Assembly (NCBI GenBank): GCA_051362555.1 | Contig: CM120649.1 | Span: 18,428,567 to 18,492,566, forward strand | Direction of reading: 5' to 3' | Length of the DNA: 64,000 bases | Origin: Lingula anatina | Taxonomy: Eukaryota > Animalia > Brachiopoda | Part shown: piece after piece, positions 1 to 64,000 of the stretch | How the letters are laid out: every line of letters starts with the position of its first letter | Numbering within the stretch: the first letter of the stretch is position 1 | The notes under the pieces: generated by a model | Told to the model about the DNA's origin: nothing | The model's database searches: none | Seen by the model: only the letters and a program-made list of their open reading frames with translations | Made by a program: the position numbers and the translations under genes

Positions 1-400
1 AGCAGATAATCACAGTCCACCAGGTCTAAACTATGCCAGTTCCAATTCATTCACACAAATGATATCACTACATAAAATCAAGCAGAGTTTGACTTTTTAA
101 TCACAAAATATTCAAAATATTTTAGTGATTAATTACAACGGAAGACAGACATTCCCAAAGTTTTAAATGTTTTATTTATCTCCTCAATAAAATATTTTCT
201 GGTGGAGCATCCCACCCTTTCAACAGCAACTTTACCTGTAGTGTTTGCATCTGGTGGCACAATCAATTTTGGAAAAAAACTGGTCAATATATCAGTGATA
301 TCAAACTATGAAACTCAGGGTAACAATTTAGTAAAAGTATGGTAAGCAGACAGCGACAGTCACTGTAATAAACAGTATTTTTAATACTCAGAGAGATTAC

Positions 401-1374
401 CTTTGATCCTCATTGACAAATGTTTCAAAAATCCTTCCTTTCTGCTATCTATGGGTATCAAATGTCTCAAGGGCAAAGGTTCTATTCTCTGTTCTTCACT
501 GGTGATGTCTCTATATACAGGGATGACTTGTTTTTGCTGTGACATTACTACATACATTATCCTTTCTGCTTCATACCTCCAAAAAGGACTAAAGTAAAGG
601 CACATAATTTATGTGAATTTTGCCATATTAAATGACGTAGGAGAGAAAGAAAGCATTTTCAGAATTCATTGACAAAACGAAGAATTGACATAGAAAAAAG
701 TTTCAATTAGAATTCATAAATGATGACAAGAATACACTCTTACAACCTACCACATACTACAAAAATATATTTTAAAAAGTTTTTTTCTAAAAATAGCATA
801 AGTTTCTTTCAAAAAGCATTCTTATTCTGCAAAAATTGGGCTTGTTCCCCTTTGGGTTCAACAGTAAACAATTATTTCACAATTAACTTCTATTAATGGA
901 TTAATTTGTGTGTTCTAACTGTCATTTCTAATGCCTATAACACTGTTGTTAATGAAATGTCAAGTTATGCATTACTTAAATCAAAAATAAAGGAAGCCAG
1001 TTCTTTATCAGTGCATATAGCATATGACAATTTGCACTACACTTAACATTCAAATATAAGGTGTGTAATAGATTCTACCACATCCAGACAGAAATAACAA
1101 ATTTCAAAGAGAGACAACACCTAGCTTATACTTACTCCTGCAGCAGATGTGTAGTTATATACAGCAGTACACTCCTGGATTGTTTCAAGGCATAATCAAA
1201 CATATCCTTTAATCTCATACCATGTAGAGGGTCACTTTCAATCAACATACAAGTCACCCCTTGTCCTGCTAAATCTGGGAAAAATATAAAATATATGTTA
1301 TAATTTCTACTCCAGATACACATGCATTGCAGTAGAACTTACTTAATATCTCTAATTTAAATTAACTGACAATG

Positions 1375-1445
<71 letters not shown>

Positions 1446-1719
1446 CCATTGAGGGTGCTTAATTCTTATTTACTGGTAAAGATAAGTAATATAATTAACT
1501 TACATTCAACAATATGACCTGCCTCCAACATCATCGTAATTGGGAAATAATTTTATACTATAACTTAACATGTTACGTGTTGAATGGCCATAAAACATTT
1601 CTTAGTTCAAAGTATTAAAATGAGTTTTACTCATTTCCACAAACCTTGAGATAGTTGTTCTACCTCCATTTTGTCTCTTGTATGATAAACTATGGATACA
1701 TCATATTCTATATCTTCAC
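401..1719 (-). CDS. TIR cassette D (exons 1645-1719, 1136-1274, 401-588)
   Basis: EDIEYDVSIVYHTRDKMEVEQLSQ-DLAGQGVTCMLIESDPLHGMRLKDMFDYALKQSRSVLLYITTHLLQ-DPFWRYEAERIMYVVMSQQKQVIPVY...; TIR box 1 (YDVxIxY), BB-loop region, SRxxLxxxT and WxxE motifs. Confidence 0.85.
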
Positions 1720-3963
1720 CTAGAAATACACAAGTTATTTACTTATTATATTCATCTTATATACACACTTTGATTCACAGATGTAGCCAAGATCTCATTT
1801 GCTCTCGGAAGATAATTACAGAAGTCAACTGTGTCTAATTATTATGCCAGTTCCAATTCAAGATTCAAAAGACACCACAAAACAAGCTAAGTTTGACTTT
1901 TAAATCACAAAGTATTCAGAATATTTCAGTTATTAATTACTAGGCAGATATACCCACAGTACTTTTAAAAAATTTTTTTATCTCCTTCATAATATTTAAT
2001 GGTGGAGCATCCCACCTCTTCAAACAGCAACTTTGCTTGTTGTGCTTGCATCTGGTGGTATAACAAATTTTGAAAAAAAAAAACAAGTCAATACATGAGT
2101 GATATCAAACTATCAAACTCAGGGTAACAAGTACATGTAGTAGGCTTGTTAAGGACCAAAAAATGGCCAAATGCTCCATTTTGTAGTACAAATGTCTAAC
2201 TTGGCATAAATGTTCCTTGGGCCAAAAGAAAATTTTTTATCCAAAGAGACGCCCTCTATCGATACATTAATTTTGTGCCTCAAATCCAAGATGGCCGCCA
2301 CCCGCCATTTTGAAAGTGGACATAATTTTGCTATTTTATGTTGAATTTTGAAGCGTTTGGTCTAACTATACTTGATATATTTATCGATTCCTACTATTTT
2401 GGGGGTGCAAAAGTCATTTTTGATGTTGTTATGGTGATAGTAGGTGATTTGAAGGAACAAAGAGGGTGTTTTAAGTGCTTACCAAGATATGTGTGAACGC
2501 TGCAAAACCATGGATATTGATAACCCGTATTCAAATATATCTCAATGCAATTTTTTGTTATATACCATCGCTATTGGACTATATTATGAGCAAAAAAACA
2601 CATTTTTACCATTATGGAGGCCATTGTGGCCGTTTTATCCCTCAAATCCAAGATGGCCGCCAAAAACCATTTTGAAATTGGGCATAATTCGCTATTTTGA
2701 AACTATATGTATTACATCTTTGTAAATGAGAAATACGTCGTTTTATATTATTTTCTGGTGCAGAATACATTATCTGTTTCATGAAATGTGAGTACAATCT
2801 ATTTTAGCCTCCAAAATCAATATGCATGTAGGGTTAAGTTGTCAAATAGACTTACATGTGCCATGTAGTCTAATTAGTACAAAATGTTTTATTAAATCCT
2901 AAAGAGCTTGAAACAAGCGTCAGAGACCAAAATGTCTCAATTAAAGGTAAAGAACACATACTTGGTGCTTTGGAGACAATTGGTAGCCATTTTGATCCTC
3001 AAATCCAAGATGGCCGCCAGTCACAATTTTGAAATACGGGTAAGGCTTAACTCATCAATTTGAAGCTATTGCTCTTACACTAGCATGTTATACATCGTTT
3101 CTTATCATTTGGGTTGTAGAAGTCGTGTCTTATCTCTTCTGAGATATAATACAAAAAGAAAATATTATAAGGCTCCAACACCAATACAGGCTTACGTCTT
3201 CACCTTCGCTTGTATACGTCTTGAAGTCAAATTTGTGCAAAAATATGTTATATAACAATTATAAAATGGTTTTGCCAGACATAGATTAAGTGCAAGAGAC
3301 CAGCATGGCTGATTCGACTTTATGGTGACTACTGTTAGCTATTCTGTTGTTCATTTCCAAGAGCCTGTCACTATTTTAAAATGATGGCATAATTTACCTT
3401 TTTGAGCTGTTGGACTTTCATATATGATCGTAATACATCAATTGTTATTATTCTGGAAGTACATAATTAATTTCCGGTGTTATTCTGGTGACAGAGGATA
3501 ATAAAAAGGCATAAGGTGTTTTAAGATGATTCCAAGATGAATTTTCCTGTAGTTGTCATATACTGTAGATGTTTTGTGCTTGTTCGTCCATTGGAAACAA
3601 TGAGAACTATGTAGTTGCCTTATGGATTTCTATTGGTACATGTAGTGAGATGACTTGTCTGGCCAAATTATGCTAGGAATGATCACTGGCACTGTCAACT
3701 AGGAAAAGAGGCTGCTTCCTCGACTTTTTTGCTTTATCCCTCTTGCCTACCTGCGCATGCGCAGCTGCTGCTTTCAAGTTGGTTTTGCAGATTCCTTCTT
3801 TTGTGTAAAGATACCACTTTCCTCTGATGCAACATGTTCTCATGCATTGATGTTTCTCTGGAAACTGGATTTTAATATATTGTTTAGCTGTTTCTCATAG
3901 GACACTAACAAAACCTCAATTCTTACTGGCTGTTGTCTTATTGGCCTACCAGAGCTGATCATG

Positions 3964-4001
<38 letters not shown>

Positions 4002-7000
4002 GCTGCTGGATGATTTTGCAGACAAGATCTGGAGCTATTTCAAAGCAAAGTTTATTAGCTTGTCTTTCACGGGCATTTTCGCATCAATACAACTAACCAA
4101 GTTCCATAGTATTATAAGACAACACATTTTTCACCCTTCAAATCTTCTGGACTATATTTAACATGCAAATGCAAGCCCCAGTGACTGGGACATAAATGTA
4201 CATGTGGCTTTTTGGTTCACATTGACCAGTAAAAGATTAATAATATAATACTGCTTTGTATATATATTTATTGCTTACCTTTAAATTATTCAGTATCTTT
4301 TAGTGGATGGTCACTTAAGATAAATCTAGATGATATATTTGAGCATATGGTTCGGGTTCCACATTTTTGTAACAGACTCAACGAAACTCATCTTGGAATT
4401 TATTTTACAACCTTATATTACGGTACCTTTTTATTATCTTCTGTCACCAAATTAGCACCGTAAAATTACTTTTGAGTCTCCATAATAGTACCATTTTACC
4501 TAATACAAGCCCACAGTTCAAAGGTTATAAATTACACCAAATTATTAAAATAGCGGCATGCAACCAACACTTGGTTTTGATCAAAATAATGGCTAACAAT
4601 TATCCTCATGCGGTGAAAGATGTATTATTTTGCTTTAATTCAGCCATTTTGTTTGCTGACACTTGTTTTATAGATCGGGCAAAAGCAGTTTTGTACTGAT
4701 TGGATTACTAATTGTACATATAAACTGCAGGCCCATGCGGCGACTGAATCCTATATTTATTTGGAGGCTTATAAAAGTTTCTATTTACATTTTAAACCGA
4801 AAATGCATACTGCACCAGGAAATAATAAAAAAAATGACGTATGGCACGCTTTTGAAGGTGTGATACATGTAGTTTCAAAATGGTGAATAATGCTCAATTT
4901 GAAAAAGGCGTATGAGGGTCATCTTGGATTTGAGGCACAAATTTTATGAAACAAATAATGTATTCTGCACCAGAAAATAATATAAAACGACATATTACTC
5001 ATTTACAAAGATGTAATACATGTAATTTCAAAATAGCGAATTATGCCCAATTTCAAAATAGTTATTGGCGGCCATCTTGGATTTGAGGGACAAAACGGCC
5101 ACAATGGCCTCCGTAATGGTAAAAATGAGTTTTTTTGCTCATAATTTAGTCCAATATGGATAGTATATAACAAAAAAATTGCATTGAGATATATTTGAAT
5201 ACGGGTTATCAATATCCATGGTTTTGCAGCGTTCACACATATCTTGGTAGGTACTTAAAACACCCTCTTTGTTCCTTCAAATCACCTACTATCACCATCA
5301 CAATATCAAAAATGACTTTTGCACCCCAAAAATAGTAGGAATCGATATATATATATCAAGTATAGCTAGACCAAACGCTTCAAAATTCAACATAAAATAG
5401 CAAAATTATGTCCACTTTCAAAATGGCGGGTGGCGGCCATCTTGGATTTGAGGCACAAAATGGCCACCAATTGCTTCCAAATGATCAAAAAAGGGTTCCT
5501 TGTCCCTAATTTAGTCAGGTTTAATAATCTATACATGTTTCTAGGCCAAAAATTAATGGAAATATGAAATATTATATATTTTGGCACATAATTTGCATAA
5601 TTTATGCTAATTAATGTATCGATAGAGGGCGTCTCTTTGGATAAAAAATTTTCTTTTGGCCCAAGGAACATTTATGCAAAGTTTGACATTTGTACTATAA
5701 AATGCAGCGTTTGACCTCTTAACAAGCCACTGTAATAAATAACATTTTAATACTCGGGGATATTACCTTTGATCCTCATTGACAAATGTTTCAAAAACCC
5801 TTCCTTTCTGCTATATATGGGTATCAAATGTCTCAAAGGTAAAGGTAATTTTCTCTGTTCTTCACTGGTGATGTCTCCATATACAGGGATGACTTGCTTT
5901 TGCTGTGACATTGCCTCCTGCATTATCATTTCTGCTTGCAGCTCCAACAAATGACTAAAATAAAGAACCACAATTTATGTGAATTTTGCCATATTATTAT
6001 TTGTGTGAGAGAGAGAGAGAGGGACTTTTTTTTCAAAATTCGGTGACAAAAGCAAAGAACAGACAAACACACACACACAAAAACAGTTATAATCAAAGTA
6101 CACAGAAGATGCCAAGAACACACTAGTCTTATAACTTACCACATACTACAAATAAAACATAAACAATTTTTTTTCTAGAGATAGCCTAAGTTTCTTTCAA
6201 AAAGCATTCTTTTTCTGCAAAAATATGGCTTGATCACCTTTTGAATCATAAGTAAACAATAATTTCACAACTAGTATTAATGGATTAATTTGTGTTCTTA
6301 ACTGTCAGTTCTAATACCTATAACAATGTTGTTAATGAAATCTCAAGTTATGAAATACTTGAATCAAAAAAATTAAGTAGCCAGCTCTCTACCAGTGGCA
6401 ATTTGCACTACATTCAAATATAAGGTGTGTAATAGATTCTACCACATCCAGACAGAAATAACAAATTTCAAAGAGAGACAACACCCAGCTTATACTTTTG
6501 CAGGTAATGTGTAGTTATATACAGCAGTGGCCTCCTGGATTGTTTCAAGGCATAACCAAACATATCCTTTAATCTAATTCCAAGTAGAAACCCACTCTCA
6601 ATCAACAGACAAGTCACCCCTTGTCCTGCTAAATCTGGGAAAAATATAAAATATATGCTATAATTTCTATCCAGATACACATGCATTGCAGTAGAACTTA
6701 CTTAATATCTCTTATTTAAATTAACTGACAATGTTATATATATATATATAATTTATCCATTGAGGGTGCTTAATTCTTATTTACTGGTAAAGAAAAGTAA
6801 TATAATTAACTATCATTCAACAATATGACCTGCCTCCAACATCATCGTAATTAGGAAATAATTTTATACTATAACTTAACATGTTACGTGTTGAATGGCC
6901 ATAAAACATTTCTTAGTTCAAAGTATTAAAATGAGTTTTACTCATTTCCACAAACCTTGAGATAGTTGTTCTACCTCCATTTTGTCTCTTGTATGATAAA

Positions 7001-8620
7001 CTATGGATACATCATATTCTATATCTTCCACTAGAAATACACAAGTTATTTACTTATTATATTCATCTTATACACAATTTGATTCACAGATGTAGCCAAG
7101 ATCTCATTTGCTCTCAGAAGATAATTACAGAAGTCAACTGTGTCTAATTATTATGCCAGTTCCAATTCAAGATTCAAAAGACACCACAAAACAAGCTAAG
7201 TTTGACTTTTAAATCACAAAGTATTCAGAATATTTCAGTTATTTATTACTAGGCAAATATACCCACGGTACTTTTAAAATATTTTATCTCCTTCATAATA
7301 TTTAATGGTGGAGCATCCCACCTCTTCAAACAGCAACTTTGCTTGTTGTGCTTGCATCTGGTCGTATAACAAATTTTGAAAAAAAAAACAAGTCAATATA
7401 TCAGTGATATCAAACTATCAAACTCAGGGTAACAAGTACATGTATGGTAAGCTGACAGAGACAGTTACTGTAATAAATAACATTTTAATACTCAGGGATA
7501 TTACCTTTGATCCTCATTGACAAATGTTTCAAAAACCCTTCCTCTCTGCTATCTATTGGAGTCATATGTCTCAAAGGTAAAGGTAATTCTCTCTGTTCTT
7601 CACTGGTGATGTCTCCATATACAGGGATGACTTGCTTTTGCTGTGACATTGCCTCCTGCATTATCCTTTCTGTTTGCAGCATCAAGAAATAACTAAAATA
7701 AAGAACCATAATTTATGTGAATTTTGCCATATTATTATTATTTGTGAGAGAATGACACTTTTTTCAGAATTCATAGACAAACTTAAAGAATTAACACAGA
7801 AAAAATGGTTTCCAGACTCAACTCATAACTTAAATAATAAAACAAAATTTATGTGAATTTTGTGATATGATATTGAAGGATGTGTGAGAGAGAGAGGGAC
7901 TTTTTTCCAAATTCAATGACAAAAGCAAAGAACAGACACACAAAAACAGATACAAATCATACAATCAAAGTATACAGAAGATGCCAAGAATACACTTACA
8001 ACTTACCACATACTGCAAATAATACATAAACAATTTTTTTTTCTGGAGATAGCATAAGTTTCTTTCAAAAAGCATTCTTTTTCTGCAAAAATTTGGCTTG
8101 ATCCCCTTTTGAATCACGAGTAAACAATTATTTCACAACTACTATTAATGGATTAATTTGTGTTCTTAACTGTCAGTTCTAATACCTATAACAATGTTGT
8201 TAATGAAATGTCAAGTTATGAATTACTTGAATCAAAAAAAATAAAGTAACCAGCTCTCTACCAGTACATATAGCATATGGCAATTTGAACTACATTCAAA
8301 TATAAGGTGTGTAATAGATTCTACTATATCCAGACAGAAATAACAAATTTCAAAGAGAGACAACACCTATCTTATACGTACTCTTGTAGGTTATGTGTAG
8401 TTATATACAGCAGTGGCCTCCTGGATTGTTTCAAGGCATAACCAAACATGTTCATTACACTAATTCCAAGTAGAGGGTCATTTTCAAGCAACATGCAAGT
8501 CACCCCTTGTCCTGCTAAATCTGGGAAAAATATAAAATATATGTTATATTTTCTACTCCAGATACACATGCATTTCACTGGAACTTACTTAATATCTCTA
8601 ATTTAAATTAACTGACAATG

Positions 8621-8691
<71 letters not shown>

Positions 8692-11600
8692 CCATTGAGG
8701 GTGCTTAATTCTTATTTACTGGTAAAGATAAGTAATATAATTAACTGACATTCAACAATATAAATTATTATGGTATGTACTTGCAAAAAACCGGGTAAAT
8801 GGACATGTCGTCACAGTTTTACGCTCTATGTATTCCCAATTGCAATCATGTGTTTTAACAAATTTAGGCCTTACTGAGTATTTTAAATGTAACATGGGCA
8901 CTCGACAAGGATGCATGTTAAGTCCTTTTCTATTTACATTATTCATAAATGAATTTTATCATAGTTTGAACAAGGCTGGATGTCAGGGTATTTACATAAA
9001 TGAGGCATTTCCAAATCCACGTCTTTGCTTTATGCTGATGACATTGTACGCATTTCAGACACTGTTGGGGGGTTACAGAAACAAATTTATGAATTAGAGT
9101 TTAGACAAATATTGCAGCCAGTATGGTATGCTAGTAAATGTCCAAAAGATGAAAATAGTAGTATTCAGGAGAGGCGGTAAAATAAAGAAAAATGAAAGGT
9201 GGTTTTTCAAGGGCCAAAAATTAGAAGCAGTACCTGCAGGGCACAAACCACTAAATCAGCCTATCAGCGGCTGTTATAGACGAATGTAGTTCAGTGAGAG
9301 AAAATTAGTGCTTTTTTCCATTTTTTTCCTGGCATTGTAAACTACTGCCATTTTTTTTTTCAGGACCAGGCACAGGTGCGGTGCAGTTGTGAGACCTCTG
9401 GCGGAGGGGGCTACTGACTGGAGTGGTGCAGTGGTTTGTTTACAAACAGAGGGGTGCACATGTTCAAGTGATGCCAGTAAGAAATATTGTTGAATGACAG
9501 TACATTTTTTTGCCATTGGGAGTTATGTCAGTGTGTCTGCTGTCCATGGAGTGGGAAATGTTTCACAGAATAATTTTGTTCATGCAGTTTTGCAGGCATT
9601 TCTTAGTATGGTCGTCAATGGGAAATTATTTGGTGGTTTCTGCCCTGCATATAAATACTTAGGAACATATTTTGGTGCCTGCCTCGGTTAGGGTAAAACT
9701 ATCCAACATCAAATCAACCAAGCCAATAAAGCATTATTTGTTGTTAAGCTATATTTGAAAAAACAAGCATGTATTTCCTTTGAGGAAGCTTTCTTTCTTT
9801 TTGATAGAATGATAACACGCATTCTTTTCTATGGTTATAAACCAGTAGAACGTATTGAAATCTTCCAAGCAAAATTTTGTAGATATTTATGAGGTGTTAG
9901 TTCAAATACTGTGACGGAAGCTGTACTAGGGGAATGCGGAAGATATCCATTGTATACCAATTATATGGTAAATAGCATTAAATATTGGTTAAAGCTTGTA
10001 CATATGAATGAAGATCGCTATCCTGCTCATGTATATGATATGCTATTTAAATTAGATTCAAGTGGAAGGCACACTTGGGCCACAGATGTTAAAATGCTGT
10101 TATACAGATATGAATTTGGATATGTCTGGGAGGCTCAGGGTGTGGGAAATTCTGTTTTATTTATTAAAGTTTTCAGGGAAAGATTAGTAGATAATGCTGG
10201 CCAAATATGGCACAGTGACATACGTAGGAGCAGCAAACTGGATGCTTATTTATTATTTAAGAGTACGTTAACACTGGAGTGTTTCTTATTAAGCGTTAAA
10301 AATGTAAAACACAGAACCTCACTAGCAAGATTCAGATGCGCAAATCACCTACTAAATTAAATATTGAGAGCGGTAGATGGAGAGGAATAGAATGATGCAA
10401 TACACTCTGTTTAATCTGTAAAAAAACATAATATTTATGATGTAGAAGATGAATACCATTTTTTAATGACATGTGTAGCATATACAGAATTAAGAGAAAA
10501 ATATCTGCAAGTGAATAACCCTACTAAAGAAAGTTTTTTAAGATTAATGACCACAAAACATAAATTTAATCTCTAGTCTAGCTGCTTATATATTTAATGC
10601 TTTTATTAACCTTTTTCATCTTTTGCGGAAATACGAAGTGCGCATGACAGGAACCGCGCGCCACAGGGGTCATGGTAGTCCTCTGCTGTTTCCAGCATGG
10701 CAATGCTAGGTGTAGATGGTGTACAAGGTACGCATATAAAAAGGTCGTTTGAAGCGTGCACTGCTTTCTGTCAAACTAAAAAGGTGGCTGAAGCACAGAA
10801 ATGTGTAAACTGTAGGCAAGAAAACAGCTATTTGGATGGAGAATCAAGCAATTAAATTTTTTTTTTCTTGGTTTAAACTAAGATCTAATAAACAGAAAGA
10901 TTGGACAGCGGCATTTTCCCTTTGACCAGACGTTCGTACGGGTAAACATTGCTCTATTGTTCCCCTTAAGTTGTTTTGATAGCCGGGCTTAATTTTAATC
11001 CCCATTGTACCTAACCCGTGTTTAGCGAATAGCGTGATTTCTCGTGCATTCTCGCGGACGCCACATCGTCGTCAAGTAGATCCGCCATATTGGATAAGCA
11101 ATGGCACACGTGGAGTTTTTTTATTAAAAAGTTCTAAAGATGTACAGTTTGTTTACATTTCGTAGTTGTCTTAATACTTTATATTCAGAGGAGGCAATAC
11201 CCAATAGCGCACTACCTGTAACAACAGCTGCCATTTTATAGAAATTGACTCAACTTGGAGATATAGCCGGAAACGTGACGAGATCATCAACGTAACAGAT
11301 AGTGATATTCGATGCCGTTTTGGACAATAAGGTCATGCTAATCACTGGGAGAAACTGAATGGTGAAGCTACACCAAAACAGAAATTTGATCTATTATGCC
11401 TGTTTGTAAAACTTCGTCACTATTAGCGGTCATTCTTTTAGAGCATAATCAATTCAAATTCACCAGAATATTCGTTGCAAATCGGTGAAACAAAAAGGAC
11501 TGAAAAGAAATCTTTTAAGAAAAAGTAGTTTTTAATTTCACTTTCACAAACACTAATTTGGGTACCTACTTCATAATGATAGTGAAAGGTAAGACATATC

Positions 11601-14600
11601 TTTATACTGACAATCAAATAAAAGTAAACTCGTTTTTTCATATTTTTAGAACACATGCAATATAGTTTCCTTGCGACTTCATAATCATGCACATATTTTT
11701 AAACTCTGCAAAATCTGTTTTGAAACATATGCCTTTTGAACATCTTCCACAGAATGTATTGGAAGAATAATATGTGTAACAATTTTGTTTTCCATCTCAC
11801 TAAAAATGACTAAATAAAAGATGATTGCTAAAAATTATCAATATTTCATCAGATTTAGCATTTAAAACTGATCATTCATTTCCGGCTGATAAAGTAACAT
11901 AATACAAGTCATATTCTGTTCATAAGCATTTTATTATAGATTTAATAAGGCACAGATATTGAAATGCAAATAAAAATGTTAACACCTTTAGATACCACTG
12001 ACTGTTACACAATCACAACAGATAGGTAATTTATTTAGGAGTACTAGTTTCACATGACTAAGAATTATAGCATTTTCCCCCTATTTTGACTTGTTTCAAA
12101 ATTAATATCTCATTCAATAAAAATTATGCACGTGATGATAATATTTATCTATTGTTAAGAGCACTACTGACTAATTCCAACCTAGACTTGACTTCAGAGT
12201 TTACAGAAGGGAGACAATTTATAGTGATATATTTGTTTTTCATGAAGAACAACATATGGCTAGTTTCATGGTGGTTCATTTGCTGAAATATCAATGTGCC
12301 TGTCAGGTTCTTGAGTAGCACCGAGTTAACTTGACAGAGGTACGTCGTCATCAGAATCACTTCCATTGCAACATATATCTGAAAAAAAATATTATCACAC
12401 AGTTAAAAAGATGCTGACGTGTTAATTGCTCATGTTATGTTAAAGTCCACTGTACGGACAACACTGACCTAGCTTTTCCTGCACTTGTAAAACTATCGAG
12501 CAAAAATTAAATATTTAATTTCGGGCAGCTTACCATTTTGCTTATTTAATACATCTGTGTGTCTTTTTGATTGTTTACAATCACTTTGCAAACTTGACAG
12601 TGGTGCATCTAAATCATCTGCAACCCTTGCATTATCACATTCACCCGAAATAATAAAATAATATTTTACTGTCAAAAAGGTTCTGACATGTGCTAGTCTC
12701 TTATTATTTGTCATTTGTATAATTCCACTCAATCCACTGTGGTGATTGCACCTGCCTTTTTGTATCCGATACTGGTAATAATGTTGTCGGTACAGTGGAA
12801 ATATCTTACTGAGCATGACACACAAGGGACAGATTCATAGTGCCCATGTATGTAAGACATTTTACTTTCAACTCCATAAACTAAAAAGTTCTAGTTATAG
12901 ACCAGAAAGCTTACCTTTTGATTTTGCTGCCAGATTTTGCTCTTTATTTTTTCTCCTGCGGGCCTTGACCCATTTTAATGGCATCTGAAAACAAAAAATA
13001 AAAATAAGGATGTGAGGCACATTTTCACGCAATCTTCTCATTACTTAGGTATAAATCCTGGATAAAAATATCACCAGTTGTAGTCCCCGCCATCTTGTTT
13101 TATTGTCATCTTTACCGATAAATATTTCTAAGAAAAAAAAACTAAATTTGAGCTAAGTTTGACCCTACGACCTTCCACTACTTTTTTAGATGAACACAGG
13201 TTAACTGCCAATGCATAGTACAGATCTAATTTCGTGTTCGGTTGTGCATTTGAAGCCCATCGATAACAAAAGTCGCCGCCATCTTGTTTTATTGTCATTT
13301 TTACCGTTAAATATTCCTAAGAAAAAAAGCTTAAGTTTAGCTAAGTTTGACCCTACGACCTTCTACTACTTTTTTAGATGAACACAGTTTAACTGCCAAT
13401 GCATAGTACAGATCTAATTTCGTGTTCGGCTGTGCATTTGAAGCCCATCGATAACAAAAGTCGCCGCCATCTTGTGTTATTGTCATTTTTACCGTTAAAT
13501 ATTCCTAAGAAAAAAAGCTAAATTTTAGCTAAGTTTGACCCTACGACCTTCCACTACTTTTTTAGATGGACACAGTTAAACTGCCAACGCATTGTATAGA
13601 TCCACTTTCGTGTTCAGCTGTGCATTTTAACCCCGGCGATTATGATCAGCACCGCCATTTTGCTTTATTGCCCGAAGTATTGTTTAAATTTTCATAGAAA
13701 ACTAAGCTACTATAAATTAAATTATCAACCAATAAAACGACAGTGTTATTCAGTCATCAGTAATATAAAAACCAACGTACATAAAGTTAAACTCCCCGTG
13801 TTAGACCTTAGGTAACAAAGCATTCAAACTCGCTTGTCTGTCGCCATATTGCTAATTTGAATGCAACAACGGTTTGAAGGCAAATTTTCACGATAATATC
13901 TGCTCCAAAATATTGCATATTTTACACACAAGTGAACCCTGTTAGTTTTCCCTTCTGCACAAACATTCTCAGAGAAACTACAAGACTAAAAGAGGTAATT
14001 TACCTACCTTGAAATCGCCCACATGCAACAGAGCTCTACCTGCGCACGATCACAACGCGACTGACTACTTCCGCCGTACGAACGTCTTTCCACAGTTAAT
14101 CGGATTACCCTTTGAAGAATTGCCGAGTGTCCAATCTTTGGTATATTAGATCTTAGGTTTAAATATGATGTGCTGTACAACTAGACTTCACCTAAGCGTC
14201 CGAGCCTTGGCTGCACTTTAAATAGTGATGACGAACTAAAGCTTCAAAGTTCTTTTAAATGCTTCCGATAATAAAGATATGCGAAAGAGACTCGTTATTT
14301 TTTTATATATTAAATTAAAATAGCCAGTAGACTCGTCCACAGCTTTCAAGAGTGTGCACAATATTACATGTACACTGTATATATATGCAAGCTGTGGCGA
14401 TATCACCTCATTTACCGGCAGTATCAATTCATTAAGATTTTTATGTCTTGTTTGAAGGATGTCTTAAGAGATTTTTGGAATGATAAAATGAAAAGATTCC
14501 CTGCATTGTTTGACTCGTACCTACTGTGTATACAAGTAAAACTGACACGCAGATTGTTCGTCGGTGAACTGATTAAATCGTTTGGTACCTAATCAATTGT

Positions 14601-17600
14601 TCGGTAAGGGTGGCGGCCTCAACTACGACCTTTCCTCTGTAATTAAAACCTTCTAATTGATAAGTGTTAAATAGGTGAGACAGGAATTCTCGACTCTTTC
14701 CCAGACGATAATTAAAGTTTACCGTGTCTTACTCTAGTATATGTACAAAATTAATGACAGGTAAAAATGTCAGACTTTCAGTCTGACAAGTATGAAAATT
14801 TTGTCAAACTGAAACAAAACTGTCCGGCAAAAACAAAATTATAGCAATAGGCCAAATTATTTGATTTTTAATTGTATTCATGCGTATTTTCATCGTTTTC
14901 AATCAAAGACAATAAAATCATTCAAATAAAGTGTTTTCCACACATTTCATACTTTTCAACTATCTAAGACAATTAAATATAGTAGGCCTACTTTAATGCT
15001 AACCAAATTTGTATTACTTTACAAATACGTTGTTAGATTATTTTTATTATCCATTTTGTCTTTACCATACATGTATTATGCACGTGTAGCTTACAGAAAG
15101 GCTTTTCTGCATTTTTTTTTTTTTTTTTTTTTTTTGTAATAAACAATTTATACCCATTGAATTTTCCAATTCTCTTGTCATTGAGATCAGAAATAAAGAA
15201 CTTTTTATTTTGCCGATAACGCGTTCAACAAGAGCCGATGTACTTTCTTCTTCGTATGTCTCTGTTGATCTTGATAATATGAGCCCCATTTGTACACATC
15301 AGTAATATGTATACGGGACTGGATACATAATAATAAAAATTTTATCCATGTCTCACGTTAAAAAAAATAGAACCAACCCTGTTAAGGGTTATGAGAGACT
15401 AAAACCTGTGATAGGCCTACTACATTTAAAATGATCACTTATCAATAAAACACACACAAAAAGGATATTACATACAAAACTTTTCAAACCTTCTCTTTGT
15501 TGTTACACAAAAAGTTGTGAAAGTTCTTGAATTTTTTGTAAGTACCCCGGTAGAATCCCCGTGAAAAACTTCACAGCTTTTACTTTCTTTTTCCATAATC
15601 TCATGCTTAAAGTCTTTTCTTTCTTTTAAGGCCCCTATTCTTCAGCTTTTTCTTCAGATCTTTATAATGTTTTTTTCTCGCATTGTTTACCCCCGAGTTC
15701 TATTTGCAGATAGTTCGTTATATCCGTTGATTAACTAAGCATTTCTGTTTTTTATTATAGCACCGTTGATCTCCTAATATTATAGTTTTTCTTCTCGCCT
15801 TCGAAATGTTCAGCACAAACGTGATTGGGAAATAATTTTATACTATAACTTAACATGTTACGTGTTGAATGGCCATAAAACATTTCTTAGTTCAAAGTAT
15901 TAAAATGAGTTTTACTCATTTCCACAAACCTTGAGATAGTTGTTCTACCTCCATTTTGTCTCTTGTATGATAAACTATGGACACATCATATTCTATATCT
16001 TCACCTAGAAATACACAAGTTATTTACTTATTATATTCATCTTATACACAATTTGATTCACAGATGTAGCCAAGATCTCATTACTACAGAATTATAGAAT
16101 TACATAGTTACATAATTTACATAACATAATTACAGAAGTCAACTGTGTCTAATTATTATGCCAGTTCCAATTCAGGATTCAAAAGACACCACAAAACAAG
16201 CTAAGTTTGACTTTCAAATCACAAAGTATTCAAAATATTTCAGTAATTAATTACTAGGAAGATACATTATATCCACAGTACTTTTAAAATAATTTTTTAT
16301 CTCCTTGATAATATTTAATGGTGGAGCATCCCACCTCTTCAAACAGCAACTTTGCTTGTTGTGCTTGCATCTGGTGGTATAACAAATTTTGAAAAATAAA
16401 AACAAGTCAATATATCAGTGATATCAAACTATCAAACTCAGGGTAACACGTACATGTATGATAAGCTGACAGAGACAGTTACTGTAATAAACAACATTTT
16501 AATACTCAGGGGTATTACCTTTGATCCTCATTGATAAATATTTCAAAAATCCTTCCTCTCTGCTATCTATTGGAGTCATATGTCTCAAAGGTAAAGGTAA
16601 CTTTCTCTGTTCTTCACTGGTGATGTCTCCATATACAGGGATGACTTGCTTTTGCTGTGACATAGCTGCATCCATTATCCCTTTTCTTTCCATTATCAAC
16701 GAAAAACTAAAATAAAGAACCGTAATTTATGTGAATTTTGGTATATATTAAAAGATTTGTGAGAGAACGGGACTTTTTTCAGAATTCATAGACAAACTTA
16801 AAGGACAATAGCCACAGCATCAGAATGGCCTGAACGGAACATTTTCTTCAGAAAACATGCCCAACTAACGATATCTTTATCCAAACACACAAATTAAAAG
16901 CTCATTTTGTAAATTTTTGGCTTTAAAAAACGTCCTATTTGCTCCGCCTGGGAGTTAATGAGCTATGTGGTCACGTTGTCCAATGACGACAATCGTGCCA
17001 CCGGAGAAGAAAGCGTGCTTAGCTGTCAAACTGAGCTGCGTTGTCTACCTGTAAGATGACTTTTTGACAACTGATAAAAGTTCATACTCTTCAAATCTCT
17101 TACCAGTGGGGTCTAAATCCCCGTGAAGCTGTGTAAAACCATTTCCAGTCTATTCAATTCTTTAACAAGCAATTAATTATGGTTATCCCAAGTTGTATAA
17201 AACACTGCATTTGAATGACTTAAGGGTACTGTTGATTATTGCATATGAGGTCCGTGTTATTTGTGAAATTCAATTTATTTTATTAAACCTCTGACACCCC
17301 GTCTTGCATACTTTTATTTAACTGAGGTAAACAATGCCTGTTACCTTTACAAGTCCTATCTTAATCATCCATCTAACTGGAACTTCCTTTACCTCTTAAT
17401 TAGAGGGTTAAATGGCATTCAATTCTCCTCCCCAATCCAACTCTCGCTGACGATATTTATCTCAGGTAAAAATCTACCTGTGCGTTAGTTTCAAAGAGCA
17501 GCTCCCGCAGACCTGGGGGTACTAGATAAAATCTGAATACCAGGTTTATCGAGGAGCTAGAGAAACAAAGAATTTTTCCTGCACAGCTTCATAGGAATTT

Positions 17601-20600
17601 TAACACGGACTTGATCCAGCTTAGACCTCCAAACATGGGCAATTTTCACAAACAAATAATAAAACTATATTTCAGTTAGCCTCCTTTTAAATAAATATAC
17701 TGTTCTGGGTAAATAAGAATATTTATTAAATCGAGAGAATATTTTTGACTTAAATGATGATTTCATTATCAATGGAAATTAAGCTACTATATGAGGTACG
17801 TAGCTGTAATTGCGCTTTCCTTCATGTTTTGCGTTAGTGTACATTTTGCTGTGTGTGCTTGTAATTTTTTTAAATCTGTGCATACAATTTTTGCAGGTCT
17901 GGTTACGCCCCTGTTATGTGATAAAAGTCTAAATTTGGCAATTAGTTCCTAAGCTTATTTAAATAGAATTGCAGTGTAAAAATTTCAACAAGATGTTGGC
18001 GCAATAGCCCTTTACTCTTTGTGGATATTTCCCCCGTCAAAGTTTGTCTAAAATTATCTTTCAATCTTTACTCTTTCAAGGACAGTATAAAGTTATCTGG
18101 CATATTTTCATGAAAACTTAATGACAAGCCAAGTGTCTCCAGTTCATTTACGACTCAATTTTACCCAAGCAAATTTTTTTTCTTGAGTAGATCTTTATAG
18201 CACGGTGTTATAATACAATTTTTCGAACAGGGGATTTAAATCAATATTTAAAACAAGGTAGCAAAGCTGTCAAATGTACAGACAAAAAGCAGGAAATAAC
18301 AAAGTACATTATGTTAAAATGCAAATTCAACATCAAATTTTAATTATGCTCAACAGGTAATACCAATGTAAGTCAAATGTGTAACAAGCATAGGGCTTCA
18401 GGCCCATGGGAGTTCAAGTTCACACTTTGAAAATGTAAAACTTCCAGAAAAAGAAGTCAATTAGACTGCTTTTCCAACTCAGGCTGCATTTTAGTCCTGT
18501 ATTTCTTTTCTGAAAGTTTGGCAATCATAAGTAACATGGTTTTCCCATAATGGTCATCATGGCAGCAGCACCCAAAATTGTGTTTTCTTCTATTTTGATG
18601 CAATATTACATAATGGTTAACAGCATAATGACCGTCAATTTTTAATAATAAAGTATACGTGTCATGGATTTTCAGAAAATGTGACTAGCATGGGTCTTCA
18701 AGCCCGAGGAACTTCAAAGTCACACCTTGAAAATGCCAATATGTGAAAAATTTAATTTTCACAAAAAATTGTTTAACTGGCAGAAAGAATTACCAAACAG
18801 ACTGCATTGCCTACTGAAGCTGTATTTTAGTCCTATGTTTCTTTCCTGTAAGTTTGAGAACAGTAAGTGACATGGTTTTTCTTAGAGCGCATTCTCAACG
18901 AATTAAGCCAGGCTTTACAAAGCCGGTGACCTAAAAATGGCGGACGTACATGAAAGAAAAACCGCCTAATCTTTTAATAGTCTCTCTGCCTCCCCACACG
19001 TCGTCCCTGCGGGGTACAGTAATTAAATCTCGGCTCCGTTCGCCATGCGGAAGCTACCTGAGAAATATTAAGTGCGCATGCTCACCAGTTAACCTCGTGG
19101 TAAAGAAGGCATGGCGGCTGAAGGCGATCGAAGGAAAAAAGCTCTTCTGTTCTATTATCTTTGAAAACAGAGACGAAAAAGGAATAATTTGGCCCGTAGA
19201 GCAGCAATGAATCGACTATCTACAGAGAAAATATCACCAGAGATATTCACGGAAATATTAATGTTCGGAGCCGAGATTTAATTACTGTACCCCGCAGGGA
19301 CGACGTGTGGGGAGGCGTGTGAGAGGCAGAGAGACTATTAAAAGATTAGGCGGTTTTTCTTTCATGTACGTCCGCCATTTTTAGGTCACCGGCTTTGTAA
19401 AGCCTGGCTTAATTCGTTGAGAATGCGCTCTTAAATGGTCATCATGGGAGCAGTGCCCAAAATAGGTTTTTTTCAAGTTTTGATGCAATATTACATAATG
19501 TTTAACAGCATAATGACCATCAATTTTTAATGATAAAATATTATTATTATGGATATTCAGAAAATGTGACTAGCAAAGGTCTTCAGGCCCATGGAACTTC
19601 AAAGTCACAACTTGAAAATGCCAAAATGTAAACAAGACAGCACTGTTCTGAAATGTTTTTTTTTTTTCCATTTTTAACAATTTTTAACATAAAACAAAAT
19701 TAACAGTTTACTGCCATTTTCATATGATCAACTAAGAAAATTGATGAGATGGGAAAAATATCAATAGAGCAGTGTTAAATGTCCAATTTCTTCCATTCTG
19801 AGATTCTGAACATAGTGAATGATTGAATCTGACAAACTGCAATGATATGAGTTTATTTCCATTTTTGAAACTTTATTACACAATACACGATAACAAGTTT
19901 ACCATCATTTTTACAAAATCAACTAACAATGTTGTAAAGATGCAGGAAATGTCAAACAAACACTTTGACGTATCTTATTAATTAAATAATGAAACTGTTA
20001 ACATGCCTAAGAGTTGAATCTGAGGAAATGTGAAAAAACAGCATAACTTCTAAAATAATGGCCCGATTATGCTGATTTTTGGACTCAACCTGCGTTTTAG
20101 CAGGATTGACCACTCCTGTGAGTTTAATGACAATTGGCCTATCTGTTTTTCTTGCATTGTGTTTACAGTATTGCATATATGCTGAAAAGTGAAAAAAAAA
20201 GCATAACTACTAAAATAGTGGCCTGATCATGCCGATTTTCAAACTTGACCTGCGTTTTAGTAAGATCGATTACTCCTGTAAGTTTCATGACAACGGGCCT
20301 ATCGGTTTTCCTTGAAACATGTTAACAGTGTTGCATATATGCTGAAAAGTGAAAAAACAGCATAACTTCTACAGTAATGGCCCGATCATGCTGATTTTCG
20401 AACTTGTTTTGCGACATCTGCGTCTGCGTCTGTACATAAAAATTGTAGCTTCATACTTAAAAGAATTGGGTATCTCCCGCTTTTCATAACGTACTAAGTT
20501 ATATTCAATGAAGTAAGTTATATACAATGAACTAAGGTGTCAGTAGTGCTCGTTTTTACACCCAACATTCTTTTAAAAAAATCCGTTTGTGGCTTTCTTA

Positions 20601-21987
20601 TACTCCTTACCAGGTTAAATCTCCATGCATAATTTAAAATGTACTAACGTATGTAAAACTGCACATTTAGTAAACACATTAAATTAATGATTTTTATGTA
20701 TACATATAGCCATCATCTGCGTCTGTCGTCGCCGTCGCCGTCGTCGCCGTCGCCGTGCACTTTTACCGATAACACGATAAGTGGAAAACCATTTTACCTT
20801 TTGACTTGAAACTTGCAGAACTGATGAATATTCATAATACGCAGGTCAAGTTCGAAAATCAGCATGATCGGGTCACTTTTAGGGAATTTATGCAGTTTTT
20901 TCACTTTTTTCAGCATATATGCAGCACCGATAACACGATAAGTGGAAAACCATTTTACCTTTTGACTTGAAACTTACAGAACTGATGAATATTCATAATA
21001 CGCAGGTCAAGTTCGAAAATCAGCATGATCGGGTCACTTTTAGGGAATTTATGCTGTTTTTTCACTTTTTTCAGCATATATGCAGCACCGATAACACGAT
21101 AAGTGGAAAACCATTTTACCTTTTGACTTGAAACTTACAGAACTGATGAATATTCATAATACGCAGGTCAATTTCGAAAATCAGCATGATTGGGCTATTT
21201 TGAGGGAATTTATGCTGTTTTTTCACTATTTTCAATATAAATGCAACACTGATAACACAATATAAGAAAAACGGATTGGCCAATTGTAATTATACTCACA
21301 GGAGTGGTCAATCTTACTAAAACGCAGGTTGAGTTCGAAAATCAGCATAATCGGGCCATTATTTTAGAAGTTATACTGTTTTTTTCACATTTCCTCAGAT
21401 TCAATTCTTAAGCATGTTAACAGTCTCATTATTTAACTAATAAGATGCCTAAAAGTGTTTGTTTGATATTTCCTGCATCTTTACAACATTGTTAGTTGAT
21501 TATGTAAAAAACATGGTAAACTTGTTATCATGTATTGTGTAATAAAGTGTCAACAAGGCAGCAAAGCTGTCAAATGTACAGACAAAAAAACAGAAAATAA
21601 AGATGCAAATAAGTGAAAAATTAAATTTTCACAAAAAACTGTTAAATTGCCAGAAAAATTTACCAAACAGACTGCGTTGCCTATTGAAGCTGTATGTTAG
21701 ACCCATGTTTCTTTCCTGTAAGTTTGAGAACAGTAAGTGACATGATTTCCCTTAAATGGTCATCATAGGAGCAGTGCACAAAATAGGGGTTTCTTCAAAT
21801 TTTGATGCAACATTACATAATGTTTAACAGCATAATGACAATCAAATGTTATTAATAAAATATTAGTAACATGTTCATTCAGAAAATGTGACAAGCAAAA
21901 GTCTTCAGGATCATGGAACTTTAAAGTCACACCTTTAAAATGCCAATATGTGAAAAATTAAATTTTCAAAAAAAACTGTTTAACTGC

Positions 21988-22036
<49 letters not shown>

Positions 22037-23666
22037 AAATACAAAACAGACTGCATTGCCTACTGAACCTGTATTTTAGTCCCATGTTTCTTTCCTGTAA
22101 GTTTGAGAACAGTAAGTGACATGATTTTCCTTAAATGGTCAAAATAGGGGTTTCTTCAAATTTTGATGCAATATTACATAATGTTTAACAGCTTAATGAC
22201 CATCAATTTTTAATTATAAAATATTTGTATCACAGATATTCAGAAAATGTGACTAGCAAAGGTCTTCAGGCCCATGGAACTTCAAAGTCACACCTTGAAA
22301 ATGCCAAAATGTAAACAAGACAGAACTGTTCTGAAATGGGTTTATTTCCATTTTTAACACTTTTTTAACATAAAACAAAATAAACATTTTACTGCCATTT
22401 TTATATGACCAACTAAGAAAATTGATGAGATGGGAAAAGTATCAATAGAACAGTGTTAAATGTCCAATTTCCTCCATTCTGAGATTCTGAACATAGTGGA
22501 TGATTGAATCTGACAAACTGCAATGATATGAGTTTATTTCCATTTTTGACACTTTATTACACAATACATGATAACAAGTTTACCATGTTTTTTACATAAT
22601 CAACTAACAATGTTGTAAAGATGCAGGAAATATCAAACAAACACTTTAAGGCATCTTATTAGTTAAATAATGAGACTGTTAACATGCCTAATAACTGAAT
22701 CTGAGGAAATGTGAAAAAAAAGTATAACTTCTAAAATAATGGCCCGATTATGCTGATTTTCGAACTCAACCTGCATTTTAGTAAGATTGACCACTCCAGT
22801 GAGTATAATTACAATTGGCCAATCCGTTTTTCTTATATTGTGTTATCAGTGTTGCATTTATATTGAAAATAGTGAAAAAACAGCATAAATTCCCTAAAAA
22901 TGGCCCAATCATGCTGATTTTCGAACTTGACCTGCGTATTATGAATATTCATCAGTTCTGTAAGTTTCAAGTCAAAAGGTAAAATGGTTTTCCACTTATC
23001 GTGTTATCGGTGCTGCATATATGCTGAAAAAAGTGAAAAAACAGCATAAATTCCCTAAAAGTGACCCGATCATGCTGATTTTCAAACTTGACCTGCGTAT
23101 TATGAATATTCATTAGTTCTGCAAGTTTCAAGTCAAAAGGTAAAATGGTTTTCCACTTATCGTGTTATCGGTAAAAGTGCACGGCGACGACGGCGACGAC
23201 GGCGACGACAGACGCAGATGATGGCTATATGTACAGACACATCTGTGTCTGTACATAAAAATGGAAATAAACTCATATCATTGCAGTTTGTCAGATTCAA
23301 TCATCCACTATGTTCAGAATCTCAGAATGGAGGAAATTGGACATTTAACACTGTTCTATTGATACCTTTCCCATCTCATCAATTTTTTTAGTTGGTCATA
23401 TAAAAATGGCATTAAAATGTTTATTTTGTTTTATGTTAAAAAAGTGTTAAAAATGGAAATAAACCCATTTCAGAACAGTGCTGTCTTGTTTACATTTTGG
23501 CATTTTCAAGGCGTGACTTTGAAGTTCCATGGGCCTTAAGACCCCTATTTTGGGCACTGCTTCCATGATGACCATTTAAGGAAAATCATGTCACTTACTG
23601 TTCTCAAACTTACAGGAAAGAAACATGGGACTAAAATACAGCTTCAGTAGGCAATGCAGTCTGTTT

Positions 23667-23715
<49 letters not shown>

Positions 23716-26700
23716 GCAGTTAAACAGTTTTTTGTGAAAATTTAATTTTTCACATATTGGCATTTTCAAGGTGTGACTTTGAAGTTCCATGATCTTGAAG
23801 ACTTTTGCTTGTCACATTTTCTGAATGTCCATGTTACTAATATTTTATTAATAACATTTGATTGTCATTATGCTGTTAAACATTATTTAATGTTGTATCA
23901 AAATTTGAAGAAACCCCTTTTTTGGGCACTGCTCCTATGATGACCATTTAAGGGAAATCATGTCACTTACTGTTCTCAAACTTATAGGAAAGAAACATGG
24001 GACTAAAATACAGTTTCAATAGGTAACGCAGTCTGTTTGGTAAATTTTTCTGGCAATTTAACAGTTTTTTGTGAAAATTTAATTTTTCACTTATTTGCAT
24101 CTTTATTTTCTATTCTTTGTCTGTACATTTGACAGCTTTGCTGCCTTGTTTTTAATGCTACTAGTAGCAAACAATGCTTTTTTTCTTGATCTGCTATATG
24201 TTTTTGGGTTTGACAAAGCTTACAAATTTGCAAAAAATTTTGCGTACAGACGCAGAACTTGCGTTTCAAGTTATAAAATGATAAATCTTTTAAATTATTT
24301 AATATTTCAAATGAAATAACCATCAGAAACAAATCCTCAAAGCATAAACGAATTAGGATAACAAACCATTTTATTACAGCAGTTCCCATTTTTTCTTTAA
24401 TATACCGCTCTTTTTCCTGTTTTTCCACAACACGTTTTCTTCCACGGAAGTAATGCCTGGGCATACGCATGCTTCAAGATACCCTGAGAGCAATTACTTT
24501 TATTAATGTTCGCGACCGTGTTTGAACTTAATTGTTTAAATATTAATATTTAACGTCATTTACAAATACCAATAAAATAACCCCATGAAGTAAATGAGAT
24601 ATATTGAAAAATATGAAAGCCCACCAAGACGAGTTGGATACCTGTTATTACCTGGCTTGGGAGGTGCAGCAGTGCATAATTAACAGGTTTTATTGTTAAC
24701 GAGCACTTGGTGAACTACAATGCATTTGAAATGCATCAGCAATTAGTAAGTTTGCCAATTGATGACAGTTAATCTAAAAGACTATCAGCTTTTGATATGA
24801 TCTAAAACACCTGAGGTGACCGAGATCTGGAGCATCGCAATTATTGTCACCGAAGTTAGTAAGTAAGTCACAGAAGACCGTCACAGACAAAGAAAGATTG
24901 TCAAGGAGTGCTGCAATTTTGGTGAATCCCACGGCAACACACTGAGGCATAATGTACTTTCCTAAACTATTCTGTCTGTATGCATCATGCAGTTCAGTTG
25001 AGTCTCATAGACCTTTATCCTCATTGCCGTCACAGTACCACGTGACCCAGATCTGTTGCTTCATTTATGCATATTGAGGTGAGGTTTACTAAAACGCTTT
25101 TTTTTCTACTAATATATTGTTTTTATAATTTTTAAATGGCAGGGATTGATTAAGACATACATCTTGTGAATAGATTGAGTGCTGAATCTTCAGAATTTGA
25201 GAAATGGATTTTTATGTGGCTATTGTCCTTTAAAGAATTAACACAGAAAAAAGTTTCCAGACTCAACTCATAACTTAAATAATAAACCAAATTTTATGTA
25301 AATTTTGTCATATGATATTAAAGGATGTGTGAGAGAGAGAGGGACTTTTTTCAAAATTCAATGAGAAAAGCAAAGAACAGACACACAAAAACAGATACAA
25401 TCAAAGTACTGTATACAGAAGATGCCAAGAATACACTTACAACTTACCACATACTACAAATAATACATAAACAGATTTTTTTCTGTAGATAGCATAAGTT
25501 TTTTTCAAAAGCATTCTTATTCTGCATAAATTTGGCTTGATCCCCTTTTGAATCACAAGTAAACAATAATTTCACAACGACTATTAATGGATTAATTTGT
25601 GTTCTTAACTGTCATTTCTAATACCTATAACACTGTTGTTAATGAAATGTGTAGTTATACATTACTTAAATCAAAAATTAAGTAACCAGCTCTCGACCAG
25701 TGTATATAGCATATGGCAATTTGCACTACATTCAAATATAATGTGTGTAATAGATTCTACCACATCCAGACAGAAATAACAAATTTCAAAGAGAGACACC
25801 TTATACTTACTCATGCAGGTAATGTGTAGTTATATACAGCAGTATTCTCCTGGATTGTTTCAAGGCATACTGAAGCATATCCTTTACTTTATTTTCAAAA
25901 GGAGAGTCACTTTCAATCAACATACAAATCACCCCTTGTCCTGCTAAATCTGATAAAATGTAAAATATATGTTAAATATTCAACTCCAGATATACATGCA
26001 TTTCACTGAAACTTACTTAATGTATTCAATTTATATTAAATGTAATATAGATTATTTACCTGTAGAATATGCCTCTTATTTAGTAGTAAGTAATATAATT
26101 AACTTACGGTAAAGTGCCATGAATTTCGAACGGCTCTTGAATTTCGAACGATCTTAAAATCGGCCGTCTGGAGTTTTTTCTGGACCATGAATTTCGGCCA
26201 GTAAGCAATTTTGCGCGATCTTGATTTCGTGAATTTCGTACCCCTTAAAATCGGCCACCGGGCTATTCTCGTGCTTATAAAGATTTAACAGTCGGCAATG
26301 TTGGCCTCGCGTACCTTTACCTGAGTACTACGTGTGCGGCCCAAGGTGCAAGATAACGATCGGTACAGTTAGTTTAGGACGCTAAACAACATCGTCATAT
26401 CCATTCATTCAGATAACAGGAGAATCTATTAAGAGTTGTACCTGTCGGGCTGTTGATTCTTTACCGCAGTATCCGGTGTGAGATAGCGATCGGTAGTTTT
26501 GCTGAGGCGCACAATAGCATTGTTAACAGTAGAGACTTCAGTAACAGGACAAAAGAGCAATATTAAGAGCTGCAGTAAAAATTACCATTATTGCTTTCTT
26601 GTCTCGCTCAGATCGTTCACGATCTCCCGCTGACGATCTTCCCCTAATGAAGTTCCTTGAAATGTACAAATGAAATGAAAAATATTTTTAAAAATTTATA

Positions 26701-29700
26701 AATTTCAATGGGGGGGGGGATGGGGGGGGGGGGATGGGGGGTTAAAAACAATCGAGAACGATCTCCGGCTGACGATCTTCCGCAAACGAAAGTCACTGAA
26801 AGAGTATGAGCTTTCTCGTTTCACTCGGATTGCGACGCTGACGATACGAAAATTGCGTTCTCGTCTCGCCCTTTGGCTTACGAAGTCTCTTTAACAAATA
26901 TGAAAATTGCCTCCTGGTCTCTCTCGGATTGCGAACGATCTCTCGCTGAAAATTTGAAATTTTCCTTTTTGTCAATCAGCTTTGTCAGTTGCCGTGCGTA
27001 TGAAGGTCCGGAAGGTGTCCCCTTTCACAAATTGGCCTGTAGTTTGCTTAGTGTTTTGTACCGCATGAAGGTCACTCTTGTCACGGCGTGGAATGTGTAT
27101 CTTAAAGTTCATAGAAGCATTTTATTGTGTTTTGTAAGCTTTAGGAAGTAGTTTCGTTGTGACTGAATATCAGCGTACACTACAAAGTAGTACCATTCAT
27201 CTGTGACGCATCATAAAAGCAAGGTACGTCAAATTACTCTAAGAAAATTTCTTACAACGTCCAAGGCTGTCCCGACAAGCCAAGACGTCATTAAAAAAGT
27301 CGCAAGCCGTCTAGCCGTCTTTGAAAATATAGGCCGTCCGGTGATGTCAGCGGCCGTCCAAATGACGGCTGGACGGTTCACTGGGAAAAGCCTTGCTCAT
27401 AAGGGTATATTTATTTAACTAGGGGCTTACTGACATCACCCAGCTTACATGCGGGTGCCTCCCAAAATTATATTAAAGGATAAAATTGTAATATATCTAA
27501 GTTTAATTGTTTGTAAATTTTGTAAAAATTGCCCATGCCACCCCGTTAGTTTGGAGGGTTAAGCTGGATCAAGTCCGTGTCAAAATTCTTTGAAGCTTTG
27601 CAGGAAAAATCAATCTTCCTTTGTTTCTCTGGCTCCTTGTTTAGCCCGATGATCAGATTTATCTAGTGCCCCCACGTCTGCTGGAGCAGCTCTTTGAAAA
27701 TAACACACAGGTAGATTTTTATCTGAGATAAATATCGCGTTCGATACACTCAAGACAAAAGCTACCTGTGAGCTGAAGGGCACTTTACCCTCTAATTAAG
27801 AGGTAAAGGAAGTTCCAGCTAGATGGACGATTAAGATCGGACTTCAGATGGTAACTAGGACGGTTGGACCATATCCTGTAACTAGTATTGTTTACCTCAG
27901 TTCTGTGAAAGCAAACGAGAAGGGTGTCAGAACAATGGTGCATATATAAATTATACAGAGAATTTGTACATTCAGTTGACGTTAACTTATAATCGAAGGG
28001 GATTTTCGATAATATTCCTTGAAAAGTACACTAGATTTATAGAGAATAATATCATGGTTGGCCAAAAAATTATATACGCACAGTGTATCAGTGTATGCCT
28101 GGTTACGCCCCTGTCGCAAACCAGCAAACCATACCCTGCTGACTACATGAAAATTGCCTTCTAGCATGGACAAAAAGTCCAAGTTTCTATGCTTGCTCGG
28201 ATCGCTGACGATCTCTTGCTGACGAATAAAGTAACAAAGTCCCTTGAACTAGTGTGGAAATTGGCTTATTGTCGCGCTCAGATCGCTCACTATCTCCCAT
28301 TGACGATCTTCCAGTCCCTTGAACGAATATAAAAACTGCCTTTTCGGTTTACTCTAGATTACCTACAGGTATCTCTCGCGTTTGTTTGAAATGGTTTCAA
28401 TGACAAAACGTGCACGCTTTTCAAATGCGTACATTGACGCAACTATGCGCCAGGAAATCAGTTGCTGCTGCTGGTCAAGATTGGGTTGCCTGAGCGAAAA
28501 AAAAATGGCCCTAACCCCCCCCCCCTCAAACCTAGTATATTTGATCACAGACAACAATCAGCGGTCATCTTGGTCGCAGCGCACGACGGAGAGAGACCGT
28601 AATACAAAGTTCGGCTGCCGTGGCGAAGGCTACCTGTGCGCCGCACATACCGATCTGCGGTCGTAGTGGCCTCCCCGCACGGAGGAGGCCGGATTCTGCA
28701 GGGAAGGCTACGTATGCGTCGGAGACACCGACCCGCGAACGATGAGATGAGGCCGCATTCGCGCGTAAAGCTCCGCCCGACTTTAACGGTAAAGGCAACG
28801 AACCTGGTCGCGGAAGACACTTGTCGCAGATGAAGGCTACCTGCACGTGTGCCATAGACAGGTTTCAGTGCACGGAAAGGAGCAACGGTAACACTAATCT
28901 TCCATAGTAAAGGTAATCTGGCCGTGGCAGACGCTAATCGTCGGCCGTCTCTCCCTCCGTCCACTCCCGTTCTGAGCGCCAGGATCGTTTTTGGAAAACG
29001 ACACTACTGATAACGATGTTTTGCGGCCCTAGACAACAGTACAACTCTATCTATGGGCCATACACAGTGATCGGGTGAAAGTACGTGTACACCTTTGGTC
29101 GCAATTACCGACACTCACACATCATACATTATGGTAACTCTAAATAGATCGTCGGGAGAAGCTAACAGAAGGCCTAGCGACGAACAGACAACTTCCGGTC
29201 AAAATTGACAGAATTCCATGAAATTCGAACGTTTGGAAGTTCTGAGCACCTCCATTTCATGAATTTCGGCCAGAACGATCTTTTCCCAAATTTAATTATT
29301 TTCTACTGTTCGAAATTCATGGCACATTACCGTACATTCAACAATATGACATGCCTCCAACATCTATTGATTGGAAAATAATTTCTTTACTATAACTTCA
29401 TTATCACATGTTGAATGGCCATAAACTATTTCTTAGTTCAAAGTATTAAACTGTGTTATATTCATCTCCACAAACCTTGAGATAGTTGTTCTACCTCCAT
29501 TTTGTCTCTTTTGTCATAAAAAATGGACACATCATATTCTTCCCCTGGAAATACACATTGTCAAGTTATTTACTTATCATACTGATCTTGCACAAACTTT
29601 GATCTGGGAAAATGATAAAGGGATAATAACTCTTCGTATGAGATCTATATTTCACAATAAAAACATTGTGAATAACTCATAGAACTATAATATATTCTGT

Positions 29701-32700
29701 TTTACCACAAAAACGGCAGTCATAGCTATTATTCTGATGTCTGAGCTTGTCTTTAGACCACGTGACCTCCATTGATGGCTATACTCTGTTAAAATCTCTT
29801 AAGAGATTTTAACAAAAAACCAAACTTTTTAGAAAAAAACAGGGCCTAACTTTGAATGTAAAAATGGATACATAAACCACTGGTAAGTATGGGAAAATTG
29901 TTGTTTACTCCAGGAAAATTCATTTTTTGGCCGAAACGAAGAGTTATTATATATGTTATATTTTCAACTACAGATATACTTACATGCATTTCACTGGAAC
30001 TTGTACTAATGTATCCAATTAAAATTTAATGTAATATAAGTCATTAATCAGGCCCGTAGCCAGGGGGGGTTCGGGGGGGTTAGAAAGAACCGCCCCTTTT
30101 GCTGGGAAAAGGTCCATTCTGGGTAATATTTGGTCTAGGTACATAAAGTTTTTATGGGAAAAGGTCCACTTTTTTAGAAAAAGAACCCCCCTTTTGAAAT
30201 TGCTGGTTACGGGCCTGCATTTGCCTGTAGAATGTGTTTCTTTTTAAGTAGTAAGTACTATATTATATTTCTTTACCTTTATTTTGCATTCTTTAATATG
30301 ACCTGCCTCTGACTTACATCTGATTCTGACATATTTTTCTATATTATCACTTTACTGTTACATTTAAAATGGCCACCAAACATTTCTTATATCAAAGTAT
30401 TAAACTGAGTTATACTGATCTTCACAAACCTTTAAACAGTTGTTCTACCTCCTTTTTGTCTTCTCTGGCATAAAATATGGAGACATCATATTCTATATCT
30501 TCCCCTGGAAATACACAAGTTATTTACTTATTATACTCATCTTTAACACACTTTGATAGGCAGATGTAGCCAAGATCACATTTGCTCTCAGCAGATAATC
30601 ACAGAAGTCCACTGTGTCTAAATTAATTGTCAGCTAGTTCCAATGCATTCACAAAAAAGATACATCAGATACCGTGTAGCTATTAAAAAACACAACTACT
30701 GGTACGCGTTTAATCGATAACTGATTTAATACTCGTCAAATTACCATCCGCCCCCTTTCTTATGAATAGGTATTACTTTATTAATACAATGCAACCGACG
30801 TGTAGCCGCATGTTAGAAGACAATGTGTGACTACGCACAGCAGTATGAGGCCGCTAGCCCTTCCCAGCAAGGAGTCAACTAAGCCGCAAGTTAGAAGACA
30901 ATGCGTGATTACTAACAGTAGTAGGAGGCCGCTTCCGCTCCCCAGCAAGGAGTCAACACAGCAGTGCGTAACCCGGGCTTAATTAGGGGTTATTAGTTGT
31001 CCACTTATGATCGGTATTGTTCGTCTTGATTGCAGCACACTTCCTACTCACTATTGGTTCGCCTGCCTCTTCTTTAAATGCTCTCTCAAACCTTTCCTCA
31101 GTAAGCCGAGAATGGAAACACGTTTATCTTCCGATAAACTTCGTCGTTGATGTATTTTTTGGCATCCTTCTACAGTGGGCCATAAGGCTCTATCTATGAT
31201 TTTTTTCGTCTGGCATTTTACCAGATTAAGCTGACGCTTGAAAACTAAATTAAATGAATAATTTTCTCACGTGCACGTATCCAGTTAATTTTACGACAAT
31301 AACTTCCACGGCACCTCCGCCATTTGCAATTGTAGACGAACCACGTGTTTCCAACTGATAGGCCAATACAACTATACCTGACCCATTGCACGATAAAAAA
31401 ACGTTTATATTTAATGAATTAAAAAAACATTTGGGAATCTCGATTTTCTATTGATAAACTTTCGATGGTATCCCTGTATTAAATCATCCACTGCTACCCC
31501 CTCTATTGTAGTGTAGCATGACTCGTATCACAAGATGGTCTTAGAAATGAAGTAAGACAACCCTACAATTTCGTCATAATGATTCATGGTCAAACAATAG
31601 AAGCATGAAATTAACACCTTTTACAGTGTGAAGGACGACACCTAATGAGGCTTTTGTTTTTTTCCCTGGGTGGTTATTACAAAGTAAGAATGTTGACGTA
31701 AGTGTTATCTGCTTCCTGGTGAAGACTTTTGCGTGTTCAAAGGAACAATGGAAATGTCATTTCAAAACAAAGAGCCACATTTCCCTACTTAGGTGGCCAA
31801 AATATTGTCAATGAAACGCAAAAAAAAAGACAAAATCACCAGCTGTTTCTGACTGAGTCTAACTCAAATGCAAAAAGGTACGCACAGCGACAAAGCGCTA
31901 TTGTAAACAATGACCCGACGATGAGATCAATAGATGTATAAATGACTTATTGTACTATAAAATTGTACCCCTGCCCCTACTTGTATATTATTACACACAT
32001 AAGGCCACCCTATACCAGAGTTGCAGATTGATTTTTCATTACGCAGTCTCTTGCACTGAAGAAAAATACTCATATATAATTTGCGGTCCTAGTAGAGGGT
32101 CGGTCTTCTCTCATTTTTCTCAAATCAAAATAAACTAGCAAACATGAAAATTGACAAGCTGTATTAGGATGTAAAGTGTTGAGAACCCTTTAACAAGGTG
32201 TATGGTATTATGCACTTTTAGACAAATTTTAATTTCATTTAAATTTAATTTTAATTTCAATTAAATTCAATTTTAATTTTAATTAAAATTGATATTACCG
32301 AAATTAGTAAATGTCGTTTGCGTCATGTATCAATATTTATGTGCATAATAGTACCTACGTTATAAACATTCAGCAAAGATCTTTGGAAGGCCGCTCTTTC
32401 GTCGTTTATATCAAATGAAAAATATCTGATACCCATCGTAACAATCATTATACCATGATAAGCGATTAGCATACTTATTTATGTCCCCAGTCATAATAAC
32501 TTTAACAATTACAACAAACCTCCCTACTCTGCTTTTCATTGCAAAAACAATTAGCCACAACTGTTTTAATATTAAAAGATATCAATAATAATGACAATTT
32601 CAAAATTTCAAAAGTACCTTTGGGGTACGAACCCCCGTCGGACAGGTTACAACGTTTGCAACGACGTTAACCGTTATTCCACCAATTCTATTATACTTTC

Positions 32701-35700
32701 ACACCGATATCGAGAGATCTGTATTGCCGGGCATACCGAAGCTTTGCGGAAATTGCCGAAGGCTAGGAAAATTCTTCAAAATATATTTTTATTACTTTTA
32801 ATCAAATCACGACTATCTCTCACTGCCCTGAGGTATGGCTAAAACCTTTCAGTTGTCATCAGACTTTGTAATTTGGGAGAAAAAAGTGAAACAGGAACTT
32901 CTGGTGATGAATAATATATTATAGTGCTGCAAGGTCTTGTTTTCTATCCCTGATGTACGAGTAGCTTTTTCTACAGTTTCTATAATTCTCTTAACGTATG
33001 AAAATATGCAGGTTTTCTGATACAATAAGACTTTGATAAAATCAAAACCAATAATACTTTTCAAGTCGCGAGTCGGGATAAATATCGGCAAGGTGGAGAT
33101 ATGTCCCGCCGGCGCTTCCGCACAGCAAGACTGAAGGACGCAAGTTACAAAGCAAAACATGTTTAGTCAAGTTAAAGACTTAATTACCGGCCTAACAGCG
33201 GCGATAGTGACTCCCGCTGTGAGCGACTTGCGCTGTCTATTGTAATCCCCCTATCATTAACACTGTCGGGGGCACACGCACGTTCGCACGTGCGTGTGCT
33301 ATTAAAGTGACCGGGGACTAAATAGCTACACGGTACATACTCTCTCATTCCAAATCATTTCAAATTCAATCAACATACAAGTCACCCTTTGTCTTGCTGA
33401 ATCTGGTAAACAAATGCAAAATGTAAGTTATATCTTTAACTCCAGATGCACATGCATTTTCCTGGAATTTACTGAATGTATATTATATTCCCTAACCTTT
33501 ACTTTTTACATTTTACAATGCTCCTGTCAAAAGCACTCTCCTGTCAAAAGACAATAGGTCATGCCATGCTTTATTTCGTGTAAAGTCACATCATCCAGGA
33601 ATGCGTTCCACGCACCAATGCACAGGGTTAATTACTCGTGTTTTAAGCCAGATAAAGCTCAGCGCCTCGTACTTTATCTATACCATGCACAACTTTGACC
33701 AGATTTCCTTTGCTGAGAATGTGAAATATATATATATATACAGTTTTGTGCAGAGAAGGTGACATTACGGATACGCTTACTCCAAAAACGATTAAGTTGT
33801 CTTACGTACGCCCCTTAAGAGGACAAAAGAATTGTGTGAAAATCCGTAGGCTAAAGGACAATGCCGACTTACGTACATCTTACTCACATCTTACGTACAT
33901 CTTACACACATGCAGCGATGAGTAAAAAGGGGTGGGCTTATGCAAATAGGTTCCGATAAGACCACCTACTTCCTATCTCTCCATCAACATATTTCTTAAG
34001 ACTGCCTTTATTTTCGTTCACTGTTCAACAAGGATAATTATCAAATGAAGATCATTGTATGGAGAAGGGATTTTTATTCATTATTTTATTCATGAAACAA
34101 CAAGCAAACTGCTCGTTTCAGCAGAAGGATGGGAATATAAAACCATAAATTTAAAATAAAGTTCTTAGAAAACTGCTTGCTTAAAGCATTCCATCAAGAT
34201 ACACGTGAACTAAATCTGTATTGAATAAGTTGTATGAATAATGTCATAAAATAATATTTGCTATATGAATATATGCCAGACATTTCACTCATTGCGATAG
34301 ATAGAACATTCTGATATAAATTCGAAAAAAAAAAAAAAAAAAAAAAAAAAAACAGAAGGTACTGGTGACAGCCCGTATCGGTAATGTATAATTTGGCAGA
34401 GCAAGCTTTCATGCACCAAACCAAGCAAATTTCAAAAAACAATTTTTGTAACATATTTATTGGTAATGGTAGCCGGTCACATTCCTTGGAAACATTATAT
34501 AACCATGCTGGCAGAGAGTAATAGAAAAGTGCAATAAAAACAGATTTGCTAGGTCAGCAACTAGATGAATTATCGATGAAGGTTACTTCTGACAAATGAA
34601 TTGCGATAAAAATGATAAAAATTTTCACCACAATCAAAATAAGCCGTAAAGCCAAAATGTCACATAAGATGACAAAATTACAAGTAAGACGTGGCACTTC
34701 TTTGACATTTTAAGTCGCACAAAAGATTTTGGTGACACGTTTAATCAGAGTTTACCTGCCACGTAAGTTAGATTAATAACTCTAAAGTACAGGTAGATTG
34801 AGATTTTCGATAAGATCATCCTCTCATTTCTCCATCTCCGCAATTCTTTGAAGCGTCCAATAAGAACTTAAGGGAACCGGGCACGTGGATAACACGCAGT
34901 TACCATGATCGTTGATTATCTTCCTTAAATGCTTGCTTAAGCTCCATACTTTTTGTCGACTCCATGTTCTTAGAAAAAACTTTTAAAAACCCTTTCTACA
35001 AGCATTTAATTTGACGTACGAGTCAATGGATATTATCGTCGACGTCTTAATCTCCAATTGAATACTCTGCGCCGCTTTATAATTAAAAGTAAAAAAAAAA
35101 AAAGAAAAACGTGTTTGGATAGATTACCCGGCCCCTGTTGTTCTTCGTGATCGAAAATGATGTTAAAAGGTTAAAAGGTTGGGGCAAAGCCAGGCTAAAC
35201 TGCAATCAATTATATGTTCAAAATTTATAATAGTGTGAGCATTTCAATGTAATAATATGAGATGAAATTGATGACTCAAGGAAAAACGTAAAATACGCCG
35301 TCTTAAGCCTAGGTCCCAACCGAACGTACGGGCTGCTACGTGTGGCCTACGGCCATAAAAATGGGGAAAAAGTGGGAGTTCGTGCGTGAGGAGCACGACC
35401 ATCGTGCGACTTTTGGAGGACGCAAACAGCGCGTAGAAACTTTTCGACATGATCAACAGCCGCTACGTGCGATCTCGCTACGTCCTAGTCAGACGCTAGT
35501 AACCTGAAAACCGTGCGTCCAAAACGTAGTAGGGACCTTGGCTTAGGGTTATGGATCCTTTATTTTCAACATTCAGAATCAACAACACATGGGAAATTTG
35601 AAATTTACAACACAATTAACAGCAAAAAAATAAGTAACTATGTGCTATATACGCAGCAAAAACGTCTATTGAAACCATTTTAAGAGTAATATTTTATATT

Positions 35701-36083
35701 GTAACTGAGCCTTGAGAACCAAGACATCGTTAAGAAAGAAAATACTATCTAAAATACTATCTAAAGGACGAATACCATGAAAGCGTGCCCCATATAGATG
35801 AACAATGATTGTGTGCAGTCGGGCAGATAATCAGATAAGCGGCTAGGACTTGGGAGATGACAATTAACGCTGTCGCTCAGCAGCATCAGTAGAGGGAGAG
35901 GTGGCAATTAAGGCTGTCACTCATCACCTCAAACGAGGCCAACTCGACTTACTTCCCGTAACCCAGCTGACTTACGCTAAGCATTGTGGCCTATTGTGTT
36001 TACCCTGTAATTATGTTAAATGTGCGATACGTAAGATTAGGGTCGTTTATCCATATCCGTAATGTCATCTTCTCTGCACAAAA

Positions 36084-36129
<46 letters not shown>

Positions 36130-36642
36130 TAATACTAATACTAATGCTGTTACGGTAGCAATTTACAAGGCATTAATACATTTCTTTCAAAGTAATAAAC
36201 CGGGTTACACTCATCTGTACAGACCTTTCGATAGATGTTCTATCCCCTTTTTATACTTAGTGCCAAATGCTATGGGCACATCATGCTCCACTTCTCTCTC
36301 TTTCTCTCCCATCACTGGAAATACACAAGGATTATATGAATGCTTCTTATTTAGGTAAGTAAAATGTTACATATTATTACATAACCTTTAACTTACATTC
36401 TATAATACAACTTTTACCAGACTTCCTTCACTGAGATTGTGTAATATTTTATATTAGAACATCACTGCTACTGCAGCAATTGAAATGGCATTAATATTTT
36501 TTTTTTTTTTTGGTTCAAAGAACTGAACTGGGTTATATTCATCTCCACAAACCTTTCAATAGTTGTTCTTTTTTCTTTTTATCCTTAGTGCCAAAGGCTA
36601 TGGGCACACCATGCTCCTCTTCTCTCACTTTCTCTGCCATCA
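401..36642 (-). CDS. Poly-TIR gene: tandem three-exon TIR cassettes; 3'-partial, continues off the left edge
   Basis: Four complete cassettes: A 29476-29544/25811-25949/16519-16706; B 15930-16004/8382-8520/7505-7692; C 6956-7030/6496-6634/5767-5954; D 1645-1719/1136-1274/401-588. All have AG/GT ends, phases 1-1-2-1 and no stops. Extra exon-1 copies lie at 30430-30504, 36225-36314 and 36553-36642. Confidence 0.78.
1375..1439. repeat. (TA)n microsatellite; homologous tracts at about 6735-6750 and 8622-8685
   Basis: Seen directly. Confidence 0.95.
2143..5728. mobile_element. Non-autonomous foldback-type DNA transposon with long (about 600 bp) inverted termini
   Basis: Ends ggcttgttaag / cttaacaagcc; about 2143-2790 is mirrored by about 4940-5728; absent from the homologous intron at about 7440-7470. 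Confidence 0.85.
5767..7030 (-). CDS. TIR cassette C (exons 6956-7030, 6496-6634, 5767-5954)
   Basis: Exon sizes 75/139/188; open frame; exon-2 donor is gtataa. Confidence 0.8.
7505..16004 (-). CDS. TIR cassette B (exons 15930-16004, 8382-8520, 7505-7692)
   Basis: Exon sizes 75/139/188; open frame; first intron expanded by about 7 kb of TEs. Confidence 0.8.
8760..10610 (+). mobile_element. 5'-truncated, degenerate LINE (RTE-X-like) with RT and C-terminal region
   Basis: GTRQGCMLSPFLFTLFIN, YADD (tatgctgatgac), YKYLG, GECGRYPLY, ARFRCANH and VEDEYHFL motifs with frameshifts and stops. Confidence 0.85.
9237..9647. mobile_element. MITE inserted in the LINE
   Basis: TIR cagggcacaaaccac / gtggtttctgccctg; removal restores the AVPAYKYLG frame. 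Confidence 0.8.
10878..14158. mobile_element. DNA transposon derivative flanked by TTTAAA, with about 35-bp imperfect TIRs
   Basis: ctaagatctaataaacagaaagattggacagcggca versus tgccgagtgtccaatctttggtatattagatcttag. Confidence 0.7.
13085..13670. repeat. Tandem repeat of about 188 bp, 3 copies
   Basis: cgccatcttgttttattgtcat-like units at about 13088, 13277 and 13465, with a partial unit at about 13653. Confidence 0.9.
15560..15823 (-). mobile_element. Possible THAP-domain transposon remnant
   Basis: The minus strand near 15800-15822 reads HVCAEHFEG, like the THAP 'VCxxHF' motif; truncated where the TIR intron resumes. Confidence 0.35.
16519..29544 (-). CDS. TIR cassette A (exons 29476-29544, 25811-25949, 16519-16706)
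   Basis: EEYDVSIFYDKRDKMEVEQLSQ-DLAGQGVICMLIESDSPFENKVKDMLQYALKQSRRILLYITTHYLH-DFSLIMERKGIMD...; open frame; introns expanded by TEs. Confidence 0.8.
17230..17640. repeat. Dispersed repeat with an inverted copy at about 27520-27930
   Basis: ttgatccagcttagacctccaaac versus gtttggagggttaagctggatcaag; further shared blocks. Confidence 0.7.
18253..24150. mobile_element. Cluster of Helentron/HINE-like elements: + copy 18253-20440, and a - copy 20693-24150 split by a nested + copy 21552-23261
   Basis: Shared aacaagg(c/t)agcaaagctgtc end and about 120-bp internal tandem units. A (GAC)n-like tract and 3' hairpin tgtacagacac-atct-gtgtctgtaca followed by an A-run are complete in the nested copy and partial in the other two. 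No TSD. Confidence 0.75.
18885..19430. mobile_element. PIF/Harbinger-like MITE (TTA TSD, about 150-bp TIRs)
   Basis: tta|gagcgcattctcaacg ... cgttgagaatgcgctc|tta; empty site cttaaatggtc in sister copies. Confidence 0.85.
26107..29332. mobile_element. Tc1/mariner-type non-autonomous element (TA TSD)
   Basis: ta|cggtaaagtgccatgaatttcgaac ... gttcgaaattcatggcacattaccg|ta; empty site aacttacattcaac at about 1497. Confidence 0.88.
30049..30217. mobile_element. hAT-like MITE
   Basis: caggcccgtagccag ... ctggttacgggcctg; no clean TSD. Confidence 0.65.
30430..30504 (-). CDS. Solo TIR exon-1 copy (EDIEYDVSIFYAREDKKEVEQLFK)
   Basis: ccag|gg...aaag|gtttgt; 75 nt, phase 1-1, open. Confidence 0.65.
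30672..33333. mobile_element. TA-flanked DNA transposon derivative
   Basis: ta|ccgtgtagctatt ... aatagctacacgg|ta. Confidence 0.75.
33341..33402 (-). pseudogene. Truncated TIR exon-2 remnant (DSARQRVTCMLIEFEMIWNER)
   Basis: Homologous to the exon-2 5' half with its acceptor. The nearest donor (gtatgt) is phase 0 and does not fit the next exon-1. Confidence 0.55.
33741..36086. mobile_element. DNA transposon derivative inserted in a (TA)n tract
   Basis: 33-bp TIR cagttttgtgcagagaag(g/a)tgacattacggata at both ends, flanked by TA repeats. Confidence 0.85.
36225..36642 (-). CDS. Two diverged 90-nt exon-1 copies (36553-36642 MAEKVREEEHGVPIAFGTKDKKKKEQLLK; 36225-36314 MGEKEREVEHDVPIAFGTKYKKGIEHLSK), possibly carrying the start codon
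   Basis: Same acceptor (gtatttccag) and similar donor context as the other exon-1 copies; in-frame ATG. Confidence 0.6.
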
Positions 36643-36931
36643 CTGGAAATACAAAGGATGACATGAAATTAAAATAAAAAATAAAATAAAAAAATCAAAT
36701 CAAATAAAAATAATAATAATAAAATAAATTAAATCCAAATAATGGTGCTTCGTGGGGTGTATATATATCAAAATGTATGACTCTATTGCAAGCATATACA
36801 ATTACAGCAATCATGGCTTAACTCACACATCACTTCCGACAGTTTGTTACATTAGGATTTTTCTCTTATCCACTAAGATAATACAGAAATATTCATGGTC
36901 ATGATGTGAGATAATGCTGTTGCATCAAATA

Positions 36932-37099
36932 CAGGGGCGGCTCCAGAGATATTTTCTGACAGTCTTCCAAATTATCTTTGTTGATCCATCTTCCATTTTT
37001 GACCATCTTCCGGCAGAAAACATTAGATGGCTGACAATGTAAACTTGAAAATCTGACCGTCTTCCAGAAGACCCAGAAGACGGCCTAAATCCGCCCCTG
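36932..37099. mobile_element. hAT-like MITE
   Basis: caggggcgg ... ccgcccctg termini. Confidence 0.6.
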
Positions 37100-40000
37100 A
37101 AATATTATGTAGCATGTAGAAAAAAGGACTCCGTCATGCAGTATTTGATATACAGCATGTCATGTATTAATGCTGCACCCCTACTCCAGTAACTTCAACT
37201 TGAAGCCCAGTGTCTGTATATAGAATCATATAGCTAGCTATCATCACAAACCTTGCAAAAACAAAACTTATGTAGTCATGCATTTTTAATTTAATTTAAA
37301 ATTCAATTTCAGGAAGCATGATCTACCGAAAACTCACATCATGCCAAAAATGAAACTTACATTTTAACAACCTTTCCAAAGGAAAAAGATTAAACTTACA
37401 CAAGAAAATGTTGGGTGTTTTGTATCACGGCCCTGTTCAAGGAATAATACAGACATTGCAAGCTTGCAATGGCTATCGAGTAGTGGAAAAGACTGTGGGC
37501 CATTTATACAAACCTGTTGAGAGAATCTATACATATAAATTTCTCACAAGTGCCTATTTAAAGTTCAACAATGTTTATTAGGAATAAGATGCGAGAAAAT
37601 ATATCAATGTCTCCAAGTACATGTACTTTGAATCAACAGTGAATCAGTGAACAACTATTCTGTTACCAGGACCGTTCTGAGTCTTTTCTATATAGCTACA
37701 ACCTTTGTACTGTCATCACAACATTCCAATCAGGAAAACTACATCTTTTACTGTCCAGCACTTTTATTGAAAACTAAAAGGGATAACAATTATAACTGTT
37801 CATTTTGGTCTAAAAAATGGATTTTCCTGGGGTAAAGGACAATTTTCTCATACTTGCCAATGGTTAATGAATCTATTCCCTCATTCAAAGTTACAGTCTT
37901 TTTTTTTTTTTTTCTTTCAAAAAAGTTTGTTTTTCTGTAATATTCTCTTAAGAGATTATTACAGAGTCTAGCCATCTATGGAGGTCACGTGATGTGATAG
38001 CAAACACAAATTCTAAAATAATTGCGTTAATCACCGTTTTGGGTGGTAAAATGGAATTTATAATATTTCTATGAGCTGTTTACAGTGCATTGTTGAGAAA
38101 TATGGGTAATTTACGAACAGCTGTTATCTCTTTAAAGAGATAATTACTCGGTACGACCTCATAACGTATGTGACTTTGAAAGCGAAAGTAGCTCATAAAG
38201 TTGTAGTTTATATACTCTGTCGCCTTTTCTTCGCCATCCAGGCGCTTGTTACTATTACACAATGTATCTACGTGATATGTGCAAGATGACGTTTATAAAG
38301 TCTTAGATACCTTATCGCAACAGGCTGTTCTTTCCTGTCAGTTTGACCTCCCAGCTCTCTCATCTGCAGAGTCTAAGGTAAACAACATAAAAGTAGGTCA
38401 TGGCCAAAGTATGACGTAGAGCGATGACGTATACCAAGGGTTGTATATAAAATAGAACCTGGCACAGAGTCTCCAAATGTCACGTGCACTCCAGCGCGGA
38501 CCTTTTATATCTTTTTTGATCAAATGTATGAAGATTTGATAAAGTTTGTACGTTTACTACGTGTCTTTATGTAAGAGGTTTTTTATTTGCATATTTTATT
38601 AATGCGTTCTATTCCATTTTTGTATTTTTATACTCAGTGGTCTTAATTATATATATAAAGGTGACCGAAAAACTTACAAATTTTATTTAAAAAGACAGGT
38701 TTATGTTCCCTCGTGTGTGAAGGGAAGGGGTACAGGTGTGACAGAAATGGAAGTCCTGGTGTACCTTTAAGTGATGGGGAATGGACTACGTAAGGTTCCC
38801 AGTGCAGGGGCGGGTCCAGTATTATTCATGAAGGGGGGGAGGGGGTCCTAAACGACAAGCCTCGGATGCGAAGCCGATTATCGCTCCCAATTTTTTGTTT
38901 TGGATGCCAAACGGTGCCCTTGGTATGGTTTAGAACTATGATTCAGCTAGTCAAAATTCTAATTTCCAAGAGGGGAACATTGGTGTTATATTTTTCAGAA
39001 ATCGGAGGGGGGGAGGGGGAGCTCACGACCCCCCTGACCCCCCTCCCCTCTAAATCCGTCTTTCCAGTGCATTACCAAACCTGTCCACTTGAATATCGCG
39101 GTTAGTGCCCCCAGTACAAAGCGATGAGGCTACCATTCCTGTCAGTATATGTTGACAATCCCTGTAGTAAAAGAGCAGGGTAGGCAACCGATATGTGACA
39201 GACTGCTGATTGGATGTGATTGTAAAGTAAGCTACTGGGTGCATCGTAGGGTTTATAACAAGACAGGATAAACGAGACAAATATTTATATATATAGTCTT
39301 TATCCTTTTCCTCATCAATTCAATTTTTTTTTTTTTTGGGGGGGGGGGGAGATGGAGGTCAAGGGATTTTCTTGCCAAATTAATGTGTAGAAATTGTCCA
39401 CGCTTTTGAAAAATCGTCATATTCGTGTCTTATAAAGCTTCTTGTATTTCCACTGTATTTCTCAATTAAAACTATCAAGACAATAAAACCCTAATTCAGA
39501 TAAAGATTATCAGAGGTGTGCTTCGTTTTTGTTTTTTTTCCCTTTTAAGTCTGTCTTTCGACTGTATTTCTCAATTAAAACCCTCAAGACAATAAAACCC
39601 TAATTTACATAAAGATTATCAAATGTGTACTTCATTTTTTTTTTTTTGTTTGTTTTTGTTTTTTTTTTTCTTTTCCTTTTAAGTCTGTCTTTGGTAGCCA
39701 TTTGCCAGCCTGCAACATTTGTATTATACACAGCAGAGTATTTAAAATCCATGTGTATCTTTTTTACATTAGAATGTCTTTTTGTGTTGTTCACATCATT
39801 TTAAAATATCAAATATGCCCAAAACATAAAAAGATAATTGTTTATTTACTTATTTATTTGTTTATTCTGAAACATCTCAAGTTTTTGTAACTGCCAGGTA
39901 AGATGTTGTAGTACTGACACAATAAAGGTCATTCCTGATACCCCAGTTACTAAAAAATTCCAAACAGCTGAATTGATTGTTTTCCTCTTTTATAATTTAT

Positions 40001-40726
40001 CATTTTTAAAAACTCATAACAGCGTTTTCTCCAACAGAAAACCAACTAACTTTTCAAAACTTCAGTACCAGAGTTTTAAAGAAATACATACTTATAGAAC
40101 ACTTGGTAACAAACATTTTTTAAAAATAATTTTACTTTATTCATCTTTTTCCATTGGAGAGGTTGCTTAAATTTACAAAGTCATGACCTAACTTAGTAGC
40201 ACATGCATTGTTGCATTAATAAAAATACACCTAAGGGTCTCATAGCATATAATATTCTTAGTTTTAACACTTTACTAATGGCAGTGTGTTATCTATGGAG
40301 GGTATACAGACAGGCATATAGCTTAAGAGAAATTTTGATAGAAACAGAATAGCAATACAAATTTGAAAATAAAAAATTATTTTGTACTACAAATAAATTT
40401 GTAATATCACTTGGTAAATATATTTAAGTAAAGGCATGTATTTTGACAAAGAAAGACAAGGGGATGATGAACTGGCAGTACTGGAAGCATATTTGTTGTC
40501 AAGTGGGGGTTTATCAGCAGCTAGGGCTTTGATTGAAAATAAACATGTTTAGTGTTAGTGGTAAATACTAGTGCCTAGAAATAAAGTTAATTACAACTTC
40601 ATAAAATGTTAAAAATAATCTGATTAGTACTGATATCTGATTAAGTACTTGTAAGTATAAAAATCACTACTTAGTGAAGTATGAACTTGGTAGCGGCATG
40701 GTCAAGTTGACCTTTGCCAGTTACTT

Positions 40727-43700
40727 CCCTTAGCAAAATTTTAAGCTTCCCGCACACTGTTTCTGCGGATGCGCAGCAGATTCACAGTAAGGGTTTCTGC
40801 GGATGCGCAGCACGCCTCATTTGCATGGTAAAATACGCACCTCCTGCACACTCCTTGCACATCTCCTGCAAACTTCCTGCACACCCCCAACACCACAACC
40901 AGCACACTTCTCGCATACCTCCTGCGTACTTCTTGCATACCTTCTGCGTACTTTTTGCACACTTCCTGCGCACATCTTGCACACCTCCTGCGTATGTCTT
41001 GCACACCTCCTGCGTACTTTTTGCACACCTTTTGTGCACTTCTTGCACACCTCCTGCACACTTTTTGCATACTTTGTTGCACACTAATTTAAATATTTTA
41101 TAACACAATTTAAATTTTATTCACTCGTTTTTTCAATCAGTTAATATTAATTCTACAAAGACAGGTTCTGAGTTACATCTAAAGACGTGCCAACAGAAAT
41201 ATTGTAAAATCTGTTTATCAACAACAAACAAGAAATTACGGTCATATATTGTGCTTTATTAATCAAATTAAAAATCGAACAAAATCAGCAAAATCCAAGC
41301 CATGTCCATATTTCTCTTCTTTACATCTTTCTGCCACATTTCTCTTCTTTACTCATCCTGTCCTGCTCCGTCAATCTAAAAAAGAGTATACCATAAAGTC
41401 CTACAAATTTACCACACTGTGCACAATGCTTAACATCCAAATCTTAAACATCCATGTGGAGGACAAAAAAACCATCAATATACACATTACTGTTTGAGAA
41501 GTCCTGAAATCAAGTTCAAGTGTTTATTATTCATATAAAGAAAAGGTTGAAAGGTAGGCAGAAAAATGTCTTGGATATTAAAAAAAAAAAAAAAAACAGT
41601 GCTAAAACTGCTTTGAAGAATACTTTATATACATTCCTCACACATCTATGTTATGTTGAAATCTTAGGGTTTATGGTTGTATTCACTTTTTCACTTATTT
41701 TCAACATATACTTGTTGAATGATGTAATCAGCTTGCAGTTAGTGTTGTTCTCTTTTAAAACTTACTCTGCACAGCTCTTTCAACTAGAGAATCCTTCACA
41801 AAAGAAGCTGTTGCTGACAGTTCTTGTGGGCTGACACAAAAGTACTTGACTTTTTGGTACACTTTGTGAGAGTTTTGATGAGCCACCAACTATAGATATT
41901 CACAGCAAAGTGTCCCTTCCAGTCATGCCAGCTTCTGTATGTTGTCTACTCTCTAGGGTCACCTGAAATAAACAATTATTCAACAAATGTCCATTTGTTC
42001 AAATAACACAGTAAGAGACAAATTTTTTTGAGATTCAACTGCATTTGAAGAAACATTTTGGTGAGCAATTGATCATAGTTTTATAAGAAATTAAGAGACT
42101 AAACAGTGATTGGATTCTATATCCTCGTTTCTTTGTTGGCTAAAAGGGAAGTATACATTATAAATTAAAACTTATTTAATGTAATATAGATATAATGTTT
42201 ACAATGTACACTACAAATTAGATCAATTTTCTCATTTTCAATTTGATTAGATGCCCAAATGATCCAATGCATTACTGTAATACATACCTTCCTCAATCCA
42301 ATTTTTCTACACTCTGTACTCTTCCACTATGCTCCTGAATTAAAACTGGCTTGAATGTAAACAGCCTTCACTCATAAACAAAGACTTAGACAGGATACCA
42401 CACATCTGATAACACCAAATAGGTGGTTGTTGTAACAATAGCTGCAGGAATAGAGACCTAATAATAGGTGCCAGGCTAACAAAAGAAATTCACAGTTGTT
42501 GAATCTGTGGTTGGTGGAGTAAGGCATTCTCTAACATCAGTTGACTGTTAAACCTTGGGCTTAAAGTGTGATTGAGCATGATTTATAATAAAATGTATCT
42601 TTAAAAATATTAATTTGTCCTCGTTTCCCACCCTTTATGAGGGACAGTACTATACCCTTTATGTTCGCTTTCTTTTACATCACATTATATATATTAGGCT
42701 GGATTGAAATTTCACTTTTTAAAACAGCCAAGGTCAAGTAAAATCTGACTATAAGCAAGATTAAAATCTGACTAGATAAGGTTGACTTTCAATAAAATAG
42801 AAGAAATATGAAGTTAGTAAATATCATCATAAAAATACTAAAAATACATTTACTGTGTTTTTATCTTTTTGTGAAAATTAACTAGCAAAGTCAAGATTAT
42901 ACTATCCATGTTTAATTTACCACAACCCTAGATTTTATAACTGTTACATTTCATGACTGACACATCCTAATAATAAGTTGTGATTTAGTGAATGAGTTTA
43001 AAGGGTTGATTAGGCATTTTTCTATTAGATGTTGTTAAACTTATATTGCCCTTGACTTATTCTCATACTTTGAGTGAGGTAAACACCATAGTTTGTTAGA
43101 ACAATACAATTTAAAACTAGCTTTACATAATGTTATTGATTTGTTTGTTGGACTAATTTGGCTGGATTTCTCTCTGGCCTGCGACATACAGTCAATACCC
43201 ACTATAGCTCACAATAGTGTATTATTAATCATAGTGTACTTGCCCCGTATATATGATAATAATTAAAATTTTATATAAACATTGATTATTTCTAATTGAT
43301 TGATATAAAGTAAAATGGGTATTGAAGTATTTTGTTTGTGTAATTGTCAGTGGCATTGCATATACATGTATCTTGTATTGGTACATATTAAATAGTCAAA
43401 TGATAAGGTTTTTACTCTAAAATAGCATACCCCGATAAAATTAAAAGCTTGTTGTATACTCAACTCACACAACTTAAAATTTCTAAGTTTTCTGTACACT
43501 TGTTGCACAATCCTGATGAAAAATTTGAGTTTTCTGCACACTTATGGCAAACTACTGATGAAATTGTAAGTTTATTGCACGCTTTCTGCACACATCTGTT
43601 GAAAAACCAAGTGTCTTGCACATTTTCTGCACACTCATGACAGAAAAATTACATTTTCTGCACACTTGTTGCATACTCTTGATCAAATTTTAAGGTTATC

Positions 43701-43920
43701 GCACACTCTCCGCATACTTCTTTTGAAATACCAAGTCTCTTGCATACTTTCTGCACACTATCTGCACTTATGGAAGTGTGCAGTAGGTGTGCAACGAAAG
43801 AATTTTTATCGCACACTTCTGCACACTCCCCAAAGCTGTCTACTGCACACTCTAGAGTGTGCCGCACATATGCAGTTTATTTGCAGCACATGTGCTGCAC
43901 ACTTTTCATTTTGCTAAGGG
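40727..43920. mobile_element. CMC/EnSpm-like non-autonomous transposon
   Basis: tt|cccttagcaaaat ... attttgctaaggg|tt (2-bp TSD); subterminal TGCAC-rich repeats. Confidence 0.85.
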
Positions 43921-44240
43921 TTATGTTGAAGAAAAATAGAGCGTTCACATAAAAGCATGGTAATATATCCAAAGAACTTCTTCTAACTTCATATGGCATG
44001 TGATATACTTGGAGCTATGAGCTTTTATAGATATATAAATATATATAATATGTATATAACAATATATATTCATTAATGCAGATGAAAGTGATCATTACCC
44101 TGCACCATCCCCTCAAAATTATAAAAAAAAAAAATAAAAAGATTTGCATTAGCTTTGTGAACACAAAGTTCAAAGAAACAAAGGGGTGTAAATGAGTTTC
44201 CAAAGTAAAATAATATTACTGATAAATAAATATTAAATTA

Positions 44241-44617
44241 AAAGGATAATAACTCTTTGAATGAGATATATATTTCACAATAAAAACATTGTGAACAACT
44301 CATGGAAATATAATATATTCTGTTTTACCACAAAAATGGCAGTTATAACTACGTATTATTCTGATATCTGAGCTTGTCTTTAGACCACGTGACCCCCATT
44401 GATGGCTATACTCTGTTATAATCTCTTGAGATTATAACAGAATATAGCCATGTTATAATCTCTTAAGAGATTATAAAAAAAACAAACTTTTTAGAAAAAA
44501 AAACGGACTAACTTTCAATGTAAAAATGGATTCATTAATCATTGGCAAGTATGAGAAAATTATTGTTTACTCCAGGAAATTTCATTTTTTGGCCAAAACG
44601 AACAGTTATTATCCCTT
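44241..44617. mobile_element. TTAA-flanked MITE family (other copies at about 29617-29950 and inverted at about 37778-38000)
   Basis: ggataataactc ... gttattatccc termini; shared internal gatggctatactctgtta. Confidence 0.7.
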
Positions 44618-46004
44618 TAATGAAGATCTATAATAGTTACTGTATTTCAAAATTCTGCTCAACAGAGTTGAAAATGGACCTTTTAAAAATCCTGAAAATG
44701 AAAGCAACAGTGAAAATGCCGTAAGAAATCAATGCTGATTTCACTGTCTGGTTTGGTTCCCACTATGTACGAATCTTGCTCAACCTGCGAGTTTCGTGGA
44801 ACTTTTCCAGACAGTTTGTATGGCCTCTCAGATGTTTTTTTCCTCGTATTTGGGGACATATTCATGCAGAGGGTGGGCCAACCTTTCGATCGATATGATG
44901 CAGAAGGTAATTTGGCTGGAAGCTTGTAAAGGTTTTAGTCATGTTTAGAGTTGGAGTAACAAAGTTTATAAAAGGCTATAACCTCTTCCTATGTATTTCA
45001 ACTCATCCTCAGTTCGAATAAGTTATTTATTTATCATTTTTGGTGAGACACAGCCGTAAAAGCCGTTAGAAAATCAGTAATTTCGATCTTACTGAAAACA
45101 AAATGACAGATGCACAAAGCTGTTCTTCTGCTGACGAAAAAGCACCTGCGCATTCAGGACCCATAGAAGATCAATATACCTGGGTATCAAACCGTAAAGA
45201 AGAAAGATATTAATAAAACGTCTACAGTTCATGCATATAGAGTTCATTTCATTGTTCAAACAAAGTGTTAAATCATATACGATATCGATGGAACTATTGC
45301 TAACATAATGACAGTTTCCACAGCAAAAGATACATAAGAAACCATTATTTTTGTTTTGATGCAGAAGGTAATTTGACCAAAAGCATTTTATTTAGAATCA
45401 TTTTCATGCCAAGGTAGCCTTTGCTCAGTGATTTTGAAACATCACAGGTGAAAAATCTAAAACTTGTATTGAACACAATTAACAGTAGCAGTGGTTGTCA
45501 TGGAAATAATGGATAAATTCCAGAAAAGTATATCTTGACATATTCCTCCTGGCATAGTGTAATTGGCCACAAAATTTCAGATGGGTATTTTACTCCATTC
45601 AAAAGTTTTGCCTAATTGATTTAGCGATTTGGTGACAATTTTGGCTTTAAATGTTACATATATATTTTCATATAAAAGACTTTTTTCAAAATTTTGTGGC
45701 CGACTGGCAGTCATGTAAGTTTCATAACATTTAAATGGCTATGTCACAATCTGATTAATGAAACTAAATCAAAATACAAAACAGAAATGAAACAATCATG
45801 TGAGGATGATAGCTAGACACATATAGAATGGTGAATAGGATGGTGGATAATAATTTTGTTAAAAAACCAATGCACATCTCATCCCGACTGTGAATCTCTG
45901 AGAGACCTTGCCAAAGACATGAACAAATTCTGCACTGCGAAGATAAGTAAAATATATGGCTATGTGTTGCTTTTGGAGGATACAGTTTCAAAGCCGTCTC
46001 ATCC

Positions 46005-46178
46005 GGGGCCGTAGCGATAGTCCGAAGGTTCAATAGTCCGAAGGTTCATTGGTCCGAATGTTCACCATAGAACCTTCGGACCAATGAACCCTTGATTAAA
46101 AAATCGATGAAAATGTTACCACTTTTCGGACCAATGAACCTTCGGACCAATGAACCTTCGGACTATCGAGACGCCCCC
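46005..46178. mobile_element. MULE-like MITE with 9-bp TSD
   Basis: gtctcatcc|gggg...gatagtccgaagg ... ccttcggactatc...cccc|gtctcatcc; internal 16-bp repeats. Confidence 0.8.
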
Positions 46179-46399
46179 GTCTCATCCACCCATATCTACC
46201 CTGAGCGTCAGAGCAACGTAAAAGCTAGCTTGCTAAATATACCTTGTGGTGGAGTCGCTTTTACTGGTATTGCTACTATGGGTTATATATGAAATCAAGA
46301 TCGAGCTGGCAATACCGGAATCTAGAACCTAGGGTACTCATATCAAAACTCGTACCTAAACCAGTATTGATATTCTCCTCATTTATTGCGAAAACCACC

Positions 46400-46900
46400 G
46401 CTGAATATTGTCAAAAATCATTACAATTTCTGTTAAAACGTCATACCAACAGCATTATTGACTCAGATTTTACCAACTGTCATCAAACCCATCACAGAAT
46501 TGGTGAATATATATTTTAGGAATGGAATATTTCCAGATTCATATTAAAAAATGCAGTCATTAAACCACTTCTTAAAAGAACAACTTTAATTATAATGTCT
46601 TTGCACATTGTAGGCCAGTGGACAGTATGTATTTCCTATCAAAGGTGATAGAAAAAGCCATTGCAATGAGGCTTTCAGTATGCGCTTCGAAGTACACCGA
46701 CACCGCGACACCGATGATTCTGAGCGGGATTGGAAAGTAGTGCATCTCTTGTCAAAATTTGTTCCGGGGGATATGATACTGTGAAATGCACTGACGCACA
46801 CCTTGAAAACGGGTAGTGTGGTCTGATCTACAGGTGAATTCAGGATAAATCAGGGCTGAGTCTGGTAGTTGGGTAGGCCCGTGTTTGAACATCGGAACAA
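46400..46900 (+). mobile_element. Highly degenerate CR1/L2 LINE RT remnant
   Basis: IPTALL...PITELVN...GIFPD, AVIKPLLK and RPV...FLSKVIEKAIA motifs. Confidence 0.65.
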
Positions 46901-48374
46901 TTTAGTAGAAAATTCAATCTGCATATAAACAAAAACATAGCACTGGAACTTTATCTCCTGAGAATAAAAACCGACCTTCTCTCTGGTGGTGACAATCATT
47001 CTGCAGTCCTGTTTGTACTGCTTTAACTTTCGGCAGCATATGGCACTGATGTTCATACAGTATACTTGTCAACTACATCTACATGTAGGTATCGCGCCTC
47101 ATTTTCGTCAAGTAGGAGTTGTAAGAATACAACGATATGGCTATGTTCAAATCAAACTTAATGTTAAAAAACATGGTACTGTTTGATTTACTACATAAAA
47201 CAGGAAAAATAGCAGTAGTGCATAAATTTTGATAAGATGCACCACATTCCAAAAAAGAAAAGAAAATATGCAAGTCCCTTGATAATTTGATATGAATATT
47301 GCATCACAACAGTGAGTTATGCTGATTGTAGGGTTTATTATATGGTACACAATAAGAACATAGAATATGGCTCTCTGGTGCAGTTACTGAGTATGTTACG
47401 TTACATGAGGGGTTTTAAAGACAAAGATTGTCGTTTAGTGGTATAAAATACTCCACCTAATTGTATTTTGCTGGGGTTTTGTATATTACTTTCTCTGAAA
47501 AACTCCAAGATTTTAAAACTTTTTCATTCATTCATTCATTCATTCATTCAATGTGCATTCCCCCCCCTCCCCCAGTTCGGTTTACTGTGAATAAAAGCAG
47601 TTTAAACATTCTGAACCTTACACATATATGTATATATTATGGTGCTTATCTGTGATAAGACTGTCAGGTTTTTATTTTCATTTTTAATCATTAATGATAA
47701 CTGTAATACATAACCGTATTAATGCACATTGTAAATTACAGAATCACAGAGTCATAAAAGTCCCCAAAGCTAGGCGAAACTCACAGCAGCAAGTGATGTC
47801 CAATCAGAAGGGAGAAATAGAGCACGTGATCCTCCATCGCTCTGAAGAAATTGTGCGTAAAATCATGCTCCAGATGGCAGACAAGTGCTCAGAGAGTCAC
47901 TGCTCAGCATCCAAAGAGGCTCTGGTCAGTCTTTATAATTGGATATATATAGAGAATTACGCAAGAGCCAGGTGACCAATCATGATAGAGAGGAACAAAA
48001 TAATCAAAATTCTGGCACAGCAGGCAGATCTGAAGAGTGGGAGTTTATTTAGGAGTGCGAGTCTACGGGGTTTGTCATGGTTTTACAACAGATACCACAC
48101 TTGGTGACTTAAACCTCCTTTACACTGGACGCCGTCCTTTATGTGTTCTTTGTGCAACAATGAAACTGGCATCACTGTGGTCATAAAAAGTAGGCACAAG
48201 CATCCTTTTGGTCACAATGCTCATTACTTTTGATTAAAAATTTGCTGAAACATGTAGTACAAGAATGATTCATTTTATTAATCATCTAATAGTGTACACA
48301 TGCATGCCTGATTGCATATCTGTGATGGTTTGCTATACATTTCTTTTATATAGTTGCAAACACTAGTAGTGACT

Positions 48375-48377
<3 letters not shown>

Positions 48378-48443
<66 letters not shown>

Positions 48444-49131
48444 TACCGCGAATAGAAAATAGATTTTTCATGTGAACGGAGTCTTATAGTAAATCTATAA
48501 CATAACAGGAGTAGTACTTTAATGTGGAAAGATTAATTTTTGATACAAAAACTTTATTTGTATACATCTTACAAATGGAATGTGCATATAACTTGTAGTT
48601 ATTAGTAACATTTGATGTACTTAATAACCATACTTGGAATGTTAAACATAATATACTTGTATTATGAATAAAAGTCAGTTATTGTTATGTGCTTCTACAT
48701 CAGTAAAAACAGTGTACAGGGACCGTGCACTTATTACTTTAAGGTTGATACAAAAACCATTATATTTATTTATATTTATTTGTAACCTTCTGATCTATCA
48801 AATTAAAATACTGAAATATAAATCACTATGTATTAATAAAATCTTTTCCTCTTTGCATAAATCTATGCTTCAGTAAAAACAATTTACATATTTGATTGTA
48901 GAAACTATCACAATCACTTAAACCAGAACTTATATGCTGTTTACCATTTACATAAACACACTGTGTAGCATTTGTGATGCTTTTACTGCAGATAATAGAA
49001 CTATAGAGTAGCCTGCTTTTTAATTTTGTTGCTACATGTACCACTCCACGGGAATGTGTTTAATTAAAAAATATGAATAAAAAATACAGTACCTGTAAAA
49101 TTTACAATTTTCCTTGACTGGAAAGATCCAG

Positions 49132-49192
<61 letters not shown>
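48378..49192. repeat. Two (TA)n microsatellites (about 48378-48440 and 49134-49192)
   Basis: Seen directly. Confidence 0.95.
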
Positions 49193-49194
<2 letters not shown>

Positions 49195-49985
49195 CACAAC
49201 TTTGTCAAATGGAAACAACCGTGTACATATCTGTTAAAGTAAAACTCTGCTTAGTATTAAAATCACTACTTTGTGAAGGGTAGATATTATACACTGTATA
49301 TCGCATATATAAAGATATAATTTTAATAAAAAAAGAACATAAAAATAACATCAGTTAAAATATCGCTGAACTGGTGTATATGCCTTCAATACAGCATCAC
49401 ATTTTAAAGCCTTAAAAATTAACGTGCCAATCATTTCACAACCAAAGAATTATGATAAAGTAAAACATGACCAAAGAAATATGGTCAAGTTTTCACATCA
49501 AATGTTCTACCTGAAATGACATATAATACAGTAGTGTTTCTTTATATTTTGGTATATCAACAGTAGACATGGGTGACTTTAGGTAGGTGTTCTCTCTTCA
49601 TCACTTACACAGTTTGTGTTCATCATGCCCCCTGCATAAAACCTTACATGATACACACACATGTGCAGTGCACCATGTACATTAGGCATATTTTCATCTA
49701 ACCTGACAGTGTGTGAATATCAAAAGGTCAAAACTTTCAGTCATTAACCTTTCTATTTTCTCCATCCATAATAATTAAGATAACCGTATTCTTTAACTGT
49801 CTGCTTTTGTCTGTGTTTCTTAAGCAAAATCCCCACACTTCTTGAATCTTAAAAATAGCACTATTGCGTATGTTTGGTCACGCACTTGGTAGCGGCATTG
49901 TCAAAATCACATTTTCCAGTGATGTTGGTTGAAGAAAATGGATCTTTCACAGAGACAAAAAAAAAAATAAAAAAAAAAAAATGAA

Positions 49986-50016
<31 letters not shown>

Positions 50017-50657
50017 AAAAACTCTACGATATAACATCATTATCCTAATGAACTTATTTTTACACCCAAGATATATATTTTGAATGCAAACTGCAAGCTT
50101 TTACATGTATCGATCGCTATATTCATTAATGCTGATCAAAGTAATCATAACTATAAGCACCTTCCCCTCAAAAGAATAAATAAATAAAAAGACTCGCATT
50201 ATAATTAGCTATATAAAAACTAAGTTAAAAGTAACCAACAGGTGTAAATGAGCTTCTTAAGCAAAACAATATTGATAATTAATAATCAATAAATGAAATA
50301 TGTGGTCAATAATAATTATTTCAAAACTCTGCTCAACAGAGTTGAAAATGGACCTTTTAAAAAATCCTGAAAATGCAAGCAACTGTGGTCTGGATTGAGG
50401 GCATAAATACAGCATCACAACACCAAAATATCTGAATACTTTGACTTATCCCTACACAATTTCCTATAGGATGCCCTTCAGGAAAAATGTGCAAAAAGAC
50501 CTGTACAGTGAGGATTTTGGGCAGATGTCCTACAGGGTTTGGTAGGACATCCTATGGGACCATATAGAATATTGGGCCAACTTCCTATAGGACATTCATA
50601 ATTACTGTAAGGGTTCATCTCTAAATCAAGAAAGTGACTTGTCACATATGGTGAGAT

Positions 50658-51056
50658 CTATGCAGCTACTTCAGGACTCTGAATTTGTCTAAGTGCTGGT
50701 TGTTCACCCTGGTATTCATAAGGTCTCATGGCTTCATCTGGGCAATATGACTCCAGCACGTCCTCGGGTTTCACTACCAGAAGATTTGCCAGATCATGTC
50801 GGTCCACTTTAGCAAACCACTGCTGCAGGTGCCTGACAGGATCTTTATCCACTGGGCATTTCAATACCTTATGCAGTAATAGACTCCATTTCTCTGATGA
50901 TATGTGCTGGCGTTTAACTTCCTCCATGTCTGAATAACTAATGATGCTCTTTGAAAAAAGAAAATCTAACAGTCTCTCAATATAAGATCCTTCCTCAGCT
51001 ATGTAGGACAAGTGTTTTTGAAGATTCTCACATCCAACCTCATGAATCCTTGCTTT
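50658..51056 (-). CDS. Terminal exon: CARD-like domain
   Basis: ttttaag|aaa; LQKHLSYIAEEGSYIERLLDFLFSKSIISYSDMEEVK...EKWSLLLHKVLK...RHDLANLL matches the CARD pattern; stop TAG at 50658. Confidence 0.85.
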   Translation of the reverse strand, partial: KARIHEVGCENLQKHLSYIAEEGSYIERLLDFLFSKSIISYSDMEEVKRQHISSEKWSLLLHKVLKCPVDKDPVRHLQQWFAKVDRHDLANLLVVKPEDVLESYCPDEAMRPYEYQGEQPALRQIQSPEVAA

Positions 51057-54000
51057 CTTAAAAACAAGTAATAACTGCTGTACTTAAAAAACATGGCCTT
51101 TATGTCCAAACATGTGCAAAAATATTCTAAAAATAAAAGTAATCCTTGAAATTTAAAGTGAAAATATATTCCTACTTTTTTCTTTTTTCTTCTTACTTCA
51201 AAGCTATCCATAATATGAATTATTTAACCACACTCACAATAAATACAAGTAAAAAGTAAATAAAACAATAATAAAATGATTAAAAACAATGTTTAATGGG
51301 AAAAAAGAAACTTACTCTGACTTCCTCAATCATGATCTCTATATCAGATATTTCAACTATTTCCTTCACTCTCTCGCCAATCCTCCTCAGCAGCCATATA
51401 AGTAGCTGAAAGGAGCACTGCAGATGGCCAAAGACAAATTCCACAGGTTCTTTAGGACAGCAAGCACCCCCTAACTGAAGTTCAAGTACAATAGTCTCCC
51501 ACACCCCTGGAATCTTAAAAATGCCATCCAATTTTGTTTTTGCCTTCAAAGGCAGATATCGCTGTAAAACATGGACATTGGCAGGTAGTGCAGCAGCCAT
51601 CAACTCCCGATCTCCATTCTGATGAATTTCAAGATGGCCTATGTTTTGAACAATAACAGTAGGTTGCACTGCTGTCTCCATGTTTGTTTGCCTTATGCCT
51701 GCATTTAAACCTGGTCTGCCATAGAGCTGAGATAGAGCACACAAGGCCTGTTGGTCTGGAAGTTGTTGCTGTGGGATAAGATTTAGAAACTGCTGATGCT
51801 GTGCATGTTGCTGCTGTTGACACTGCAACTGATATTGTGGTTGCTGAATTTGCTGTTGCTGTTCATTAAGTTCTAGCTGAGATGGTGTTTCAACTATTGG
51901 ATAAGCCTCAGATTCCTTGTTAACTGGTTCTGATAATGGTGCCAACGCAGAGGAAGATGTAACCAGTTGTGGTGCTGGAAACACCGATTCTGCTGTAAGA
52001 TTCATAACTGACTGTTGCTGCAGAGGTTCTGATGTCCCTGGGGCTGAGAGACTCCACTGTGCCTGGTGGGACACCAAGGGGTTCATAACTGACTGTTGCT
52101 GCAGAGGTTCTGATGTCCCTGGGGCTGGGAGATGCCACTGTGCCTGGTGGGACACCAAGGGTTTCATAACTGACTGTTGCTGCAATTGTTCTGATGTCCC
52201 TGTGGCTAGAAGACCCTTCTGTGTATGGTGGGGAGCTGAAGGGTTCAGAACCAAGTGTTGCTGCAAAGGTTCTGATGTGTTCTGTGACTGGTTTCCCCCG
52301 AGGGGCCTCGGATCTTGATGCGACAACTGGAGAGCTTGTATGTTTATTTGTTCAGTGCCAGGTACCTTTGTTATCTGAAAGATAGTAAATTCAGACATCT
52401 GCTTGATGTATTATATAAACAAGGAAAGTGCACGGCGACGGCATCGGCATCGCCATCGGCATCGGCATCGGCGACGACAGACGCAGGTGATGGCAATATG
52501 TACAGACACATCTGTGTCTGTACATAAAAAAGATTTGAATCTGGTACTGGACTTAACAGTTTTACAGTGAATAATTATTATGCAACACAGAGCAGCTTTG
52601 GAAAAGACTACATGGTAACACATTTATGTGAACTAGTAGATCAAAACCCTTCATTCGTCTGAACAATTAAATGTTAAACATAATATGCATACAATGAAAA
52701 TGACAACATGTTTAAACAATAAATAGGCTCCTCAAATAACATGTGAACATAAAAGTTCAATGTCAAAAGTTTGGGCTAGTGATCAACTGCAAACTTTGCA
52801 TGTCTACAAACTGATCGTTAATCAATTAAATTAGTATAATATGAAGCAAAAGGTTTTGGAGAATGATTTTATCAGGCTCTATCCTGGAATTCTTTCCTCA
52901 TTACTCTCTCTCTCTCTATCTAATTTAAAGAAGAAACACTGACACCTCATATATACTGATATATCATTACCTCATGTAGTGGGCGGCTAACTTCAAGCTC
53001 TACTGACGACAGTCTTGCCATTTTACCCTTGAGGCCATTTTGGGCCATCAATATTTTGCTGGTGAAAATTTTAGGGCATGTTCTGCCTTCTGGATTCAAA
53101 GAAAAGGCACAAAACGGTTTGCTGTCATCTATTATCCTCTGGTAATCCAATGCCTAAAATAATTTAAACATTGCCACTAGTGACACTTTGTTTTAAAATG
53201 AAGATAAAAAACATCACAAAAATTTTACCGGTCCACCCAACACACTAATGAAACAAGATGGATAGGAAAGCTCAAACTTATAATACAGCTTTGAAAATGA
53301 GAAGTTATATATGCTCCTAATATCATATTAAACATTAGCAATGGATTGAAAATATGATTATTTGGTGAAATATCACATAAAAGTGTAATGTTATGTGTAC
53401 ATGATAATATTTTCTCTTACTTAATATATCATCTAGTATACCTTTTTATCTTCCCCTGTCAAAGTCCATCCTTGATAGTCCTTTAGAGTGACCAGCACAT
53501 CATGATCATCTTCACATACAATATGGTCATTGTTGTCATGGTCGCCATCCCCTTGGTCACCATCACCTTGGTCACCATCGCTATGGGGACAGATGTAAAG
53601 GTCAAAGTATCCATCAGGCACTATACGCCTCAGACCACTCCTTGTCATCCAACTGTCAAGAACCTGGAACATGTGCAAGCTGGCTATTATTTTGGTATTA
53701 TAATATGAGACTGTTTTATCCAGTGTAAGTTCAGGGACCATTCAGATTGAGAAGAGCCGAGTACTAGTAAGGCAGCGACCTAAATATGGTGGATCTACAT
53801 GAAAGGAAGACTGGTAATCCTGTAATGGTCTTCGCCTTTCACACGCCTCGATCCCCACACGTCGTCCCTGCAGGGCACAGTAATTAAGTCTCAGCTCAAT
53901 TCAACCGGCCGAGGGACAACGCCTGGAGATTATATGTGACCTAAATAAAAGAGATGAGGACACAGGCCATTGCGGTCTAGAAGGAGAATAGGTAATGGTG

Positions 54001-57000
54001 ACTTGTTTCCAGTGCCAGAAAGTGGAGCCGGCATGACCAGCAGAGCCATACAAGATGGGCCGGGACTAAACCCATAAGTACTGCCAGCGTACACGCTGGT
54101 AGTACTAATAACATGCTGGTAAGAAGAAAAATTGTCAAAGACTGTCTCAGCTTGCTTATTGGTGAAAAGCAATAATATGAATCTACTCAAAGAAGCTAAA
54201 TAACCAACACAATTGGCTATTACAGTTATCTCAAGTATTTTCAGCATTATAAACCCTCTTAAATGGACATAGCTAGCACAGTGTGCTAGCTATTGCAATG
54301 TGTCATAATTAACACAATATTTTACCTGCATGGTGTGGCACAGCTTATACAATATATATAGTGTATATCCTCTATGACCTGCCACAACTGACACACGAAA
54401 AAATGAAACAGAATAAATGTACTTTTTGTTTCACACTTGCAAGTGGCATTACCATTATTTCATCCGGAGTATTACTGATGCATTTGACATCAATCTGAAG
54501 CAGCTCTGTCCTAGGATCAAACTCTCCAAATGCTGAGGCCAGCATCTTTTTCTTATTTGATGAAGTGGTGTATTTACACAAGTTCCACAAAGCTGCAGTA
54601 CACCTGCAGAGTGAAAAAGCAGATGAAAATGTGTCCAGACAAACACTTAGCCAGATACTCACAAACAGCTATGAAGCTGAATTTAAATGAGATATTTTAA
54701 ATAAGTCCTTTATAATTAAAATTTACCACAAAGCAAGATATGCTTATAAATGCACTTCCATAGGAAACCCTTACATTCCTTTAAAATCTGTACTACTATT
54801 TTCACCTTCTGAAATGGCTTGCAACTATAATACACATCTTAGCAAAATGTCTCAGAGAATACTTCTTTTGTAAATGCATTTTAATGCTTGTATCAGACAT
54901 TTTATGTCTTTTTTTTTTTAATTCAAATTATAACTTAAACAGTACCACATAAATTCAGTACCTGGTTTGGCTGTAGATAACGACAAAGTCATTCTCATTG
55001 GTTGCCCATTTACAAGTCCCCATTAGGTCAGTTCTTGATGTCCAGAACTTCTTCTCCATCTCTGCATCATCACCATGTGGAATACAGTGAGGAAAACTCA
55101 GATACACTGGTTTCTGAAAGATTAAGTCATGTGGACCAATTACCACAATGGGGCTTGTTCTTGTCTGCTTGCCTCCCAAATGAGGGCTGTCACCTGGTCT
55201 CCAGCTGACTCCAAGGTACATCTCTGTCACTGTACCTTCAGGAAGGGAACCCCCTGGTACCACAAGTGTAACCCCCACTTCCTTTAAGTGAACATAGCCA
55301 CCATGATGGTCCATAGTGAACTTTTGAATGTAGATTCCAGATAAAATCAGTGCCAATTCAAGGTCACCTTTCTCTTTGATTGTGTCTTCCTGAGACAATG
55401 CAGCATCTGTAAAAAATAAAAAAGTAGGTTTACCTATAAAAGATGTGGACTCAAAGCTAAATTGTTTAACTTAAAATTTTGAGTTTGTTACCAAATTTAA
55501 TGACCAAGGCTCAAAATTCAGACTCAAAAATAACTTTTAAATCCTGCCTTTTAAATTATAACATGGCACAAATAAGAGAGGTTTCCATACCTTTTATTTT
55601 ACTAATTGTACTGTATTGTAGATGTCAAAAGTTTTATGCACTCACTTGTAGTATACATATGGACATGCATGCTACTTCTTTCTGTACTTGTCTCAGTTTC
55701 ATGTGCTACTGTCTACGTTATAAATTGGTGGCCATGCATATATAGAGTATTATACGTGTACATTATTTTTAAATGAAATCAATGGTTGCAAGCGAAGAAC
55801 CCTTTTTCTCCTAATGCTGCAACTCACCTTCAGAAAGATCACCGGAGATGAAGTCATCAGAGGCAACCTGATTACAACAAAAATAATGTAAATTTATTAA
55901 TTAGCCTAACATCAACTTTACAGGCACAGACAATAGACAATATAGACAATAAGCAAGCTGAGAAAGTATAGATGCATATCAAAAATGAAAATATGTTAAG
56001 AATAAAGTTGGGTACACTTTTCAGATCTTTTGCATGCCTTCACATACACAATATTTGTGAATCTAGTGTTTATTGCATTTCTGTCAAATATTGAATAATA
56101 TGTACATTTTAGCACAAATAAATATTTTATCACCCCAAAGGCATGTGAATTTCATGGAGATATTTGTGCACCAGTTAACATGTACAATACATTACTGTTT
56201 CATTTTTATTTTCTTGTATGAAATACGAACATTGCTGAAGATGTTTTATAAATACATATCTAATTTTAAACTAATTCAATTGTTTTTTTCCCCCCGACAG
56301 ATGAAATAAAATATATGCTTGACCTAAGATTAGTGGAAATATTTAAGAATCATGTGGACTTACTTCTGAAAATAATGAAGATAAGTCATTCATAATTTCA
56401 GTGTCTAATGACTTGTCACTACCAAGAGATGGAGGTTCTACTGTTGGAGAGTCAGGATATGTGAATCGGGGACCTTGCAACTCGTGTAACCCAGAATATC
56501 CACCTTTTGACAGTTTTTTGCCTTGAAATTTTCCCTCTGACGAGATACCAGGTTTAGTTTGGGAAATAACATCCTCATCTCTGTGCAACTTAGTACTGTG
56601 AGATGCAAATGGACCATGGGCAACAAATTCCATGTACTTTTCTCCTGTTCCTCCCAAAGGTTCTAATATGTACGTTCAAAAAAATATTTAATATTTTTGG
56701 CACACAAACACAGCATGATATTGCAACTTATGACTGAACTGACCATTTTTTTTCATAAATCATGTCTTAAGGCTACAGCATATAATTTCAATGGTGATAT
56801 ATATGATACTCAGAACAACAGTACTAACTATCAGTATTCTGATACTCAAGGAGATTCTGAACTCTTAAATCTAATACGTATCTGTGGCAGCAAAAAGTCT
56901 ATCAATAAAGAACATAATTTTTAAATGCATTTTAACCTTTGATCCTCATTGACAAATGTTTCAAAAATCCTTCTTCTCTGCTATCTATGGGTTTCAAGTG

Positions 57001-57121
57001 TCTCAAGGGCAAAGTTAATTCTCTCAGTTCTTCACTGGTGATGTCTGTATAGACAGGGATGACTTCTTTTTGCTGTGACATTGCCTCATCCAGTAACTCT
57101 TTTGTTTCCCTCTTCAAAATA
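50658..57121 (-). CDS. Multi-exon TIR-ZU5-UPA-Death-CARD protein (UNC5C-like/PIDD-like ZU5-UPA-DD module with a TIR domain and a C-terminal CARD-like domain); 5'-partial
   Basis: Exons 56937-57121, 56364-56662, 55828-55867, 54962-55406, 54453-54603, 53442-53663, 52971-53153, 51316-52374 and 50658-51056 are joined by GT-AG introns with matching phases (1,0,1,2,0,0,0,0). They give about 994 codons with no internal stop. Confidence 0.88.
51316..52374 (-). CDS. Large exon: Q/P-rich repeats followed by a Death-like domain
   Basis: 353 codons, cag|ata...aga|gtaagt. The C-terminal YLPLKAKTKLDGIFKIPGVWETIVLELQL...LLIWLLRRIG resembles a death domain. Confidence 0.85.
52001..52275 (-). repeat. Coding 81-bp tandem repeat (27-aa unit APGTSEPLQQQSVMNPLVSHQAQWSLS), about 3.5 copies
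   Basis: ttcataactgactg recurs at 52001, 52082 and 52163. Confidence 0.9.
52417..52530 (+). mobile_element. Miniature (about 110 bp) HINE-like element in an intron
   Basis: aacaagg 5' end joined to a ggcatc/gacg tract and the 3' hairpin seen at about 23175-23260. Confidence 0.75.
52971..53153 (-). CDS. Exon: UPA-like C-terminal part
   Basis: tag|gca...gag|gtaatg; 61 codons, phase 0-0. Confidence 0.78.
53442..53663 (-). CDS. Exon: UPA-like region with a DGDQG acidic insert
   Basis: cag|gtt...aag|gtatac; 74 codons, phase 0-0. Confidence 0.8.
54453..54603 (-). CDS. Exon: end of ZU5 and start of UPA-like domain
   Basis: cag|g CTAALWNLCKYTTSSNKKKMLASAFGEF...LQIDVKCISNTPDEIM|gtaatg; resembles the UPA 'Kxxx+xxF...lxvxcxxdxxd' motif. 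Confidence 0.8.
54962..55406 (-). CDS. Exon: ZU5 domain
   Basis: DHHGGYVHLKEVGVTLVVPGGSLPEG...SPIVVIGPHDLIFQKPVYLSFPHC is a ZU5 signature. Confidence 0.92.
55828..55867 (-). CDS. 40-nt exon VASDDFISGDLSE
   Basis: cag|gtt...gaag|gtgagt; needed to bridge phase 0 to phase 1. Confidence 0.8.
56364..56662 (-). CDS. Exon: low-complexity linker
   Basis: ag|aa..., donor gaa|gtaagt; phase 1 in, phase 0 out; open frame. Confidence 0.8.
56937..57121 (-). CDS. Exon: TIR C-terminal part (cassette exon 3 homologue)
   Basis: ttttag|t ILKRETKELLDEAMSQQKEVIPVYTDITSEELRELTLPLRHLKPIDSREEGFLKHLSMRIK g|gt; clearly homologous to exon-3 copies at 401, 5767, 7505 and 16519. Confidence 0.85.
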
Positions 57122-57164
57122 CTAAAATAAAGAACCATAATGTGATTTTTGCCATATAAAAAGG

Positions 57165-57180
57165 TGTGTGTTTGTGTGTA

Positions 57181-57231
<51 letters not shown>

Positions 57232-57260
57232 CTCAGAGAAAGAGAAAGAGAGAGAGAGAG
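57165..57260. repeat. (GT)n/(GA)n microsatellite in an intron
   Basis: Seen directly. Confidence 0.95.
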
Positions 57261-58081
57261 GGGGAGACTTTTTTAAAGAATTTATTGACAAATGCAAAAA
57301 CCACAGAAAAAGACAACAGTTACAATTTATGTACTTAAAATAAACACATGATACACATACTGTACAAATATCAGTATATATTGTAAAGAAAATACATACC
57401 TATGCCCAAAGAATACTTCCAGTATTCTTCCAAAAGGCCATTTAAATCTAAAACAACACTTACAATTAAAAACAGAGAAGACAATTACAATACACTTACA
57501 ACTGATAGTACATACTACAAAAATAAACAAACATACAAAAACAAGTTTTTCTAAAAGATATATTTAATCCAATAAATATTTTAATCATGCAAAATCAGAT
57601 TTGATCCCTTTTGGGACCAGATGTACTGAACGCACTAAATCATAGGAAGTTTTCACTCACTATCGTTCACTTACGCTCACTTTCACAAGTAACCTATTGT
57701 TGCATATTGTAAAGGTAATTAACATAATTAACATATCTCCCACAATGTATTGTTTCTTCTCTACCAGTTAGCCAACATACCCACATGTGGCTGGATGTTA
57801 TGTAATAAATGAGTTATATAAAAGTAAACTTAAGTTACATAACAAACAGAAAACTATGACATGGTGTCAGAATCGGGATCTACATTGGATATGTAGTATA
57901 ATTTGGAGATTGGATGACCCACAAACTACAAGATACAAATGGGTTTTGCATCACTAAAAAAAACAAAACAAAACACATGTATGGGATACAGAAGAGTGTG
58001 AATTGATCTTTGAAGGACCTTTAGATGCTGTGTCAGAAGAAAGACAAGTGAAATTTCTTCTCCTTTGAATCGGAGAAAAAG

Positions 58082-60468
58082 TATGGGCGGCCAAAAGGGC
58101 AAAAATTCATGTCGTCCATTCAGTTATATTTCATCAATTCACTGCCTTCCCATCGATTCACTTTCATGTTTAAACGATCCTGTCATAAATTCAACATCTA
58201 CTTTCGTCAATTCAATTGTCAAACATTTCTTATCTACGGTGTATTAAAACCAATGCTGTCATTATTTTCGTTGATCGTGTAACTATTCTCATCGATCGTC
58301 AAACTATTTTCGTCCATCGTGTAACTATTCTCGTCGATCGTCAAACTATTCTCGTCGATCGTCTAACTGTTCTCGTCGATCCTGTTACGTCACCTCATCA
58401 TTCATCGATCGATCACCAGAGGGCGCTGTGGTAGCACATTGGCCTATCACATGACTATCAAAATGGCAGACAACAAAATGATTGCTAGTGAAATAAGAAA
58501 ATTTTCTCAACAATTTCAATTTTAATTGTTAATAATTAAAATATATTCGGTTGTAGGGGCATTATTTTCTAGTTGTTTTCAACTCTGACCATGGCTGGCC
58601 GAGTTAAAAATTACCGCGTGATTGACAGACAGAAGCACGTGTTGCTACCGCAGCGCCCTCTGGCGATCGATCGATGAGACGATCGATGAGAATAGTTAGA
58701 CGATCGACGAGAATAGTTACACAATTGACGAGATTAGTTGGACGATCAACGACAGTGTATGAAATTCAAGGAAATTACTAGCCAGACCGCCGGGCAGGTA
58801 ACTCTGAAAAGCTACCAACCTGGCCATGTAGTTACCTGCCCTAGTTATGATAACCCCTAGAGTTAAGAGAGGTATGCTGAGGGGGTCTAGAATGCATTCT
58901 TGGGAGAGTAATTTGGAAATGAAAGGGCAATATCATGCCTTATGCATGGAAATTTAGAAATTGGTTGGAATTTCTACTGAATGATACCTTGTCAGTGTTG
59001 GATTTAGAGGGGGGGGGGGTCCTGACGCCCCCCTTTTAATTTCTGCAAAAAAAAAAAAACTCACCTCTTGAAATAAGACTTTCACTAGTTGAATCATAGT
59101 TCTAATTAAACCATACCAAATGGCACCATTCACCATCTAAAATACCAAAAATTTTCAGGGCCCTTTAGCGGGCGGGGGAGGGTGGGGGTAGTCAATTCAG
59201 TTTATGTTCACCTTGCAGGCTGTCTCATTTCTTCTTCAATAATTTATTTATAACTTTTATTACGATTTCGTTATATCGTTTGATCATAATTTTTGCTTTT
59301 CTGTATAGCAACAAGTATGACCAAATATATATATTGTTGTTAAATAAATCGATCTCTGTGCTGACAATAAAGAAGAAAGAATTCAGCATGAGGGTCCCTT
59401 TGAATATCGCTTTTAAGCTTTAAAAAGCGGTCGGGAACGGTCCTGCACGCTAATCGCCCATAGACAGTCCTGCAGGGCCCCGTATCTCGAAAGCATTGCT
59501 TATTGAGAATAGCTATATATATATCACATAGAGGCTACAATATATTATATGGGGCGAGTATGGGCGAGTTATTGGATCGAGATGCTTGCGCTCGGTCGCA
59601 ATGCGTGATACTTTCGAGTGACGGTTTTACAAAAAATGTTACCGCTCGACTAATTGCAAATTGAAGTCACCTTAATTTCCATGGGTCCCAATTTGTTCTC
59701 TTTCGTTTGGTTCTCCTTTAATTTGCCTCCGTTGCCTTTATTACTGTTGATTATAAGCACTTCATGTACCTATAAGTCTATTTTATCAATATCATAACTT
59801 TTTATACTTTCACATTTTGATTACTCTCAACCTACAAATTGCTACTCGCGGGATCTCCTCTACACAAAACAATGACGTAACGTTATCTGCTGTGCACTGA
59901 AGCTGGTTAAGAACAATGTGCCTCGTTTCAAGTTGTCTTTCAACTTCATATCACACAGACAGAACTTCGAAAACGAGGCCAATGAGAGGGAGACTGTTGG
60001 TTACATTTCGATACGAGCGTTCGATTGCAAGCTATGGTTAGTTCTTTGCTTCTATGAAAGTGGGTAAAAACAGTGAGTTTATTTTGCTGAAATCGCTTGT
60101 GAACATAGACAAAATAAAAGGTAAAAAATAGGCTGTAAATTAGCCAGCCCGTCGGGCGGGTAATTTGCAAATCTTACCCGCCCGGCCTGAAAGTTACCAG
60201 CCTCGGGCTGGCGGGCAGGCGGCCATTTCATACACTGTCAACGAGATTAGACGATTGACGAGAATAGTTACACGATCAACGAAAATAGTGACAGCACTGG
60301 TTTTAATACACCGTAGATGAGAAATGTTTGACAATTAAATTGACGAAAGTAGATGTTGAATTTATGACAGGATCGTTTAAACTTGAAACTGAATCCATGG
60401 GAAGGAAGTGAATCGACGAAACATAACTGAATCGACGACATGAATTTTTGCCCTTTTGGCCGCCCATA
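58082..60468. mobile_element. IS3EU-like non-autonomous element inside Gypsy gag
   Basis: TATGG...CCATA ends, more than 200-bp TIRs and 6-bp TSD aaaaag. Confidence 0.8.
58753..60237. mobile_element. P/hAT-like element nested in the IS3EU-like element
   Basis: TIR cagtgtatgaaat / atttcatacactg with 7-bp TSD tcaacga. Confidence 0.8.
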
Positions 60469-62880
60469 AAAAAGGCCGCAAAATTGTGAAAACTATTAAC
60501 ATTAATGATCCAGACGTGTTGACCTCGTATTGGCAATAGTTGGAAGAACACACGAAGCCCAAGAGTAACTTTCGAATTCAGAGATTTTAACTTAAAGCAT
60601 GCAGACAAGAAGCAGGTGAGAGCATTGATTCTTTTGTCAGACGAATCAGACTCGTGACAAATGAATGCAAATATACCGATGTTGAACAACACATAATTGA
60701 CACTCTTATTTTTGGCACTAACTCAGAGCAAATTCAGGCAAAATTATTACAAAGAGAGGAATATTTGACACTAGATCATGCAGGCTCTTGTCATTGCACG
60801 AACAGAGAAAGCAACTAAGAAACAGATTGAGGATCTTCACAGCATATCAACAAAGGAAATTCATGCACTACAACCAAGTGGAAACAGTCAAAGAGGGAGA
60901 CCGGCCACTACAGACAGCCACAACATCGCACTCCTCGCCAGCAAACTCAGTCTAAGTTACCAAGCAAACAATGCTCACGACCACCACTACAAGAATGTGG
61001 TAAGTGTGGAACTGAACATGGTTTTCAACAGTGCCCAGCTAAAGGCACAATTTGTCTCAAATGTGGCAAGCCAGATCACTGGAAAAGGGTATTTAGAACA
61101 AAAACAGTAACTGCATCGACCCATAGTAAAACTGTGCATTCAGTAACAAATGAAAGTGACAGTAGCAGTGTATACTTTGACTCTATATATGTAGATAGAA
61201 TTCAATCAAAACAGTCCCCAGTCAAGCCATTTGCTGACATTGAAGTTAAAGCTGAGAACTCTACTTCAACATTACGTTGCAAAATAGACACTGGTGCTAA
61301 GGGAAATGTAATATACCACTGTCTTCTTTCAAAAAACTTGCAATTAAGCAACCACTAAAGCCTACCAATGACAAGATTACTGCATATGGCAGGGTATGAA
61401 ATTTGTATAAATTTGAAGCCGGACAGCAGGGCTGGCAACTTGAAAAGTAGCCAGCCCTGAACAAAAGTAGCCAGTCCTGAATTTTTTTGAAAATTACCTT
61501 TAAAATTGATTAAACCAATTGCAGGCAAGAATGATATTGAAACAGGGACTCTTAGTATCAAAGTGAATTTATTCAAGTAGATTCTTCACTGTCAGCATCT
61601 GAAATGTTATGCTCTGAACCCAAATCGGAAAAGTCTGATTCACTGTGACTGTCATAATCAGAGTCTAGTTGCATGACCCGCTTGTTACAAATGCTCCGTG
61701 GGCATACTTATGAAATCTTTCTGGTTGTTGCCTAGAAATGGTGCAAGTACACTTCGATAGGTCTTGCAAAAAAGTTTGACCTTTTTATTATCAGTCTGAT
61801 CACAAATTAACCAAGAATATTCAGTTTTCCACGATGGCACAACTGATATTTTCCTTTTGCAGGGCTAGACTCTAACTTTAATGAGCACCTGTCCTTTGGA
61901 CAGGTGGTCATAAATTTGACGTGTCTGATTTTGAATACAATCTGTCCATCAAAACCAATTTTTTTCCATTCATACCTCTTGGTGAACTTTGTAAACATTA
62001 ATATGTGTAGTCATACATGTAATGTATTTTTTACCAAGATATTCAGTCAAATGAGCCTGGAAAATGAAGTGGATTTATTTTCAGATAAAAAGTCATTTTT
62101 TCATACTTGTGAACTCCTGAATATTTAATCTTGCATATAAGTCTGATTTAACATGGTTTCGATCAGGGCTTTTCCCAGGGTTTGGGGTACAGGGTCCACT
62201 TATTGTAAATCTGAAACTTGATAACAGATTGACATGAAGTTTAACCAGGTCTTAAAAATATACTGTGAGCTGGAGGTGGTGGTGTTGGTGGTGTTGGTGG
62301 TGGTGGTGGGTGGGGTGGGGGGGGGGGCAGTGTTATATTATTTTATTAAAATATTCAAAATTTATAAAATTTGAATAAATTTCATTAAAAATTGAAGAAT
62401 ATTCATTGTATAATAGTTTACTTATATAAATATCACTTATTTTAAAGTTTTTAAATTGATATTTATATTAACAATTTGCTTTCTTTAGGGGTAACATGTT
62501 TCATTTTTGAATGTACAGTATGAATTAAATAAAATCAGTCATTTAAAAAAATCCCCCTTCTTTTTATTTAAATTCTCATATTTTTATTATTTATTTTTTT
62601 ATTATTTATTTTCTTCCTTACAGCAATACCACATTGGTATATGATAGCACTGCTAATTTATCAAATTCCAGCACTAAATTTTAAACTGTAAATAACACAG
62701 GTGGTGCTAGAGTCATTAAATAAAACATCTTACAAAATTTCAGGTTATGCAAATAAACAACATTTCAACAAGATCTTAAGTCCCAAAGTTTGACTTTCCA
62801 ACTTCAAATGGTTGTGAGGAGAAAGCGTGCAACACATTTGATACACTAGATACATCCAGTCCAATCTGGCTGTTGTGTAG

Positions 62881-63089
62881 TTTAAAAATTATCGACCAAT
62901 ATCAAACTTGCCCTTCTTAGGGAAGTTTCTTGAGAAAATGGCATGTATACAACTGAATAACTATCTAGCTCAAAACAGTCTATATGGCAAGTTTCAATCA
63001 GCTTATAGAGAAGGACATAGCACAGAAACAGCTCTCCTAAGGGTTCATAATGACATCATGCTTTCCTTAGACAAACAAAAAGATGTTAT
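62881..63089 (+). mobile_element. CR1/L2 LINE RT fragment
   Basis: KNYRPISNLPFLGKFLEK...FQSAYREGHSTETALLRVHNDI. Confidence 0.9.
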
Positions 63090-64000
63090 CCCTTAGCAAA
63101 ATTTTAAGCTTCCCGCACACTGTTTCTGCGGATGCGCAGCAGATTCACAGTAAGGGTTTCTGCGGATGCGCAGCACGCCTCATTTGCATGGTAAAATACG
63201 CACCTCCTGCACACTCCTTGCACATCTCCTGCAAACTTCCTGCACACCCCCAACACCACAACCAGCACACTTCTCGCATACCTCCTGCGTACTTCTTGCA
63301 TACCTTCTGCGTACTTTTTGCACACTTCCTGCGCACATCTTGCACACCTCCTGCGTATGTGTTGCACACCTCCTGCGTACTTTTTGCACACCTTTTGTGC
63401 ACTTCTTGCACACCTCCTGCACACTTTTTGCATACTTTGTTGCACACTAATTTAAATATTTTATAACACAATTTAAATTTTATTCACTCGTTTTTTCAAT
63501 CAGTTAACATTAATTCTACAAAGACAGGTTCTGAGTTACATCTAAAGACGTGCCAACAGAAATATTGTAAAATCTGTTTATCAACAACAAACAAGAAATT
63601 ACAGTCATATATTGTGCTTTATTAATCAAATTAAAAATCGAACAAAATCAGCAAAATCCAAGCCATGTCCATATTTCTCTTCTTTACATCTTTCTGCCAC
63701 ATTTCTCTTCTTTACTCATCCTGTCCTGCTCCGTCAATCTAAAAAAGAGTATACCATAAAGTCCTACAAATTTACCACACTGTGCACAATGCTTAACATC
63801 CAAATCTTAAACATCCATGTGGAGGACAAAAAAACCATCAATATACACATTACTGTTTGAGAAGTCCTGAAATCAAGTTCAAGTGTTTATTATTCATATA
63901 AAGAAAAGGTTGAAAGGTAGGCAGAAAAATGTCTTGGATATTAAAAAAAAAAAAAACAGTGCTAAAACTGCTTTGAAGAATACTTTATATACATTCCTCA
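63090..64000. mobile_element. Second, near-identical copy of the 40727 element (runs off the window)
   Basis: Matches 40727-41640 with only a few substitutions; interrupts a LINE RT fragment. Confidence 0.9.

What the first reader, a model, noticed from the sequence alone, without database searches (positions are those of the whole stretch)
401..29544. Tandem poly-TIR gene built from a duplicated symmetric three-exon cassette
Seen: four copies of a 75(69)+139+188-nt exon trio with intact AG/GT sites, phases 1-1-2-1 and no stops. Bases 1-130 match the intron that precedes exon 1, so at least one more cassette probably lies off the left edge. Known: the motifs (YDVxIxY, SRxxLxxxT, WxxE, VIPV) are TIR-type, and animal TIR proteins usually carry one TIR. 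Inference: one protein with four or more tandem TIRs, which could pre-assemble a TIR filament or oligomer, or a set of freely skippable cassettes. The frame survives more than 20 kb of intronic TE insertion, which suggests selection.
Basis: partly seen in the sequence, partly recalled or inferred. Interest (0 to 1): 0.9.

Follow-up and report, generated by a model that had tools for sequence, protein, structure and literature searches.

The report
Brachiopod poly-TIR array with variable surfaces
A gene, most likely from a brachiopod, holds at least four back-to-back copies of an immune-signalling module (TIR) in one open reading frame; the copies differ mainly on two surfaces predicted to bind partners, so it likely encodes a multi-headed adaptor or decoy rather than an enzyme.

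Summary
Observation confirmed, on the minus strand: four intact three-exon cassettes (69/75+139+188 nt), and a fifth should start about 85 nt past the left edge, which is the gene's 3' side. Three more upstream exons extend the frame to 618 aa with no stop. Each cassette is one TIR domain. A two-cassette Lingula anatina relative (72-86% identical per unit) scores Pfam TIR_2 at E 7e-25 and folds as two TIRs. RNA reads show all three junction types, including exon 3 to exon 1, but mostly from other alleles or copies; no read links two named cassettes of this window. New: (1) the nearest other relative is the N-terminal TIR of Lingula TIR-STING (45-47%); (2) 43 of 63 amino-acid differences fall in two 16-codon windows (BB loop/alphaB and alphaC), and exon 2 has diverged more than its introns; (3) the catalytic-position Glu is Gln in 2 of 4 units and the preceding Trp is lost in 4 of 4, so an NADase is doubtful; (4) a neighbouring paralogue fuses the same exon 3 to ZU5-UPA-death-CARD. 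Two-TIR animal proteins are published; I found no 4+ array.

The parts
36553..36642 (-). Exon-1-like exon (90 nt) holding the likely start codon; a degenerate N-terminal fragment of the TIR
   Evidence: AG/GT ends; 96.6% identical to residues 1-28 of RefSeq LOC106160267; low confidence (pLDDT under 50) in the model of that protein
36225..36314 (-). Second exon-1-like exon (90 nt)
   Evidence: 85% identical to residues 26-59 of P0001
33340..33402 (-). Truncated exon-2 remnant: acceptor intact, similarity ends after about 15 codons and a stop follows; end coordinate approximate; likely skipped
   Evidence: blastn/tblastx, translation
30430..30504 (-). Extra intact exon 1 (75 nt, phase 1-1) with no exon 2 or 3 of its own
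   Evidence: in frame in the 618-aa model
29476..29544 (-). Cassette A exon 1 (69 nt; betaA-alphaA)
25811..25949 (-). Cassette A exon 2 (139 nt; betaB, BB loop, alphaB, betaC)
   Evidence: alone only a weak TIR_2 hit, E 0.19
16519..16706 (-). Cassette A exon 3 (188 nt; alphaC to alphaE); helix-C Glu kept
15930..16004 (-). Cassette B exon 1 (75 nt)
8382..8520 (-). Cassette B exon 2 (139 nt)
7505..7692 (-). Cassette B exon 3 (188 nt); helix-C Glu replaced by Gln
6956..7030 (-). Cassette C exon 1 (75 nt)
6496..6634 (-). Cassette C exon 2 (139 nt); weak donor gtataa
   Evidence: no listed RNA joint at this donor
5767..5954 (-). Cassette C exon 3 (188 nt); helix-C Glu replaced by Gln; closest window match to the TIR exon of RefSeq LOC106174229 (51 of 59 residues)
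1645..1719 (-). Cassette D exon 1 (75 nt)
   Evidence: RNA joint 1274/1645, 3 reads in X7
1136..1274 (-). Cassette D exon 2 (139 nt)
   Evidence: TIR_2 E 0.047 alone; RNA joints at both ends
401..588 (-). Cassette D exon 3 (188 nt); helix-C Glu kept
   Evidence: reads join its 3' end to an exon 1, in frame for the X1/X3 joint
1..400 (-). Intron homologous to the exon3-to-exon1 intron; next acceptor predicted about 85 nt beyond base 1
50658..57121 (-). Upstream paralogue ('gene A'): TIR exon 3 (57121-56937), linker exons (56662-56364, 55867-55828), ZU5 (55406-54962), UPA-like exons (54603-54453, 53663-53442, 53153-52971), Gln-rich plus death-like exon (52374-51316), CARD-like last exon (51056-50658, stop)
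   Evidence: Nine exons, eight GT-AG introns, 993 aa with no internal stop; Pfam ZU5 E 4e-21, CARD E 0.003 below cut-off; ZU5/UPA clusters at 0.95 for the RefSeq paralogue; the death-like label is my reading, no Pfam hit; splicing not tested with reads

Best explanation
The region holds four exon trios in one open frame, each a TIR domain closest to the first TIR of Lingula TIR-STING, and it likely encodes a single cytosolic protein of five or more TIRs that would act as a mostly non-enzymatic, multivalent TIR-binding scaffold. Shown: cassette anatomy, open frame, TIR fold of the two-unit relative, family-level splicing at all three junction types, divergence focused on the BB loop/alphaB and alphaC, Glu-to-Gln in units B and C. 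Inferred: the array grew by unequal crossing-over of a phase-1 cassette, and exon 2 and the start of exon 3 are reshuffled between copies and alleles. Each head would then offer a slightly different binding face. By avidity the chain would read an assembled TIR filament (most plausibly TIR-STING, or a pathogen TIR mimic) rather than free monomers. It would then either pass the signal on through a ZU5-UPA-death-CARD tail like the neighbouring paralogue's, or, lacking that tail, cap and damp the filament. The binding partner, the C-terminus and the direction of the effect are untested.
For: 618-aa frame without stops from 15 exons. Two-unit RefSeq relative P0001: TIR_2 E 7e-25, 2 stretches; AlphaFold with alignment pLDDT 75.5, pTM 0.70; both halves match TIR structures at Z up to 15.7. 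Exon3-to-exon1 reads: X1 8 reads from 4 starts, X3 2 reads, in frame. Three RefSeq proteins also run across a cassette boundary (P0001, P0002, P0004). Exons 2 and 3 keep their exact length in 4 of 4 units while flanking introns show 125 gap events over six pairwise comparisons; stop-free in 0.8% of 4000 neutral simulations; pN/pS 0.40 outside the two hot regions. 43 of 63 differences lie in two 16-codon windows, reached by 0 of 5000 shuffles. Exon 2 C vs D 12.9% diverged against 1.6% in flanking intron, Fisher p 4e-5. Reads carry further in-frame alphaC variants and join D-type exon 2 to A-, B- and C-type exon 3. Best non-family hit among 1.84 billion representatives is Lingula TIR-STING, E 5e-26; the next unrelated hit is E 2.5e-7; window units are 45-47% identical to its first TIR. 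TIRAP has Gln at the same column and BtTir Glu. BB loop and alphaC patches mediate TIR-TIR binding, and the Glu does not predict catalysis (PMC7075850, passages). RefSeq LOC106174229 (TIR exon-ZU5-CARD) is only 59-66% identical to gene A, and its TIR exon matches cassette C (51 of 59) better than gene A (41 of 59), so it could be the counterpart of this array's missing 3' end.
Against: No listed RNA joint links two named window cassettes. Depth over exons of A, B and C is mostly under 1 at 92% likeness, X4 shows no exon3-to-exon1 joint, and the X7 joint (4 reads) has an unresolved frame. Each exon 3 can read through its donor to a stop six codons on, and RefSeq P0001 ends that way after two TIRs. 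Cassette C's exon-2 donor is weak and has no read support. Whole-unit dN/dS is 0.54-0.84. In the hot regions pN/pS is only 1.29 and 1.12 and silent divergence is raised too (0.23-0.30 vs 0.12), so gene conversion or relaxed constraint explain them as well as positive selection; the regions were chosen after looking and the pairs are not independent. The tree did not give starred support to a cassette plus TIR-STING clade. Other members of the ZU5-CARD family carry death/CARD N-termini rather than TIR (P0005, P0024), so the TIR-ZU5 fusion may be a prediction artefact. Units A and D keep the Glu.
Confidence: 0.5

Rival explanations
1. The array is a splice-combinatorial library. Any same-type jump (exon 1 to a later exon 2, exon 2 to a later exon 3, exon 3 to a later exon 1) keeps the frame, and intronic stops end the protein early. 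The products would be short one- to three-TIR isoforms, some chimeric, rather than one long chain.
For: Phase symmetry; read-through stop six codons past the donor and an ATTAAA 15 nt into the intron in 4 of 4 units; weak donor in C; P0001 ends after two TIRs; joint 1274/15930 looks like a skip from B exon 1 to D exon 2.
Against: Exon 1 of B, C and D differs by only 1-4%, so that joint cannot be placed. The mixed exon2/exon3 reads run backwards in this window's order, so they reflect other alleles or copies, not skipping. Exon-3 donors are strong (AAG|gtaat). The read-through tail may be shared simply by descent.
Confidence: 0.22
2. The array is a covalently pre-assembled TIR NADase or signal-making enzyme. 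Glu-bearing units A and D would be catalytic and Gln units would supply BB loops.
For: Glu kept in 2 of 4 window units and 4 of 4 RefSeq units; pTM 0.70 suggests the two TIRs of P0001 pack in a defined way; TIR NADases need oligomers (PMC9402430, passages).
Against: The Trp four residues before the Glu is lost in all window units and the BB loop is the most variable part, the opposite of a conserved active site; reads show Gln, Asp and Thr variants in this helix; the Glu is common in non-catalytic TIRs (PMC7075850).
Confidence: 0.13
3. The copies are young, largely dispensable tandem duplicates of a TIR-only gene, drifting with occasional gene conversion; the chain has no function beyond that of one unit.
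For: dN/dS 0.54-0.84; a broken exon 2, orphan exon 1 copies and a weak donor; low read depth; the RefSeq model of the likely counterpart has two units.
Against: No stops (0.8% of neutral simulations), no net indels in exons 2 and 3, pN/pS 0.40 in the core; change is clumped on two surfaces.
Confidence: 0.11
4. The array is an assembly artefact in which haplotypes of a shorter gene were laid in tandem.
For: No genome or long DNA reads were available to test it; about 1 kb of C and D introns is 96-100% identical; 40726-41640 repeats 63089-64000 at 99.3%.
Against: Four units differ 16-27% in protein and carry different insertions; more than two versions cannot come from two haplotypes; cross-cassette junctions exist in RNA and in RefSeq models.
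Confidence: 0.04

Closest known systems
Lingula anatina LOC106160267 (XP_013392269; also LOC112041404, LOC106167235), uncharacterised RefSeq models
   Same: Same N-terminal exons (96.6% and 85%) and the same cassette; units 72-86% identical
   Different: Modelled with two TIRs and an intronic stop, or as fragments; this window has at least four units and a fifth intron. No description found in print.
Lophotrochozoan TIR-STING (Lingula LOC106169291, TIR-STING-TIR-STING; oyster structures 6WT6/6WT7)
   Same: Window units are 45-47% identical to its first TIR; best non-family hit; 6WT7 ranks 3rd in Foldseek
   Different: No STING domain in the window (tblastn); canonical Trp and the RDF-x-PG BB loop lost; TIRs directly abut
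Mollusc Toll-2 with tandem TIRs (PMC4929906, abstract read)
   Same: An animal protein with more than one TIR; positive selection and intragenic recombination reported; two TIRs gave stronger signalling
   Different: Membrane receptor with two TIRs; here no LRR or membrane exon was found, and there are four or more units from one exon cassette
TIRAP/MAL-type bridging adaptors
   Same: Top Foldseek hits; Gln at the helix-C Glu position as in units B and C; TIR-only scaffold role
   Different: Single TIR, about 21% identity, conserved rather than variable BB loop
ZU5-UPA-death-fold proteins (UNC5, PIDD, NLRP1/CARD8 FIIND-CARD)
   Same: Gene A and LOC106174229 have ZU5, UPA-like and CARD-like parts
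   Different: N-terminal module is a TIR exon here, death/CARD in paralogues; autoproteolysis not tested; whether the array itself ends this way is unknown
Bacterial multi-TIR proteins (3-4 TIR_2 stretches, e.g. a four-TIR SAVED protein)
   Same: Several TIRs in one chain
   Different: 24-28% identity, TIRs mostly separated by longer linkers or other domains; no sign of kinship beyond the fold

Membership tests
TIR domain (PF13676/PF01582) | Profile match above the curated cut-off | tested here: met
   Met through P0001 (88.3 bits vs 28), whose units are 72-86% identical to the window's. Single window exons score only E 0.047 and 0.19 for 2 of 4 exon-2 copies, and none of 3 exon-3 copies tried hits TIR. 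The spliced window units were not scanned directly.
TIR domain (PF13676/PF01582) | Flavodoxin-like alpha/beta TIR fold | tested here: met
   Model of P0001, pLDDT 75.5; Z 13-15.7, rmsd 2.4-3.5 A over 111-137 residues for both halves in the 50 rows shown. The single-sequence model was unusable (pLDDT 35.7).
TIR NADase (SARM1, plant and bacterial TIRs) | Catalytic Glu in helix C | tested here: inconclusive
   Glu in A and D, Gln in B and C
TIR NADase (SARM1, plant and bacterial TIRs) | Trp four residues before the Glu (motif seen in BtTir and TIR-STING; its role in the pocket is recalled) | tested here: not met
   Ser, Phe, Leu, Phe in A-D; Trp in TIR-STING
TIR NADase (SARM1, plant and bacterial TIRs) | NAD+ cleavage | not testable with these tools
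   Needs an assay
TIR-STING | STING ligand-binding domain | tested here: inconclusive
   No STING-like exon in the 64 kb, but the gene's 3' end lies outside the window
TIR-STING | TIR descended from the TIR-STING TIR | tested here: inconclusive
   45-47% identity and best hit; tree fork left open
Toll-like receptor with tandem TIR (mollusc Toll-2) | LRR ectodomain and membrane helix before the TIRs | tested here: not met
   The model starts with exon-1-like fragments; P0001 has only TIR families; no long LRR frame among 13 ORFs of 120 aa or more
ZU5-UPA-death-fold adaptors (gene A) | ZU5 followed by UPA and a death-fold domain | tested here: met
   ZU5 E 4e-21; UPA by Atlas features on P0003 only; CARD below cut-off
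ZU5-UPA-death-fold adaptors (the array itself) | Same tail spliced after the last cassette | not testable with these tools
   3' end is off the window and no genome is held
ecTIR-DC families of Gerdol et al. 2017 | Family-defining domain architectures | not tested
   Definitions seen only second-hand (PMC6321704 passages; PMC8662601 section 8 and supplement hits)

The most novel reading that the evidence does not exclude
A copy-number-variable, exon-shuffled array of TIR heads taken from TIR-STING, hypervariable on both binding faces and fused to a ZU5-UPA-death-CARD tail. It is a diversified intracellular reader of TIR filaments that couples invertebrate STING (or pathogen TIR mimics) to caspase-type death, and so names a downstream adaptor for animal TIR-STING.
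Probability: 0.2. Interest if true: 0.88.

Novelty: new variant of a known kind. Interest (0 to 1): 0.63.

Why it matters
TIR domains normally gain valency by assembling on a signal, and their binding loops are conserved within a family. Here valency appears hard-wired in the gene and the binding loops are the fastest-changing part, the pattern expected of a recognition module in an arms race. The domain's closest kin is the TIR of TIR-STING, whose downstream partner in animals I did not find described in the papers read. The array and its ZU5-CARD neighbour give concrete candidates that can be tested with purified domains. It also offers a natural series of TIR variants (Glu vs Gln, different BB loops) in one frame.

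Tried and rejected
No genome is held, so the array could not be extended leftwards. The run search listed no indexed RNA holder; nine raw-read runs were offered by species label and 4 of 9 were laid, 6-25% of each read. No reads were laid on 17,201-64,000, so the 5' exons, cassette A exons 1-2 and gene A have no RNA test. Single-sequence AlphaFold of P0001 gave pLDDT 35.7 and was discarded. Word-index searches found no relatives outside Lingula: 3 of 3814 candidates for exon 3, 1 of 5312 (itself) for P0001, 2 of 2250 for the ZU5-UPA region; these searches are length-limited and weak for distant kin. P0005 (1343 aa) looked like a TIR-extended form of P0003 by length but has a repeat and a CARD instead. 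P0006-P0009 in the same cluster are unrelated 43-44 aa peptides and were ignored. The tree of 17 TIR rows left the position of the cassettes open. Pfam gave no death or UPA hit on single exons of gene A. No complex prediction was run: any TIR pair could pass by likeness to solved filaments. Ten paper searches listed no animal protein with four or more tandem TIRs and no mention of LOC106160267, judged from listings and abstract starts. Gerdol et al. 2018 on Lingula immunity is not held and Gerdol et al. 2017 was not looked up; either, or their supplements, may already describe this family. The Atlas showed a mollusc cluster (87 members, 699 aa, only TIR families) aligning over both TIRs of P0001, so multi-TIR proteins may be commoner in lophotrochozoans than the papers found suggest; its TIR count was not checked. 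Four look-ups of earlier scan notes gave nothing on this; one unrelated note on Brinker arrays was shown and not used.
Full report
Observation. A six-frame motif scan and self-BLAST placed all copies on the minus strand. No unit has a stop. Bases 400-1 match the intron that leads from exon 3 to the next exon 1 and stop 85 nt short of its acceptor, so the gene continues off the left edge at its 3' side. Adding the three intact upstream exons gives 618 aa without a stop.

Identity. An exon-3 profile found three proteins among 3814 candidates, all Lingula anatina RefSeq models. P0001 (LOC106160267) starts with the window's two exon-1-like exons (96.6% and 85%) and holds two cassettes, so the window is very likely Lingula and this gene its counterpart. 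P0001 scores TIR_2 at 88 bits with two stretches. With a 23-row alignment it folds at pLDDT 75.5, pTM 0.70, and both halves match TIR structures (Foldseek top hits TIRAP and oyster TIR-STING; Z up to 15.7). Window units are 72-86% identical to P0001's, so the TIR call carries over. The spliced window units were not scanned directly, and single exons give only weak hits.

Origin. An unindexed search of 1.84 billion representatives returned 10 proteins. The best was Lingula LOC106169291, a TIR-STING-TIR-STING protein (E 5e-26). The rest were the family's own P0003, multi-TIR proteins at 24-28% (those with names are bacterial), and a two-TIR goby protein. Window units are 45-47% identical to its first TIR. 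The tree left that fork open, so descent from TIR-STING rests on identity and rank. No STING exon lies in the window.

Expression. Four of nine offered RNA runs were laid on 1-17200, 6-25% of each read. Joints: exon 1 to exon 2 (1274/1645, 3 reads in X7; 1274/15930, 3 reads from one start in X1 and 4 in X7). Exon 2 to exon 3 (3 reads in X4; sets of 4, 5, 7 and 3 in X7). Exon 3 to exon 1 (15993/400: 8 reads from 4 starts in X1, 2 in X3; 15995/400: 4 in X7; none in X4). The X1/X3 joint translates in frame and matches the junction in P0001; the frame of the X7 joint is unresolved. Most reads are 90-99% alike, so they come largely from other alleles or copies. The exon-3 side matches D, whose next exon lies off the window, and no listed joint links two named window cassettes. 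Depth over A, B and C exons is mostly below 1. Nothing beyond 17,200 was tested with reads.

Selection and variation. Exons 2 and 3 keep their exact length in all four units, while 100-nt intron flanks show 125 gap events over six pairwise comparisons. Neutral simulation left all four stop-free in 0.8% of 4000 runs. Whole-unit dN/dS is 0.54-0.84. Change is clumped: 43 of 63 differences fall in two 16-codon windows, reached by 0 of 5000 shuffles. They map to the BB loop/alphaB and alphaC, with pN/pS 1.29 and 1.12 against 0.40 elsewhere. Exon 2 is more diverged than its own flanking introns in 3 of 3 comparisons among B, C and D (C-D 12.9% vs 1.6%, p 4e-5); pairs with A were not put to this test, and there the upstream flank is about as diverged as the exon. 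Reads add four more alphaC sequences and pair D-type exon 2 with A-, B- and C-type exon 3. Silent sites are also raised in the hot regions, the regions were picked after inspection and pairs are not independent, so conversion from divergent donors is as good an account as positive selection.

Catalytic site. BtTir's Glu aligns to P0001's helix-C Glu and TIRAP has Gln there. Units A and D keep Glu, B and C have Gln, and the Trp four residues earlier is lost in all four. PMC7075850 (passages) reports that this Glu is common in non-catalytic TIRs and rare in TIRAP and MyD88, and that BB loop and alphaC patches mediate TIR-TIR binding. A scaffold fits better than an enzyme.

Neighbour. The exon 3 at 57121 splices on paper through eight GT-AG introns into a 993-aa frame with ZU5, UPA-like, Gln-rich, death-like and CARD-like parts, ending in a stop at 50658. 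It is a separate gene upstream. Its own exons 1-2 were not found in 57.2-64 kb. RefSeq P0003 has the same layout but is only 59-66% identical, and its TIR exon is closer to cassette C (51 of 59) than to gene A (41 of 59). This hints that the array may end in such a tail. Against this, paralogues P0005 and P0024 start with death/CARD modules, and each exon 3 can read through to a stop, as P0001 does.

Mechanism. I favour one multi-headed, mostly non-catalytic scaffold whose heads differ on the two binding faces and which reads assembled TIR filaments by avidity, most plausibly TIR-STING (0.5). The single-chain architecture alone I put near 0.7; partner and output are inferred. Rivals: a library of short or chimeric isoforms (0.22), a pre-assembled NADase (0.13), neutral duplicates (0.11), mis-assembly (0.04).

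Known versus new. Two tandem TIRs are published for mollusc Toll-2 (PMC4929906, abstract), and an amoeba protein has two (PMC13142454, passages). Invertebrate TIR architectures are known to be diverse (PMC8662601, passages, section 8 and supplement hits; PMC6321704 passages; PMC8609888 passages; PMC8195603 passages). TIR NADases need oligomers (PMC9402430 passages). Ten searches listed no animal array of four or more, but the two Gerdol papers most likely to cover it were not read, and the Atlas shows a mollusc TIR-only cluster that may be multi-TIR. Verdict: a real, selected, family-expressed poly-TIR gene; a new variant of a known kind; interest 0.63.

Noticed in passing
window 10890-14150, minus strand: An element inside the B exon1-exon2 intron, bounded by inverted ends (reads join 10907 and 14127 on opposite strands), makes its own spliced RNA: GT-AG joints 12378/12915 (30 reads over 4 runs) and 12984/14008 (15 reads). 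It holds a 188-nt tandem repeat and only a short frame; likely a non-autonomous DNA transposon with an expressed relic.
   Followed up: partly
window 50658-57121, minus strand: Paralogous gene with TIR exon, ZU5, UPA-like, Gln-rich repeats (81-nt unit at 52001-52278), death-like and CARD-like parts; Lingula relatives swap the N-terminal module between TIR, CARD and death-CARD.
   Followed up: partly
window 44065-44242 and 44643-44712: Remnants matching the 3' flank of gene A (50118-50388) at 75% and 94%, split by an insertion; a trace of another tandem copy or a shared repeat.
   Followed up: partly
window 40726-41640 and 63089-64000: 915-nt duplicate at 99.3% identity with a 22-nt minisatellite, running to the right edge; a recent mobile element or segmental copy.
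   Followed up: no
window 2165-5716: Insertion with long inverted arms (2270-2790 vs 5461-4938, 95%) in the C-to-D intron; transcribed copies exist elsewhere.
   Followed up: no
window 17300-24150: Nested inverted and 160-161-nt tandem repeat elements filling the exon2-exon3 intron of cassette A.
   Followed up: no
window 9893-10360 (+) and 60831-61358 (+): Fragments resembling the end of a LINE frame (my reading, no Pfam hit) and a zinc-knuckle/protease retroelement piece (zf-CCHC E 0.36).
   Followed up: no
window 7689-7946 and 25254-25379: The acceptor region before exon 3 is duplicated (period about 142 nt) in cassette B and appears as an orphan copy in cassette A's intron; possible decoy acceptors.
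   Followed up: no
P0010/P0019 (Lingula LOC106169291, LOC106167497): Internally duplicated TIR-STING-TIR-STING proteins of 704 aa.
   Followed up: partly

What the first reader, a model, noticed from the sequence alone, without database searches (positions are those of the whole stretch)
50658..57121. Unusual TIR + ZU5-UPA + Death + CARD architecture in one ORF
Seen: nine phase-consistent exons link a TIR C-terminal exon to ZU5, UPA-like, Q-rich, death-like and CARD-like regions. Known: ZU5-UPA-DD is the UNC5/ankyrin/PIDD supramodule; in the PIDDosome the DD recruits the separate DD/CARD adaptor RAIDD. Inference: a fused cytosolic adaptor coupling TIR signalling to caspase recruitment. No transmembrane segment is visible in the window. 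I do not recall this architecture in a characterised protein.
Basis: partly seen in the sequence, partly recalled or inferred. Interest (0 to 1): 0.88.

Follow-up and report, generated by a model that had tools for sequence, protein, structure and literature searches.

The report
Swappable-head death-fold adaptor in Lingula
A gene, likely from a lamp shell (Lingula), splices half of a TIR immune domain onto a ZU5-UPA core followed by a predicted death-fold domain and a CARD; its relatives carry quite different front ends on the same core, and it likely acts as a self-restrained trigger of cell-death proteases rather than as a working TIR adaptor.

Summary
The nine-exon minus-strand ORF is real: all GT-AG, open for 993 codons. 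Six of eight junctions appear in RNA reads, and all eight are spanned by a Lingula anatina RefSeq protein. ZU5 is certain. UPA and CARD are well supported through paralogues. The 'death-like' region folds (pLDDT above 90) as a death fold lacking helix 3, subtype unresolved. The TIR claim is only half right. Exon 1 is the last of three TIR exons (61 of about 134 aa); the other two are absent from the 6.9 kb upstream, which is filled with transposon-like DNA. Both available L. anatina models of the closest locus also lack a whole TIR. The wider finding is a Lingula family sharing ZU5-UPA-death fold-CARD behind different heads: C2HC zinc fingers, a HELZ2-like RNB/helicase, DD-CARD, or half-TIR. 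This layout parallels CARD8/NLRP1 and PIDD1. In this branch the self-cleavage motif HF|T has become NL|C, so autoproteolysis is doubtful. Likely role: an autoinhibited activator of CARD caspases in a lineage reported to lack PIDD, ASC and APAF-1. New variant of a known kind; no function tested.

The parts
56937..57121 (-). Exon 1: last (third) exon of a three-exon TIR domain, 61 codons, phase 2 in and phase 1 out; half a TIR only
   Evidence: 76-78% identical to TIR_2 proteins P0003/P0004; 84-85% nt identity to four copies downstream; junction to exon 2 in 2 reads and in P0001
56364..56662 (-). Exon 2: likely disordered spacer, in-frame Met at codon 72 of the model
   Evidence: no Pfam hit; homologous to P0005/P0001; Met positions
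55828..55867 (-). Exon 3: 40-nt acidic spacer exon
   Evidence: phase; junction 3/4 in 13 reads
54962..55406 (-). Exon 4: ZU5 domain
   Evidence: Pfam PF00791 E 2.6e-21; 90% identical to P0001
54453..54603 (-). Exon 5: end of ZU5 and start of UPA; holds the degenerate self-cleavage site
   Evidence: alignment with HF|T-bearing relatives; junctions in reads
54576..54584 (-). Asn-Leu-Cys (model 330-332) at the position of the His-Phe-Ser/Thr/Cys autoproteolysis motif
53442..53663 (-). Exon 6: UPA-like domain with an Asp/Gly-rich loop insertion
   Evidence: P0002 structure matches UPA of UNC5; junctions in reads
52971..53153 (-). Exon 7: C-terminal strands of UPA
   Evidence: P0002 475-518 aligns weakly to UNC5B 3g5b 247-290; junction 6/7 in 23 reads
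51316..52374 (-). Exon 8: about 240-aa low-complexity linker (81-nt unit x2.6 at 52001-52207, Q-rich run), conserved short motif, then the death fold
   Evidence: linker length varies from about 30 to over 400 aa among paralogues
51622..51654 (-). Short hydrophobic motif just before the death fold, kept in the closest paralogues; RHIM-like by eye only
   Evidence: alignment; no Pfam RHIM hit, no RHIM structure hit
51316..51576 (-). Death-fold domain lacking helix 3 (DD-like in sequence, tied PYD/DD/DED in structure)
   Evidence: AlphaFold pLDDT 90 or more over 73 residues; VIA-align top 36 rows death folds, Z 4.4-6.4; hhalign to DD E 0.0017, to CARD 0.23
50658..51056 (-). Exon 9: CARD, short tail and stop
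   Evidence: Pfam CARD E 0.0028; family profile vs CARD alignment prob 96%, E 1.5e-9; acceptor 51056 in 2 reads
57122..57830 (-). Remnant of the intron that lies between TIR exons 2 and 3 in the intact copies
   Evidence: blastn hits E 1e-8 to 1e-3 up to about 57530; collinear alignment score 168-217 vs controls 50-101, the exon-adjacent end included
57950..61358 (+). Broken retrotransposon-like gag/protease frames interrupting that intron, with a nested 2.4-kb element (58082-60468) that has inverted ends and TA flanks
   Evidence: inverted ends 93%; 8 reads skip 58075-60469; frames; the gypsy label is recalled from motifs, Pfam gave no hit

Best explanation
This is an expressed gene, likely of Lingula, whose ZU5-UPA core, predicted death fold and CARD likely form a self-restrained cytosolic activator of CARD-bearing caspases, while the TIR-derived exon is likely a swapped-in head fragment and not a working TIR. 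Shown: the exon chain, the domains, and a family in which the same core and death fold-CARD tail follow different heads (C2HC zinc fingers, HELZ2-like RNB/helicase, DD-CARD, half-TIR). Inferred step 1: ZU5-UPA holds the tail inactive, as the UNC5B and CARD8/NLRP1 supramodules do. Inferred step 2: an event at the head or the disordered spacer (binding, cleavage or degradation) frees the tail. In family members with HF|T this probably follows self-cleavage; in this NL|C branch it is more likely a conformational opening or an outside protease, with weak Cys-based cleavage possible. Inferred step 3: the death fold-CARD pair, joined without a linker, polymerises and recruits a CARD caspase directly, doing the work of PIDD plus RAIDD or sensor plus ASC in one chain. 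The likely partner is caspase-Y. The head was likely gained by phase-1 exon shuffling from the neighbouring multi-TIR array.
For: Exon chain and splicing. Domains. Family with different heads, all named L. anatina: XP_013381088 zf-C2HC + ZU5, XP_023931638 RNB + SF1 helicase + ZU5, XP_013381545 Death + CARD + ZU5, XP_013411131 half-TIR + ZU5. Profiles built without P0014 and P0017 found the death fold of P0014 (E 5e-6) and the CARDs of both (1.4e-11, 2.2e-5). Atlas neighbours of P0002 are ZU5-UPA-DD and FIIND-CARD/CARD8 clusters. Similarity to the TIR array ends at the exon-1 donor: downstream 200 nt score -4.5 to 14 (random pairs up to 9.5), against 26-371 among array copies. No TIR exon 1 or 2 upstream in the window. 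PMC11463336 passages report no PIDD or PYCARD in lophotrochozoans, no APAF-1 in brachiopods, and loss of caspase-2 with six caspase-Y paralogues in Lingula.
Against: No functional data exist. The self-cleavage motif has lost His and Phe; PMC3210808 calls that Phe a structural anchor and notes that UNC5b has Leu there, so a CARD8-style release is doubtful for this gene. The window ends 6.9 kb upstream, and TIR exons in the adjacent array lie 7.4 and 9.1 kb apart, so a whole TIR may lie just outside. Exon 1 is intact, with dN/dS 0.25, 0.39, 0.57 and 1.17 against the four copies, as expected if it still mattered. The family clade has weak support (SH-aLRT 83-84, quick tree). Death-fold Z scores are middling. 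CARD-fold proteins can also be inhibitors or NF-kB scaffolds.
Confidence: 0.5

Rival explanations
1. The gene has one or more complete TIR domains whose first two exons lie beyond position 64000, pushed away by transposon insertions. The protein would then be a true TIR-ZU5-UPA-death fold-CARD adaptor linking TIR assemblies to CARD caspases.
For: Most of the intron that precedes this exon in intact units is still present before the insertions. Introns of 7.4 and 9.1 kb separate TIR exons in the adjacent array. Exon 1 is open and begins in phase 2, so it needs an upstream exon. dN/dS is under 1 in 3 of 4 comparisons.
Against: No TIR exon 1 or 2 in 57122-64000. P0001 starts at a Met inside this exon and P0005 has a CARD there. 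None of the 146 further hits of the P0002 search matched my TIR profile or showed a Pfam TIR (one search shows only the best five families per protein).
Confidence: 0.28
2. The TIR exon is an incidental leftover of a segmental duplication or read-through next to the TIR array. Translation starts at a later Met (codon 14, 58 or 72), and the protein is a headless ZU5-UPA-death fold-CARD, possibly a drifting duplicate.
For: Only 2 reads cross junction 1/2, against 9-23 at inner junctions. Two annotations of the closest locus disagree about the head. Headless or partial family members exist: P0011, P0012, P0049. The donor is weak by eye (GTTAAA).
Against: The same junction stands in RefSeq P0001 and in the window gene, whose proteins are only about 67% identical over this half, so it has persisted. 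Frames are intact throughout. PolyA libraries thin out towards 5' ends (general knowledge).
Confidence: 0.12
3. The protein is a scaffold or inhibitor in NF-kB or death signalling (like UNC5CL, or the inhibitory role of CARD8) that mops up DD- or CARD-bearing partners rather than activating a caspase; the half-TIR could act as a dominant-negative surface.
For: The cleavage motif is degenerate. The top Atlas hit is a ZU5-UPA-DD cluster and an UNC5CL cluster matches by structure. CARD8 has inhibitory isoforms (PMC11202080 passages).
Against: A tandem death fold-CARD tail that recurs, even twice in one protein (P0012), and sits behind nucleic-acid-handling heads fits an effector output better. 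No test either way.
Confidence: 0.1

Closest known systems
CARD8 / NLRP1 (FIIND = ZU5-UPA, then CARD)
   Same: Variable or disordered head, ZU5-UPA, C-terminal CARD, no membrane anchor; Atlas feature neighbours of paralogue P0002 include CARD8 and FIIND-CARD clusters at 0.88-0.89.
   Different: Pfam FIIND not hit, ZU5 is the UNC5/ZO-1 type; an extra death fold and a long linker lie between UPA and CARD; the motif is NL|C rather than SF|S; no NACHT-LRR.
PIDD1 + RAIDD (PIDDosome)
   Same: ZU5-UPA followed by a death fold; a CARD to recruit a caspase.
   Different: One ZU5, no LRR, no HF|S; death fold and CARD lie in one chain instead of two proteins; PIDD reported absent from lophotrochozoans and caspase-2 absent from Lingula (PMC11463336).
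UNC5 receptors and UNC5CL (ZU5-UPA-DD supramodule)
   Same: Best structural matches of P0002; Leu at the Phe position as in UNC5b; DD-like Trp pattern. UniRef names the paralogues 'Netrin receptor UNC5'.
   Different: No Ig/TSP1 ectodomain or transmembrane helix; added CARD; falls outside the UNC5 clade (98*) in the quick tree, so the UniRef name is a mislabel.
MyD88 (DD-TIR adaptor)
   Same: TIR-derived sequence and a death fold in one chain; MyD88 DD among the structural matches (Z 5.8).
   Different: Opposite order, only half a TIR, and ZU5-UPA plus CARD present.
Tandem DEDs (caspase-8, vFLIP)
   Same: Two death folds joined without a linker, the first lacking helix 3 (PMC11874512 passage; model).
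   Different: The second domain here is a CARD; rigidity of the pair was not modelled.

Membership tests
TIR-domain adaptor (MyD88/TIRAP type) | A complete TIR domain of about 135 aa with its N-terminal strands and BB loop | tested here: inconclusive
   Only the last of three TIR exons is in the window; the other two were not found in 57122-64000 but could lie beyond it; annotated homologues lack them.
TIR-domain adaptor (MyD88/TIRAP type) | Exon 1 is TIR-derived and spliced in frame | tested here: met
ZU5-UPA-DD supramodule proteins | ZU5 domain | tested here: met
   Pfam E 2.6e-21
ZU5-UPA-DD supramodule proteins | UPA domain directly after ZU5 | tested here: met
   Through paralogue P0002 (65% identical): Atlas structure rows 1-2 meet the bar for PF17217; weak Pfam UPA in P0014; no Pfam hit on the window exons themselves
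ZU5-UPA-DD supramodule proteins | Death fold after UPA | tested here: met
   superfamily level only
Death domain (DD) subfamily | DD rather than PYD, DED or CARD | tested here: inconclusive
   Structure: PYD Z 6.0-6.4, DD 5.7-5.8, DED 5.5-5.6, tied. Sequence: DD E 0.0017, prob 16%; no Pfam Death hit.
UNC5 netrin receptors | Ig and TSP1 ectodomain with a transmembrane helix | tested here: not met
   No hydrophobic segment above 1.42; no such Pfam hits in window exons or P0001/P0002/P0005
PIDD1 | LRRs and two ZU5 domains with HF|S sites | tested here: not met
   One ZU5, no LRR; NL|C at the site
CARD8/NLRP1 FIIND sensors | ZU5-UPA followed by a C-terminal CARD | tested here: met
   with a death fold and linker inserted
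CARD8/NLRP1 FIIND sensors | Pfam FIIND (PF13553) and an intact Phe|Ser-type self-cleavage motif | tested here: not met
   No FIIND hit; NL|C in the window, P0001 and P0002; HF|T in Lingula relatives P0014 and P0017
CARD8/NLRP1 FIIND sensors | Autoproteolysis, DPP9 restraint and release by degradation of the head | not testable with these tools
   needs protein expression
RHIM-bearing adaptors (RIPK1/IMD type) | A RHIM before the death fold | tested here: inconclusive
   A conserved motif sits there, but Pfam and PDB gave no RHIM hit; the RHIM core tetrad (recalled) is not matched; short queries are insensitive

The most novel reading that the evidence does not exclude
Lingula has built its own family of inflammasome-like tripwire sensors, independently of vertebrate CARD8/NLRP1: a fixed ZU5-UPA-death fold-CARD output module with exchangeable baits (zinc fingers, a HELZ2-like RNase/helicase, DD-CARD, TIR). 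This gene is a recent TIR-bait recruit, whole or half, that guards TIR signalling and fires caspase-Y without PIDD, RAIDD or ASC.
Probability: 0.25. Interest if true: 0.8.

Novelty: new variant of a known kind. Interest (0 to 1): 0.55.

Why it matters
Lophotrochozoans are reported to lack PIDD, PYCARD and, in brachiopods, APAF-1, so what activates their expanded CARD caspases is an open question. This family is a concrete candidate that sits in RefSeq as 'uncharacterized' or mislabelled as UNC5. It offers a natural experiment: one output module, several heads, and sister branches with (HF|T) and without (NL|C) the self-cleavage motif. That makes it testable whether head-swapping tripwire sensing of the CARD8/NLRP1 kind arose separately in invertebrates. 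The window also catches an exon-shuffling breakpoint beside its likely donor, a four-TIR array. The caveat is that novel immune domain combinations are common in marine invertebrates, and the headline TIR is not a whole domain on present evidence.

Tried and rejected
No whole genome is held for this window, so nothing upstream of 64000 could be read. The run search listed no RNA holder; the runs laid came by species label. A closer read view of the 5' end was not obtained, so the exon upstream of exon 1 stays unknown. Single-sequence AlphaFold of P0002 failed (mean pLDDT 34) and was not used. Foldseek on the death-fold model gave no match at E 0.001 or better (top row a CARD, E 2.9). The Atlas had no usable hit for the window's death fold alone. 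An apparent decayed TIR exon 2 at 57980-58080 was rejected: it reads as retrotransposon-like gag on the + strand, continuous with 60469 onward once the nested element is removed. Weak matches suggesting a clean deletion of TIR exon 2 (E 8e-4 to 0.03) conflicted with the collinear alignment and were dropped. A 48-nt AG/GT-bounded segment at 57447-57400 could splice in phase to exon 1, but it is not TIR-like and read depth there is 0-0.3; left unsupported. RHIM: no Pfam or PDB support. My first exon boundaries and first array boundaries were off by a few bases and were corrected. The careful tree did not finish; only the quick tree is cited. The scan's earlier findings gave nothing. No complex was predicted: no Lingula caspase sequence was in hand.
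Full report
1. The gene model. Exons are 38-47% GC; seven of eight introns are 23-35% GC and one is 42%. The highest 19-residue hydropathy is 1.42, so no membrane anchor is visible. The closest proteins are named Lingula anatina by their sources: P0001 (XP_013411131; 90% over the ZU5 exon) and P0002 (XP_013381545; 74%). The organism is therefore inferred to be a Lingula. P0001 aligns across all eight junctions, although its exon-2 part is about 75 aa shorter.

2. Expression. Four RNA runs were laid on 48000-64000. Most reads are 90-99% alike, so they come from another population or from paralogues, not from this exact allele. Listed joints match introns 3/4 (13 reads), 4/5 (14), 5/6 (9) and 6/7 (23). 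Two reads join exon 1 to exon 2 with seven differing letters that fit P0001, and two reads use the exon-9 acceptor. Junctions 2/3 and 7/8 are not among the rows shown; 12 rows were hidden. In the two runs that look stranded, first mates over the exons lie on +, which in most libraries means minus-strand RNA.

3. Domains. ZU5: Pfam E 2.6e-21. UPA: no Pfam hit on single exons, but the Atlas model of P0002 (65% identical to the window over this region) matches UNC5 UPA and meets the naming bar in 2 of 10 rows. CARD: E 0.0028 on exon 9, above cut-off in P0011 and P0012; the family profile matches a CARD alignment at 96%, E 1.5e-9. The region before the CARD has no Pfam hit. Folded from the window's own exon 8 with a nine-row alignment, it gives six helices with pLDDT 90 or more over 73 residues. 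Against 48,161 chains, the top 36 of 50 rows shown are death folds (two of them judged from entry title and range): PYD Z 6.0-6.4, MyD88 and UNC5H2 DD 5.7-5.8, DED 5.5-5.6, rmsd about 3 A over 70-79 residues. These Z values are middling and tied, and Foldseek found nothing significant. Sequence leans to DD (E 0.0017, against 0.23 for CARD and 0.27 for a reversed control). Helix 3 is replaced by a loop, and the CARD follows with no linker, which recalls tandem DEDs (PMC11874512, passage seen).

4. The TIR. Exon 1 finds P0003 and P0004, which carry Pfam TIR_2 (E 7e-25, 3e-6). The window itself shows how this TIR is built. Downstream, on the same strand, lies an array of three-exon TIR units (69-75, 139 and 188 nt). 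Four units join to open frames of 131-133 aa. The focal exon is the third type only, 61 aa. Profiles of exon types 1 and 2 find 5 and 4 intact copies below 31 kb and none in 57122-64000. The preceding intron can be followed to about 57530-57830, then transposon-like DNA takes over. Similarity to the array stops at the donor: the next 200 nt score at background, unlike array pairs. That places a shuffling breakpoint in a phase-1 intron. P0001 begins at a Met inside this exon. P0005, a second model in the same cluster, has a CARD spliced to the same exon-2 acceptor. Against this reading, introns of 7.4 and 9.1 kb occur in the array, the exon is intact, and dN/dS is below 1 in 3 of 4 non-independent comparisons. 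A whole TIR beyond the window keeps about a 28% chance.

5. The family. phmmer of P0002 against 1.84 billion representatives gave 406 hits, 150 listed. The closest named ones with this core are L. anatina proteins: P0014 (C2HC zinc fingers-ZU5-UPA-death fold-CARD), P0017 (HELZ2-like RNB and SF1 helicase, then the same core and tail), P0019 (ZU5-UPA, no tail seen) and P0049 (tail only). P0002 has DD-CARD in front, P0012 has the tail twice, and P0011 is linker plus tail. All 146 further hits were scanned with Pfam and with my TIR profile; none showed a TIR. Outside the family, ZU5-UPA-DD also follows Rel-homology, SH2 and NACHT heads, so head variation is a wider habit of this module. A quick tree of 83 ZU5-UPA rows (those matching 130 or more profile positions; P0005 left out) groups the window, P0001 and P0002 at 96. 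It adds P0014, P0017 and a long-branch row at only 83, and keeps UNC5 receptors apart at 98.

6. The cleavage site. The window's Asn-Leu-Cys (330-332) aligns with His-Phe-Thr in P0014, P0015, P0016 and P0017, His-Phe-Cys in P0018 and Gln-Phe-Cys in P0019. Of 151 aligned rows, 63 were gapped there; of the other 88, 51 read HF plus Ser, Thr or Cys and 3 read NLC. PMC3210808 (passages) says Ser, Thr or Cys can be the nucleophile, that the His position matters little in CARD8, that Phe-to-His severely impairs cleavage, and that UNC5b has Leu at that place. So a nucleophile remains but cleavage is doubtful. If it occurs, the C-terminal piece would be 662 aa, about 75 kDa.

7. Mechanism. Shown: splicing, domains, family, motif change. 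Inferred from CARD8/NLRP1 (PMC11202080 passages), PIDD1 (PMC7883297 passages) and recalled UNC5B structure: ZU5-UPA restrains the tail, an event at the head frees it, and the death fold-CARD pair nucleates a CARD caspase. PMC11463336 (passages) reports no PIDD or PYCARD in lophotrochozoans, no APAF-1 in brachiopods, and six caspase-Y paralogues but no caspase-2 in Lingula; caspase-Y or RAIDD are the likely partners. I put 0.5 on this with a half-TIR head, 0.28 on a full-TIR adaptor, 0.12 on an incidental exon and 0.1 on an inhibitor or scaffold.

8. Novelty. Nine literature searches (listings and abstract starts seen) showed no paper on this architecture or family. PMC8195603 (passages) describes many immune fusions in brachiopods and UPA-ZU5 fusions to TRADD-N; its source-data files were not read and may list these proteins. 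PMC4262963 (passages) describes invertebrate RHIMs beside death folds. A 2018 survey of the Lingula immune system by Gerdol and colleagues is recalled, did not appear in the listings, and may cover them. The proteins are already in RefSeq, unnamed or mislabelled as UNC5. Every part is a known domain and the logic has vertebrate parallels, so this is a new variant of a known kind.

Noticed in passing
window 401-36642, - strand: A tandem multi-TIR gene: four three-exon TIR units join to open frames (29544 or 30504/25949/16706; 16004/8520/7692; 7030/6634/5954; 1719/1274/588), preceded by two exon-1-like heads at 36640 and 36324 that match the start of P0003 (XP_013392269, two TIRs) at 85-97%. It runs towards the window's lower edge.
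   Followed up: partly
window 401, 5767, 7505, 16519: Each array copy of TIR exon 3 can either splice on in phase 1 or read six codons into the intron to a conserved stop, which would give isoforms with one to four TIRs. The focal exon has lost this alternative end.
   Followed up: no
window 25250-25300 and 33329-33427, - strand: Decayed TIR array parts: an exon-3 acceptor followed by deleted sequence, and a truncated exon 2.
   Followed up: partly
P0017 (XP_023931638): A HELZ2-like RNB + SF1 helicase fused to ZU5(HF|T)-UPA-death fold-CARD: the strongest candidate in the family for an RNA-sensing, self-cleaving sensor.
   Followed up: partly
P0027, P0031, P0079: Rel-homology domain proteins with ZU5-UPA(-DD) tails in place of ankyrin repeats, one also with a kinase domain; an unusual NF-kB-like architecture, organisms not looked up.
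   Followed up: no
window 58082-60468: 2.4-kb TA-flanked element with 220-nt inverted ends (93%), nested in a retrotransposon-like gag; 8 reads of one run show the empty site.
   Followed up: partly
window 40726-41640 and 63089-64000: Two 99.3% identical copies of a repeat with odd Cys/His-rich open frames; no Pfam hit.
   Followed up: partly
window 57400-57447, - strand: A 48-nt segment with good AG and GT borders inside an insertion in the intron before exon 1; could splice in phase, no read support.
   Followed up: partly
window 8741-10357, + strand: Broken reverse-transcriptase element (Pfam RVT_1 E 1.6e-6) inside a 7.4-kb intron of the TIR array.
   Followed up: no
window 52419-52531: A high-copy short repeat in intron 7 draws very deep RNA coverage with loose ends.
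   Followed up: no
cluster of P0001: Four 43-44 aa unnamed members (P0006-P0009) show no similarity to the model, so the cluster's member count of 6 overstates the family.
   Followed up: yes
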